From assembly GCA_964106915.2 (NCBI GenBank), contig OZ066922.1: DNA of 64,000 nucleotides. The stretch is one strand, 5' to 3'. Source of the stretch: Podarcis gaigeae (Eukaryota). The notes beneath the pieces are model-generated. The model was not told the DNA's origin. It did not search any database and saw nothing but the letters and a program-made list of their open reading frames with translations. Numbering within the stretch: the stretch's first letter is position 1; every line of letters starts with the position of its first letter. Shown piece by piece: positions 1 to 64,000 of this stretch. The translations under genes were made by a program, and so were the position numbers.

Positions 1-1013
1 TGTGAAAAGCCAGGATTGGCCAATTACTTAACTGCTTCATATTGAACAGAGATGGCAAATAAATGGGAAGGTGCCTTATATGACCTACCTTACATTCTAA
101 GCTCTGCTTGAAGAAAGGGTTACTAGTACAATGAGATTTAAAAAAATATAAATAATAATAATTTATTTTTAGAAAAATTGCTTTCAAAAGAATACTGCTA
201 TAGGCAATTTAAAATTCTGAGGCTAAAATCAGTTAAATCAGCATAATGAAATGGATGCATTATTATTATTTTATTGCTATTGTATTACAGATATTGCCAT
301 TTGTGCCTACTCATTGTGATTTGAGAACTTTATATCGTAGATTACATAGAGAAATGAAGGGCGTGAGGGAGAAATGTTGCGTCTGTCTTTTTTTTTTTGT
401 CCTTATTCGAAATGAACTGCTGAGAAGTGCAGACCCAGAATAATAGCGCTTCTGAAGGTTATCATGATTCACAGTGGCATTTTGATTAGCAGCGTAGTCT
501 AAAGAATCAATCTTGAATCAAAAACTCACTCTAGAAACCTTAAACTTTACTAAGCCTTTAATGCATGTTGCCTTTCAGCAAGATAAAAAAGAAGCCTTCT
601 CACATTTAAACCACTCTGTCAGTTTTTTAAAAAACCGCTTTAAAGTTGTAGAAAACATGCTGATTTTTATTTATATAGCCGCTTTCAAGGTCTCTGAATC
701 AGAAGCTCTTCATGTTTTATCCAGCCAATCTGCTGAACATATTTTTGCATGAGCTCATTTGCCAAGGCATGGTACAGTAAATGTCGTCCTTCTATTGTCA
801 CTCAGGTAAGCACCTCATTTCACTACTTTGAAGTGCTTCTTAGAATTCCACCAAATATCGCTATCTTCCCCATTGTGTTGAGCACACCCACAGTATGAAC
901 ATACAAAGCTACCTTATACATTGATCTATCATTGTCTACTCTGACTGGCAGAGTCTCAGATATGCCCTCTCCTTATCAGGTTTTGATGTATCTCAAGGTC
1001 GGCAAGCCATTTA

Positions 1014-1475
1014 CCATATTTTTCGCTCTATAAGACACACCCAACCATAAGATGCACCTAGTTTTTAGAGGAGGAAAACAAGAAAAGCCAGCAAGAGCCG
1101 CAGACTCTCTCACTCGGTGCGGCTCTTTAAAGATAGAGCAGCTCTTGCTGACTTTTCCGGGAGGTGGGAGAAGGGACTGATGGGCTGCCCTCCGTCCCTT
1201 TTCCCACCTCCCTGAAAAGCCAAAGCAAGCTGCGCAGCTATCGCTGAAGCCAGAAGAGCAATAGTGAAAGCTGTGCAGCCCGTAAGGGCTCCCTTCCGTT
1301 CCTCCTCCTGCTTCGCTGGGAAGCCAGCAGAACAAGAGGCGCTGCGCAGTTCTCACTCTTGTTCTGCTGGGTTCAGTGATAGCTGCGTTGCCTGCATTCA
1401 CTCCATAAGACGCACACACATTTCCCCTTACTTTTTAGGAGGAAAAAAGTGTGTCTTATGGAGCAAAAAATACGG
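1014..1475. mobile_element. Non-autonomous Tc1/mariner (Tc2-like) DNA transposon
   Basis: TIRs CCATATTTTTCGCTCTATAAGAC ... GTCTTATGGAGCAAAAAATACGG, TA on both sides; CCGTATTT-type termini resemble Tc2-group MITEs. Confidence 0.8.
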
Positions 1476-1969
1476 TATTTGGCAAACTTCAGTTTGGTTA
1501 GGCACAAAACATTCCATTTTCTTCTCTAATTAAAAACCACCCATCTGCTCAGAAAGTCCTCTTCATGTGAGAAGAGAGTCTTACATTACTTTGAATAAAG
1601 ACTTCCATAATGTTTCTAGTAAGTACCACTCTATGTCAATCCAATTCACACACACCTACAATCAATAATTTTAATCATTCCAGGACAGCCCTCTGCCCTC
1701 ATCTAAATGATCGTTTAGTTTTCCTTCCAATCTTGAGCAAAATTCTTATTTTAGTCCATTTGGAAGTTCATTAGCAAATTTAGCAGGTTAAAGATTATTT
1801 GGAAATTAAGCATTTCATCATGAGAAAGTTAAAAATATGGCTCAGACCTCATGGGACTGTGCTACCTTAGAATGCAGGTGAGAGGATCATGGGACTGCAT
1901 CCAGTCTAAACTTTTTGCCTGTGGAAAGCTAACAATTCAGGAAGAGGAGTTCTACCCAAGCCTTCTGCC

Positions 1970-2111
1970 CATGGACGTAGTCAAGGGGTGCAGGGAGGGA
2001 CAGCATCCCTCCCAAATCAACAAAAATCAATAAAATACACAGATAACAGAGTTTCTGCCCCCTCCTAACAAAAGGCTTGCCCCCCTAACAAAAATCCAGG
2101 CTACACCGATA
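1970..2111. mobile_element. Short hAT-like MITE
   Basis: Degenerate TIRs (CATGGACGTAG / CTACACCGATA) and near-perfect 8-bp TSD cttctgcc/cttctacc. Confidence 0.5.
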
Positions 2112-2959
2112 CTTCTACCTAATGCATTAGCTTTCCATATGCAGGGAGTTTTGCAGTGGAGAAGAAATGAAATGTGATCATTCACATGCATTTTGGGGTG
2201 GAGCAGTCCCAGGAGAGTTGTTAGATTTCCTTCTTCACTTCCTTTCTCTCCCTCCTCCCCTGCCAATTTTGCTTTAGCCCCTAAATCCTGGTTCTGAACT
2301 GAGAGGCAGGGCTGAGGGGAAGAATCTCAGGATTCTGTGACTGTCTAACTTTATATCTGATGGAGAAATTCCCTATTGAAAGTTGAGGAAGGATGAAAAG
2401 GGACTAGGATCACTGTATACAACATCACACAGCTCCTCATTTACAAAAGATCAAAGTGATTTTGTTCCCTCTCATTTCACATTCCCTCTGAGAATCACAA
2501 ACACACACACACAAATCAGTGTCATTTTACTGACATTTAAAAATGCTAAATCAATAGTAACTAGGTTGTCTCTTCTTCCACAATTTGCACCTTAGAGTAT
2601 GTGAATTTTATCTTGCACATTATGAATGCCTCGTATTCAGGTCAAGGGAAGATGCAGGTATTTTTTGCTTTTTGCTTCTTTTCTTGCAGTTCCTACAAAA
2701 CGAAACAAACTGCTTGAAATTTCCGTATCCACTCTGTCATGCTCCTTTCCCAATGAAAAGTGTAATCCAACCTCCTACCTGCAGGCCAAATTAGGCCCAA
2801 AAGAGTCCTAATTTGGCCCACCCATGAAGAAGTTTTCCCTGAACAATGCTCTCCTGCCCCACACCTGCTGTTGTATGTGGCATCAGGTATAGAGCAGGTG
2901 AATAGAATTGCTCCAAAGGAACAATGGTGAGACTTAAACTCCTGGTGGTTGTTCAGCAA

Positions 2960-3350
2960 GAGAAGGTTGCTGGTGTGGTATGCACTCAGTAAAGGGCATC
3001 ACTCACTGCCCCGGCTGTGGGATTCTGCACCAGCTACAGCCTCCAGACCATCCATAAAGGAAGCCTCACATCAAGCACATTGCAGTAGTCTAAATGTCAG
3101 GTTACCAGTGCATGAGTCATAGTGGCTAACTATCCCTGACGAGGATCTTTCTGACATAATGAACAGAATGGGTTACTGTGGTCCTGCCTCTCACTCAGGA
3201 GTGAGTGACCCATTCTCTGCAACATGTCAAAGGATGGCACCCACACCCTTATTGTTCCCTAAACGAGTTTCACTCCTTTGGGTTCACCCTGCTACTGGTA
3301 TTTTACCACACTACAGCAGTGCTGCTGATTTAGTAGTTCTAGCAGGATGT
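2960..3350 (-). mobile_element. Degraded L2-like LINE remnant
   Basis: Minus strand around 3060-3115 reads HALVT*HLDYCNVLDVRLP, matching the L2 ORF2 motif HALVTSRLDYCN; boundaries approximate. Confidence 0.55.
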
Positions 3351-3635
3351 CCCAAGACAAATCAGTGAACTTGGAACTGAGACTCGGCTAGTTTAACTGC
3401 AATGAGCCCAGACATCTCTGCCTCCTTTCTTGGGGCGTTGCCACAGGAAAGATGACATGTTAATTGCTTGGGTGCACAGGGAAACAGTTTGTGCAGTCGC
3501 TGTGTTCCTTGATCAGATCCCTTGTTTTATTAAATGCTGGCAGGTATTTCTACACAAAGATGTTGTGCTGTGGCACATTAAAAATGCTCGACAGCACTGA
3601 AAATCAAGACTTAGGAAGCCATCAAAAGAAATGAT

Positions 3636-5858
3636 AAGCCTTTGATAATATTTCATGGAGTTTTATGACAAAAAACCTTCTGGGGATGGGGGTAGGCCAA
3701 GAGTTTGAAAATGGTATAAGTGCGATATACTCTGAACAAAAAGCAAAACTAATTGTGAATAATGTGGTTACAGAAGAAATTCCTATTGAAAAAGGGACAC
3801 GTCAGGGATGCCCAATCTCTCCATTACTTTTTATATCGGTCCTGGAGGTCCTGTTGAACATGATCAGAAAGGACCAGCTGGTTAAAGGAATACAGGTCGG
3901 AGTTAAACAATATAAACTGAGAGCCTTCGCAGATGATTTAGTACTTACATTGCAAGAGCCGGAATCTAGTACCAAAAGAGTATTAGAACTAATTCAAGAG
4001 TTTGGTCAAGTAGCAGGATTTAAATTAAATAAGTTGAAAACGAAGGTTTTGGAGAAAAATTTAACAACATTGGAGAAAGTAAAGTTTCAGAGTGAGACAG
4101 GGTTAACGGTGGTTAAGAAAGTGAAATATTTGGGGATAAATATGTCATCTAAAAATCTGAATTTATTTAAAGATAATTATGAGAAAACCTGGGCGGAAGT
4201 AAAAAAAAGACTTAGAAATTTGGTCAAATATGAAGCTTTCCTTGTTGGGTCGAATTTCAGTTATAAAAATGAATGTATTGCCTAGAATGTTGTTTTTGTT
4301 CCAAACATTGCAAATAGTGGATAAGATGGATTGTTTTAAGAAATGGCAGAAAGATATTTCTAAGTTTGTCTGGCAGGGCAAGAAGCCTAGAATAAAATTT
4401 AAGATATTAACTGATTCGAAAGAAAGGGGCGGATTTGCCCTGCCAGACCTTAAATTGTATTATGAATCAGCAGCTTTTTGCTGGTTGAAAGAATGGCTAC
4501 TTCTAGAAAATTCTGATGTTTTGGATTTAGAAGGTTATGACAATCTTTTTGGATGGCATGCATACCTGTGGTACGACAAGGCAAAAGTTCATAAAGGTTT
4601 TAAAAATCATATTGTCAGAAAAGCACTATATAATGTCTGGATTAGATATAAAGATTTGTTGGAAAGTAAAACTCCAAGGTGGTTGTCGCCAATGGAGGCA
4701 AAAGCTATTAAAAAACTAAACATGGAGGTTAACTGGCCGAGATATTGGGAAATTTTGGAACAAGAAGGAGACAGACTGAAATTGCAAAGTTTTGAGAAGT
4801 TAAAAGGGAAAGTGAGAGATTGGCTGCATTATTATCAGATAATGGAAGTTTTTAAACTAGACAGGAAAGTTGGCTTCCAGGTGGAAAAATCAAAACTAGA
4901 AACTGAATTGCTAGAACCTAGTACTAAGAACTTGTCAAAAATGTATAACTTGTTGTTGAAATGGAATACACAAGATGAAATGGTTAAATCTGCAATGATT
5001 AAATGGGCGCAGGATATTGGTCATGACATAATGTTTGCTGACTGGGAAAAGTTATGGACCACCGGGATGAAATTTACGGCATGTAGTGCCTTGAGAGAAA
5101 ATATTATGAAAATGATTTATAGGTGGTACATAACCCCAGTCAAGCTTGCAAAAATTTATCATTCGCCCGAGAACAAATGTTGGAAGTGTAAAGAAAGGGA
5201 GGGAACATTCTTCCACCTTTGGTGGACGTGCCCAAGGATTAAGGCTTTCTGGGAACTGATCTATAATGAACTGAAAAAAGTACTTAGGTACACTTTCCCT
5301 AAGAAACCAGAGGCCTTTCTCCTGGGCATAGTCGGCCAATTGGTTGTAAAGAAGGATAGAACCTTTTTTATGTATGCCACAACAGCAGCAAGAATTCTTA
5401 TAGCAAAGTACTGGAAGACACCAGATTTACCCACCGTGGAAGAGTGGCAGATGAAAGTGATGGACTACATGGGCTTGGCAGAGATGACGAGCAGAATTCG
5501 AGACCAGGGAAGAGCAACGGCGGAAGAAGATTGGAAAAAATTTAAAGACTATTTAAAGAAATATTCTAAAATCAGTGAATGCTAGATTGATGTTGAATGA
5601 GAAAAATAGGGGTTAATAGCGATAATGGTTAAGTGGAAGAATCTGAACAATTTGTATAATCAATTTGAAAAAAAGGGAGGGATTTGCTAATTAACTATCT
5701 CGACATGAGAATGCAGAAAGGGGAGGTACGAGGAAGTCGGGAGAGTAAGGACCATGAAATTAAGAGCCTGAAACTATACGTGTTGTATGTTTTCTTTATT
5801 GTCTTGTCTCTTTTGTTATGGATGGAAAACTAAATAAAAATCATTTTGAAAAAAAAAA
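3636..5858 (+). mobile_element. 5'-truncated L1-clade LINE (ORF2 RT to 3' end), antisense in CPE intron 1
   Basis: Begins at the RT AFD motif; GTRQGCPISP and FADD in ORF 3665-4285; C-terminal CCHC knuckle CWKCKEREGTFFHLWWTC in ORF 4230-5585; one +1 frameshift in the A8 run at 4201-4208; AATAAA at about 5833 and poly(A) 5849-5858. Confidence 0.92.
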
Positions 5859-8800
5859 GATAATTTGCTTTGCTATGCAAATACTTCGCTACACACTAAT
5901 GGGATTTAAGTGGCCTGCATAAAAGACTGCAGCCCAAGACTACCCTTAGGATTTGTCCAGACTGGCAGGAATCCAGGAAAGAGAGACAGCTCCTAAACAA
6001 ACTTTCTTCAAGAAGGGGAAATTGGCAAAGTAGTAGGAAAGTCATGTGTTTATTATCATTCAATACTAACAGTTAAAAGTGATGTGACCAATTGATTTTG
6101 AAAATGCAGCATGCTGCCTTTCTGCTATAAATGGCATTCGAGGCAGCTTAACAATCAGTCATAATAAAAATCCAAAGCAGCAGATAAAAGTATTGGGACA
6201 GAAGATTAAATAATCACAACAGCCAAGAACTCAAAACACAAGAATCAGAGAACAGACTTCACTCAGCATCTATACACAGTAGAAAAAGTGGGTTTCTGTC
6301 AGTAGACAGTTCTGTAGTCTGACCACACACATAGAAAAGTCATTCTCCTTACTTCTGCAGGGCAGAGAAGGGCTAATGCTATAGAAAGAGAGAGCACATC
6401 TTGCCCTTGAGCTCTCTAAACAAATTGCTTAGTTCTTTGGATCTTGGCACCAAGGACACAGCTATAGATAAAAGTTGCAACAGTTAACTGACTAGTTGGT
6501 TACATTAAACGAGGTGTGGGGCCTCCAGAGGTTGTTGAACTACAGCTCCCATCAGCTGTAGCAAGCCGGGTGAATAGCCAGGGATTATAGGAACTGTATT
6601 TCAGCAACATCTTGGGAGGGGTTAAAGGTTCTCCACACCTGTATGAAATTATTTTGTAAAAAAAAACCTCTTTGGGCAGAGCAATCCTAAAGCTGACCAA
6701 AGGGCAGCTGAGAGGCTGTTGGTGCATAAGAACCAGGAGGATGCCAGTGATCCATCTGGTCCAGCATCCGTTCTCACAGTGGCCAACCAGATGCCTTGAG
6801 AAAGCATATAAGGAGAATCTGAGCAAAACAGCCACTGTCTCTCTTGTGGTTTCCAGAACTGATATGCTTCCTCTGACTGCAGCATAAATGCCACTCTGCT
6901 GGAGAGAGAAGCCTATCAGCGGGAAGCACTCATGATGCCAGAACATGCACCGCTGAATACCCACAGAAAGCTGTGTTGGCTTACATGTTGCACCAAACAT
7001 TGGTGGGAGGAGTGGTATGTCAGGGGAGGGCATGGATATATAGGATCCTAAGGAGCTTCATTGCCTGGACATGATCCCAAAAGGACACAGAACAATGTCA
7101 GCCCTGAAGCTGGTGAATAATTTCCTTCCTGTTGGAATCAAAACTCTCCATCACCACCAAACCTTCTGCCAGCTGGCAAGGCTTCTGCTATGGCTATTGC
7201 TCCACTACAGAATCTCTTGGCCTTTGGAATCCTCTTCAAATCAATGATAGAGATGTCCTTGATTTTAGTTTTCAAATAGTATTTTTTAATACAAGGACTT
7301 GTAAAAGCTGCAGATGGGCAAGCATCATCTTGAAAGATATCTTTGTTCTTCTGCTGCACACAGGAATATTGTCTCTGCTAAGATGACGCCTCTTATAGAC
7401 ATATTTGTGCATCATTTAAAAACAAAGACAATACTTCCTTTCTTCAGTTGTATTGATTTTACCTGTACAGAAAATTATGCAAATTGAAATCAATATTTGA
7501 CTCAAAGTTATTTGTTGGAACATTTATTTGAACATATGAAATTGGATCTTTGGTTCCCATAGCTCTGTATTGTTTATGCTGAAATGCTGAAGATATGTTG
7601 CAAGTCACACTGGAGTCTTCCACAACTCTACTTGGAGATGCTAGAAATTTACAGTACATCCCTATGTATGTTTACTTGAGATTGATGGGACATATTCCTA
7701 TGTGTGTGTAGGACTGCAGGCTGAATCTACATGAAAGCAATGGGCTCTAGCACTGAGCCATGGCTTCATCCCCCAGTGGGGCCTTCATTAATAAATAGAG
7801 TCTATTTATCTATGTCTGTATATATCTATGTCTATAAATAAGGACATGACATGAGTAGTGCCGCTAGATTTACTGAGCCTGCTCAAGTACGCAGTGTGCT
7901 GCTTAATCATTCAATCAATCAAGCCTGGCTTCCAATCCTACTTACAGTACAAGCCCACACTGTCTGCTCAGCAGTAAATCCCACTGAGCTCCATGGGACT
8001 TACTCACAGGCAGTGGATATAGGACTGAAGTCTTAGTCTTATCTAGGAGGTTATTTTAAGGGCTTAAGGACCATCTATATGTGGTTGATGGACCATGTCC
8101 CAGCATGCTGCTTGAAAGCATCAGGAAGGCAAGTCTCATCAAGACTAAGAGCCCTTGAGCAATACAGACAGATCAAAATGGGAGGGGGGATATGCATGTG
8201 TGTGAGAGAGAAAGAAAGGGGGTTATACTGGTTAAATAGGCACTTGCATATAAACATTTTCACTTGTATCTTCATAACTTAAAATACAGCCACCCCATAC
8301 AAAGAAAGATGGCCTTGTTAAATCACAGAAGTGATATTCTCTGTGGATTCTGTCTACCGTTCCAGGCAAACCGCAGTTCCTGCCCCTACTTTTCCAGTTC
8401 ACTTGGCCCAATTTACTTGTTGACAAGTTGATGCAATTATGTGGTTTAATCAAATATCAAGGTTGGTTGTTTTTTTACACAGCACTCTGGCATTCTTCCT
8501 TCATCCCCAGCAAATTCATAGCCTGCAGATTAAGATGCCAGCTGAAATAGAAACAGCACTATGAACTCTGTACTGTTCTTACATTTATTCCTGCAGCCAC
8601 CCACTTTATATACTTGTGCATCTGGCACTTGTATTTTCTGTATAACAGCATACTTTATATTTATTTTTATTCCTTAAAATATTTATAGACTGCCTTCTCA
8701 TTAGAAGTATAACAAGGTGGTACATAACATAAAAGAGTACAGAACAGAACAGACAAAAAAAATACAAGGCTACTGTAATATCTAAAAAAAATCATGTCAA

Positions 8801-8929
8801 TACATTGGTGGGTGCAAAACTTCAAATTACAAATACCGATTTGAACAATTCAGCTTCCGAAAGTTATCTAAAAGAAAGCAGGGGTGACTCATTATATTTG
8901 AAAAGAGCTTCACACTAAAGGCTTAGTCC

Positions 8930-9870
8930 ATCATGAAGACTGGGGACTGCAAAAAGTGCCCAACCAGAAGATCTGAGGTTAAATATGAGGTCCTTAAGAT
9001 TCTTTGGGCCCAGATTGTGTTGAGTTTTTGAATTAACACAATAACCTTGAACCTGGCTGAGTAGCAAATTGGCAATCAGAGCAGCTCTCTCTCAAGGAGT
9101 AGCCTGTTGCCAGTAACCACAACTTTTGGCCCAGATACAAGAGCAGTCTCATATGAAGGGCATTGCAGTAATTTAAGTCTTGAAATTTATTTTATTTTTT
9201 AAAATTATATTTCTATCCCACCCATCTTCCAAAATGAGCTCAGGGCAGTTACCAATGCATGGACCACTGTGGTCTCTCTATCCCAGTCTAGAGATGGAAG
9301 TGAGCAGTTGTATTCTTAGCTACAAAGCTCATTTGGGCCTCTAGTAACAAAGATGAATCAAGGGGTATCTTTAAGCTGCACACCTGCTCAGAGGACCTGC
9401 AACCCCATACAGAAAAGGTAGCTGATCTATCTCCCAGAAACAGGATCCACACACACTGTATCAAGGTATTAGTCCAGGGCTTACATAGACTGACTCAGAT
9501 GTAATATGCAAATGGAATTTGGTATCATCAGTGTACTGATGTCTTCTCCAAAACTTCCAATGACTTCTCCCAACAGGTTCATGTAGATGTTGAATAGCAC
9601 TAAGGACAATAAAGTGCCCCTTCGTGCTCAGCAGCACAAATGTCAAGCAGCTGAAGAACACTCTCACAATGCTGTTATTTGGAGATAGCTGGTAGGAACA
9701 CAGCCACTGAAAAACATTGTCACCCATACCCATCCCACAAAATCAGTTCAGAAGGATACCATGACCAATGGAACCAAAAGTGACTAAGACATTAAGCAGA
9801 AGGAGGGGGGCTGCACTCTCCCCGAGCTTCTCTCTTTAAAGGTCATCCATCAAGGTGACCAAGGCTGGAT
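8930..9870 (-). mobile_element. Degraded L2-like LINE RT remnant
   Basis: Minus-strand HQYTDDT (YADD-like), a decayed LLLDLSAAFDTIDH-like segment near 9760-9805 and LNYCN near 9160-9180; boundaries approximate. Confidence 0.6.
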
Positions 9871-12800
9871 CTAGACACATAAAAAAAAAACATTTTAGGA
9901 AAACGCATTGAAAACTTCATAATGGAAAATCACACTGGCTAAAGTCGGGGCTCCACAGCGCCATCTGTTGTCACAGTGTTATAACGCATATACTGTACAA
10001 CACTTTTTCTTTACTAATGTAGCTGAGTCCCAAGGCTGAAATGAATCCAGATTTTCACTTTTATCCAGGAATGTCGGCAGTTGTTTCAAATGGGCAATAG
10101 TTGTCACAAACCATTGGGTCCAGGGCCAACTTGTTCAAGAGGGTCTGCTCCTTGCTAAAGAGTGTATACTACAAACAAGTTTATTTTCTTCATGCAGTCA
10201 TCTTCACAATGAAGACAATGGGCAGACTAAAAATCATGGGTTGTGTCCAACACTGCTGTTCTGCTCACACAATAGACTTCTGCTTGCACAACAGAACTCC
10301 CCCCTCCACTCCTCTGCAGCCTCTGGAGCCGATATTAGGGGTGTTAAGGGTAAGGAAGAGGAAGTCCCATTGCATGAGTGGAAAGCTGCTCATACAGTGT
10401 TGAATGCAACTCTTGTGTTTCTAAATAATTAAAAATAAAACTGCACTGAAGCCAAAGCTCTAATAGGAAGGCTTAGAAATCTGTGGATTAGTGAAGCAGA
10501 TAAAAATCCCTCTTCATTACGCAACTGCCCTGTCACACAGTTAAACAAAATGTTGGACTAACCCATGATAAGTTTTTTTTCTGCAGGAGATGGAGCAGGT
10601 CCTAGGATGGGTCGCCACTCACACTGGGAAGGATTATTCAGTTAAAGGGTGGGTTGCCCTTGCAGGAGGGCCATCCCCTTTCTTCTTCAGTTGCACAACT
10701 GCCCAAGCAAAAAAAAAAAGTTTAACAAAACTAAATGGGCCTGGCAACCATGAAAGCATATAAATGAAGTAGGTATGAAGAAGAAGAGAAAAAGTGCCCA
10801 CAAGAAACACATCTCTCCCCCCAGCTCATTATCTGATATTGTCCGATGCTGCAGCATCCTCTGCAGGAAAACACTTTACATTCTGCAACACACTCGAACC
10901 ACCTAGGACAAAATCATGTGTGCATGTGCAATGTATAGTATTAGCAAAATTAAAATAAGAAGCACATTCCTGCTGCCCTACATAACAGTTTCCTAGTACT
11001 GCTCTCATCAAGATTTGAATTTAAATTGGCTGAGTTTCAATGCAGAGGGCTGAATTCTCTGTTGTCTTACACTCGTGCTAACCTCCTGAAAATCACCTAG
11101 TGCAAGATATATAACACAATCTTTGGCCCCAAGAGCACATTTTTCTGTGCAATCTGATGGGATCTGCTTTTGTTTAGAATGGGGTATTACTGGAACCAAT
11201 CATCTATTTTTACATTCTTGGGAATAATGAATTGCTATAGCATAAATCACTAAAGCAAAAGGGGGGGGGGGTATCTGTGGAAATCCAAAAGCACCTGATG
11301 TAAATCAGAGTTGAAGAACTGCATGATCTTTATAAATAAACATGAAGAGGTAACATCTCTCACACTAAAGGAATCAGTTAAAGCAAAATCCTGAAACTAT
11401 AAGAAGAGCCCATTTGCCCATGGGAAGCTGGCAAGCAAGATCTGGCATTCAGAGATATATTGCTTCCAATAGCAAAAATTGTCTCCTTAACTGCCAGCAA
11501 ATTCCACGTACCAGAATAATTTATATACAGAGATTTCCTACATGTAAAGACATTTTAAATACTAGTTGATTAAACAGGTGGCACCTCCAAGAAATAAACA
11601 GGAGTACATATGTGTGCAGTCAACATAATAGGCACCGTGGCAGCTTGCTGTGCCAATAGCATGTTTTGCTATTATACACGTACTGAGAATCTTTTAAGGT
11701 GTCATTCCCCCCTTTGAAAACCTGTGAACCTCATAAGCTCCATTTACAACAAATTATAAAAAACACCATGCTGCCCAGCGTTTTTCAGAGCAGGGCTGCA
11801 CCTTTAAATACTGCCTACACCAGATGGTCTTGACATAAAAGCAGCAGGAGACAACATTTTAATGCTACTCAAACAAGCAACTTGTGCTAGTCGCAGACCA
11901 ATGGAAGCAGCCTCAGCCGGCTAATCCTCTCTGTAACCATAGCAACTTCTATTTCAGACAGTTCCACGATTTTCAAGTCATATGGGCCTGCGTGAGTCCA
12001 AGTACCTCTTTTCCAACACTACTAATGCAACCAGGTATATTTTCTCCTGTGTTAGGAAACTGCATTTCAAGGATTTCACTGAGAGAAAAGCCTGAATTCG
12101 TTTTTCCTATGCAGATTTATGCAGTTATCAGTTTCCATATGGCACGCCTTGTGACATGAGGCTGAACTGATATCATAAATCAGGGAAGGAACATTCTGCG
12201 TGGCTTAAATGGGGCTTCTCAAACTCGGGAGGGCAGGGAAAGAAGAGAAGGATTCTGCAAGTGCCACAAATTTTCCAAAAAAAAGTATTTGCTCCATCTG
12301 TCAGAAAGAGACAGAAAGAGTCTGTTTGCAGAGGGAAATGCAGCCAGCATCACAGTACACTATACAAAAAAATCAGGCTCCTAACTCTCCGTGACTTGGC
12401 TTCAAGAACACCTACTCTCAGGTATGAAAATCTCGCAACTAATGCCATTAACAAAAAAACAAAATATCCACAATATATAGAGATGAATAGAGAGCCTGAG
12501 GAAGGTTACATGCTTATATAAGATCCCATGTCACCTGAATAGCGATTCTGCCACTATGGTCTACTCCTGTGTCCATTTCCAAGAGAGAGTTTTGGTGAGA
12601 CGCTTACAACCTGAGCTGCCCTGTGCTCTTGATCCTCACTTGCTCATTTTCTCAGGCAAAAGGAAACCTTTACAGGGGGAGTGGTGAATCTTTGGCCCTT
12701 CATACGCTGCAGGACTACAACTCCCAACCCTGGCTATTGGTCATGCTGGTTGCAGCAAATGGAAGTTGAGAGTCAAACTACATCTGGAGGGCAAACTACA

Positions 12801-15800
12801 TCTGGAGGAGTTCCCACTCCTGTTTTAGAGTCGAGGTGCGAGGGAACACATAAAATAGTGGCAGAATATTGCTCTCCGGCAACAGATCAGAGGTACAGAA
12901 AAGCTAAAAGGGTGCACATTCAGATTACTAGGAGTTATAGAAACAAAGGCTCACATCATGAGAGGATCCAGTCACAAATCTGTAATGTCATGTCTCATTT
13001 GACCCCTAGATCCATCTGGAAATAAATCACCTTTCTTAGCTGGACGAAAGTCCCACAACATATCATAAGTATACAAGTACAACCACATTCTCCCAAATTA
13101 GCGGAGCCTCAAATTCTATTAAATACAACTGGAATAGAGTTGTGAAAGTGCAAAGTCAATGAGTAAACACTGCACACAATCCACCAAGTTTAACTATTAT
13201 TATGAAACCTTCTTTTACGTCTTTTTGAGCTGCAGCCTTGAAAGCCTCAGGGAAACGAACATAATCTGCACAGCAGTCATGAGTAAGAAACACTCTGACC
13301 CCCATGTTTTTTTACAAGCTAGATCATAAAATTGGAAGTTCCATTGGTTCTAAAACTTTTTCTCCCCTGCAAACCACTTGAAAATTGCCAAGGATCTTGG
13401 TGGACCACTTAATTTTTATTTTATTTTTTTGCCTGTTGCGGAAATTGTAATGTACTCTGCTATATGCTGTATGATTTTTAATGGTTTTATTGCTTCTTTT
13501 ATTTCTTACATATTGTATTTTATTATACCACAATCCCATACAATTCAAATTATATTGCAATAAAATACAATATAATAAATCAAAGAAGTAATAAAAATAC
13601 AGTTAGAAATGCATTATATGTGAAGACTTAATGCAACCGATGGGAGACCATAGCTTGAGAAACCCAATCTAGTCAAACCTGTGCCAAAGGACAAAATCCA
13701 CCACTACATCACCCCTGAGAGGCGGCCACCCAGTCTTTGTCATCTACCACCTTCCAAGGCTCTCATTTCACCATCAAACAGTTTGAGGGAGAAAGGCTCC
13801 AGGATTCTTGAAAAAGTGTGCAAGCTTTCAATAGGAAAATTTCCAGTCCTCTTCTTTCACCTTCACCTAAACACACACACACCTTCATGCTGGTCTCCAT
13901 CTTCTCTTACTCCCACCCCATTTTCCTTCTAGCACTGATACTTGCAATGTTTGAAGAGGTTCAATAATGTTTTTACAACATGCTGCTTGGGGAAATCTTA
14001 GGAAATATGAAAAGAGTATATAAAGTCTTTGAATCCAATCCTTCTGGCAAGGTCAGAAACTTCTCTAGAGAATCTGTTCAGTGTTAAAACCCATGCAACA
14101 AGCTTAGCCTAAGAGCCAAGTGCTTCACTAGAACAAATGATTACTTTCTATATAGTTCTAGTGTAGCTCTGCATGGGTGGTATTTAGCACACAAGGAGGA
14201 ATTTTCCAAGTAAGGTACTTATCTCTCTTTGGCACAGAGTTCCTTTAATTTAAAGTGATTCTTTTATTAGCCTCTATTAAGTTTACTATCTATTGGAGGA
14301 ACAATCTAGCATATTGTAACACACCAAAACAAGATGTTACACTGTAGCATCAACATTCCTACAATTACAATAGCAAATAAATAGGCCACAGAAGTCAACT
14401 CAAATTGATGCATATAATCATGCTTGCCTCTTCTGTTAACCTGAATGGTAGTCTGTAAAATAGCAACATGGTCGTATTTGAAGCACCAATTTTTGAAGCC
14501 ACTATAAACAACAAATATGTTCACTATATCTTGTCTTGTTTAATGAAAATGTTTGCGTGAACATCTGTATACATGCTTTAGCCTTGGAATTTTCACAGAT
14601 CCAAGTATCTCTGTTTTCCATCAATTTAAAAAATAACTGCAAAAGATAAAACCTTTGGATGAACCCACAAGCATCTTTAAAAATAATGTGAAAGCACTTT
14701 CTTAAAATGGCAGCCTTTCTTTTTCTTTAAGCCAATTATTTGCTAACATCTTTTTTGTTTTGAAAAAGCATCCATTTAAAGGTAGAGATTCCAGTGCACT
14801 TCCAAAACATTTTACAACTTTTTGTAAATTAAACTGACATTTATTGCCAAATGCAGGAAATACACCCATTCCCTTAAAAAAAAACCCTTCATTAAAAAGT
14901 ACTCAGCGTGCACATTTTTATGGCTTCACCAGCGAGAAAGAAAAATGTTGCTGTAAGTTGAACTCAACAAGGCCCTTTGAACTGCTGGGGAATTTAAGTA
15001 AGTAAAAGATTATTTAGATATTACAAGAGATTTGGGGGAAAGGGAGTTTGCTTAAGTGCTTTGAATGTAGCAGAAACGGTCAAAGTGCAGCCCCAAACCC
15101 CACATTGGAGAGCACAATAATATCACATGAATATTCAAGCCCCTCAGCTGTTGTAACATCCCATACAGACCTTTGGAATATATCTTCTTGAGTCATGTTT
15201 AAATTTTACTCACATGTAATTTTCAGACATTTTAAGATATCCCCAAAGGACTCGTTCTTTGTCCTCCTGCACCAGCTTACGTCCTAAGAGAGTTGCCAAG
15301 TGTTCCTTACTTTAAGTGGCTCTTTTGGCATTAAAGTTCCACAGCACATACAGATCCTTTATTTCAAGCACCATGCCTGCAGCTTCCCTTACAATGAAGA
15401 TATGTTGAGATGGAAATGCCCTCCATCACATATACCAGGGGGGAGGACCTTTTCCAGCTTCAGGGCCACATTCCAGTGATTGGTTCAGCTAGAGGTAGAG
15501 CAATACAAATGCAAGTCAGGTAAGGTGATCAGAATTATGATGGGGAAGTCAGACAATGCCAACATGTTAAAAGTAGAAGATGATGATAAAAAACTACTGG
15601 TGGACAGGTTGATCAACCAATTGCAAAGCATGTGGCTTTCAGCCTACAGAATCTTTTTTTTTTTCCTTTGCTGAAGACGCTGCAAAGCATTTTACTTGGG
15701 TTCTGGTTTTGACTGAAACTGCATTTGTCCTATATTTATGCCAAATGGCAGGTTTTTAGCCCCATGCTTAAGCGCTACATTTAATAGAAAGCCGACCCCT

Positions 15801-18169
15801 TATGCTCCGCACCAAGTGAGATCAACTCATTTCAAACACTGAAGAATGCTAAATAAGCCAACACCTAGTAACTAGATTCTAGTTTTTAAAACACACACAA
15901 GATTCAGACATGCTTAATTTTCACTGACGTGCAAGCCAGATAACTACAGCAGAACAAAACATTGTTGTATGCACATGGAATTTCTGTAGCTAGGTGAATA
16001 AAAATGACATACAACTGAATGCCACTATTTATAAGTACCAGGAAATATCTGAGCCGCAACAGCTGTATCAAGAATGATGCTGTTTGACTGCTGCTATGTT
16101 CCATTCCCCCACGCTTGGGCTTCGGAGACAGAGAAGGCTGTAGATTACAGCAGAATCCGTCAAAAGAAGGAGAATGTGCATACAGTCATCATCTCTATTT
16201 TCTCACCAAGAAAAGCAACTGAGCATGGAAACCATCCATGGTACAAGAGCCAGGACTGACCAAAATGTAATCAGATTCTACAACTCTAGTTAAAGTCACT
16301 GCCTGCCTCTGATTCCTAGGCAGTATGCCTACAAATTACTATTTGCTGGGAACACCAGACAAGAGCTATTGCTTTCATGGTCTGTTTTATATGGGCTTCC
16401 CAAAGGCCTCTGGTTGGCCACAGTATGAAACAGGATGCTGGACTGATCCAACAGGGCTCTTGTCAGTTACCACCAGAGGAAGTCAGAATAAAAAGTAATC
16501 GGAGATAACAATAAGTGAACAACATGGAAAATGTAGCGGTACCATAAACCTCCAGAGAATGGCAAATAAAAATAATTTTAAAATAAATAAATTGCTTTGA
16601 GCCTCTCGTGCCTTGTGCATGACAACTTAATATAATTCAGCATATTACTTCAGAATGTGAGAATGATGCCAAGGAAAGGCCACAGCGAAGATGCAATTGT
16701 TTCAGACAACATAGTCCCAAGCCACTTTATGTTGTAGGTTTTCAGAATCATAACTTAATCCAGGCATCCCAGCGAAGACTGCCAAAAGTAACAACCCTCC
16801 AGACTAAGGCAGCATTTGACTTTTAAACCACTAGGACATGGAAACTCCCTACATATCCCCACATGCATATCCCTACAATTTCTGGGTCCTCTGCCATGAG
16901 GAGCCTTACATTATCGAGGCAATGCAGTATGCTATAGATAAGTCACTCTCCTCTTTTCTTGCACATCATCTGCCTCAATTGCTGTGATTCATGTTGCTGG
17001 TGTGAAATGCAATGCTGTGAAGAATCCAGATGAGATAATTTAAGTCATCAGTCATGCTTTGATCCGATTAGCAAAAGGAAGACACAAACCATTTATTACA
17101 GAGAAGCAACATCGATACGGATGAGTAAGACAACTTATTACTTTTTTGTGAGGCAATGGAAACTACAGCTTATATGACCCCTTTATATCGTTGGTCAAAA
17201 TAAGCTGCAGCATCAAAACTACATTTAGCAAATTCCAATCAAGATATAGCCTATGATCATGTAAGTTCTTCAGACAAGGTGTTGTGGGGCAACTTGTTCC
17301 TGAGGTCTACATTTTTGTTTTACTTATCTCTGAGAAAGGGCACAGTAAATAGGAACTCTGTAGTCCAGTTACATTTTTCACACAAAAAATCTATTATCCT
17401 TTGCTAGCATTCAATAAACCATCAAAGACTTTTGGCCAAGCAAAAGCTGGCATTCTCCCATTTTTAACATTTAGCAGCTCTAGGAGAAGAGTCTAGGAAA
17501 AAAGCCACTCTGTATTTTTTTTAAGTGCATAATTGGTTTTCAAGATTTGCCAAGATACTTTTAAAAGAATGACACAATAAGCCAGATCTGTTCCTGGAGA
17601 ACTATTCTGGTCTCTAATGTATACTTTGTAGGGTATTTAAATAAAGGGTTTTATGTTGTTGAGGGTTTTTTTTAGAAAGAAAAACTTTTCTTACAACCAA
17701 TTCAAGACACCAGTCCATTAGGTCCATCCCAGCTGTGGTGAGCTCAGGAAGTTTTCTACAAGCTACAAAGAGTGTGAACACACTGTATTTTATTTTAATA
17801 TCTGCTGAGTAAACCTCTATTAACTAACAAGCAGTGGTGAGCTAAAAGGCCACCCTGGAGTATATTAAAAGGGTGGTCAGAATTAAAGTCGGGAAGCATA
17901 CTCGACCCCATGATTTTAGAAATCCATGGAGGGAAGGGAGGAGGCCTGAAGATTAAATGAAGTTGTAAAAAAGAAAAGATATAAAATATGGATGTTATGG
18001 AAAATGTTAAAACTAATATATATATTATGAATGACACCAGTCCATTAGTCCTCAGGAGGACATGGTGTTTCAACAGCAATATTCTGGAGCTGTGTGACAA
18101 TACGTCCAAATATGCCAACCGTAAAGTAACTTTATGCTGGCACACAAAACACTGGTAGAAATATTTAGG

Positions 18170-18350
18170 GAAGAGCCATGGTTCAGTAGAAGAGCACCTG
18201 CTTTACATGCAGAAAGTCCAAGGTTCAATCCCCAGCATCTCTGGGTGTAGCTGAGAGAGACTCCTGCCTGCAACCCTTGAGAGCTGCTGACAGTTAGTAT
18301 ACTATTGACAGCTCTGAGCTAGATAGACCAATGGTCTGTATAAGGTAACT
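18170..18350 (+). mobile_element. tRNA-derived SINE
   Basis: tRNA-like head with A/B boxes (GGTTCAGTAGAAGAGC ... GGTTCAATCCCCAGCATCTC) followed by a non-tRNA body; a related decayed head occurs at about 40081 and 60255. Confidence 0.55.
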
Positions 18351-19494
18351 TCTTGTTTTCCTGGGACTGGGATGCCTTCTGGAAATCAGATTAGTTGCTT
18401 GTGCAATCTAATCAATACCTCAACATGTTTCTCTCTATCTGCTTTCTTCACCCCTAGTGACTGCAGTCACTGAAATTTACTCTATGGCCCTATATGTATG
18501 GTCCTGCCCTTTCTTCTGCACAACCTCATCCAGGGTTCAGTTTCTTGGTCACACTATAATACAATGCAATATTACCTTTCAAATATGTCCAAGATTGCTG
18601 CTTTTTTAAAAAAAAATAAATCCCATGTATAAACTGCAGCTCAATCCGATGCAATTTTTATTTTTGAAACTTTTCTATCTAGCAGCCAGATCATGGGTTC
18701 CTGAGTTCCTTCACCCACAGTTGGCCACTCTTGCAGGTGGGGTGGGGGTAGGCACCCACCTATCAACCACCTGACTTCACCATACTGTCAGGTGATTCAT
18801 TTTCCCCTTGCACAAAAGGATGAGCCAAGCTGATTCAAATGTTGCTTGAAGTCACCGCCAATCACCTGATTCATGCCAACTTCAAGATCTGCTTTTGGTG
18901 GGGGGGGGGGGTTCAGTGCAAAATGGAGTCCCTACTAGGGAACTTTGTGGTGCAGTCAGCTGATTGGCGGTGATAGCAAGCCTCTGTTGCCAATGAACAA
19001 TTGGAGGCTCACTTTAAGGCCTAAATGATCCTCTCAATGTTCAGCTTGACATACATGATACAAAATATGCTCATGTGCATATTCACAAAGTGAGACATAG
19101 ATCTATATGACATAAGTTTTAGCAGGCAGGCTAAGCCTCTTCCTTTTCCAGACCTCCTCCAAGAATCAGCATAGGTCACAATATTTAACAAGCAGCATTC
19201 TTATTCAGTGTCATTCAATCAAACAAACAAACAGAGGAGCAACAACTGTATTAATTTGTGCTTTCTATGTTTTGCAAGACGATTAAGAACAACATAAACC
19301 CATACTGTATATATGTGTGTGTGTGTGTGTGTATTTATGTATAGCTTGTTTATGAAATCTAAGCTCCCTGAAGTATGCACTCAGACAGAAGACACGTGCA
19401 TTATGTATGACTGCAACAGCTGACCAGATTTGTTAACTTATCAGTCTAACAAACTTACCGGCCTTCCAGAGAGTACTTAACTTATTGGCCACGT

Positions 19495-19785
19495 TTACAT
19501 CAAACAGTGAAAGCACTATGATACCATTTAAATAGTCTCTGGTTCCCCCAAAGAATTATGGGAGCTTTAGTTTGATAAGTGTGCTGAGGGCTGATGGAAG
19601 ACCCCTGTTCCCCTTCCAGAAATGCAATTCCCAGAGTGGTATAATGACCAACCCCACTTCACAGGGAACTCTAAGGGAATAGATGGTTTCCTAACAACTC
19701 GCAGCACCCTTAGCAAACACCCAGAATCCTTTGGGGGAAGCCATGAATGTTTCAAGTGGTATCACCATGCTTTAAATGTATGTTC
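19495..19785. mobile_element. Palindromic MITE-like repeat
   Basis: Imperfect terminal inverted repeats (AAAGCACTATGATACCA ... TGGTATCACCATGCTTT) and internal inverted segments. Confidence 0.4.
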
Positions 19786-22342
19786 TAAGTGTGCCTATTG
19801 TTATTCTAGAAATAAGGTGGGATGTAACTACTTTTTAAAACCACTTTAAAAAATGCAACTAGAATAAGCTTTGTGGAAACTGACCTTCTAATCTGACTTC
19901 AGCATCTCTTGAAATAGCAGAGCCTGGTGCAAGAATCTAAAAACATCCATAGTTGCATCTACAAGCTATCTTCTCCGGGAAGTGACAGTCCCAAGTTCAA
20001 ATCTTACCTTCAAAGTGGCAATTTCCCCTCAGGTTCAAATACCATTTCCATGGTTTCAGATGGAGACCTAGGCTGACCCAATTCTTGTGCTGGCAGAAAT
20101 CTATTGAAACTGCCATGGTTTGTGCTAGCAAAGGCTCTTACCCTGCAACATAATTCTCAGCCACTTCCTAAGCTCCAAAATATGGTGTGATGCCCCTAAA
20201 GTGCAAAATCATGTAGAACAAGTAATCTAGAAATGTTGAGTACAATGAGGAACCCACAACGACACGGGTTTTTAGCATGGTTGTATGATGGTTAATTTAC
20301 AAGCTGAAACATTTTAATGTACAGAAATTATTTCAATGCAGCTAAGTCTTCTGCATAAACAGCATTCAGCCTGTAATGAAGTAGTGCCTTATTATATACC
20401 TTTCTCACTTTTTTGGGGGGGGGGGCTCCAACCTTCATAGATCCATCCCCTATAGAACTCCTCAGAGACAAGACCCACAAATTCATGCTTCATATAATTT
20501 CAGCAGGGATGGGAATAACAGAAATATGAGTCATAGACCATTGCCTTTTCTGTTTTGTATAACATCCAGACTAGATACCAGTGACACTTTGGAATGTATA
20601 TTTGAAATACTAACAAAAATTCAAAGGGGGGGGGGATAAAATGGGCAGGGAAGGGTCCTAAATGGAGGCTGTTTAGCGGAGTGTGGATAAGTCATTGCTG
20701 CTGTTGCTAAGCTTTGATTTTATTGTTTTGCTGTATGTTTCTAAACTGTTTTATAAGCCTGGATTTGTATTTTTAAACATGTTATAAGCTGTTTTGTGGA
20801 ATATTTCCCTTTAAATATGCGTGTCAACATACACACACACTTGAAACAGGTGTCCCCCCCCCCTCCATCCTTACATGGTGTGCATGTTTCACAAACATAT
20901 GGTCCTAAGCAGGTTTTCTTCCTGATCTTTTCCTTCCCTTCAATGTCTTCCTTAGCTCTTGACACTTGCAGTATTCATCACTCCCACACTGTTCTCCCAA
21001 TAGATTCGGGAGTTCTCACAATCAAGCCTCTATTCACAAAACCCAAGGTTAATTCACTGATCTCTTGGTATAAAGACACTGAGTTTCTAATAAAAATAAA
21101 GCTTTGGCAAATTAAAAAGTCAAATCATTCTGTTGCTCAGCTTAGAAGGGGTACAGCTTTGGGAATTTTCAAAGGCACACACAACCAAACAAAGATTAAG
21201 CCGTGCTAGCAGCCAAGAACTATTTTGGCTTGACAGAACATGTGGCTGAATCTTAAGGTGAGCCAAGGTTTTCCTAGGAAGAACGAAAAGAAAACTTTTG
21301 AAGACTTGGGTTTTCCAGGCAATGAAGGACAATTGGTACATTCTGTAGCTTTACCACAAAAAAGCAGCAGAGCAGCTTCTGAGTCTTGCTCTAATTTATG
21401 CAGACTAGTGCCATAGTATTAGTTCTTTGAGATGTGTCCATCAGTACCATTGATGATACCATGGAGGCTGTATAATCCATTTCATTTTGTTTTTTATTCC
21501 TATTTCCTGATATATTGCAAGCCTAAATCTTAGTTTATAGCTAAAAGCACTTGTTTACTAATTTTAGAAAGTGCTGAGCCTCTTTTTATCTTTTAGATTA
21601 TGGGACATGTTTGGTTGCTTTAACAGGAATGCTAAATATAAAACATTCTGTTGTGCTTCGTCTTTTTTAAAGTCAGACCCATCACAACCAAGATTTTTCA
21701 GCCTCTATATGTCCATGTACTTCAGTACAATACAATTACAGTATGTCAGCAGGCAACTTGCTGACGACAAAGACAGCAGGAGCACTGCTTCAACAAGAAT
21801 GATATTCCAACTCCCATCCCAGACTACATAATAAGTTTCACACATTAACATACGCATTAACAGTGCAATCCCGTACATGTCTACTCAAAAATAAGCCCCA
21901 TGGAGTTCAATAGGATTTATTTCCAAAGAAATAGATACAAGACTGCAGCCTAACACAATTTTCACCATTCACAAATATTGTTAACATGACCCAGCATTTC
22001 CATTTATGGACATCATAAAAACTGTCCTCTCCTAAAAGCGACACAGTAGCCAATAGGCAGCTTCCCTTTGAAATGCTAGTTTGAGGGATAATAGATCTGA
22101 AGTCAAGAAGACGAACCCTGCCTTGTCATATGTCATGCTCCATACAGACTCTAAGCACTGGCCCTCACAGAACTGATGTCATGAAAAATCATAAAAGGAG
22201 CAGAACAATTAACCTCAAGCTTCCCATCCCCAAGAGCTCAGAAAGCTTTTCAAAATAAAGCTGCAAACCAGGACATTGTCTGTGGCCAACAAATAAGGTC
22301 ATCTATAAACTCTGATGTCCCTTTGAAGTGAATAGAACCTAA

Positions 22343-22590
22343 TCCAGGTCGCGTGGCCAGCGTGACAAACTGCATCTGGCGAGCCAGGGCGGCACACGGA
22401 AACGCCGTTTACCTTCCCGCTAGTAAGCGGTCCCTATTTATCTACTTGCACCCGGGGGTGCTTTCGAACTGCTATGTTGGCAGGCGCTGGGACCGAGCAA
22501 CAGAAGCGCACCCCGCTGCGGGGATTCGAACTGCTGACCTGACGATTGGCAGGTCCTAGGCGCTGAGGTTTTACCCACAGCGCCACCCGC
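22343..22590 (-). mobile_element. Sauria SINE, truncated at both ends, abutting the left edge of the duplication homology
   Basis: Same body as full copies at 29846 and 43020 (GTTTACCTTCCCGC, TATTTATCTACTTGCAC, GGGATTCGAAC); lacks the first few 5' bases and the 3' tail. Confidence 0.85.
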
Positions 22591-23382
22591 TGGTACCTTG
22601 ATCTATAACAGGGATTGGAAACCTGTGGCTCTACAGGTGTAGTTAAGACTCCAGTTCCCATCAATCCCAACTAGCATGGCCAGTGGTGGAAGATTATGGG
22701 AGGGCCAGCTTCAATGGCATCTGGAGATTCAAGCCTATAAGAAACCATCCCACCAAATGGCTCTCTACCTGCTTCTCTTCCCACTCCAATAAGGCTGGCA
22801 CAGATGAATCCTTTTCCCAACTAATTCCCTTAAACCAGGAAGATTTCAGCTGCCCATCCAAAGTCATTCCACGGTGAAATACGTCGCACGTGGCCTCTGC
22901 CATGACACAAGCAGCTCAGCCAGCCCACTAAGCCGAGTCGAAATCATGGCTGCGAAGGTGTAGGCAGAGATCCTCAAAGCCTGGTTACCAGGAAAGATTA
23001 TCATTATCACCATAGCATCCCTTGCATGCGTCTCCAGGTCTGCGTACGCACGTAACCGTACTGGGAACACAGCACATTGTACCATACTGGGAACACAGCA
23101 CATTGTACCCTCGCTGCCATAAAAGGGGGTCACCATGTCCAGGATTTCAAAGGTCTCTTAACTCTCCTTCCAGCATGAGGTCATGATCCCCGAAATAGAC
23201 CCACCGCCATCAAGGGGATCGTGGTGACCTCAATGCTGAGAAACAAGGCAGGAATTTGCAAGGGAGAGAGGTTGTTTATTCCACCTGAGAAAGCAAAGGA
23301 AAAAATGGGGGCGGTGGGGTGGAGGAAAGAGGAGACACCCAGGACACCCCCAACCCAGCACTGCGTCAGGGGCTTCCCTTAC

Positions 23383-23704
23383 CAGGCTCGTGCTCGCCCG
23401 GGTTGTCGGAGAGCTCGATGACCAGCAGCTCCCGGCCCTCGGAGCTGCGGCCCACGGTGTAGATCCTGCTGATGGACGAGCACTGCAGCCACACCGAGAC
23501 CATCGCCTCGCGCATCTCCGGGTAGCGGTGGTACTCGAAGGAGATGCCGTCCTCCTGGCTGAGGCGGCGACGCCGGTTCGCCGAGCCGCCGCCTGCCGCT
23601 TCGGGCTGCTCCGCCTCGGAGCCCTGCTGCCGCAAGGCGAAGGCGCCCAGCGCGCCGCAGAGCGCCGCCAGCAGCAGCGCCCAGAGCCCACCTCGCCGCG
23701 CCAT
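23383..23704 (-). CDS. CPE: Carboxypeptidase E, coding exon 1 (copy 1, presumably linked to the rest of CPE left of the window)
   Basis: [20 protein letters not shown] signal peptide, RRRR propeptide site, then [28 protein letters not shown]...[19 protein letters not shown] as in vertebrate CPE; 322 nt, phase-1 donor G|GTAAGG. Confidence 0.96.
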
Positions 23705-24110
23705 GCCTGACGGAGAAGAAGGACGGGCGAGCGAGCGAGCGAGCGCGGCTGGCAATGCGCGCTTCTGCCTCTGCTTCTTCGCTCAGCTGCTGCCTTGACG
23801 TGCTGCGTCGACGCGGGCTGCGCTCCCTCTGCGCCCGCCTCCCCCTCCCGCAGGCGGAGAAACCTGCTCCGTCCAGGAAGAGCGCTCGCGCCGCAGACTG
23901 CACTACTCGCGCCGCAGCCGCCGGGGGGAGACGCAAGGATGTACCACTGCCGCGCGCGGGGGATGCGAAGGTGTGACGTGCCGCCACGCGCGCGCGCGCC
24001 GCCCGTCCACCTGGCAGCGCACAGGCGCCGCGACTGGCCAGGGCCAAGCGCCCTGCAGGTTTGGCGCCAGAATCTTCGTCGCGCGCGTCCAGAGGTGCGG
24101 GAGGGTGTGC
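23705..24110 (-). promoter_or_regulatory. CPE: CPE CpG-island promoter / 5' UTR (copy 1)
   Basis: Very GC/CpG-rich; CRE-like TGACGT at about 23796 and 23974, (CG)n run at about 23987-23999, E-box CACCTG. Confidence 0.8.
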
Positions 24111-24269
24111 CTCTCAGGACACTCTGCACATGCCCCAAACCTCTCCATAGGATGAAGTGCATGTATGCCTGCCTGCCTGCCAGAACGCGTGCCACCCTAG
24201 GAGCCAACTCTTAGAGGCCGAGGTCACTTTGCCCCCACCCCCTACAATAAAATATTTGAGGGGACCTGC

Positions 24270-24687
24270 CAGTGCCGGATTTATGTATAAGCTAAACAAG
24301 CTGTAGCTTAGGGCCCCACTCTCTTGCGGCCCCCTCAAAAAAAATTCAAGGAAAAAACAACTGGATGTACATTTCCAAAATATAAGAAAAAAATAAAAAT
24401 AAAATAATTGTTATGAATAAAAAATCATTTAAAGTTAGAACTTAATGATTATTTCAATATCAATATACTTCTTAATTGTATTTCAGTTCAACAATTACTT
24501 TGATAAAATACATATTTTGTTATGTGCAAATGGCTTTAGATACCTATTAGGTCCATAAATTACCGTATAGCATATATTCAACACAAAATACAGTGATAAT
24601 TTGTTGTTGTCAAAGGACAGCTGGACATATAAAGGGCCCCATTACCTCCAGTAGCTTAGGGGCTCATCAAGCCTAAATCTGGCCCTG
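24270..24687 (+). mobile_element. Non-autonomous hAT element
   Basis: TIRs CAGTGCCGGATTTA / TAAATCTGGCCCTG, imperfect 8-bp TSD ggacctgc/gcacctcc; same family as 30768 and 48473; missing, with about 70 bp of flank, from copy 2. Confidence 0.85.
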
Positions 24688-24970
24688 GCACCTCCCCCCC
24701 TCCCCCCCAGTTAATGACCATTGCTATTCAAATGGTGTGTGTGTGTACCGTATCATGTGATTGATTATGCAGGGAGGGGAACACCCCATATTTTATTCGG
24801 GTTGGCCATGCGTGCCACAATCAGGGTGCGACTGGGCTTCAACATCCCACAAGGTTCTGCTGTTTTCCCATGCTCAAAAGTCACTGTTCGTTTCACGTTT
24901 GTTGAGTAGTCAGCTGTACAGCTGCAGATAAAACGTTTTAGGTGTGTTTTAAGTGCATTATACAAACGTG

Positions 24971-24985
24971 ACACCAGATGGCGCT
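24971..24985 (+). promoter_or_regulatory. CTCF-like motif
   Basis: ACACCAGATGGCGCT matches the CTCF core; identical copy at 53087-53101; motif match only. Confidence 0.45.
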
Positions 24986-25028
24986 GGTAAGCTAATGCCA
25001 AATTACATATACTGTACAGGTATACAGT

Positions 25029-28000
25029 TGTTGTTGTTGTTGTTTAGTCGTTTAGTCGTGTCCGACTCTTCGTGACCCCATGGACCAGAGAACGCCAGGC
25101 ACCTCTGTCCTCCACTGCCTCCCACAGTTTGGTCAAACTCATGCTGGTAACCTCGAAAACACTATCCAACCATCTCGTCCTCTGCCGTCCCCTTCTCCTT
25201 GTGCCCTCCATCTTTCCCAACATCAGGGTCTTCTCCAGGGAGTCTTCTCTTCTCATGAGGTGGCCAAAGTACTGGAGCCTCAGCTTCACAATTTGTCCTT
25301 CCAGTGAGCACTCAGGGTTGATTTCCTTCAGTATGGAGAGGTTTGATCTTCTTGCAGTCCATGGGACTCTCAAGAGTCTTCTCCAGCACCATAATTCCAA
25401 AGCATCAATTCTTCGGCGATCAGCCTTCTTTATGGTCCAGCTCTCACTTCCATACATCACTACTGGGAAAACCATAGCTTTAACTATACGAACCTTTGTT
25501 GGCAAGGTGATGTCTCTACTTCTCAAGATGCTGTCTAGGCCTGTCATTGCCCTTCTCCCAAGAAGCAGGCGTCTTTTAATTTCGTGGCTGCTGTCACCAT
25601 CTGCAGTGATCATTGAGCCCAAGAAAGTAAAATCTCTCACTACCTCCATTTCTTCCCCTTCTATTTGCCAGGAGGTGATGGGACCAGTGGCCATGATCTT
25701 CGTTTTTTTGATGTTGAGCTTCAGACCATATTTTTGCGCTCTCCTCTTTCACCCTCATTAAAAGGTTCTTTAATTCCTCCTCACTTTCTGCCATCAAGGT
25801 TGTGTCATCTGCATATCTGAGGTTGTTGATATTTCTTCCGGCAATCTTAATTCCGGCTAGGGATTCATCCAGCCCAGCCTTTCGCATGATGAATTCTGCA
25901 TATAAGTTAAATAAGCAGGGAGACAAAATACAGCCTTGTCGTACTCCTTTCCCAATTTTGAACCAATCAGTTGTTCCATATCCAGTTCTAACTGTAGCTT
26001 CTTGTCCCACATAGAGATTTCTCAGGAGACAGATGAGGTGATCTGGCACTCCCATTTCTTTAAGAACGTGCCATAGTTTGCCGTGGTCGACACAGTCAAA
26101 GGCTTTTGCATAGTCAATGAAGCAGAAGTAGATGTCTTTCTGGAACTCTCTAGCTTTCTCCATAACCCAGTGCATGTTTGCAATTTGGTCTCTGGTTCCT
26201 CTGCCTCTTCTAAATCCAGCTTGCACTTCTGGGAGTTCTCGGTCCACATACTGCTTGAGCCTTCCTTGTAGAATTTTAAGCATAACCTTGCTAGCGTGTG
26301 AAATGAGTGCAATTGTGCGGTAGTTGGAGCATTCTTTGGCACCGCCCTTCTTTGGGATTGGGATGTAGACTGATCTTCTCCAATCTTCTGGCCACTGCTG
26401 AGTTTTCCAAACTTGCTGGCATATTGAGTGTAGCACCTTAACAGCATCATCTTTTAAAATTTTAAATAGTTCAGCTGGAATACCATCACTTCCACTGGCC
26501 TTGTTATTTGCAGTGCTTTCTAAGGCCCATTTGACTTCACTTTCCAGGATGTCTGGCTCAAGGTCAGCAACCACACTACCTGGGGTATACGAGACATCCA
26601 TTTCTTTCTGGTATAATTCCTCTGTGTATTCTTGCCACCTCTTCTTGATGTCTTCTGCTTCTGTTAGGTCCTTTCCACTTTTGTCCTTTATTATGGAAAT
26701 CTTTGTACGAAATGTTCCTTTCATATCTCCAATTTTCTTGAACAGATCTCTGGTTCTTCCCATTCTATTGCTTTCCTCTATTTCTTTGCATTGCTCGTTT
26801 AAGAAGGTCTTCTTGTCTCTCCTTGCTATTCTTTGGAAATCTGCATTCAATTTCCTGTATCTTTCACCATCTCCCTCGCATTTTGCTTGCCTTCTCTCCC
26901 CCGCTATTTGTAAGGCCTCATTGGACAGCCACTTTGCTTTCTTGCATTTCCTTTTCATTGGGATGGTTTTCGTTGCTGCCTCCTGTGTAATGTTACGAGC
27001 CTCCATCCATAGTTCTTCAGGCATTCTGTCCACCAAATCTAAATCCTTAAACCTGTTCCTCACTTCCACTGTGTATTCGTAAGGGATTTGACTTAGATTG
27101 TATCTTACCGGCCCAGTGGTTTTTCCTACTTTCTTCAGTTTAAGCTTGAATTTTGCTATAAGAAGCTGATGATCTGAGCCACAGTCAGCTCCAGGTCTTG
27201 TTTTTGCTGACTGTATAGAGCTTCTCCATCTTTGGCTGCAGAGAATATAATCAATCTGATTTCGATGCTGCCCATCTGGTGATGTCCATGTGTAGAGTCG
27301 TCTCTTGTGTTGTTGGAAAAGCGTGTTTGTGATGACCAGCTTGTTCTCTTGACAGAACTCTTTTAGCCTTTGCCCTGCTTCGTTTTGATCTCCAAGGCCA
27401 AACTTGCCAGTTGTTCCTTTTATCTCTTGACTCCCTACTTTAGCATTCCAATCCCCTATAATGAGAAGAACATCCTTCTTTGGTGTCACTTCTATAAGGT
27501 CTTGTAAGTCTTCATAGAATTGGTCAATTTCAGTTTCTTCAGTACAAGTAGTTGGTGCATAAACTTGGATTACTGTGATGTTAAAAGGTCTGCCTTGGAT
27601 TCGTATCGAGATCATTCTATCATTTTTGAGATTGCATCCCAGTACAGCTTTCGCCACTCTTTTGTTGACTATGAGGGCCACTCCATTTCTTTTACGGGTT
27701 TCTTGCCCACAGTAGTAGATATGATGGTTATCCGAACTGAATTCACCCATTCCCGTCCATTTTAGTTCACTGATGCCCAGGATGTCAATATTTATTCTTG
27801 CCATCTTATTTTTGACCACCTCCAACTTACCCAGGTTCATGGTTCTTACATTCCAGGTTCCTATGCAATATTTTTCTTTACAGCATTGGACTTTCCTTTC
27901 GCTTCCAGGCATATCCGCAACTGAGCGTCCTTTCGGCTTTGGCCCAGCCGCTTCATCAGCTCTGGATCTACTTGTACTTGCCCTCCGCTCTTCCCCAGTA

Positions 28001-28256
28001 GCATGTTGAATGCCTTCCGACCTGAGGGGCTCATCTTCCAGCGTCATATCTTTTATATGCCTGTTGTCTTTGTCCATGGAGTTTTCTTGGCAGGGATACT
28101 GGAGTGGCTTGCCGGTTCCTGCTCCAGGTGGATCACGTTTGGTCAAAACTCTCCACTATGACCTGTTCATCTTGGGTGCCCTGCTTGGCATAGTTCATAG
28201 CTTCTCTGAGTTCTTCAAGCCCCTTTGCCACGGCAAGGCAGTGATCCATGAAGGGG
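25029..28256 (-). mobile_element. Full-length BovB (RTE-clade) LINE
   Basis: About 3.2 kb; APE endonuclease (IGTWNVRTM, LGISELKW, IDYIL, SDH) and RT (YAKAFDCVDH, GVRQGC, YADD) in ORFs 25594-28146 and 25044-25694 joined by one frameshift at the T5 run 25731-25735; (CAA)n tail; perfect 13-bp TSD ACAGGTATACAGT at 25016-25028 and 28257-28269. Confidence 0.97.
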
Positions 28257-28620
28257 ACAGGTATACAGTACAGTATTTTAAACTTTTTTTTTAAAAAAAA
28301 GCATGTTCACAACATTTTTTTTATACATGTGGCGATTCAGCCTATATTTACACTCATAGGAAACTGCCCTACTCTCCAAGGTCACTTCCAGACTACCTGG
28401 TTACTGAGCATTCTGGTTTGTTCATAGGAAGTTTCCAGGGACGTTCTTTGTTATTACTTATTTGAATTGTTGCCAATCCTTCATCATGAAGTTTCAGGGC
28501 AAGTTACAACAATTTTTAAAATACAATATTCCGAACAATTAAAGCAAATGAGATGACATTGCTTCAAGCATTATCCTGCCCTTTCTGCCGCAATTTCCCA
28601 TCCTTATTGCAAACACACAG

Positions 28621-28679
<59 letters not shown>
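28621..28679. repeat. (TATACA)n microsatellite
   Basis: About 10 tandem hexamers, interrupted on the right by a MITE. Confidence 0.9.
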
Positions 28680-28681
<2 letters not shown>

Positions 28682-28921
28682 GTGGTATCTCAGGTTAAGT
28701 ACTTAATTTATTCCGGAGGTCCGTACTTAGCCTGAAACTGTTCTTAACCTGAAGCATCACTTTAGCTAATGGGGCCTCCTGCTGCTGCCATGCCGCTGGA
28801 GCACGATTTCTGTTTTCATCCTGAAGCAAAATTCTTAACCTGAAGCACTATTTCTGGTTTAGCGGAGTCTGTAACCTGAAGCGTATGTAACCTGAAGCAT
28901 ATGTAACCTGAGGTACCACTG
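28680..28921. mobile_element. Tc1/mariner (pogo/Tigger-like) MITE, copy-1 specific
   Basis: TIR CAGTGGTA(C/T)CTC ... GAGGTACCACTG, TA TSD; absent at the paralogous site about 53720. Confidence 0.9.
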
Positions 28922-28965
28922 TACATATACATATACATATATATATGTGTGTGTGTGTGTGTGTA

Positions 28966-29481
28966 TTATGGTGCTGGAGGAGCAGTGGCGTAGCGTGGGG
29001 GGTGCAGGGGGGGCCGGCCGCACCGGGCGCAACATCTGGGGGTTAGGGTTAGGGGGCGCAAATCCACGGCTTAGGGGGTGCAAATTACTTGCCTTGCCCC
29101 GGGTGCTGACAACCCACGCTATGCCACTGTGGAGGAGACTCTTGAGAGTCCCATGGACTGCAAGAAGATCAAACCTATCCATTCTTAAGGAAATCAGCCC
29201 TGAGTGCTCACTGGAAGGACAGATCCTGAAGCTGAGGCTCCAATACTTTGGCCACCTCATGAGAAGAGAAGACTCCCTGGAAAAAACCCTGATGTTGGGA
29301 AAGATGGAGGGCACCAGGAGAAGGGGACGACAGAGGACGAGATAGTTGGACAGTGTTCTCAAAGCTACCAGCATGAGTTTGACCAAACTGTGGGAGGCAG
29401 TGGAAGACAGGGGTGCCTGGCGTGCTCTGGTCCATGGGGTCACGAACAGTCGGACATGACTAAATGACTAAACAACAACAA
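28966..29481 (+). mobile_element. 3' BovB fragment interrupted by a hAT MITE
   Basis: LWCWRRLLRVPWTARRSN...RGRQRTR* with (CAA)n tail; paralogue at 53786-54145 shares the same TAG stop. Confidence 0.92.
28983..29129. mobile_element. 147-bp hAT MITE nested in the BovB fragment, copy-1 specific
   Basis: TIR CAGTGGCGTAGCGTGGG / CCCACGCTATGCCACTG, perfect 8-bp TSD TGGAGGAG; empty site at about 53795. Confidence 0.92.
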
Positions 29482-29845
29482 TATATACACACACACACAT
29501 ACATGCATACATACATACATCCAATTTTGCAGGGAAAGGTGGTTTGTTGCGCAAGAGCTTCAAAGCAACTGTAACAAAGCAACCTGAATTTCCCACCCAG
29601 AAATATTAATGGACTGGAAAAACTAGTCCATTAATCTCATTACAGCCTACACAATGACAACTATTGAATATGGAGCGTTCTACATGCAAGGCAGGCAATC
29701 ACTCTATTTCTATAAAATATGAAGAGCAGTTCACCATTTTAATAAATAATTGTAAGATATCAGTGAAGCAGCAACAATCTTTAAAAAACAGCACAATCCT
29801 ATACATATGAGTTTCACAGAGATTAATGGTGCTTATTCCCTGGTA

Positions 29846-30209
29846 CTCAGGGACGCAGGTGGCGCTGTTTGTTAAAGCCTCAGCGCCTAGGACTTGCCGA
29901 TTGAAAGGTCGGCGGTTCGAATCCCTGCGGCGGGGTGCGCTCCCGCTGCTCGGTCCCAGCGCCTGCCAACCTAGCAGTTCGAAAGCACCTCCGGGTGCAA
30001 GTAGATAAATAGGGACCGCTTACCAGCGGGAAGGTAAACTGCGTTTCCGTGTGCAGCTCTGGCTCGCCAGAGCAGCGATGTCACGCTGGCCACGTGACCC
30101 AGAAGTGTCTCCGGACAGCGCTGGCCCCTGGCCTCTTAAGTGAGATGGGCGCACAACCCCAGAGTCTGTCAAGACTGGCCCGTACAGGCAGGGGTACCTT
30201 TACCTTTAC
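29846..30209 (+). mobile_element. Sauria SINE, full length, copy-1 specific
   Basis: GGGACGCAGGTGGCGCTG head, (ACCTTT)n tail, 12-bp TSD TATTCCCTGGTA; empty site at about 54495. Confidence 0.95.
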
Positions 30210-30767
30210 TATTCCCTGGTAAGCAGGTACAGGTTTGCAACCTAAAAGGTTAATACAGTATAGGGATTGCGGTGGGAGACGGAAGAGCTAAACTTCCCCT
30301 TCTTGTGGACTGTGGTCCTAATCTAGATTAGGCTGCTCCTGTGCTTGGCTTTCATTAAAAACAGAAACCCTGAGGTGGCTAAAGCAAAGCATTTAATGCC
30401 ACACAATGTGCAATAAGGGACCTCATGTATCAGACCACAGACCACAGAAAGTATGAAAAATACTCTAAAAACATATTAAAGAGGAACAAAGAGGTCCTTT
30501 GCATATTGTTCATTGCCTCTTTTTTTATTTGTTTACTTGCGGACATTAAAAGTATATTTTTTATATTTGTGGGCCTTTCCAGTGCTTGTGTTATGAAATG
30601 GAGACCACAATCCCCCCATGCTTGCTTTGCCTTTCTTTCAGAGGCAGTAATACTTCTGAAAACCAGTTTCTGGAAACCTCAGGAGGGGAGAGCAATCTTG
30701 TGCTTGCTTCCTGCTTGCGGGTTTCCCACAGACATCTGGCTGGCCAGCGTGAGAACAGGATGATGGA

Positions 30768-31187
30768 CAGGGCTGGATTTAGGCTTGATAAGGCCCAAAG
30801 GTCCTGAAGGTAATGGGGCCCTTTATATGTCCAGCTGTCCTTTGACAACAACAAATTGTCACTGTTTTTTGTGTTGAATATATGCTATATGTTAATTTGT
30901 GGACCTAATAGGTATCTAATGCCATTTGCACATAACAAAATATGTATTTTATCAAAGTAATTGATATAGAAATGAGTAAACCAGTGATATTTTAGGGAGC
31001 AGGCTAGCAGGTGGAGTCCATTACTTACATCATAGGAGCCTGCACAACACAAAACACTGTTGCTGTATGTAGGTTTTATTTTGTTTGTTTTTTATCTTAT
31101 ATTTTGGAAATGTACATCCAGGGGTTTTTTTCCTTTAAATTTTTTTGGGGGGGCTCCAAGAGAATGGAGCCCTAAACTATAGCACTG
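30768..31187 (-). mobile_element. Non-autonomous hAT element
   Basis: Reverse-oriented relative of 24270-24687; perfect 8-bp TSD ATGATGGA; only its left part survives in copy 2 (about 55052-55161). Confidence 0.88.
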
Positions 31188-32963
31188 ATGATGGACTAGT
31201 TGTTCATCATGACAACCTTCAGACTTCTCAGATGTCAGAGCCTGACTTACACAGGGCTATTTGAGGCGTGCAAGGCATAACCAAGCTGTTAGAAACCACA
31301 CACTCCAGTCTACAAGCAGGCAGTATTGCTTGTGTTGTAGTTAGAAGTGGTTTTTTTTTTAAGGAGATGTAGCTAAATGCATGCTTTCAGCCACACGTTG
31401 TTGGTTTTCCATGACCACTAGTATTTATTCCAACATGCAGTAGCATTTAGCGGTTTAATATATCTGGACTGTAACGAGGCAGAGGATCACACACCCATCC
31501 TAATTTCAGACTGGAACTAATGATTTTCAGGTTTTACAGACTCAGCTTTTACTGGCATCCATGACTCAGATGGAATGAAGCCATCACTTATGCTAAGTGG
31601 TGCCACTACTTATTTCACAAACAGCAGGATTCTACGGGGCAGGTAGGAGATGTACAGCCCCGTGGCATTCACAGCCTCCACAACAGATCAGCTGCTTGAA
31701 GCAGTTACCAGACTTCTACCTGCCACAAGAGCAAATCATCTTCTGGAACATGAGGTACACCAGACTTTTCTGAACCTTTAGATTTAAGCTCCCTAAAACA
31801 TACTTTCCTGCTAGTACCACTCCTGTAGAGAGAAACTGCTCGTTGTAATTTGGATTAACCATAAATTGTAATTTTCCAAGTTTAAATTTTGACATTGACA
31901 CATGTCTGTGTTTTATTTTCCTGTTGACATTCCAAACATTATTTTTCTCTTGTTTTACCTGTGTGTGTGTGTTTTTTTAAAGATTACGATCATTAAATCA
32001 GAAGTGGCCAACCTGCCTACTGTTATCATACAGCCCTCAGCATCGGATTCTTCTGTGCCTTCTTTCCATTCTCTGTGGCAGACCCCTGTTCATTGTCATG
32101 ACTCCCTCCTCCCCTGAATTCTCCAACCACTGTGGCCTGCTGAGAAGGAGGGTGTGGCTGCTTTTTCCTTCTGGGCAAAGGATTAAGAAGACTGCCTAAG
32201 GCCATGGCAGGGGAGGGGCAGAATTATTTTCACCAGAACCTTGCTCAATGTTCATTCACTGTCTCTTATTGTTACTCCGTGGGAGGTAATTAATCTGAAG
32301 AGTCATACCTTATTATGTTGCAATGCAACAACACATTGCTGTGGGGTGTGTTCCTGTTCACTGTTCCTGTCAGACAACCATACCCTCTTCCTCCAAAGTC
32401 CACTCCATTCCAGTCTTCTCACTTACCCAGGCAGTCAACAGTGCATGGCCTCTTAGCATGCTCTGTCCTCATCTAGCTGTTTTGCCAGTTCCAATATATT
32501 TTGCTGCCTGAGGCAAAGAACAAGATGGCACTCTATCCAACCCACTTCCACCTAAAGGAAATTGGACTGGCAGCTGAATCTTACTTTTGCACTTACAGGG
32601 TAGTGCCCTTTAGTGCTCACTTAGCGGGTGCGTGAGAGGCTTGTAGCCCACCTATAGCTCTGATTTCCAACAGAGTGGAATGTCCAGGGGGCCAGATGGA
32701 ATGGCTGGTGGGCTACCACTGTCACTTGAGCCAATTGCCTCACTCTGCCCAATGGTGGGGTGAATGCTATCAACGGCTTAAATGCATCTCTATACCTTTT
32801 AAAAAATGCATGCAAAATTTGTTTCCTTTGTCTTTTAAGCACCCAGGAACATCGTCAGTTTGAAGTTTGCACTAGAACCTCATTTCCCTGGCTGTACATA
32901 GTTTGCGGGAAACAGGGATGTATATAGGAGCTAGGCATATTAATGATGACCTTTGCATGGGGC

Positions 32964-33318
32964 GGGACACGGGTGGCGCTGTTGGTTAAACCACAGGGCC
33001 TAGGACTTGCCGATCAGAAGGTCGGCGGTTCGAATCCCCACAACGGGGTCAGCTCCTGTTGCTCGGTCTCTGCTCCTGCCAACCTAGCAGTTTGAAAGTA
33101 CATCAAAGTGCAAGTAGATAAATAGGTACCGCTCTGGCGGGAAGGTAAACGGCGTTTCGTGCACTGCTCTGGTTCGCCAGAAGCGGCTTAGTCATGCTGG
33201 CCACATGACCCAGAAGCTGTACGCCAGCTCCCTTGGCCAATAAAGCGAGATGAGCGGTGCACCCCCAGAGTCGGTCACAACTGGACCTAATGGTCAGGGG
33301 TTCCTTTACCTTTATCTT
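32964..33318 (+). mobile_element. Sauria SINE
   Basis: GGGACACGGGTGGCGCTG head, CCTTTA-type tail, 12-bp TSD TTTGCATGGGGC. Confidence 0.93.
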
Positions 33319-34797
33319 TTTGCATGGGGCTGCTGCAGGACCTGAAGGAGAGCAGCAGCAAGGGAGGCCAGGCCAGTGAGCACATCAGCTCCCAGTTGGC
33401 AGTAGTCTTCATTTTATATAATGTTCTCGTTTTAGTATTTGAATTGTAAACTGCTTTGGGTGCCTTGGCAGAAAGGAGGTATGTAAATTCAGTCAATCAG
33501 TGGTGATGGGAGGTTATTTGAAGGTGGTTAAGAGCAATAGTGGCTTGGAGCAGAGAGCATGGCGGGAACATCTTGGATCCCCACAAACTTTCACCTGCTT
33601 TTCTTTGCATTTTTTGTGGCTAATTTCCCGTTGTTCAAGGGCTCAATGAATGACAAATATAGCATTGGTGTGGACTAATTCTTTAAAACTTGTAAACACT
33701 ACATTTCTGTTTGAAATAAACATATAAAGCAGATCAACAAAAGGCAGTGTTTTTAACACTGTGTTTTAATTGTTGTAACCCACCCTGGGATCTTAGGGTA
33801 AAGGGTGATTAATTAATTAGTTAATTATGCAAAACAATCAAATGCAATAAAAATAACTGAAACAGCAGAAACATAAATGAACAGTGCACATTTATTCGAA
33901 AGTAATTCCCACAGTGTTTAATGTGGCTCAGATAAAGTGTGTGCTGTAGTAAATATTCAGCAGAATCAAACACATAACTAACAAACACACACACCCCCGC
34001 AACGGCCGAAGGTTCATGAAAGAAACACATACAATTACAGAGTATCCACACCCCCAAAAATGGAGTGAGGGGACCAGATGAACCCCATTGGTTGTGATTG
34101 ATGGGTGTCCTGCAGCCTAGAAGGAATGACCAAAATGCATATTTGCCCACATAACCCTCTGGAGATTAAAATCAACACAATTCATTTTTTAAATTGTTTG
34201 AGTGTCAACTATATTTCCAGATACTGCTTGGTAGCCGTATGTTTCCAAGTACGATGAAGTAATTGCTATCAAGCAAAAAAGAGGATTCTGCACCACTCAT
34301 GGCATTTCCTGTGCTTAACATGATTATGAGTGACTGTGGTTGTAGTTAAAAACCCAGCTCCAGAAGATGTAAATATTCGTCATGCACCCCAGAGCCTAAG
34401 AAGGGAGAGGGGTTGGGGAATCACTAGAATAGCATATTGTGTGCCAGAATATACAAGCTAATCATATTCCCATGGCATCCTATGCAACAACAATGCGGTT
34501 TCTATAAAAACACACACGCACATTGAACTGAAAAGGAAAGGAATGGAACTGAATTCCAATTTATTTGAGCCAATCTCTCCTAGGATCTCTTTGGCATGTG
34601 TGTGAGCACATTTCTCTTTTTGGAGAGAAGGTAGGAGAAGGAGTCTTTATTGATTTCTTTTTAGCTCTTACTGGCCCACCCAAGTACATTCAGGCTGGAA
34701 ACCTGTCGCCAAAGAACCGGCTTATTAGTTCAAATTCACCTGTGACTTGAAGCCCCAGCAGCACCTCAGGTCAATAATAATATAATGAATTAATAAT

Positions 34798-34916
34798 AAG
34801 TGCTTTTTTCTAGAAAAATAGGCGCCGGGACTCACCATGAAGTTACAGTGCCACACTTTTTAACAACAAAAAAGGAGATACTGGTACTGAAAGTACCTCC
34901 TGAAAAAAAAGCACTG
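34798..34916. mobile_element. Short hAT-like MITE
   Basis: TIR AGTGCTTTTTT ... AAAAAAAAGCACTG flanked by ATTAATAA on both sides. Confidence 0.5.
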
Positions 34917-36319
34917 ATTAATAATAATTTTATTATTTATACCCCACCCATCTGGCTAGGTTTCCCCAGGCGGTTTACCCCACATTGCTTCCTCATGTCA
35001 CCAGGGCTTTCACAAGCCCCATGGGTATGCCATGGAGGGGACTGGCAGATCCCAAAGAAGTGGGGGAATGGATCAGGCAGTCAGAGCTGGGTGACCCAGG
35101 GAAGTGCCTGAGCAGGATGGAGGAAGGTCAAGGCCTCAAGAAAGGTCAGAGCTGGTGGAGCTGGCTTGTGATTTAAAAAGTCAGGAGCTGGATCCTGGAG
35201 AAGGTTCAAGCAGGGTGTCAGAGAGATGTCCCACCTTGTGATGTCAGACGCCTCTAGTCAGGCGTCTCCTAAAAGGCTGCTGTCATCACTCGCAGCCCCT
35301 CCTGACAGGAAGGAGCCTCCCTCCAGCAGAGGCACCTGAGAGGAAGTTGGAGACGTGAACCAGCACCTTTGCCCTCAAGGACATGGAGATGCCAGCATTG
35401 ACATAAATGAACCTCACAGACCCAGCCCACTGTATAGCAGTGCCCTTTGCTTGCCCAGAGCAGTGAACCACACTGAGATTTGTGCCTGCACCAGTCTTCA
35501 AAAAGAAGTGGTAATGGCTGGGAAGCTTCTTGGATCAATGTCTCTGCTTGCACTTCACCTTGCAACTCACCCTCAGGGCATTTAACCTTTGCCTTGTCTA
35601 TGTATCACTTATATTTGTGCATTGGGCAGAAAGATAAGCAAGAACATTTGTGCCGTAAAAAGTTACAGGATTTCAGCAGGAAGTTATGGGCTATGCACTG
35701 ATTGGAAATGAAACGGTGTGACTGCCCCCAAAACGTTTGCAGGCACAAACATGACTGAAAACAGATTTGTGTGTGAGTGGCCAGAGAGCATTACGAGCAC
35801 AAATCAAATAATTTGTTTTGAAGAGAAGTAGTTCTCTCTGCAATAGAAGAATTAGGCACTTTGTGTGAATGTGAAAGATGTCACTAAGGTGCTTGATCGA
35901 TTGAAGAATACTGCAGAGGGGAAAATACTGAAAATCTGGAAAATAAATCTAGAACACACATAATGATGCCAAGAAGTATTATGCACCATCTTCTGGTCAG
36001 AGTGAAGTATAACAGACCAAGGAAATCCCCAAACCAAGCACAGAGAAGAAAAAACACAGAACATGCAAATGTGAATTTGTTCTTTGTTCAAATACACATC
36101 TAGTATTGAGACTTGTTTGAAAACTGAGACAAATAAGACAGGGTAGATACAGTAAACATATTAGGTTTAGTAAACACAAATGTTCACGAGAAAGAGTTCA
36201 TAGGTTTAAAGGAATTTGGGCAATAAACTAAGTGTTAGGAGTCACTTCCAAACCTGGAGGTTGTATGGTAAGGCAAATTGATTTTGATTACAAATAATGA
36301 ATATAATGGAGAACAATAA

Positions 36320-37659
36320 CTGGAAACAAATCTATTACTTTTATTAATACAAAAAAGTAGAAGAGCAGCGGAGAATATAGGATTGTTTCTGAAATACTGT
36401 CATGCAAACTTTTTCTCCCCCGAAGAATAAAATTCTAGAAACAGCAGAGTGGAAAGCAAAGATGTTTGAATAAACGCCTGTTTAGTTTTTTTACCTCTCT
36501 CCTGCATAAAAACCTGAGATGTGGTCAAACAAGAGCTGAATTCGCTCATTGACCACCTTCAAGCAATAACATGCTCATGGGTGGGCGGAGAAACGGGTGT
36601 CTTACCTCTGTACAGCACGATAGAAGCTTATACCCTCCCACTCCAGCCTCCATTCAGACAAGGAAACAACATTATGACAGTTCAAGAACACAATTCAGGC
36701 AGGCAAAAGCCCTTCAAGAGGGTACAGAGCAGGGTCTCTGAAGGGTATTGGCCAGGGGAGTGGAGAGGGCCCAGAAGGCCAAATGAAGAGGTCTGCAGAG
36801 GCACATTTGATCCCCTAAGGTTTCTCATCCCTGATGTATATTCTCAGACACTAGTTATGGTCAACACACTCTTTTTCTGAATGTTATAAAGGAACAGGAA
36901 AACATAGCTCAAATTCCAATATATATATCTATTTATTTGTTGCATGGTAAACATGAAAATGTCAAACTACCTTTACAATTTTTTTTGCCAATGACAAGTG
37001 CAAAATATAGCAATCATTCAGTAGTTTGCAAATATTTATTTATGAACATTAACTACATTGACACAGTTAATTTAGTAAAAGAGAATAGAAAGGCTCATCC
37101 CAGCAGATTAAGAAGAAGGGGAGAAAAAAGGTTCCTCTCTCAAACACCAGACTAAGAAAGGTTTTTTAAAGGAAACAACTATTAACATGTGCAAATACTC
37201 TTCCACCAGTATTTTTGCTCCCAAGGAAGTTCTACTCAGCAGCTCATTAAACCAGTTTTATGGGTATGCTTCAGAAGAAACTTAACTTCATATATCCAAA
37301 TAATTTACAAACAGTTCTATCCAACTCTAATGGAAACTTTATTCTTTTACAAACTTTGAATTCTAAATAGATACATTGTTCTTTACAAACATTCAAATTT
37401 GTGGCCTTCATCTTTAACCTTTACTTAAATATATATGCCTCACTCACGTATAAAATAGAAAATGCATTCATTTTAGGAAGATAGGGCCGTTTCCTCTAGC
37501 AAACAGCTAGGGCCCAGCAGGCTTGTTCTTGGGCTCCAGTTAAAAGCATCATATAGCTTTGAATTTGCAGTGGGTGTTAAATCTTCCAGGCTTAACCAAA
37601 AGTTCATGGTAGTTATGTGCATTTGTCAAGTGCTCCTCCTTATATTTCTGCAGGGAAAT
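36320..37659 (-). other. MSMO1: Probable MSMO1 copy 1 3' UTR (extent uncertain)
   Basis: AT-rich sequence after the stop codon with candidate minus-strand AATAAA signals at 37035-37040, 36932-36937 and 36340-36345. Confidence 0.45.
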
Positions 37660-37867
37660 TTATTTGGTCTTCTTTTCCACCATGCACTCTTGTTTCTCCA
37701 ATTTCTCTCTGTAAGAATTGTACTGCGAGTCGGTACCAAACAGTTTATCCCACCATGTGAAGGTTGAAGCATAGTTGCCAATGAAGTTCATATGGTGAAA
37801 GTCATGGAATCGAGCCCCAGCATAGAAAGGCAGCAAATGCAATGGATTCAGAGGAATGTCGTAGCCG
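37660..37867 (-). CDS. MSMO1: Methylsterol monooxygenase 1, copy 1, last coding exon (exon 6)
   Basis: [46 protein letters not shown]...KKTK*; His box HDFHH, KKXX ER-retrieval motif, AG acceptor at 37868-37869. Confidence 0.97.
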
Positions 37868-38271
37868 CTAAGGAGAGCGAGAGAGGAGAATTTACAATGC
37901 AGGTACGGAAGACATTGCTCGCATTTCCATTCAAGTGAAGCATTGCTAAAATCAGAAGCAAGTCCCACAGAGTTTAATGGGGCTTACTCTCTTGTAGGTG
38001 GGTATAGGACTACAACCATAGACATTTACGTTTCCATATTAACTTGGTTGAAAAACCCCTGAAGTTCCTGGACTATTCAACTGGACAACATACTTCTGAA
38101 GCTGTAGAAGTAACATCCGCCATGTGGTATTTAAAATGTGTTTCTTACTTCTGTACTGATGATACATGCTTTATATATAGTCCCTGCAAGGAAGTCATGT
38201 AAATATCTCAGCACAAAGTGTCCACAACACGATGCCAAACAGAGGAATGAAATAGTTGAAAAATGTGGGCG

Positions 38272-38297
38272 CTCTCTCTCTCTCTCTCTCTCTCACA

Positions 38298-38343
<46 letters not shown>
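38272..38343. repeat. (CT)n(CA)n compound microsatellite
   Basis: Direct reading; paralogue at about 58465-58550. Confidence 0.9.
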
Positions 38344-38347
<4 letters not shown>

Positions 38348-39203
38348 CTGGATACATAGCTAGATTTTGCTGGGAAAGTATTCAATGAATCAAGGGTGGC
38401 CAACCTATGGCTCTCCAAATGTTGTTCCCATCAACTAAAAATTATGGTTAAATGTTCTCTGTGGGAAAATGATTGCAACTCGACAGTTCTCTCTAACCAT
38501 AATTTGTTTCACTTGTTCAGACATCACAAGGAATTCTAGTTAGCTTAACATTAAAAAGCTTTCTATCTGAAATAAATAAATGAATGAATGAATGAATGAA
38601 TGAATGAATGAATGAATTCATTTATAGCCTTCCCATCTGGCTGTGTTGCCCCAGCCACTCTGTATCTATCTTTGACATGTGAAAATAGAGGGGAAGAGGG
38701 AGCATGTGAGCCTAAGGCTCATTTAGGTAGCATAGTTTCCAGTTGCATCTTATCATTTCTAGTTACATCTTAATCATACTTAATAGAGCAGCTTTTATGT
38801 GGAACTTAAGGTGACCCTACTTGCTCAAAGAGTATGAAATTAGTTTGTAAGCTTGTCATCTAAAGAATCATGTGCAGTAGAATCCTCTGAATGTTTATGC
38901 AAGCTCTACTAAAGTCACTGAAACTTACTCTAAGGTAGGAATGCACAGGATTTCAGTCTTAAATACATGCACTTTGAATAAGGACATTTAGAGGAAATCC
39001 CGAATAGTTAATAGATTTTTTTTTTAAAAAAAAGTCATTTGTCTAGATTTTACCTGGTGACTTTGGGTGGGATTCAACGAAGTGTGACTTAGAGTACACC
39101 TAGATGACTAATTTAGATCTAATACCCCAAGTAACACGTTTTTGAATACAACCCTCTATATTTCTGATGAATATGACCAGACTGAACAGCGAAAGTAGAT
39201 TAC

Positions 39204-39358
39204 CTGTGGACGTCAATGGTCTCCAGCAAGCGACAGATCACCCATGCCCACAGAAGAATCACGTGATTGCAAAACACCATTATTCCAATGAAAAACCCAG
39301 CTCCAAGGATAAGGGTTTCCAGAGGGTGTGCATATTCAGCTTGCATTCCAAACGGAGC
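39204..39358 (-). CDS. MSMO1: MSMO1 copy 1, exon 5
   Basis: [25 protein letters not shown]...[10 protein letters not shown]; 155 nt, AG/GT boundaries. Confidence 0.96.
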
Positions 39359-39440
39359 CTATGAAAGGAGGAAGAGGGGAGAAAATGCTCTTTTGTAGGC
39401 TAAGACATAAATATACTTTACGGCTAATCTGAAATGTATA

Positions 39441-39647
39441 CAGTGGGTTACGAACTAAATTTGTTCCGGAGGTCCGTTCTTAATCTGAAACCGTTCTTAA
39501 CCTGAGGTACCACTTTAACTAATGGGGCCTCCTGCCGCTGCTGCACGGTTTCTGTTCTCATCCTGAGGTATAGTTTTTAAACCGAGGTACTACTTCCGGG
39601 TTAGCGGAGTCTGTAACCCGAAGTGTTTGTAACCCGAGATACGACAG
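39441..39647. mobile_element. Decayed Tc1/mariner MITE shared by both copies
   Basis: Same internal sequence as the 28680 family, degenerate TIRs, TA flanks; paralogue 59622-59828. Confidence 0.8.
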
Positions 39648-40561
39648 TACGTCCTGCATGGCCAGGTTGTTCTAGCAGAGTTCTCCCCCTCTCGCACTCA
39701 GATCCTGGTTTTAATGTTACATACAGGTAACAGAGGAATGAGTGAACTGTGTTTAGCTCTACTCCAACTCTTTATGACTACAAATTCTGGACTGCCCCTG
39801 AGACACTATAATTTCAGCTGGTAGCATAGAACCATGATTACTTAAGACGACAGAATAAGAACCCCCTGTAAAATATTCAGAATGGAAGCAAATCATAGCT
39901 TATATGAAAACTTTACAGTGATGCTTTCCTCACCTTCAGATCCCCCTGAAGGTTTTTCTGAGTCTTTAGTCTATGCTCCCTACTGAGCGTTATTTCAGTA
40001 ATAGAAGCTAGCTATTCAAAAAAGCAATTGGAGGGTGGTTGTTAGGGAAATCAACCAATCTAGGGTGAAACCTTACAGGTGGGCTTTAGCTCAGTTGTAC
40101 AGCACAGTGATGCAGAAGGACTAAGGTTCAGTCACTGGTCTCTCTGTTTAATAGGACCTCAGTAAGTAAGGAGACTGGAGAATTGCTGCTGGTCAGACTT
40201 CACTACAAATATACTAGGTCAAAGTGGGTTATGTTCCTAACCTACATGATCATTATCAGAATTGTAGGGGAAACCAGCTGAAGGGATTTTTGTATTTTAT
40301 AGCCAGTCATTGGTGGGTAAGATGTTAGACATATTCAGAGCACAGCATTTAAAATGGCGAACTATTTTGAGCGATCAGTTTCGAAGTCTGTCCAACTACA
40401 GCAATATTAAACTCTTGATGAAAACAGTTTGCTAAGCGTGCTGTTTTCTCTTCTCCCTTTTTACAAAAAGAATAGCTAATGTATGCCTAGTGCTTTTATA
40501 TGCTCACAGCATTACAGCATTAACTAGGTAACGTTCACCAAGAATTTAAGGCAATACATAC

Positions 40562-40688
40562 CACAAACTCATGATGCACTTTGTGGATATACTTATATAT
40601 TCTCTTGTGATGCAGCAGCCTATGCAGAAAATAATGCCAGGCATCCTCAATCACAGCACATCCAAAACATTGAGAAAGTAGCACATAC
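40562..40688 (-). CDS. MSMO1: MSMO1 copy 1, exon 4
   Basis: [42 protein letters not shown]; His boxes; 127 nt, AG/GT boundaries. Confidence 0.96.
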
Positions 40689-41076
40689 CTGGGGGGGGGG
40701 GGGTAGGGAAAGAGAAGCATTTGTTAAGACAAGTACAATAGATTAGGACACCTTGTCTCCCAACCCAATTTTTGCTTTATACAAATCATTGTAGCAGTTT
40801 TCTAAAACTAATTTCACATAAAATTTACTTAATCCATTAACATCTTTCTTTCTTGCAAATCAGTTGTAATTTGTAATGATAAGAACGCTTTATAGGGAAA
40901 GTTCAGCTTGAAAATGACTGACAACTAGAAACTTATTACTATTTTTCTGTGCAGAACTTTTAGAAATCTTCCATATGCTGAAGTGCAGTGCTTGATCATA
41001 ACAGGATTTGAGAAACACTGCATTTACTGAAGTACTTAACTGCACAGAGCTCTTTAAGTGAAATCCATCTACTTAC

Positions 41077-41225
41077 CATCTTGGCATGCTTTCCCAGTCA
41101 TAAGGAATATTAAAATATTCTGTGAAGTAAAAGGTACCAAGTATCAGAGGAAACTGAATAAAAAAGTGATTGAACATAAGTGCCTTGAAACACTTCCATT
41201 GTCTTTCCCAGGTTTCTGGCTTATC
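41077..41225 (-). CDS. MSMO1: MSMO1 copy 1, exon 3
   Basis: [50 protein letters not shown]; 149 nt, AG/GT boundaries. Confidence 0.96.
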
Positions 41226-42039
41226 CTGTTAACAAGAAATAAAAGTATTTTATAATTAGAAGTAGAATTTTCCAATGATATTACTGAAGATGTGATACAT
41301 GGGAATAAGTACTAAATTAATAGTACTTCATACTATAATAGAAGAATACCTAAATTAAAGGTAACGGAATATCAGCTTTGTCTTATCTGACACTGTTTCA
41401 ACTGATATTGCCCCAAAATGCAGCAACACTGCTGCCTGTGATTATCAATGTTTCCATTAATATCAGATATACATTTTAATGTTGATTCCCTGTCAATTAT
41501 CATTCTACTCCAGGTGTACTTGGGGTAAGGCGAGAGATAAATATTAAAGTAGTGTTAGAACGCTCAGATTTTTGTCTTTCAGCCCGGGAACAGTACTGCC
41601 ATTTGGTCTGAATTTATTGTTAATGAATCAACATTACAAATGCCATTTTCAAGACAAAAGGAAACAGTTATGGTATGCATAGATCACAGCATCTATGGCA
41701 TCAGAGCAGGGATGAGTAACCTGTGACCTTCCAAATATTGTTGAACTCCAAATTCTGTCAGCCTCAGCCGGCATAGCCCATGGTCAGGAATGAGCAGAGC
41801 TCATATATCTGGAGGGCCACAGGTTTCTCCACCCCTGAATTAGTTTGGAGCCTGTACATTGTTTCAAGAAGCCTGCAGAAAATCAGCACAGTAAAGTAAT
41901 CATGGTTTTATAACAGACTGGGCTCCGGATCTCATTAGGAAGCAGGATACTATGACCTATCTACATTTTTGGTAGAAACTGGATTGAGAAGGCACCAGAA
42001 TTCTTTACGATACAAATTTCACTGACTTATTATTAAATA

Positions 42040-42265
42040 CAGTGGTACCTCGGGTTACAGACGCTTCAGGTTACAGACTCTGCTAACGCAGAAATAGTAC
42101 CTTGGGTTAAGAACTTTGCTTCAGGATTAGAACAGAAATCGTGCTCCGGCAGCGCAGCAGCAGCAGGAGGCCCCATTAGCTAAAGTGGTGCTTCAGGTTA
42201 AGAACAGTTTCAGGTTAAGAACGGACCTCTAGAACGAATTAAGTACTTAACCCGAGGTACCAGTG
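42040..42265. mobile_element. Tc1/mariner MITE shared by both copies
   Basis: TIR CAGTGGTACCTCGGGTTA, TA TSD; paralogue 62334-62559. Confidence 0.9.
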
Positions 42266-42651
42266 TATTGCAATACTCCAAGCTTTATGTTATTACATAT
42301 ATACCATTCAGGTATCAGGGTGTATGTCACTCAAGCGAATTTCACACACGGTTACTATTAAAAACAAGAGTGCCCAGGGCTGATGCTATATACAGGGGCC
42401 ATGGTCTAGCTTAGTGATGGATAGCCTGAAGCTTTGCAGACTGCTCCAACTCCCATCAGCCCCTGCCAGCATTGCCAATGGTCAGAGATGACAGGACAGT
42501 TTGGGGGACCACTGGTTCCCACCTGTGTTCTAGCCACTCTACAGCTTCTGTGGGGGAAACTAGCAACTGTACAATGTTATCTCCTTTCTTCATTTACTGG
42601 CTGAACAATGCAATCCTATGCATTGCTTAAGACAGAATCCTACACCAACTA

Positions 42652-42715
42652 ACCTGTGAGTAAGCCACAGTGACAATCACATTTGAGCAACTGTCACTGT
42701 GGCTTACTCACAGGT
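42652..42715. repeat. Perfect 24-bp inverted repeat with 16-nt loop
   Basis: ACCTGTGAGTAAGCCACAGTGACA / TGTCACTGTGGCTTACTCACAGGT; paralogue about 62946-63009. Confidence 0.9.
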
Positions 42716-43019
42716 AAGTCCGTGTAGCGTTCCAGCTTAAATACATCTTTAACATTACCTCTTGTCCTTTGGGGTAGCGTGCAGGATAACAGTAAACATC
42801 TAGCAAATAATACTGTTGGCAAACTTTTTCAGACATTCCACTTTATACAATAACATATCAAAATATACACAAACACCCTATTTACTTGAAAGCCTGCAAG
42901 TTAGAGGCCAGACTGTCAAAGGCCCTTTGCCTCGTGCTTTTCAACAGCAATATGTACTCATGGATAGCTAAACTAAATATTTATATAAGAAATTAACCAA
43001 AATATGCATAATAATTATA

Positions 43020-43386
43020 AAGGTAAAGGTAAAGGTACCCCTGCCCGTACGGGCCAGTCTTGCCAGACTCTGGGGTTGTGCGCCCATCTCACTCAAGAGG
43101 CCAGGGGCCAGCGCTGTCCGGAGACACTTCCGGGTCACGTGGCCAGCGTGACGAAGCTGCTCTGGCCAGAGCCAGAGCCGCACACGGAAACGGCGTTTAC
43201 CTTCCCGCTAGAAAGCGGTCCCTATTTATCTACTTGCACCCGAGGGTGCTTTCAAACTGCTAGGTTGGCAGGCGCTGGGACCGAACGACGGGAGCGCACC
43301 CCGCCGCAGGGATTCGAACCGCCGACCTTTCGATCGGCAAGCCCTAGGCGCTGAGGCTTTTACCCACAGCGCCACCTGGGTCCCTT
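43020..43386 (-). mobile_element. Sauria SINE, full length, copy-1 specific
   Basis: (AAAGGT)n tail on the left, head on the right, 12-bp TSD ATAATAATTATA; empty site at about 63320. Confidence 0.95.
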
Positions 43387-43635
43387 ATAATAATTATACA
43401 ATCACATAAATAAGTGTAAATTGTTCCATGTTTGTTATAAAAGCAGAGTAAAGCATAAGATCGGGTTTTTTCTATCCTCTGAAAGAGGCTGCTCACAAAA
43501 ATGTCACCAGTCGCAAGCTGGCAGAATATGGGAAGTGAACTCATGATCTGGGGAGCTCCAAAGTTATGCCACTTGTTGGAGCCATGTATGACACCAGAGC
43601 TGGAATTTTTCATACTAGACAACACTCCATCTTAC

Positions 43636-43890
43636 CTGTTGTATTTTATACTTTTGCATGTAAGGTATAAACTGAAAGATAAATCCAGGCAAACATATTA
43701 AAAAGTAGGAAAGTTCATGCATGAGAAGTGATCCCCAGGTTGCAATCTGGTATTTGGTGTAGTTATTCAGCATATATGTCCAAGCATTTTTAAATGGCTG
43801 TTGTAGCGGATTCTCAGGCAAGAAAGAGTCTATATATTCTACCGCCAGGTAAGCAGAATTCAGTATGCCAACACTCTCGTTAGTTGCCAT
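43636..43890 (-). CDS. MSMO1: MSMO1 copy 1, first coding exon (exon 2; exon probably starts at 43934)
   Basis: [37 protein letters not shown]...YKIQQ; 255 nt, donor CAG|GTAAG; the five exons sum to 894 nt (297 aa plus stop). Confidence 0.97.
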
Positions 43891-44337
43891 CGTTCAGTTC
43901 TGGAACATCACACCTGTAGCTTCTCTGCGGGATTCTAGGAACAGTAAATAGACATCATGGTAAAGATACCATAACCAAAATGACATCGGCCAGAAACAGT
44001 GTGCAGCTGTTGACTTGCATAAAAATAGTAGGGGACAAGGTCTATCCCTTTCCATACTAGACAACAGAGTTAAACAGATGTCGCTACTTGCCCTTTGTCC
44101 TTGTCCGGTAGGAGAAGAGATTAATTCATACCTGCTTGCGCTGTATACATTGACAGAATCTTCTCTACCGCCTGACAAGAAGGAAATATGCTGCTGCTTA
44201 ATTAGGATGCCTTGGCCATAAACTGATTGATCATGCTAGTTATCTGTTACATAATAAAAAGTAAATTGAAAGCCCTGCATGAAACTACCAGGATTTACCT
44301 TGAGAGAACATCCAAGGATTAACTAAAAAAACGATTA

Positions 44338-44578
44338 CAGTGGTACCTCATGTTACGTACCGTCCCCCTTACGAATGCTGCGGGTTACGCGCTCCACTAA
44401 CCCGGAAGTAAATCCCCCTTGTGTGACCCTTGCCCCTGGATGCAAGCGGAAGTCGCACTCTGGCGAAGTGGCAGCAGCAGAAGGTACCATTAGGGAAAGT
44501 ATGCCTCATGCTACGAGCGGTTTCGGGTTACAAATGGACCTCTGGAACGGATTAAGTATGCAACACAAGGTACCACTG
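44338..44578. mobile_element. Tc1/mariner MITE, divergent subfamily
   Basis: TIR CAGTGGTACCT ... AGGTACCACTG, TA TSD. Confidence 0.85.
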
Positions 44579-44737
44579 TATCATCTTTCCCTTCCTGATA
44601 TGAACAAAGGACAGGTGCCAATGTTTACATACCGATTTCAGTCCAAACCAATTCTTACCTATGTGGCATTCCTAATGCATCAGATTGAACAAAGTTTTTA
44701 CAAGCATTCAATATTGGAGGTATAAGATCAAATTACA

Positions 44738-44981
44738 TGCTTCCGGGTCATGTAGCCAGCATGACTAAGCAGCTTCTGGCAAACCAGAGCAGCGTTTACC
44801 TTCCCGCTGGAGCAGTACCTATTTATCTACTTGCACTTTGACATGCTTTCAAACTGTTAGGTTAGCAGGAGCAGGGACTGAGCATCGGGAGCTCACCCAG
44901 TCATGGGGATTCGAACCACCGACCTTCTGATTGGCATGTCCTAGGCTCTGTGGTTTAACCCACAGCGCCACCCACATCCCT
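44738..44981 (-). mobile_element. Sauria SINE, 3'-truncated
   Basis: Head and body match other copies; CAAGCATTCA repeated at 44701 and 44982 may be the TSD. Confidence 0.85.
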
Positions 44982-45650
44982 CAAGCATTCACATACATGT
45001 GTCAAATGTATATGCATAAGTTTGCTTAACCTGATGCAGTAAAGTAACTCTTAATAAAGAGGAATTAAATGCTGTATTCTTCTAATTATTCAGTCAGAGC
45101 AAGAATTTAGGCTTGCCAGATGGAACAATCCTGACCCTCCAGAGTGGCCAATGGTCAAAGATGACAGGAGTTGTAGTCCAACAACATTTAGAGAGCCAGA
45201 GGCTAGCCATCCCCAATATGTGTGAAAATCAACTAACATTAAGAGTGCCACAACAACAGAATCCCAATCCCACCTTGGCAATCAAACTGAGTGATTGCAG
45301 GCTAAGGTACCTGACCAGGGGGGTGAAATCCTTATAATGGCTACTCTGCCTTTCTGTACCTCAAGCCTTACTTTGTTATGCACTTGATATTCAGGTGAAT
45401 CTATTTGGAGAAAGTTTATACCCCCCTCTTTGTCCAGCCAGGTACCAGACCAGACCGGCAAGTTACTAAAATCTGAAATGATTGAGGTCTATTATTTATT
45501 TATTGCACACTTTTTTTTAACATAAAAAGTAAACTCAAAGTGAATTGCAATGTATCAAATAACTTACCCAATCTATCTGCTATAATTATGCACATTTCAA
45601 CCTCCTAACAGTATCAGTAATCTATTCTTCTACCCATATTACAAGTTAAA

Positions 45651-46030
45651 GGGAGCAGGTGGTGTTGTGGTCTAAACCACTGAGCCTCTTGGGCTTGCCA
45701 ATTGGAAGGTCGGTGGTTTAAATCCCCGCCACAGGGTGAGCTCCCATTGCTCTGTCCCAGCTTCTGCCAACACAGCAGTTCAAAAGCATGCCAGTGCAAG
45801 TAGATAAATAGGTACTGTGTGACAACAAGGTAAACGGCATTTCTGTGAGCTCTGGTTTCTGTCACGGTGTTCCATTGCACCAGAAGCAGTTTAGTTATGC
45901 TGGCCATATGACCCAGAAAAGCTGTTTGTGGTCAAACGCCGATTCCCTCGGCTTGAAGCAAGATGAGTGCCAAAACCCCATAGTCACCTTTGACTGGACT
46001 TAACTGTCCAGGGGCCCTTTACCTTTTTGT
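45651..46030 (+). mobile_element. Sauria SINE, older subfamily
   Basis: Head, body and CCTTTA tail; 14-bp TSD TATTACAAGTTAAA. Confidence 0.88.
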
Positions 46031-47008
46031 TATTACAAGTTAAAAGAGATAAGACATCTCTGCCTGCAAGTTTGCTTTCCAACAGCGCAACTCAATAGAG
46101 AAAAGTAATGGGGAGGCATGAAAAGCAAGCACTGGAGCAGCTATTCCTTTACTGGCAGACTGAGGGGGCCAGGCTGGTCTTCCTCTTGGTCTTCCTAGTA
46201 GCCCTGTGTACCCCTGCTGGTGACTGAGGCCACAGCATGCCACCCATTGGTTTCCTGTACAACGCAAGACTATGACTGAAACTAGATACATCCTAGCTCT
46301 GTGAAGCAAGACTTAAGCATGCAAAATGATGAAACCTTATAGCACAATCTCAAGGATGTTTACTTCGCAGCACATTTATCAAATTAAACTGGGCTAATGT
46401 TGTAGGATACAGTGCCTCAAGCATCAGACTAGGCCAGCTCCCTGCTCAGCCACAAAGTACATTTGATGTTCTTGGTCTAGTCATTGTATTTTACTTATTA
46501 TACCATAAATTTTCTATACTGCTTAATTATAGGTGGGAACGACTAAAGTGGTTTCCCACTATCCATCCTAACCCACCTATCCCAAAGTTTGGTTAGGAAC
46601 AAGTTGCAGGAGGAGAATGCCTACAGCTCCTTGGAGAAGATCCGGTAAATAATAATGATGTTACATTCTTAAAACATGCTACCTCATCTGTCTTAAAGTT
46701 ACATAAAAACTAGACAGTCCATCTGTCAGGCTTGGCCAAGCTCATCAACCACAACAAACAAACAAATAATATAAACTTTAGAATTATCAAGCCATGGTTT
46801 GCTTTCTTGTTCTACCAGTTAAGCAGTGTAATAGGAATTTTATGGTCTTAGATATAGGGTAATGTTAATAAGTGTACCAACCAAGCACATACATAGATCA
46901 GTACAGGAAGGCCAACCTGGAACCATTTTGATTCCTAAACTGACCAAATCCTTTCTCTGCAAGGTCAAACTGGAAAAGCCTCCCCATTCTCTCTTTCCTC
47001 ACAAATCC

Positions 47009-47457
47009 TGTCGTAAGAATATGTCTGTTTGAATAGGGTGTGAGCCTGTGACCTGGCCAGGAACTAAGTATTTATCAGTACAAAAGACTGGCCAGGCTAC
47101 CCAGGCAATCCAGTCAAGTAACCTGCTAGACAGGAGATAAACAACAGGAGAAAAAAAAATATTAAAATTTCTGTGATGTAGGTGGGATGTATCTGAGGGG
47201 TGGTCTTGATCTACAGGATGGGAATTTCAAAAGTCTTTATAAGGCCTTGCATGCCATTTTTCTGCGTCCTCCTCCTTTCCTGCGTGTGAGGGGAGCACCC
47301 TGTTGCAACAAAGATCAGGCTTACTAGCTGCTTTGCTTCTCAATATTCTCTGGTTGGCCACTGTTATTTTCTCCTACCAATAGGGAACCTATGTAAGGAC
47401 TCTATATGGGCTCTTGGATACCCCATAAGGGAAAAGGGCAATTTTTTATTTACAACA
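47009..47457 (+). mobile_element. Probable solo LTR in MSMO1 intron 1
   Basis: TGTCGTAA ... TTACAACA inverted termini (TG...CA), about 450 bp, internal TATA-like TTTATAA at about 47236; no TSD found. Confidence 0.5.
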
Positions 47458-47828
47458 GAAGCACTAGGCGAACCAAAACACCGAAAATCGAAAACAGGTA
47501 CCAGGAGAAAGAAATGCCTTCTGCTATAACTCACCTGGGCCAAATAACAACAACAATTACAAAATAAAAATGCATCTCCCGAACCCTTAACTTCATCTTT
47601 TGTCTCTGAGAGAGAAGTCGGTGAGGGGGGAGAGAAATAAAACGGAAAGTCACAAAATAACAGGCCTGAGCGGCCAAGAAGTGAATATTTTGGTGCCCAT
47701 AAACAAAATGTAAAGGGGTTGCGTTTGTCGCCTTTTTCGGGTAGGGGGATCTCCAAATGCAACCAATGAAAGGAGCACCCCCTAAAACAACCCGCCCCCC
47801 AAGGCGCCTCCGCTCTCCATCCTCTTAC

Positions 47829-47900
47829 CTGCGCCGAGGGATGCAGCAGCTCTGCCCACCGACGCTCCGCGACAAGGGCCAGGCTCCTTTTGCGCCGGGT
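47829..47900 (-). other. MSMO1: MSMO1 copy 1 non-coding exon 1 (start approximate)
   Basis: Consensus donor GCAG|GTAAGA at 47827-47829 in a CpG-rich segment just downstream of CCAAT boxes. Confidence 0.7.
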
Positions 47901-48120
47901 CCTCAAATACGTCTTCTTCATTGGCCTAGCAGGTCTCGGCGGGCTCCCATTGGGTGGAGGGATGGAGTGAGATCGTCAGACCTTGTGGGCCGGCCAATGG
48001 GACGAGGCGCTAGTTCACTGACGAAGAGAAGGGAGAGGAGCGAGATGGGTGGAAGGAGGGGACGCGGGGCGGAAGGTAGCCATGGAAATCGCACGGTGGC
48101 TGCACGCTCACCTGCCTCTC
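47900..48120 (-). promoter_or_regulatory. MSMO1: MSMO1 promoter with NF-Y (CCAAT) boxes and an SRE-like element
   Basis: ATTGG at 47920-47924 and 47949-47953, CCAAT at 47994-47998, ATGGAGTGA (TCACTCCAT) at 47962-47970, GC box GGGGCGG at about 48066; typical SREBP/NF-Y/Sp1 layout of sterol-synthesis genes. Confidence 0.75.
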
Positions 48121-48472
48121 CTAATATCGAAGGATCGAAGCCTCTGCTCACGGGGTTTACTTCCAAGGAAAGCTGGGCATAAAACGGCAGCTTTCTGATG
48201 CAGCTTATCTCCCCCGCCTCACGCTCCAAAATAAACCTAGAAATAATGTTTGGTATTGTTTTCGGTTCATACAACTCCCCCTTCCTTTTGCTGGAGAAAA
48301 ATTCAGATTATTTTTTTAATGGTACATGCGGAATCGCTTTCACGTTTCCCCTTTTTTTAAACTGCCCATTTCATTGCTGTAACCCAGCCTGGGACCTTAT
48401 GGTAGGGAGCAATTATAAATGATAAATAAATGTGAAAATCCCGAATCCCATAGGTGGTTTGGTTCCTCTTGG

Positions 48473-48749
48473 CAGTGCCAGATTTATGTACAAGCTAAAC
48501 AAGCTACAGCTTAAGGCCTCACTCTCTTGGGGGCCCCCAAAAGAATTAAAGGAAAAAACACCTGGATGTACATTTCCAAAATATATAAAAAACAAATAAA
48601 ATTTAACCTACATACAGCAAGAGTGTTTTGTGTTGTGTAAGCTCCTATGATGTAAGTAATGGGCTTCGCCTGCTCCCTAAAGTATCACATATAAAGGGCC
48701 CTATTACCTTATGTAGCTTAGGGCCTCATCAAACCTAAATCTGGCCCTG
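48473..48749 (+). mobile_element. Non-autonomous hAT element
   Basis: TIRs CAGTGCCAGATTTA / TAAATCTGGCCCTG, perfect 8-bp TSD CCTCTTGG. Confidence 0.92.
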
Positions 48750-49398
48750 CCTCTTGGGGCTTGGTGCTAAGTACTGGCAAGTGCTTCAGATTGCAGCCGT
48801 TCTTGTTCTTGTTCAACAAGAACAGCAAACACAAGTTTGATTACCTTATTCTACTGCTATCTTCCACATGCAAACAGTGAGGCCAGCAACTGGCATCTAT
48901 ATATTTATTAAAAGTTACAGCCTGCCCTTCATTATTGCCAGGTTTGGCTGTGATGTAACAAATTGCAATCTTAAAAATCAATTTATAAAACACACTGTCG
49001 GGCTGAGAACTAAAAACAGACGGGTGAAACACTCATTAAAACCCACAAAAGTCAGTAAAAAAAGTCTTCTCACCAAGTGTTTGTCCCTTATATAGTTGTA
49101 GGGAGAAAGCACTCCACAAACAAGGATGCCATGCTGGGGAAGTTTGTACCACCACTTAATTAGTCTCTAACAGATAACATAAAAAGATTCCCTCTGCTGA
49201 TCTTGGAACACAGATAGGTTCAGTATTTCATGTATTTGAGTCACAAGCTCTCAGAGAAGGTGCAGTGTTTTAGATATTTGAGTCTCAAGCTATTTAAGTG
49301 TAGAAAGGTGCACAGCCATTTAAGGCTATAAAGCTGCAGCCTTGACTTAGGCTGGGAAATGAATAGATGGCCAATGCAGTTGTCTAAATGTTGATGTA

Positions 49399-49610
49399 CA
49401 GTGGTACCTCGGGTTACATACGCTTCAGGTGACAGACTCCACTAACCCAGAAATATTACCTCAGGTTAAGAACTTTGCTTCAGGGTGAGAACAGAAATCA
49501 CGCGACGGCGCAGCAGCAGCGGGAGGCCCCATTAGCTAAAGTGGTGCTTCAGGTTAAGAACGGACTTCCGGAACAAATTACCGTTAAGTACTTCACCAGA
49601 GGTACCACTG
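49399..49610. mobile_element. Tc1/mariner MITE
   Basis: TIR CAGTGGTACCTC ... GAGGTACCACTG, TA TSD. Confidence 0.9.
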
Positions 49611-50525
49611 TACTATGATTCATATTGGTTGTATAAGTCAAAACTCTGGCAGCCACATTTTGCACTCATTGACATAAACTAGACAGACCACTGCTACTTT
49701 TAATCCTCCCTGCCAGAAATGTGTCCCAAGCGTATTGTCACTGAAGGGTTAACACCATCCCATCCTCCCTTAACTGCCTACACCACAGCATAGAATAATG
49801 CAGTTCAGTGATGTGGTAAACAGCTCAGAGGTATTTCACTTGAGAAACCAGTTTGACAGTGACAGAATGCTTCTTGATTTTAAAAGGAAAGAACACACTC
49901 ATTTGGAGTGCTCTTAAGGGACTAGCCTTTTCTCTGACATCTAGTTTTCTCTGAAGGGTGGGCCTGCACGTGGATAAGGAGAAACATTCAAACATGAGCT
50001 TGTAAGTGGTACAGCCCAGACACAGTTTACCTCCCTCTAAGAATCAGTAATAGACACCAAAGGCGAATGGAAAAGTTTTCATTCACACGGTAGCTCATCA
50101 TATACTTCTATTGCTATATCAATGAGAATTACTACGAGATTCACCTAAAACAAAAACTGGGTTCCTGTTTATTGTGCCTGTTGCCCCATGTGTTGATTCA
50201 TGCAGCTTTGATATTTGCAGGGATCTCTGTCTTCAACAACTAATAGGATGCTGACCTGCTCTGATATTTATTTTTACTGCTGCTGCTAGTGAGAGCTCCT
50301 GGGCCATTCCATCTGCTTGCCCACTCTGTTCCTAGATGCCAACCAGCCAGCACTTCATTGCTGATTCTAGGAGGAGGATAGTAAAAACATCTATGGCTAT
50401 CTGGCTTGCTGCCACACTACAGTGCAAACCTTTTGGAGTTTGCATGAGGGCACCAACCTCTTTGAGTTTGTGCTGTGGAATGTATTATCCAAGTAATGTA
50501 ATCCAAGTGATGTAATATTGGGTAG

Positions 50526-50692
50526 CAGGACTGGCCCACCCATGAGGCAAGGTGAGGTCACTGCCTCAGGTGGCAGGACCCATAGGGTAGCAAATTCGGA
50601 TGCAGATCTTTACTCCCCACTTCTTCCTTTGTGGGGAGGGAGGTGCCTTTTGTGGTTTGCCCCAGGCACCAAAATGTCTTGAGCCAGCCTTA
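50526..50692. mobile_element. hAT-like MITE
   Basis: Degenerate TIRs CAGGACTGGCCC / GAGCCAGCCTTA, 8-bp TSD TTGGGTAG. Confidence 0.55.
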
Positions 50693-52053
50693 TTGGGTAG
50701 TTTTTGCTGTCCGAAGTGAGAATCTGAGTTGTAATGCTTTTGTTCATTTCAAAGTTGTTCAGTACCACTCAGTGTGAGACACTGAACCGGTATAGATTAC
50801 AACCCTATGAGGGTGGGAGTCTAGATGGGAGTAGTTTTGTTGCTGGTTATATGACACTACATTGCCCTAGAATGAATGAGCTGGTCTCCCTCCTGTCTCA
50901 AGGCACCCACAGGCTACTGGAAGATGGGAGACAAAGGTTAATATTTCAATGGGTATGGTTGTCGCTAAAAAAGTAAATATATTGAAGTGACAGGAGGATG
51001 TCACAATTCTGTCATTTTGTTCCACTTTGTGAATTGTTTTGACAGAAAAACAGGCTACAAATCACTAAGCAAATAAATAACTTTTTGTGTGAACCTATTT
51101 CCTTACCAGCCAGACTGTATGGTAAATATTGTTGGCCACTGTGTGCCACCATGGAACCTGGCAACACCAGCATGGGTATTATTTGACCGATTCATGTATT
51201 CAGAGAAATTTTAGCTACTACTGTTACTGCATCAAGCAGCTGTTGTGGAGAAGTATTTCTCTGAATAGGAGGAACTGTGTCACACTTTTAACATTGTGTG
51301 TGTGTACGCGTGTGTGAAGAGAGAGACAGAAGGAGATGGAGCTGGTCTCTTCCAAGTCATGGTACATATACGGTTTTCTTTCCATCAATGGCTACTGGCT
51401 CTTTAAAGACTAAAGACAGAGGCCTTCCTATGCAACCTGACATGTGGCTGATACCTTGATCTATAAGAGGGATGGGAAACCTGTGGCTCTCTAGGTGTAG
51501 TTAAGACTACACCTAGCATGGCCAGTGGTGGAAGATTATGGGAGGGCCAGCTTCAATGGCATCTGGAGATTCAAGTCTATAAGAAACCATCTCACCAAAT
51601 GGCTCTCTACCTGCTTCTCTTCCCCCTCCAATAAGGCTGGCACAGATGAATCCTTTCCTCAACTAATTCCCTTAAACCAGGAAGGTTTCAGCTGCCCATC
51701 CAAAGTCATTCCACGGTGAAATACGTCGCACGTGGCCTCTGCCATGACACAAGCAGCTCAGCCAGCCCACTAAGCCGAGTCGAAATCATGGCTCCGAAGG
51801 TGTAGGCAGAGATCCTCAAAGCCTGGTTACCAGGAAAGATTATCATTATCACCATAGCATCCCTTGCATGCGTCTCCAGGTCCGCGCACGCGATGACCTC
51901 AATGCTGAGAAACAAGGCAGGAATTTGCAAGGGAGAGAGAGGTTGTTTATTCCACCTGAGAAAGCAAAGGAAAAAATGGGGGCGGTGGGGTGGAGGAAAG
52001 AGGAGACACCCAGGACACCCCCAACCCAGCACTGCGTCAGGGGCTTCCCTTAC

Positions 52054-52375
52054 CAGGCTCGTGCTCGCCCGGGTTGTCGGAGAGCTCGATGACCAGCAGC
52101 TCCCGGCCCTCGGAGCTGCGGCCCACGGTGTAGATCCTGCTGATGGACGAGCACTGCAGCCACACCGAGACCATCGCCTCGCGCATCTCCGGGTAGCGGT
52201 GGTACTCGAAGGAGATGCCGTCCTCCTGGCTGAGGCGGCGACGCCGGTTCGCCGAGCCGCCGCCTGCCGCTTCGGGCTGCTCCGCCTCGGAGCCCTGCTG
52301 CCGCAAGGCGAAGGCGCCCAGCGCGCCGCAGAGCGCCGCCAGCAGCAGCGCCCAGAGCCCACCTCGCCGCGCCAT
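52054..52375 (-). CDS. CPE: Orphan duplicate of CPE coding exon 1 (intact ORF and donor; MSMO1 copy 1 lies between it and any further CPE exon)
   Basis: No nucleotide difference seen versus 23383-23704; only about 600 bp of intron 1 homology follows; expression unknown. Confidence 0.85.
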
Positions 52376-52730
52376 GCCTGACGGAGAAGAAGGACGGGCG
52401 AGCGAGCGAGCGAGCGCGGCTGGCAATGCGCGCTTCTGCCTCTGCTTCTTCGCTCAGCTGCTGCCTTGACGTGCTGCGTCGACGCGGGCTGCGCTCCCTC
52501 TGCGCCCGCCTCCCCCTCCCGCAGGCGGAGAAACCTGCTCCGTCCAGGAAGAGCGCTCGCGCCGCAGCCTGCACTACTCGCGCCGCAGCCGCCGGGGGGA
52601 GACGCAAGGATGTACCACTGCCGCGCGCGGGGGATGCGAAGGTGTGACGTGCCGCCACGCGCGCGCGCGCGCGCCGCCCTGTCCACCTGGCAGCGCACAG
52701 GCGCCGCGATTGGCCAGGTGCGGGAGGGTG
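52376..52730 (-). promoter_or_regulatory. CPE: Duplicated CPE CpG-island promoter / 5' UTR
   Basis: Near-identical to 23705-24110, CpGs retained, about 53 bp shorter. Confidence 0.75.
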
Positions 52731-53127
52731 TGCCTCTCAGGACCCTCTGCACATGCTCCAAACCTCTCCATAGGATGAAGTGCATGTATGCCTGCCTACC
52801 AGAACGCGTGCCACCCTAGGAACCATATCCTAGAGGCCGAGGTCACTTTGACGCCACCCCCTACAATAAAATATTTGATCGATTATGCAGGACCCCCCTC
52901 CAATATTTATTCAGGTTGGCCATGCGTGCCACAATCAGGGTGCGACTGGGCTTTAACATCCCACAAGGTTCTGCTGCTTTCCCATGCTCAAAAATCACTG
53001 TTCGTTTCACATGTTTGTTGAGTAGTCAGCTATACAGCTGCAGATAAAACGTTTTAGGTGTGTTTTAAGTGCATTATACAAACGTGACACCAGATGGCGC
53101 TGGTAAGCTAATGCCAAATTACATACA

Positions 53128-53361
53128 CAGTGGTACCTCGGGTTAAGTACTTAATTTGTTCTGGAGGCCTGTTCTTAACCCAGAACTGTTCCTAATCTGA
53201 AGCACCACTTTAGCTAATGGGGCCTCCTGCTGCCACCAGAGCACGATTTCTGTTCTCATCCTGAAGCAAAGTTCTTAACCCGAGGTACTATTTCTGGGTT
53301 AGCGGAATCTGTAACCTGAAGCATCTGTAACCTGAAGCATCTGTAACCTGAGGTAGCACTG
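53128..53361. mobile_element. Tc1/mariner MITE, copy-2 specific
   Basis: TIR CAGTGGTACCTC ... GAGGTAGCACTG; sits at the site occupied by BovB in copy 1. Confidence 0.9.
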
Positions 53362-53785
53362 TATACAGTATTTTAAACCTTTTTTTTAAAAAAAAAGAAA
53401 GCATGTTCACAGCGTTTTTTTATACCTGTGTCGATTCAGCCTATATTTACACTCATAGGAAACTGCCCTACTCTCCAAGGTCACTTCCAGACTACCTGGT
53501 TACTGAGCATTCTGGTTTGTTTATAGGAAGTTTGCAGGGACATTTTTTGTTATTACTTATTTGAATTGTTGCCAATCCTTCATCATGAAGTTTCAGGGCA
53601 AGTTACAACAATTTTTAAAATACAATATTCCGAGCAATTAAAGCAAATGAGATGACATTGCTTCAAGCATTATCCTGCCCTTTCTGTTGCATTTTCCTAT
53701 CCTTATTGCAAACACATTATACGTATACATATACATGTATACATATATATGTGTGTGTGTGTATGTATGTATACATATATATGTA

Positions 53786-54144
53786 TTATGGTGCTGGAGG
53801 AGACTCTTGAGAGTCCCATGGACTGCAAGAAGATCCAGCCTATCCATTCTTAAGGAAATAGCCCTGAGTTTTCACTGGAAGGACAGATCGTGAAGCTGAG
53901 GCTCCAATACTTTGGCTACCTCATGAGAAGAGAAGACTCCCTGGAAAAAACCCTGATGTTGGGAAAGATGGAGGGCACCAGGAGAAGGGGACGACAGAGG
54001 ACGAGATAGTTGGACAGTGTTCTCGAAGCTACCAGCATGAGTTTGACCAAACTGCGGGAGGCAGTGGAAGACAGGAGTGCCTGGTGTGCTCTGGTCCATG
54101 GGGTTACAAACAGTCAGACATGACTAAATGACTAAATAACAACA

Positions 54145-54145
<1 letters not shown>
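53786..54145 (+). mobile_element. 3' BovB fragment (copy 2, uninterrupted)
   Basis: Matches the 3' end of 25029-28256 and the fragment at 28966. Confidence 0.92.
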
Positions 54146-54182
<37 letters not shown>

Positions 54183-55161
54183 CCAATTTTGCGGGGAAAG
54201 GTGGTTTGTTGCGCAAGAGCTTCAAAGCAACTGTAACAGAGCAACCTGAATTTCCCACCCAGAAATATTAATGGACTAGAAAAACTAGTCCATCAATCTC
54301 ATTACTCCCTACACAATGACAACTATTGAATATGGAGCGTTCTACATGCAAGGCAGGCAATCACTCTATTTCTATAAAATATGAAGAGCAGTTCACCATT
54401 TTAATAAATAATTGTAAGATATCAGTGAAGCAGCAACAATCTTTAAAAACAGCACAATCCTATACATACGAGTTTCACAGAGATTAATGGTGCTTATTCC
54501 CTGGTAAGCAGGTACAGGTTTGCAACCTAAAAGGTTAATACAGTATAGGGATTGCGGTGGGAGAAGGAAGAGCTAAACTTCCCCTTCTTGTGGACTGTGG
54601 TCCTAATCTAGATTAGGCTGCTCCTGTGCTTGGCTTTCATTAAAAACAAACCCTGAGGTGGCTAAAGCAAAGCATTTAATGCCACACAATGTGCAATAAG
54701 GGACCTCATGTATCAGACCACAGACCACAGAAAGTATGAAAAATACTCTAAAAACATATTAAAGAGGAACAAAGAGGTCCTTTGCATATTGTTCATTGCC
54801 TCTTTTTTATTTGTTTACTTGCGGACATTAAAAGGATATATTTTTTATATTTGTGGGCCTTTCCAGTGCTTGTGTTATGAAATGGAGACCACAATCCTCT
54901 CATGCTTGCTTTGCCTTTCTTTCAGAGGCAGTAATACTTCTGAAAACCAGTTTCTGGAAACCTCAGGAGGGGAGAGCAATCTTGTGCTTGCTTCCTGCTT
55001 GCGGGTTTCCCACAGACATCTGGCTGGCCAGCGTGAGAACAGGATGATGGACAGGGCTGGATTTAGGCTTGATGAGGCCCTAAGCTACTGAAGGTAATGG
55101 GGCCCTTTATATGTCCAGCTGCTCTTTGTCAACAACACATTTTCAGTTTTTGTGTTGAATA

Positions 55162-55432
55162 CCGTATTTTTCGCCCTATAGGACGCACTTTTCCCCCTCC
55201 AAAAATGAAGGGGAAATCCGTGTGCATCCTATGGGGCGAATGCAGGCTTTCGCTGAAGTCTGGAGAGCGAGAGGGGTCGGTGCGCACCAACCCCTCTCGC
55301 TCCCCAGGCTTCAGGAGAGCCCCACCGCCAGCCCCACAAGCTTGGGGGACAGCAGGGAGGCGGAACGCCGCCATCCCGCTGTCCCCCGACTTGGTTAGAA
55401 GGCTGGCGGGGGGGGGGGGGGAGAAGCTTTTC
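55162..55432. mobile_element. Tc2-like DNA transposon, right end missing, copy-2 specific
   Basis: TA then CCGTATTTTTCGCCCTATAGGACGCAC, same TIR type as 1014-1475. Confidence 0.8.
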
Positions 55433-55439
55433 AGTTAGT

Positions 55440-55633
55440 TTAACTTAACAAATTTAACTAAATAATCATTAAATTTATTCCACTCTTCCTGATACTCCTC
55501 CTCCTTCTGGTCACGGACTCTTCCGGTTAGGTCGGCTAGCTCCGAAAAATCCATCATCTTCATCTGCCTTTCTTCTATTGTTGGTAATTATTGGGTTTTC
55601 CACTTTTTAGCTAACAAAATACGAGCAACAGTT
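55440..55633 (-). mobile_element. L1-clade ORF2 C-terminal fragment, copy-2 specific
   Basis: Minus strand reads TVARILLAKKWKTQ*LPTIEERQMKMMDFSELADLTGRVRDQ...EEWNKF, homologous to the C-terminus of the LINE at 3636-5858. Confidence 0.85.
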
Positions 55634-56160
55634 CTGGCCCCTGTTCATTGTCAGGACTCCCTCCTCCCCTGAAATCTCCAACCACTGTGGCCTGCTGAGA
55701 AGGAGGGTGCGGCTGCTTTTTCCTCCTGGGCGAAGGATTAAGAAGATTGCCTAAGGCCATGGCAGGGGAGGGGCAGAATTATTTTCACCAGAACCTTGCT
55801 CAGTGTTCATTCACTGTCTCTTATTGTTACTCCGTGGGAGGTAATTAATCTGAAGAGTCATACCTTATTATGCTGCAATGCAACAAAACATTGCTGTGGG
55901 GTGTGTTCCTGTTCACTGTTCTTGTCAGACAACCATACCCTCTTCCTCAAAAGTCCACTCCATTCCAGTCTTCTCACTTACCCAGTCAACAGTGCATGGC
56001 CTCTTAGCATGCTCTGTCCTCGTCTAGCTGTTTTGCCAGTTCCAATATATTTTGCTGCCTGAGGCAAAGAACAAGATGGCACTCTATCCAACCCACTTCC
56101 ACCTAAAGGAAATTGGACTGGCAAGCTGAATCTTACTTTTGCATTTACAGGGTAGTGCCC

Positions 56161-56353
56161 CTTACAGATAGGTAGCCATGTTGGTCTGCCATAGTCAAAA
56201 CAAAAAAAATTCCTTCCAGTAGCACCTTAAAGACCAACTAAGTTAGTTCTTGGTATGGTATCTGTAGAAGTGTGCATGCACACGAAAGCTCATACCAAGA
56301 ACTAACTTAGTTGGTCTTTAAGGTGCTACTGGAAGGAATTTTTTTTGTTTTGA
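56161..56353. mobile_element. Fold-back insertion with 63-bp perfect arms (probably Penelope-derived), copy-2 specific
   Basis: Arms 56195-56257 and 56291-56353, 33-nt loop, TSD AGGGTAGTGCCC; empty site at about 32597; family assignment from recall of squamate repeats only. Confidence 0.75.
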
Positions 56354-57848
56354 GGGTAGTGCCCTTTAGTGCTCACTTAGCAGGCTTGTAGCCCACCCAT
56401 AGCTCTGATTTCCAACAGAGTGGAATGTCCAGGGAGCCAGAAGGAATGGCTGGTGGGCTACCACTGTCCAAGGAACAGACCAAGGAAATCCCCAAACCAA
56501 GCACAGAGAAGAAAAAAACACAGAACATGCAAATGTGAATTTGTTCTTTGTTCAAATACACATCTAGTATTGAAATTATTCAAATACACATCTAGTATAA
56601 GACAGGGTAGATACAGTAAACATATGAAGCTTAGTAACACAAATATTCACGAGAAAGACTTCATAGGTTTAAAGGAATTTGGGCAATAAAATAAGTGTTA
56701 GGAGTCACTTCCAAACCTGGAGGTTGTACGGTAAGGCAAATTGATTTTGATTACAAATAATGAATGCAATGGAGAACAATAACTGGAAACAAATCTATTA
56801 CTTTTATTAATACTGTACAAAAAAGTAGAAGAGCAGCAGAGAATATAGGAGAATATAGGATTGTTTCTGAAATACTGTCATGCAAACTTTTTCTCCCCCG
56901 AAGAATAAAATTCTAGAAACAGCAGAGTGGAAGGGTCTGTGAAGGGTATTGGCCAGGGGAGTGGAGAGGGCCCGGAAGGCCAAATGAAGAGGTCTGCAGA
57001 GGCACATTTGATCCCCAGGCCTAAGGTTTCTCATCCCTGATGTATATTCTCAGACACTAATTATGGTCAACACCCTCGTTTTCTGAATGTTATAAAGGAA
57101 CAGGAAAACATAGCTCAAATTCCAATATATATATCTATTTATTTGTTGCATGGTAAACATGAAAATGTCAGACTACCTTTACAATTTTTTTTTTGCCCAC
57201 GACAAGTGCAAAATATAGCAATCATTCAGTAGTTTGCAAATATTTATTTATGAACATTAACTACATTGACACAGTTAATTTAGTAAAAGAGAATAGAAAG
57301 GCTCATCCCAGCAGATTAAGAAGAAGGGGAGAAAAAAGGTTCCTCTCTCAAACACCAGACTAAGAAAGGTTTTTTAAAGGAAACAACTATTAATATGTGC
57401 AAATACTCCTCTTCCGGTATTTTTGCTCCCAAGGAAGTTCTACTCAGCAGCTTATTAAACCAATTTTTATGGGTATGCTTCAGAAGAAACTTAACTTCAT
57501 ATATCCAAATACTTTACAAACAGTTCTATCCAACTCTAATGGAAACTTTATTCTTTTACAAACTTTGTTCTTTACAAACATTCAAATTTGTGGCCTTCAT
57601 CTTTAACCTTTACTTAAATATATATGCTTCACTTGCGTATAAAATAGAAAATGCATTCATTTTAGGAAGATAGGGCCGTTTCCTCTAGCACACAGCTAGG
57701 GCCCAGCAGGCTTGTTCTTGGGCTCCAGTTAAAAGCATCATATAGCTTTGAATTTGCACAGGGTGTTAAATCTTCCAGGCTTAACCAAAAGTTCATGGTA
57801 GTTATGTGCATTTGTCAAGTGCTCCTCCTTATATTTCTGCAGGGAAAT

Positions 57849-58056
57849 TTATTTGGTCTTCTTTTCCACCATGCACTCTTGTTTCTCCAATTTCTCTCTG
57901 TAAGAATTGTACTGCGAGTCGGTACCAAACAGTTTATCCCACCACGTGAAGGTTGAAGCATAGTTGCCAATGAAGTTCATATGGTGGAAGTCATGGAATC
58001 GAGCCCCAGCATAGAAAGGCACCAAATGCAATGGATTCAGAGGAATGTCGTAGCCG
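57849..58056 (-). CDS. MSMO1: MSMO1 copy 2, exon 6
   Basis: 208 nt, intact, LHLVPF versus LHLLPF in copy 1. Confidence 0.96.
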
Positions 58057-58484
58057 CTAAGGAGAGCGAGAGAGAGAGGAGAATTTACAATACAGATACG
58101 GAAGACATTGCTCGCATTTCCATTCAAGTGAAGCATTGCTAAAATCAGAAGCAAGTCCCACAGAGTTTAATGGGGCTTACTCTCTTGTAAGCGGGTATAG
58201 GACTACAACCATAGACATTTACCAGTTTCCATATTAACTTGGTTGTAATACCCCTGAAGTTCCTGGACTATGCAACTGGACAACATACTTCTGAAGCTGT
58301 AAAAGTAGCATCCGCCATGTGGTATTTAAAATGTGTTTCTTACTTCTGTACTGATGATACATGCTTTATATATAGTCCCTGCAAGGAGGTCATGTAAATA
58401 TCTCAGCACAAAGTGTCCACAACACTATGCCAAACAGAGGAATGAAATAGTTGAAAAATGTGGGCTCTCTCTCTCTCTCCCACA

Positions 58485-58552
<68 letters not shown>

Positions 58553-59384
58553 CTGGATACATAGCTAGACTTTGCTGGGAAAGTATTCAATGAATCAAGG
58601 GTGGCCAACCTATGGCTCTCCAAATGTTGTTCCCATCAACTAAAAATTATGGTTAAATGTTCTCTCTAACCATAATTTGTTTCACTTGTTCAGACATCAC
58701 AAGGAATTCTAGTTAGCTTAACATTAAAAAGCTTTCTATCTGAAATAAATAAATAAATAAATATAAATTCATTCATTCATTCATTCATTCATTCATTCAT
58801 TCATTCATTTATAGCCTTCCCATCTGGCTGTGTTGCCCCAGCCACTCTGTATCTATCTTTGACATGTGAAAATAGAGGGGAAGAGGGAGCATGTGAGCCT
58901 AAGGCTCATTTAGGTAGCATAGTTTCCAGTTGCATCTTATCATTTCTAGTTACATCTTAATCATACTTAATAGAGCAGCTTTTATGTGGAACTTAAGGTG
59001 ACCCTACTTGCTCAAAGAGTATCAAATTAGTTTGTAAGCTTGTCATCTAAAGAATCATGTGCAGTAGAATCCTCTGAATGTTTATGCAAACTCTGCTAAA
59101 GTCACTGAAACTTACTCTAAGGTAGGAATGCACAGGATTTCAGTCTTAAATACATGCACTTAGAATAAGGACATTTAGAGGAAATCCCGAATAGTTAATA
59201 GATTTTTTTTTTAAGTCATTTGTCTAGATTTTACCTGGTGACTTTGGGTGGGATTCAACGAAGTGTGACTTAGAGTACACCTAGATGACTAATTTAGGTC
59301 TAATACCCCAAGTAACACGTTTTTGAATACAACCCTCTATATTTCTGATGAATATGACCAGACTGAACAGCGAAAGTAGATTAC

Positions 59385-59539
59385 CTGTGGACGTCAATGG
59401 TCTCCAGCAAGCGACAGATCACCCATGCCCACAGAAGAATCACGTGATTGCAAAACACCATTATTCCAATGAAAAACCCAGCTCCAAGGATAAGGGTTTC
59501 CAGAGGGTGTGCATATTCAGCTTGCATTCCAAACGGAGC
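59385..59539 (-). CDS. MSMO1: MSMO1 copy 2, exon 5
   Basis: 155 nt, same as copy 1, splice sites intact. Confidence 0.96.
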
Positions 59540-60735
59540 CTATGAAAGGAGGAAGAGGGGAGAAAATGCTCTTTTGTATGCCAAGACATAAATATACTTT
59601 ACGGCTAATCTGAAATGTATACAGTGGGTTACGAACTAAATTTGTTCCGGAGGTCCGTTCTTAATCTGAAACCGTTCTTAACCTGAGGTACCACTTTAAC
59701 TAATGGGGCCTCCTGCCGCTGCTGCACGGTTTCTGTTCTCATCCTGAGGTATAGTTTTTAACCCGAGGTACTACTTCTGGGTTAGCGGAGTCTGTAACCT
59801 GAAGTGTTTGTAACCCGTGATACGACAGTACGTATCTGCATGGCCAGGTTGTTCTAGCAGAGTTCGCCCCCTCTCGCACTCAGATCCTGGTTTTAATGTT
59901 ACATACAGGTAACAGAGGAATGAGTGAACTGTGTTTAGCTCTACTCCAACTCTTTATGACTACAAATTCTGGACTGCCCCTGAGACAGTATAATTTCAGC
60001 TGGTAGCATAGAACCATGATCACTTAAGACGACAGAGTAAGAACCCCCTGTAAAATATTCAGAATGGAAGCAAATCATAGCTTATATGAAAACTTTACAG
60101 TGATGCTTTCCTCACCTTCAGATCCCCCTGAAGGTTTTTCTGAGTCTTTAGTCTATGCTCCCTACTGAGTGTTATTTCAGTAATAGAAGCTAGCTATTCA
60201 AAAAAGCAATTGGAGGATGGTTGTTAGGGGAACCACCCAATGTAGGTTACAGGTGGGCTTTAGCTCAGTTGTACAGCACAGTGATACAGAAGGACTAAAG
60301 TTCAGTCACTGGTCTCTCTGTTTAATAGGACCTCAGTAAGTAAGGAGACTGGAGAATTGCTGCTGGTCAGACTTCACTACAAATATACTAGGTCAAAGTG
60401 GGTTATGTTCCTAACCTACATGATCATTATCAGAATTGTAGGGGAAACCACCTGAAGGGATTTTTGTATTTTATAGCCAGTCATTGGTGGGTAAGATGTT
60501 AGACATATTCAGAGCACAGCATTTAAATTGGCGAACTATTTTGAGCGATCAGTTTCGAAGTCTGTCCAACTACAGCAATATTAAACTCTTGATGAAAACA
60601 GTTTGCTAAGCGTGCTGTTTTCTCTTCTCCCTTTTTACAAAAAGAATAGCTAATGTATGCCTAGTGCTTTTATATGCTCACAGCATTACAGCATTAACTA
60701 GGTAACGTTCACCAAGAATTTAAGGCAATACATAC

Positions 60736-60862
60736 CACAAACTCATGATGCACTTTGTGGATGTACTTATATATTCTCTTGTGATGCAGCAGCCTATGCA
60801 GAAAATAATGCCAGGCATCCTCAATCACAGCACACCCAAAACATTGAGAAAGTAGCACATAC
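60736..60862 (-). CDS. MSMO1: MSMO1 copy 2, exon 4
   Basis: 127 nt, two synonymous differences from copy 1. Confidence 0.96.
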
Positions 60863-61251
60863 CTGGGGGGGGGGGGGTAGGGAAAGAGAAGCATTTGTTA
60901 AGACAAGTACAATAGATTAGGACACCTTGTCTCCCAACCCAATTTTTGCTTTTTACAAATCATTGTAGCAGTTTTCTAAAACTAATTTCACATTAAAATT
61001 TACTTAATCCATTAACATTTTTCTTTCTTGCAAATCAGTTGTAATTTGTAATGATAAGAACGCTTTATAGGGAAAGTTCAGCTTGAAAATGACTGACAAC
61101 TAGAAACTTCTTGTTATTGTTCTGTGCAGAACTTTTAGAAATCTTCCATATGCTGAAGTGCAGTGCTTGATCATAACAGGATTTGAGAAACACTGCATTT
61201 ACTGAAGTACTTAACTGCACAGAGCTCTTTAAGTGAAATCCATCTACTTAC

Positions 61252-61400
61252 CATCTTGGCATGCTTTCCCAGTCATAAGGAATATTAAAATATTCTGTGA
61301 AGTAAAAGGTACCAAGTATCAGAGGAAACTGAATAAAAAAGTGATTGAACATAAGTGCCTTGAAACACTTCCATTGTCTTTCCCAGGTTTCTGGCTTATC
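61252..61400 (-). CDS. MSMO1: MSMO1 copy 2, exon 3
   Basis: 149 nt, same as copy 1, splice sites intact. Confidence 0.96.
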
Positions 61401-62213
61401 CTGTAAACAAGAAATAAAAGTATTTTATAAATATAAGTAGAATATTCCAATGATATTACTGAAGATGTGATACATGGGAATAAGTACTAAATGAATAGTA
61501 CTTCATACTATAATAGAAGAATACCTAAATTAAAGGTAACGGAATATCAGCTTTGTCTTATCTGACACTGTTTCAACTGATAATGCCCCAAAATGCAGCA
61601 ACACTGCTGCCTGTGATTATCAATGTTTCCATTAATATCAGATATACATTTCAATGTTGATTCCCTGCCAATTATCATGCTACTCCAGGTGTACTTGGGG
61701 TAAGGCGAGAGATAAATATTAAGGTAGTGTTAGAATGCTCAGATTTTTGTCTTTCAGCCCGGGAACAGTACTGCCATTTGGTCTGAATTTATTGTTAATG
61801 AATCAAGATTACAAATGCTATTTTCAAGTCAAAAGGAAGCAGTTATGGTATGCATAGATCACAGCATCTATGGCATCAGAGCAGGGATGAGTAACTTGTG
61901 ACCTTCCAAACATTGTTGAACTCCAGATTCTGTCAGCCCCAGCCGGCATAGCCCATGGTCAGGAATGAGCGGAGCTCATATATCTGGAGGGCCACAGGTT
62001 TCCCCACCCCTGAATTAGTTTGGAGCCTGTACATTGTTTCAAGAAGGCTGCAGAAAATCAGCACAGTAAAGTAATCATGGTTTTATAACAGACTGGGCTC
62101 ATTATCTCATTAGGAAGCAGGATACTATGATCTATCCACCTTTTAGTAGAAACTGGATTGAGAAGGCACCAGAATTCTATACGATACAAGTTTCACTGAC
62201 TTATTATTCAATA

Positions 62214-62559
62214 CAGTGGTACCTCGGGTTACAAAAATCATGCAGCGACGGCACGGGAGGCCCCATTAGCTAAAGTGGTTTTCAGGTTAAGAACGGACCT
62301 CCGAATTAAGTTCTTAACCCGAGTACCACTGTACAGTGGTACCTCAGGTTACATACGCTTCAGGTTACAGACTCTGCTAACGCAGAAATAGTACCTTGGG
62401 TTAAGAACTTTGCTTCAGGATTAGAACAGAAATCGTGCTCCGGCAGCGCAGCAGCAGCAGGAGGCCCCATTAGCTAAAGTGGTGCTTCAGGTTAAGAACA
62501 GTTTCAGGTTAAGAACGGACCTCCAGAACAAATTAAGTACTTAACCCGAGGTACCACTG
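62214..62559. mobile_element. Tandem pair of Tc1/mariner MITEs (62214-62331 copy-2 specific; 62334-62559 shared)
   Basis: TA-[CAGTGG...CCACTG]-TA-[CAGTGG...CCACTG]-TA. Confidence 0.9.
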
Positions 62560-63567
62560 TATTGCAATATTCCAAGCTTTATGTTATTACATATATACCA
62601 TTCATGTATCAGGGTGTATGTCACTCAAGCGAATTTCACACACGGTTACTATTAAAAACAAGAGTGCCCAGGGCTGATGCTATATACAGGGGCCATGGTC
62701 TAGCTTAGTGATGGATAGCCTGAAGCTTTGCAGACTGCTCCAACTCCCATCAGCCCCTGCCAGCATTGCCAATGGTCAGAGATGACAGGACAGTTTGGGG
62801 GACCACTGGTTCCCACCTGTGTTCTAGCCACTCTACAGCTTCTGTGGGGGAAACTAGCAACTGTACAATGTTATCTCCTTTCTTCATTTACTGGCTGAAC
62901 AATGCAATCCTATGCATTGCTTAAGACAGAATCCTACACCAACTAATCTGTGAGTAAGCCACAGTGACAATCACATCTGAGCAACTGTCACTGTGGCTTA
63001 CTCACAGGTAAGTCTGTGTAGCGTTCCAGCTTAAATACATCTTTAACATTACCTCTTGTCCTTTGGGGTAGCGTGCAGGATAACAGTAAACATCTAGCAA
63101 TTAAACCTTTTCAGACGTTCCACTTTCTACAATAACATATCAAAACATACACAAACACCCTATTTACTTGAAAGCCTGCAAGTTAGAGGCCAGACTGTCA
63201 AAGGCCCTTTGCCTCGTGCTTTTCAACAGTACCACCCAGAATTCAGATTGGAAGTCAGCAATACGTACTCACAGTTAGCGAAACTAAATATCTATATAAG
63301 AAATTAACCAAAATATGCATAATAATTATACAATCACATAAATAAGTGTAAATTGTTCCGTGTTTGTTATAAAAGCAGAGTAAAGCATAAGATCGGTTTT
63401 TTTCTATCCTCTGAAATAGGCTGCTCACAAAAATGTCACCAGTCGCAAGCTGGCAGAATATGGGAAATGAACTCATGATCTGGGGAGCTCCAAAGTTATG
63501 CCACTTGTTGGAGCCATGTATGACACCAGAGCTGGAATTTTTCATACTAGACAACACTCCATCTTAC

Positions 63568-63822
63568 CTGTTGTATTTTATACTTTTGCATGTAAGGTAT
63601 AAACTGAAAGATAAATCCAGGCAAACATATTAAAAAGTAGGAAAGTTCATGCATGAGAAGTGATCCCCAGGTTGCAATCTGGTATTTGGTGTAGTTATTC
63701 AGCATATATGTCCAAGCATTTTTAAATGGCTGTTGTAGCGGATTCTCAGGCAAGAAAGAGTCTATATATTCTACAGCCAGGTAAGCAGAATTCAGCATGC
63801 CAACACTGTCGTTAGTTGCCAT
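63568..63822 (-). CDS. MSMO1: MSMO1 copy 2, first coding exon (exon 2; exon probably starts at 63866)
   Basis: [14 protein letters not shown]...YKIQQ, 255 nt, donor intact; its exon 1 and promoter would lie beyond the window. Confidence 0.96.
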
Positions 63823-64000
63823 CGTTCAGTTCTGGAACATCACACCTGTAGCTTCTCTGCAGGATTCTAGGAACAGTAAATAGACATCATGGTAAAGACA
63901 CCATAACCAAAATGACATCGGCCAGCAACACAGTGTGCAGCTGTTGACTTGCATAAAAATAGGGGACAAGGTCTATCCCTTTCCATACTAGACAACAGAG

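What the first reader, a model, noticed from the sequence alone, without database searches (positions are those of the whole stretch)
22589..64000. Tandem duplication (unit up to about 29 kb) giving two intact MSMO1 coding sequences and a second CPE first exon
Seen: two colinear direct copies with no N gap between them, each with all five MSMO1 coding exons (255+149+127+155+208 nt), intact splice sites, His boxes and KKXX motif. A hand count gave about 31 substitutions in about 810 bp of intron 2 (41230-42040 vs 61405-62214), with fewer elsewhere. Known: MSMO1 is the sterol C4-methyl oxidase, single-copy and adjacent to CPE in human. Inference: a lineage-specific dosage increase in sterol C4-demethylation. 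This is of interest in lizards because femoral-gland signalling secretions are sterol-rich, but that link is speculative.
Basis: partly seen in the sequence, partly recalled or inferred. Interest (0 to 1): 0.8.

Follow-up and report, generated by a model that had tools for sequence, protein, structure and literature searches.

The report
Old MSMO1 gene duplication in lizard
This lizard (a wall lizard, by earlier scan notes) carries two side-by-side, intact-looking copies of the cholesterol-making gene MSMO1; sequencing data from another individual and a related species show the doubling is real and old, and snakes have multiplied the same gene independently, but what the extra copy does is untested.

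Summary
Observation confirmed. Copy A (22589-~50047) and copy B (51447 to past the window end) are colinear, without N, 2.3% apart, with separate transposon insertions. Both have five intact MSMO1 coding exons (5 synonymous, 3 conservative amino-acid differences; pN/pS 0.15), and B carries an orphan CPE exon 1. The haplotype-artefact rival is largely refuted: public contigs cross 51446/51447 in the probable source sample, a second individual from another study, and a second species; depth right of it is 1.4-1.6x, against 1.51x predicted for two collapsed copies. Corrections: 50048-51446 is single-copy, so this is not a clean 29-kb tandem, and B is 9 kb shorter over the aligned part. A CPE::MSMO1 splice would meet an in-frame stop, so no fusion protein. 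The orphan CPE CpG island shows no decay. Several snake lineages carry their own MSMO1 repeats (three genes placed on one rattlesnake scaffold); I found no paper on this. Dosage is my best mechanism, but expression and the femoral-gland link are untested, and B's promoter lies outside the window. The scan noted this only on this same stretch. Ordinary kind of event, moderately interesting pattern.

The parts
22589..50047 (.). Copy A of the duplicated unit (CPE intron-1 start, CPE exon 1, intergenic, whole MSMO1 with promoter, upstream flank)
   Evidence: Aligns to copy B up to 44069; 49775-50047 at about double depth in the read contigs
50048..51446 (.). Single-copy spacer between the two copies (in this species and species B); the original junction lies at one of its two ends
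   Evidence: One contig, flat single depth in X15, X1, X2; depth halves at a branch at 50047; no homology left of copy A
51447..64000 (.). Copy B of the unit, running off the window
   Evidence: contigs bridge 51446/51447 in X15, X1, X2
23383..23704 (-). CPE exon 1 coding part, copy A (presumed to belong to the full CPE gene that continues leftwards; no further CPE exon was found within 1-22600)
   Evidence: identical to copy B, which hits Pfam Peptidase_M14; homologues named carboxypeptidase E
52054..52375 (-). Orphan CPE exon 1 coding part, copy B, phase-1 donor intact, in a CpG island without decay
   Evidence: no substitution vs copy A over 672 aligned bases
47829..48100 (-). MSMO1-A promoter and non-coding exon 1 (CpG island, three CCAAT boxes, SRE-like site at 47970, donor at 47829)
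   Evidence: Motif scan and CpG o/e 0.8, sequence; function inferred from known SREBP/NF-Y control of sterol genes
43636..43890 (-). MSMO1-A first coding exon (255 nt; acceptor probably 43934)
   Evidence: 81-86% identity to bird, skink and snake MSMO1
41077..41225 (-). MSMO1-A coding exon 2 (149 nt)
40562..40688 (-). MSMO1-A coding exon 3 (127 nt, His boxes 1 and 2)
39204..39358 (-). MSMO1-A coding exon 4 (155 nt)
37660..37867 (-). MSMO1-A last coding exon (208 nt, His box 3, KKXX, stop)
63568..63822 (-). MSMO1-B first coding exon (255 nt; D5 and M9 versus E5 and I9 in A)
61252..61400 (-). MSMO1-B coding exon 2 (identical to A)
60736..60862 (-). MSMO1-B coding exon 3 (2 synonymous differences)
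59385..59539 (-). MSMO1-B coding exon 4 (identical to A)
57849..58056 (-). MSMO1-B last coding exon (V241 versus L241 in A; 2 synonymous differences)
25017..28268 (-). RTE/BovB-type LINE with endonuclease and RT, only in copy A (post-duplication insertion)
29834..30209 (.). Sauria-type SINE with target-site duplication, only in copy A
43008..43386 (-). Sauria-type SINE with target-site duplication in MSMO1-A intron, absent from B
53126..53356 (.). MITE-like insertion only in copy B
55173..55632 (.). 460-bp insertion only in copy B (not classified)
22343..22590 (-). Short Sauria-type SINE whose 5' end coincides with the left edge of copy A

Best explanation
A real, apparently fixed, several-million-year-old tandem segmental duplication at the ancestral MSMO1-CPE locus of wall lizards. 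It copied the whole MSMO1 gene plus the CPE promoter and first exon; afterwards each copy gained its own transposons and copy B lost several kilobases, and one copy lost about 1.4 kb next to the junction. SHOWN: two intact reading frames, continuity across the junction in three independent read sets, both alleles present in each individual of this species, amino-acid change suppressed about sevenfold relative to silent change. INFERRED: both genes are still expressed from their own SREBP/NF-Y promoters and make the same ER di-iron sterol C4-methyl oxidase, so the working effect is more capacity for C4-demethylation of sterol intermediates towards 7-dehydrocholesterol and cholesterol (dosage). 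My odds: real duplication 0.93; both copies functional 0.8; kept for dosage rather than by drift or partition of expression about 0.5. The orphan CPE exon cannot make a CPE-MSMO1 fusion protein.
For: Bridging contigs 50541-51542 (X15, 0 differences), 50985-51542 (X1, other individual and study, 3 differences), 50554-51542 (X2, other species, 30 differences), all with the B-type 16-bp deletion. Contig 51513-51882 carries copy-A alleles and sits at 1.45-1.49x (X15) and 1.42-1.62x (X1) of spacer depth; 1.51x is predicted for two collapsed copies. Copies differ by 2.5% in non-coding DNA, whereas the other individual's word share (0.80) implies about 0.7%. 3 non-synonymous differences on 710 sites vs 5 synonymous on 175 (Fisher p 0.01; 17.7 expected at the non-coding rate, p 2e-5); position 241 varies among I/V/L in homologues and position 5 is variable. 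Skink locus L005 shows the ancestral order MSMO1 then CPE exon 1. Snakes show repeated, lineage-grouped MSMO1 copies, so extra copies of this gene are tolerated and kept in squamates.
Against: No RNA evidence for either copy. B's promoter and exon 1 lie outside the window; only double depth at 49775-50047 suggests B extends past its promoter. Only contigs, not raw or long reads, were available, and the 96 bases right of 51446 are mostly an old MITE remnant. Purifying selection shows function, not why the copy was kept. Sterol genes are feedback-controlled by SREBP (established knowledge), which can cancel a dosage gain. M9 in copy B is not seen among the homologues counted (I 47, V 2).
Confidence: 0.55

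Rival explanations
1. Real duplication, both copies functional, but kept by splitting expression (subfunctionalisation), possibly because the orphan CPE promoter, 4 kb upstream of the MSMO1-A promoter and pointing at it, interferes with or redirects copy A in CPE-rich neuroendocrine tissue while copy B is unaffected.
For: Orphan CPE island keeps all 98 CpGs (28 of 28 outside the identical tract) while 32 of 113 decayed elsewhere; 672 aligned bases without substitution around CPE exon 1, P about 4e-8 at the mean rate; donor intact.
Against: Gene conversion between the two islands explains the identity without any function. Splicing CPE exon 1B to the first coding exon of MSMO1-A ends at an in-frame stop just before the MSMO1 start codon or is out of frame for every AG tested. 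Five poly(A)-like hexamers lie between. B lost 53 bp of the CPE promoter.
Confidence: 0.2
2. Real duplication fixed by drift; both copies stay intact because of weak selection and occasional gene conversion, with no net change in sterol flux because SREBP feedback buffers dose.
For: Patchy divergence with long identical runs (672, 341, 330, 307 bp) suggests conversion; snake copies group by lineage, as concerted evolution would give.
Against: Synonymous divergence (2.9%) equals non-coding divergence (2.5%), so the coding region was not recently converted, yet only 3 amino-acid differences exist where about 9 would be expected on a neutral B lineage alone (hand estimate).
Confidence: 0.2
3. Assembly artefact: two diverged haplotypes placed head to tail.
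For: 2.3% divergence with many indels can occur between introgressed haplotypes in Podarcis (introgression is pervasive, PMC8114931); identical CPE exon 1 is what alleles would show; reads were tested only over 49650-52030.
Against: The path 49671-51882 is continuous in contigs of the probable source sample and of another individual, and crosses 51446/51447 in another species; 49671-50047 has no counterpart left of copy A; all three animals would have to be heterozygous for the same two haplotypes; spacer depth 8.5-11.9 in X1/X2 fits a diploid single-copy depth if P1 is the study with depth cut-offs 288-792 over about 36 genomes (identity of P1 is my guess).
Confidence: 0.05

Closest known systems
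MSMO1 / SC4MOL / yeast ERG25 sterol C4-methyl oxidase (fatty acid hydroxylase superfamily, PF04116)
   Same: Five coding exons, three His boxes, KKXX ER-retrieval end, 76-96% identity per exon to bird, skink and snake proteins; next to CPE as in skink L005 (and human, from memory).
   Different: Present twice, 99% identical at protein level; most amniote records seen name a single gene.
Tandem MSMO1 arrays in snakes (Crotalus tigris scaffold VORL01000303.1; also several records for C. adamanteus, Pituophis, Erythrolamprus, Naja, Pseudonaja)
   Same: Tandem, intron-containing, intact copies of the same gene in squamates.
   Different: Independent events: snake paralogues are 90-93% identical and group by snake lineage; no CPE exon 1 was found within 10 kb of the three rattlesnake genes examined.
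Tandem segmental duplication with a partial (5'-only) copy of the neighbouring gene
   Same: One whole gene plus an orphan promoter and first exon placed upstream of the other copy; later TE insertions, deletions and probable gene conversion.
False (haplotypic) duplication in genome assemblies
   Same: Two diverged colinear copies next to each other.
   Different: No gap; junction present in independent individuals and species; depth fits two homozygous copies.

Membership tests
MSMO1 sterol C4-methyl oxidase | FA_hydroxylase domain with three His boxes | tested here: met
   exons identical or nearly so in both copies
MSMO1 sterol C4-methyl oxidase | Best hits named methylsterol monooxygenase 1, and position upstream of CPE | tested here: met
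   (searched exon by exon)
MSMO1 sterol C4-methyl oxidase | C-terminal KKXX ER signal | tested here: met
   Both end in KKTK
MSMO1 sterol C4-methyl oxidase | Enzyme activity on 4,4-dimethyl sterols | not testable with these tools
   Needs erg25 complementation or sterol profiling
True tandem segmental duplication | Junction present in read data independent of the assembly | tested here: met
   Contigs bridge 51446/51447 in X15, X1, X2; 30-base graph overlap across 50047/50048
True tandem segmental duplication | Both copies present in each individual at full depth | tested here: met
   A and B alleles in X15 and X1; 1.4-1.6x vs 1.51x predicted; contig depth only, short stretch
True tandem segmental duplication | Exact head-to-tail unit without spacer | tested here: not met
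   50048-51446 is single-copy in X15, X1, X2; near-tandem after a later deletion, or spacer from the start
Retained functional duplicate | Purifying selection on both coding sequences | tested here: met
   pN/pS 0.15, p 0.01; small counts
Retained functional duplicate | Both copies have a promoter and are transcribed | tested here: inconclusive
   A promoter present; B promoter outside window; no RNA run held the stretch searched (non-coding stretch, kind dna)
Chimeric fusion gene (CPE::MSMO1) | Open reading frame across the chimeric splice | tested here: not met
   In-frame stop just before the MSMO1 start, or frameshift, for all six AG sites within 70 nt
False haplotypic duplication | No junction in reads, half depth per copy | tested here: not met

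The most novel reading that the evidence does not exclude
MSMO1 is repeatedly and independently amplified across squamates (wall lizards and several snake lineages) because selection favours high sterol output in skin and scent glands, and in wall lizards the retained orphan CPE promoter helps split the two copies between tissues.
Probability: 0.2. Interest if true: 0.7.

Novelty: new member of a known kind. Interest (0 to 1): 0.42.

Why it matters
A core cholesterol-pathway gene that is usually single-copy has been duplicated and kept in wall lizards and, separately, in several snakes. Wall-lizard scent marks are mostly cholesterol plus provitamin D3 (63% and 5%, PMC3263623), both downstream of this enzyme, so the two copies with diagnostic SNPs give a direct way to ask whether gland sterols are made locally and whether gene dose shapes a sexual signal. 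It also warns that short-read mapping to single-copy references will show false heterozygosity at MSMO1 and CPE exon 1 in Podarcis. If expression turns out to be buffered, it is an ordinary retained duplicate.

Tried and rejected
No lacertid MSMO1 or CPE record could be reached: three word searches, two cluster listings and exact look-ups of two window ORFs gave none, so other Podarcis assemblies and the right end of copy B were not seen. The costly all-protein search was not used because the protein was not left open. The Varanus CPE record had no locus. Five paper searches found nothing on MSMO1 duplication in lizards or snakes or on femoral-gland sterol synthesis genes; a search for 4,4-dimethyl sterols in Podarcis secretions was blank, so that remembered lead is not supported here. 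No homology between the flanks left of the two copies, so the unit does not visibly extend further left. Unequal crossing-over between two independent MITEs rejected: the MITE remnant at the left edge, its apparent target-site duplication and about 19 bases before it are shared by both copies. CPE::MSMO1 fusion protein rejected. No KLHL2 exon recognised in 47950-51446 (by eye only). Whether species G (X9) has the duplication stayed inconclusive.
Full report
Observation. The window has no N. Self-comparison shows a colinear direct duplication starting at 22589 and 51447 and running to 44069 and the window end. Both copies hold, on the minus strand, five MSMO1 coding exons of 255, 149, 127, 155 and 208 nt with intact splice sites, no internal stop, His boxes and a KKTK end; Pfam finds FA_hydroxylase and, for CPE exon 1, Peptidase_M14. 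No contig that I took for human was fetched; unnamed mammalian proteins in the hit lists were only used in bulk local comparisons.

Anatomy. Read along the minus strand the order is: MSMO1-B (promoter outside the window), 5.5 kb, orphan CPE exon 1 (52375-52054) with its CpG island, a stretch of CPE intron, a 1.4-kb spacer, the MSMO1-A upstream flank and promoter (CCAAT boxes at 47998, 47953, 47924, an SRE-like site at 47970, non-coding exon ending at 47829), MSMO1-A, 14 kb, CPE exon 1A (23704-23383) and the long CPE intron. The skink Lerista shows the ancestral order, MSMO1 followed 9.3 kb later by CPE exon 1 (L005). Each copy has its own insertions: an RTE-type LINE and two SINEs with target-site duplications in A, a MITE and a 460-bp piece in B; B lacks several kilobases, partly by what look like microhomology deletions.

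Is it real? Earlier scan notes call the genome a wall lizard (not checked by me). A search with the non-coding stretch 49650-52030 found the probable source sample (X15, X16), another individual of the same species from another study (X1) and related species. Laying four runs gave contigs that cross 51446/51447 with hundreds of bases on the left and 96 on the right in X15 (0 differences), X1 (3) and species B (X2, 30 differences); none shows the 16 extra bases that copy A has at 51508. In X15 and X1 the next contig, 51513-51882, overlaps by 30 bases, carries copy-A alleles, and has 1.4-1.6 times the spacer depth; 1.51 is expected if A and B are both homozygous and collapsed. On the left, 49775-50047 is at about double depth and the depth halves at a branch at 50047. 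Two haplotypes cannot give this in three animals of two species. Copy divergence (2.5% non-coding) is also far above the roughly 0.7% implied for the second individual and close to the 2.2-3.0% of species B's contigs. Limits: contigs only, a 2.4-kb stretch, coded species names, and the 96 right-hand bases are mostly an old MITE remnant, though locus-specific. Species G is inconclusive: no bridging contig was listed, but it shows the same branch at 50047. The event therefore predates at least one speciation; with Podarcis diversification at 4-6.5 and 10-17 million years ago (PMC8114931) I infer an age of roughly 5-12 million years, unverified.

Where is the junction? 50048-51446 is single-copy in species A and B. 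Either the junction is at 51446 and B's far end lost the spacer's counterpart, or it is at 50047 and copy A lost its first 1.4 kb, which would fit the coincidence of A's left edge with the 5' end of a SINE. I cannot decide without sequence beyond the window. Unequal crossing-over or template switching made the duplication (inference); no shared repeat at a breakpoint was shown.

Are both genes alive? There are 5 synonymous differences on about 175 sites and 3 non-synonymous on about 710 (E5D, I9M, L241V), pN/pS 0.15, Fisher p 0.01; 17.7 would be expected at the non-coding rate. Silent divergence matches non-coding divergence, so this is selection, not recent conversion. The changes are conservative and lie away from the His boxes; 241 is I, V or L in homologues. 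Expression is untested, and B's promoter is only inferred from the double depth 2 kb upstream of A's promoter.

The orphan CPE exon. With the phase-1 donor, every AG within 70 nt of the MSMO1-A start gives either a frameshift or an in-frame stop just before the start codon, so no fusion protein; a regulatory effect on copy A remains possible.

Mechanism. Best reading: a retained duplicate of the ER di-iron sterol C4-methyl oxidase that raises capacity for the step from 4,4-dimethyl sterols towards 7-dehydrocholesterol and cholesterol (pathway role from established knowledge). Rivals are tissue partition, drift with feedback buffering, and, at about 5%, artefact.

Comparison. Tandem duplication with a partial neighbour is a well-known kind of event. 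The added observation is that snakes have amplified the same gene: three separate genes within 270 kb in Crotalus tigris, several records in other snakes, with copies grouping by lineage in a 20-protein tree that left out the window's proteins and all fragments under 250 aa. These are 90-93% identical, against 99% here, so the lizard event is separate. Some snake records could themselves be assembly duplicates; I placed only the rattlesnake ones. No paper on MSMO1 duplication in squamates was found in the searchable library, which omits most subscription journals; RefSeq annotation already lists the snake copies and may list two in Podarcis, which I could not reach.

Verdict. Real, old, probably functional duplicate; new member of a known kind; interest 0.42, with a 0.2 chance of the more interesting reading (recurrent selection on sterol output in squamates, 0.7 if true).

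Noticed in passing
L002, L003, L004 (Crotalus tigris scaffold VORL01000303.1, 1.33-1.60 Mb): Three separate five-exon MSMO1 genes within about 270 kb; four annotated paralogues 90-93% identical. Several other snakes list two or more copies, and copies group by lineage in a tree. No paper found.
   Followed up: partly
window 49671-49804: Two contig variants (1 and 8 differences) whose depths sum to about 2.5-3 times single-copy depth in X15 and X1: possibly a third, more diverged copy of this MSMO1-upstream piece outside the window.
   Followed up: no
window 23225-23896 and 51894-52567: 672 aligned bases with no substitution (one 2-bp indel) across CPE exon 1; all 98 CpGs of the island kept in both copies: gene conversion or selection on the orphan exon.
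   Followed up: partly
window 22589-44069 vs 51447-64000: Large indels are lopsided: 10.1 kb only in A, 1.2 kb only in B, while small indels are balanced (17 vs 18). Several A-only pieces look like microhomology deletions in B.
   Followed up: partly
window 50018-50253, run X9 (species G): The more distant species also shows a branch at 50047 with depth falling from 55.7 to 33; it may share the duplication and retain both copies of the spacer, or simply be heterozygous. No bridging contig was listed.
   Followed up: partly
window 25597-28155: Young RTE/BovB-type LINE with an 853-aa open endonuclease-RT frame, inserted in copy A only.
   Followed up: partly
window 3638-5585: Another LINE (RT-like frames on the plus strand, broken into at least two frames) in CPE intron 1.
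   Followed up: no
window 62227-62346: Partial tandem second MITE copy next to a shared MITE in the MSMO1-B intron.
   Followed up: no

What the first reader, a model, noticed from the sequence alone, without database searches (positions are those of the whole stretch)
43636..52730. Possible CPE-promoter-driven CPE::MSMO1 chimeric transcription unit created by the duplication
Seen: the orphan CPE promoter and exon 1 (phase-1 donor at 52054) point into MSMO1 copy 1 on the same strand. The next recognisable acceptor is MSMO1 exon 2 (TTCCTAG|, 43934), 44 nt before the ATG, so 1+44=45 nt keeps the frame: ...GEHEP-ESRREATGVMFQN-TGA-ACG-ATG(MSMO1). This predicts a 120-aa protein with the CPE signal peptide, RRRR cleavage site and a new tail containing a dibasic RR, ending 3 nt before the in-frame MSMO1 start. 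Known: CPE is a neuroendocrine gene whereas MSMO1 is SREBP-controlled. Inference: the fusion mRNA could yield a small secreted non-catalytic CPE fragment, sterol-independent MSMO1 by re-initiation or TGA readthrough, or transcriptional interference over the MSMO1 promoter with nonsense-mediated decay of the product.
Basis: partly seen in the sequence, partly recalled or inferred. Interest (0 to 1): 0.88.

Follow-up and report, generated by a model that had tools for sequence, protein, structure and literature searches.

The report
Stray CPE promoter before duplicated MSMO1
In a wall lizard, a probably real tandem duplication left a spare start of a hormone-processing gene (CPE) in front of a cholesterol-pathway gene (MSMO1), but any fused RNA would most likely be destroyed or cut short, and no RNA evidence for it was found.

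Summary
The geometry and arithmetic are right: orphan CPE exon 1 (52375-52054, phase 1) joined to MSMO1 exon 2 (43934) gives 120 aa, stopping 3 nt before the MSMO1 ATG. The duplication is probably real (about 80%): two other animals of the best-matching species carry DNA across the apparent breakpoint and branch exactly where the two copies differ. The true junction lies lower (49303-51446) and was not pinned down.

The functional story is weak. Exon 2 is not the next acceptor: a stronger one (48017) pairs with the MSMO1 exon-1 donor, and three acceptor-plus-AATAAA pairs come earlier. The TGA-NNN-ATG leader is ancestral, so the frame match is chance. The stop lies 258 nt before a junction (decay expected), a 120-codon upstream frame is too long for re-initiation, and the peptide lacks the HxxE zinc motif. 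No RNA run of this species was available, so the chimera is untested.

Closest known case: DMXL2/CYP19A1, where such a fusion is 2-5% of transcripts. Side finding: MSMO1 is repeatedly duplicated in squamates. The scan noted this duplication only on this same stretch.

The parts
52376..52720 (-). Orphan CPE CpG-island promoter and 5' leader (copy B); a 53-nt stretch present in copy A is absent at about 52717
   Evidence: GC 0.72, CpG o/e 1.07 in both copies; core aligns to gecko CPE promoter; alignment of copies. Activity not shown.
52054..52375 (-). Orphan CPE exon 1 coding part (107 codons + 1 nt; signal peptide, RRRR site, start of the M14 domain), donor at 52053
   Evidence: no HxxE zinc motif in it
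51935..52567 (.). 633-nt tract identical in both copies (gene conversion, or constraint plus shared ancestry)
   Evidence: longer than the longest run in 1000 simulations (median 209, max 585)
51447..51934 (-). Start of CPE intron 1 shared with copy A; 16-nt indel between the copies at 51512; homology ends at 51447/22589
   Evidence: contigs of two other animals end at 51513 and another bridges 51447
50048..51512 (.). Segment seen at about half the contig depth of its flanks in both animals of organism A, but not in organism F; 50048-51446 has no counterpart in copy A
   Evidence: pieces 6, 7, 28-30; ratios 0.56, 0.37 versus 0.85. Contig depth is a weak measure.
49303..51446 (.). Interval that holds the true duplication junction (exact place unresolved; candidates: MITE 49397-49617, 50047/50048, or unique DNA above 50204)
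   Evidence: inference
50526..50691 (.). hAT-like MITE with intact 8-bp target-site duplication: its flanks belong together, so it is not the junction
49397..49617 (.). TA-inserting MITE; the one link in the chain that short contigs cannot phase
48904..49009 (-). Candidate cryptic terminal exon: acceptor 49009 then AATAAA 48909 with upstream TGTA (117-aa product); similar pairs at 50366/50272 and 51955/51951
   Evidence: pattern scan only
47829..48017 (-). MSMO1 copy-1 promoter (CCAAT boxes 47953, 47924; SRE-like 47970), non-coding exon 1 ending at donor 47828, and a strong upstream acceptor at 48017 that could turn it into an internal exon (109-aa product)
   Evidence: probable RNA run of a related species has signal in bin 47740-47939
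46825..47460 (.). Insertion private to this assembly in MSMO1 copy-1 intron 1
   Evidence: skipped by contigs of X1 and X11 (table 5c)
43636..43934 (-). MSMO1 copy-1 exon 2 (44-nt leader with in-frame TGA at -6, ATG 43890)
37660..41225 (-). MSMO1 copy-1 exons 3-6 (41225-41077, 40688-40562, 39358-39204, 37867-37660); intact 297-aa frame
57849..63866 (-). MSMO1 copy-2 exons 2-6; intact 297 aa, 3 amino-acid and 5 silent differences from copy 1
31250..32030 (.). Squamate-conserved non-coding block upstream of native CPE, deleted from copy B
   Evidence: matches gecko, python and rattlesnake; no match in copy B
23383..23704 (-). Native CPE exon 1 (copy A), continuing into true intron 1
   Evidence: intron blocks at 11753-11976 and 11007-11247 match the rattlesnake CPE intron
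22343..22590 (-). 3'-truncated Sauria SINE at the point where copy A stops matching copy B; probably marks a deletion in copy A

Best explanation
A real tandem duplication of about 27-29 kb doubled MSMO1 and carried the CPE promoter and exon 1 along as a dead-end passenger (duplication: supported by DNA contigs, junction not pinned). The spare promoter is probably active in CPE-expressing cells (inferred from its intact core). A share of its transcripts runs on into MSMO1 copy 1 and splices to exon 2, directly or through the 48017 acceptor and exon 1 (inferred). Ribosomes then start at the strong CPE ATG and stop after 109-120 codons with several junctions still downstream, so the RNA is degraded and yields at most traces of MSMO1 or of an unfolded CPE stub (from established rules). 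The only likely effect is some dampening of the copy-1 MSMO1 promoter in those cells. If anything is selected, it is MSMO1 dosage.
For: Contigs of two other animals bridge 51447 and both branch at 51512, the A/B indel, and at 50047; the piece between is at about half depth in both, not in organism F. No gap in the window; two of three interrupting repeats have intact target-site duplications. Copy B lost a squamate-conserved block, as a dispensable copy may. Both MSMO1 copies are intact and MSMO1 is duplicated repeatedly in squamates. Stop 258 nt before the next junction. Re-initiation in mammals usually needs upstream frames under 30 codons (PMC5972666); no UGGGA motif. DMXL2/CYP19A1 precedent, 2-5% of transcripts (PMC3272822).
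Against: No RNA from this species. Contig depth is not copy number. Animal S1 shows single sequence versions over 270-670-nt pieces at the higher depth, which two copies 2.5% apart would not give unless homogenised. The junction could not be bridged at the 49397-49617 MITE. Cryptic terminal exons may stop transcripts before MSMO1.
Confidence: 0.45

Rival explanations
1. The duplication is real but no CPE::MSMO1 chimera forms: the orphan transcript splices to a cryptic terminal exon and is polyadenylated before the MSMO1 promoter (49009/48909, 50366/50272 or 51955/51951), or the promoter is weak after losing upstream elements.
For: Three acceptor-plus-AATAAA pairs before MSMO1; copy B lacks the conserved block and 53 nt of promoter; the partial UBE3C duplicate uses a terminal pseudo-exon about 7 kb downstream and escapes decay (PMC9976978).
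Against: Pattern matches only; such sites are common in introns and usually ignored; the 51955/51951 pair is also in native CPE intron 1; the core promoter is identical to the native one.
Confidence: 0.25
2. False duplication: two divergent haplotypes of one locus were placed in tandem, joined near the MITE at 49397-49617, so no orphan promoter exists in the animal.
For: 2.46% divergence is near haplotype-level variation in this genus (1.92% heterozygosity for a P. tiliguerta individual, PMC12511862). The window is identical to animal S1 over 49775-51542 but 2-4% different below 49420, a switch that spans the MITE. S1 shows one version of MSMO1 intron 1.
Against: No gap, and a 220-bp repeat rarely misleads long-read assembly (own knowledge; assembly method not known). 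Both other animals carry A-like and B-like paths at 51512; a single-locus reading needs both to be heterozygous and a third deletion allele that rejoins at 50047, which copy A does not contain. Loss of the conserved block from a common allele is unlikely.
Confidence: 0.2
3. One reading: a functional chimeric unit that makes sterol-independent MSMO1 in neuroendocrine cells by re-initiation or read-through, or a stable secreted 120-aa CPE fragment.
For: Frame arithmetic holds; promoter and exon 1 are kept identical over 633 nt; even a 2-5% DMXL2/CYP19A1 chimera accompanies a phenotype (PMC3272822).
Against: Upstream frame four times the usual limit, 3-nt spacer, no UGGGA motif, TGA-A stop context, no ATG-free cryptic leader evident; leader is ancestral, not remodelled; no protein with this tail among the 120 listed short CPE relatives (a weak blank); peptide has no HxxE zinc motif.
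Confidence: 0.1

Closest known systems
DMXL2/CYP19A1 chimera of aromatase excess syndrome (PMC3272822)
   Same: A rearrangement places a neighbour's promoter and ATG-bearing exon 1 before a steroid/sterol enzyme gene whose start codon is in exon 2; the upstream frame ends early (47 aa), decay is predicted, chimera is 2-5% of transcripts.
   Different: Human, made by deletion, chimera shown by RT-PCR. Here a tandem duplication in a lizard, 120-aa signal-peptide frame, both parent genes intact, nothing shown at RNA level.
UBE3C intergenic fusion (PMC9976978)
   Same: 5' partial gene duplicate transcribed from its own promoter into foreign DNA.
   Different: Ten exons, ends in a terminal pseudo-exon, stable and disease-causing; here one exon, end point unknown.
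Chimeras at tandem-duplication junctions (CYP11B1/CYP11B2, CHRFAM7A; from my own knowledge, not tested)
   Same: A duplication junction joins the 5' part of one gene to the body of another.
   Different: Those give continuous reading frames or an ATG-free leader; here an in-frame stop separates the two frames.
Tandem MSMO1 copies in snakes and Hemicordylus (database gene models)
   Same: Extra intact MSMO1 copies on the same chromosome, in the rattlesnake directly upstream of CPE; same-species copies mostly group together in the tree.
   Different: The two rattlesnake units sampled contain no CPE exon 1 within 10 kb; they are older and more diverged.

Membership tests
Rearrangement-born promoter-capture chimera (DMXL2/CYP19A1 type) | A real genomic rearrangement puts a foreign promoter and exon 1 upstream on the same strand | tested here: inconclusive
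   Same-strand geometry seen; other animals support both paths but the junction was not bridged; about 80% real
Rearrangement-born promoter-capture chimera (DMXL2/CYP19A1 type) | Intact promoter and splice donor; usable acceptor before the recipient's start codon | tested here: met
   (sequence only)
Rearrangement-born promoter-capture chimera (DMXL2/CYP19A1 type) | Chimeric spliced RNA exists | not testable with these tools
Rearrangement-born promoter-capture chimera (DMXL2/CYP19A1 type) | Recipient protein made under the captured promoter | not testable with these tools
   Sequence argues against more than traces
In-frame fusion gene | One open frame across the junction | tested here: not met
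   TGA two codons before the MSMO1 ATG; all six AGs near the exon-2 start give 112-120 aa
Termination-reinitiation (short upstream frame or TURBS type) | Upstream frame under about 30 codons, or UGGGA motif before the stop-restart site | tested here: not met
   120 codons; no UGGGA in the last 120 nt
Active M14 carboxypeptidase | HxxE zinc-binding motif and catalytic domain | tested here: not met
   Only profile positions 2-43 of 286; no HxxE; HGNE lies after exon 1 in gecko CPE
False (haplotypic) duplication | Gap or unsupported join between copies | tested here: inconclusive
   No N; 51447 bridged, two repeats cleared by target-site duplications, MITE 49397-49617 unphased
False (haplotypic) duplication | Divergence at the level of alleles and half read depth over both copies in the source animal | tested here: inconclusive
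   2.46% versus 1.92% heterozygosity in a congener; reads of the source animal were not among the runs laid

The most novel reading that the evidence does not exclude
A duplication widespread in a wall-lizard species keeps a CPE promoter, held identical to the native one by gene conversion, in front of one MSMO1 copy, and this gives that copy a neuroendocrine-specific control (extra enzyme independent of sterols, or a tissue-specific brake on the extra dose), as one solution within repeated MSMO1 amplification across squamates.
Probability: 0.1. Interest if true: 0.7.

Novelty: new member of a known kind. Interest (0 to 1): 0.3.

Why it matters
If the strong form were true it would be a natural, apparently tolerated case of promoter capture that rewires a sterol enzyme in neuroendocrine cells, a type known mostly from human disease. 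On present evidence it is an ordinary partial-gene passenger of a duplication. The more promising lead is the repeated duplication of MSMO1 in lizards and snakes, which I did not find described (limited library) and which could bear on skin or gland sterols.

Tried and rejected
Junction at 51447: rejected, since contigs of two animals run across it and copy A has a truncated SINE there. Junction at the repeats 50526-50691 or 48473-48749: rejected by intact target-site duplications. KLHL2 last exon between the genes: no matching frame and no match to the turtle 3' region, and no signal in the probable RNA run at 48940-49339 or 49740-50339 (weak). Short CPE proteins with the predicted tail: none among 120 listed. 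Lacertid orthologous loci could not be fetched: exact look-ups found nothing and the last homologue search returned nothing at the strict cut-off I set. Rfam: no match. Bacterial promoter scan is irrelevant here. Paper searches found no report of MSMO1 duplication in lizards or of a CPE-MSMO1 fusion.
Full report
Setting. The window is from a lacertid, by all signs a wall lizard (Podarcis): Sauria SINEs throughout, and a partial P. muralis MSMO1 model matches exon 3 at 98%. Names in the read tools are coded, so the species is not fixed. Self-comparison shows a direct repeat: copy A 22589-44069+ and copy B 51447-64000+. Over 11.3 kb of aligned bases they differ by 2.46% substitutions and by about ten large private indels, mostly transposons. 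On the minus strand the order is MSMO1 copy 2, orphan CPE promoter and exon 1, an unmatched 3.5-kb stretch, MSMO1 copy 1, native CPE. Both MSMO1 copies are intact, 297 aa, with three amino-acid and five silent differences. Native CPE continues into a true intron 1 with blocks conserved in rattlesnake.

Checking the observation. Exon 1 has 322 coding nt (phase 1), the exon-2 acceptor is at 43934 with a 44-nt leader, and the joined frame is 120 aa ending three bases before the MSMO1 ATG. Two parts of the observation do not hold. First, exon 2 is not the next recognisable acceptor: a simple scan gives 26 earlier candidates, among them 48017 (16 of 17 pyrimidines against 13 for exon 2), which lies 189 nt before the MSMO1 exon-1 donor and would give a 109-aa product, and three acceptor-plus-AATAAA pairs (51955/51951, 50366/50272, 49009/48909) that could act as terminal exons. 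These are pattern matches, not evidence of use. Second, the frame match is not special: TGA-NNN-ATG stands before the MSMO1 start in turtle, python and rattlesnake as well, and any leader length has a one-in-three chance of this phase.

Is the duplication real? Homology between the copies stops at 51447/22589, exactly where copy A carries a 3'-truncated SINE, which suggests a later deletion in copy A, not the junction. In two animals of the best-matching species, from different studies, contigs run across 51447 (50541-51542 with no difference; 50985-51542 with three), end at 51513, which is the 16-nt A/B indel, and end at 50047. The pieces between 50018 and 51542 have 0.56 and 0.37 of the depth of the flanking pieces, against 0.85 in a related species. 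The simplest graph is a loop: sequence on both sides is present twice and this piece once. A single-locus reading needs both animals to be heterozygous and a third allele that rejoins at 50047, which copy A does not contain. Two of the three repeats that interrupt the contig chain have intact 8-bp target-site duplications, so their flanks belong together. Copy B has also lost a non-coding block conserved in gecko, python and rattlesnake, as expected of a dispensable copy.

Doubts remain. The tool warns that contig depth is not copy number. Neither animal appears to be the source of the assembly. Animal S1 shows single versions over 270-670-nt pieces at the higher depth, so its copies would have to be nearly identical, unlike the window's. 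The window equals S1 over 49775-51542 yet differs by 2-4% below 49420, and that switch spans a 220-bp MITE (49397-49617) that short contigs cannot phase. A congener individual has 1.92% heterozygosity (PMC12511862), close to the divergence of the copies. The related species has a contig across 50047, so the junction is there only if that species shares it; both window copies share M57 where P. muralis and outgroups mostly have V, which favours a later origin or homogenisation. I put the duplication at about 80% real, with the junction somewhere in 49303-51446. A recombinant or phase switch between two haplotypes that each carry a young duplication would fit all of these data.

How it most likely works. 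Shown: intact CpG island, core promoter, strong start context and donor, identical to native CPE over 633 nt, longer than any run in 1000 simulations, which suggests gene conversion; in S2 the neighbouring piece differs from copy B at seven sites, the same number as copy A does, though I could not check them site by site. Inferred: the promoter fires in CPE-expressing cells and some transcripts pass about 4 kb and at least four AATAAA to reach MSMO1. From established rules: the stop lies 258 nt before the exon 2/3 junction with three more junctions downstream, well beyond the 50-55-nt rule for decay (rule from my own knowledge). Re-initiation in mammals usually follows upstream frames under 30 codons, or needs a UGGGA element near the stop (PMC5972666); here there are 120 codons, a 3-nt spacer and no such motif. 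TGA-A is not a leaky stop context (own knowledge). No ATG-free leader is evident, as the 5' leader has only weak cryptic donors. The peptide covers 42 of 286 positions of the M14 profile and lacks the HxxE zinc motif, so it is probably unfolded and degraded (inference). No listed short CPE relative has the predicted tail, a weak blank. RNA could not be tested: no RNA run of the species was offered; a probable RNA run of a related species only supports MSMO1 exon 1 near 47829-47900.

Comparison. It works like the DMXL2/CYP19A1 chimera, where an ATG-bearing foreign exon 1 is spliced to a recipient exon 2, decay is predicted and the chimera is 2-5% of transcripts (PMC3272822), or like the UBE3C partial duplicate that ends in a cryptic terminal exon (PMC9976978). 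Membership is not established because the RNA is not shown. It is not an in-frame fusion gene and does not meet the criteria for termination-reinitiation.

Verdict. A correctly described arrangement, probably real, of a known kind, with the interesting outcomes unlikely (about 10%) and untested. The better lead is that MSMO1 has been duplicated several times in squamates: eight consecutive accession numbers in Crotalus adamanteus (KAK9399096-103, seven of them seen here as MSMO1 models) come just before CPE, there are multiple copies in C. tigris, Pituophis, Erythrolamprus and Hemicordylus, and same-species copies mostly group together. Interest 0.3.

Noticed in passing
L001, L002, L007 (Crotalus adamanteus CM077924.1, 70.46-70.89 Mb) and proteins P0265, P0363-P0379, P0412, P0418: MSMO1 is present in several tandem copies in snakes and twice in Hemicordylus; the tree suggests independent duplications. 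No paper found on it.
   Followed up: partly
window 31250-32030: Non-coding block conserved in gecko, python and rattlesnake between MSMO1 and CPE; also present downstream of a rattlesnake MSMO1 repeat unit; deleted in copy B. Possible enhancer.
   Followed up: partly
window 11753-11976 and 11007-11247: Two blocks in CPE intron 1 about 80% identical to rattlesnake, with no open frame; candidate regulatory elements.
   Followed up: partly
window 51935-52567 versus 23264-23896: 633-nt identical tract over the CPE promoter, exon 1 and intron start; other animals suggest the homogenised stretch differs in extent between individuals.
   Followed up: partly
window 51955-51946 (also in copy A): Strong acceptor 98 nt after the CPE exon-1 donor, immediately followed by AATAAA; a possible short intronic-polyadenylation isoform of native CPE too.
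   Followed up: no
window 47665-47534: Acceptors at 47665 and 47605 with a perfect donor at 47534 in MSMO1 intron 1: possible alternative non-coding exon.
   Followed up: no
window 46140-49420: MSMO1 copy-1 5' region differs by 2-4% from both animals of the best-matching species, often at sites where they agree with a more distant species; deep polymorphism or introgression.
   Followed up: partly
window 25597-28155 and 4203-5582: Long open frames of LINE-type retrotransposons (853 and 460 codons stop to stop); the first is private to copy A.
   Followed up: no
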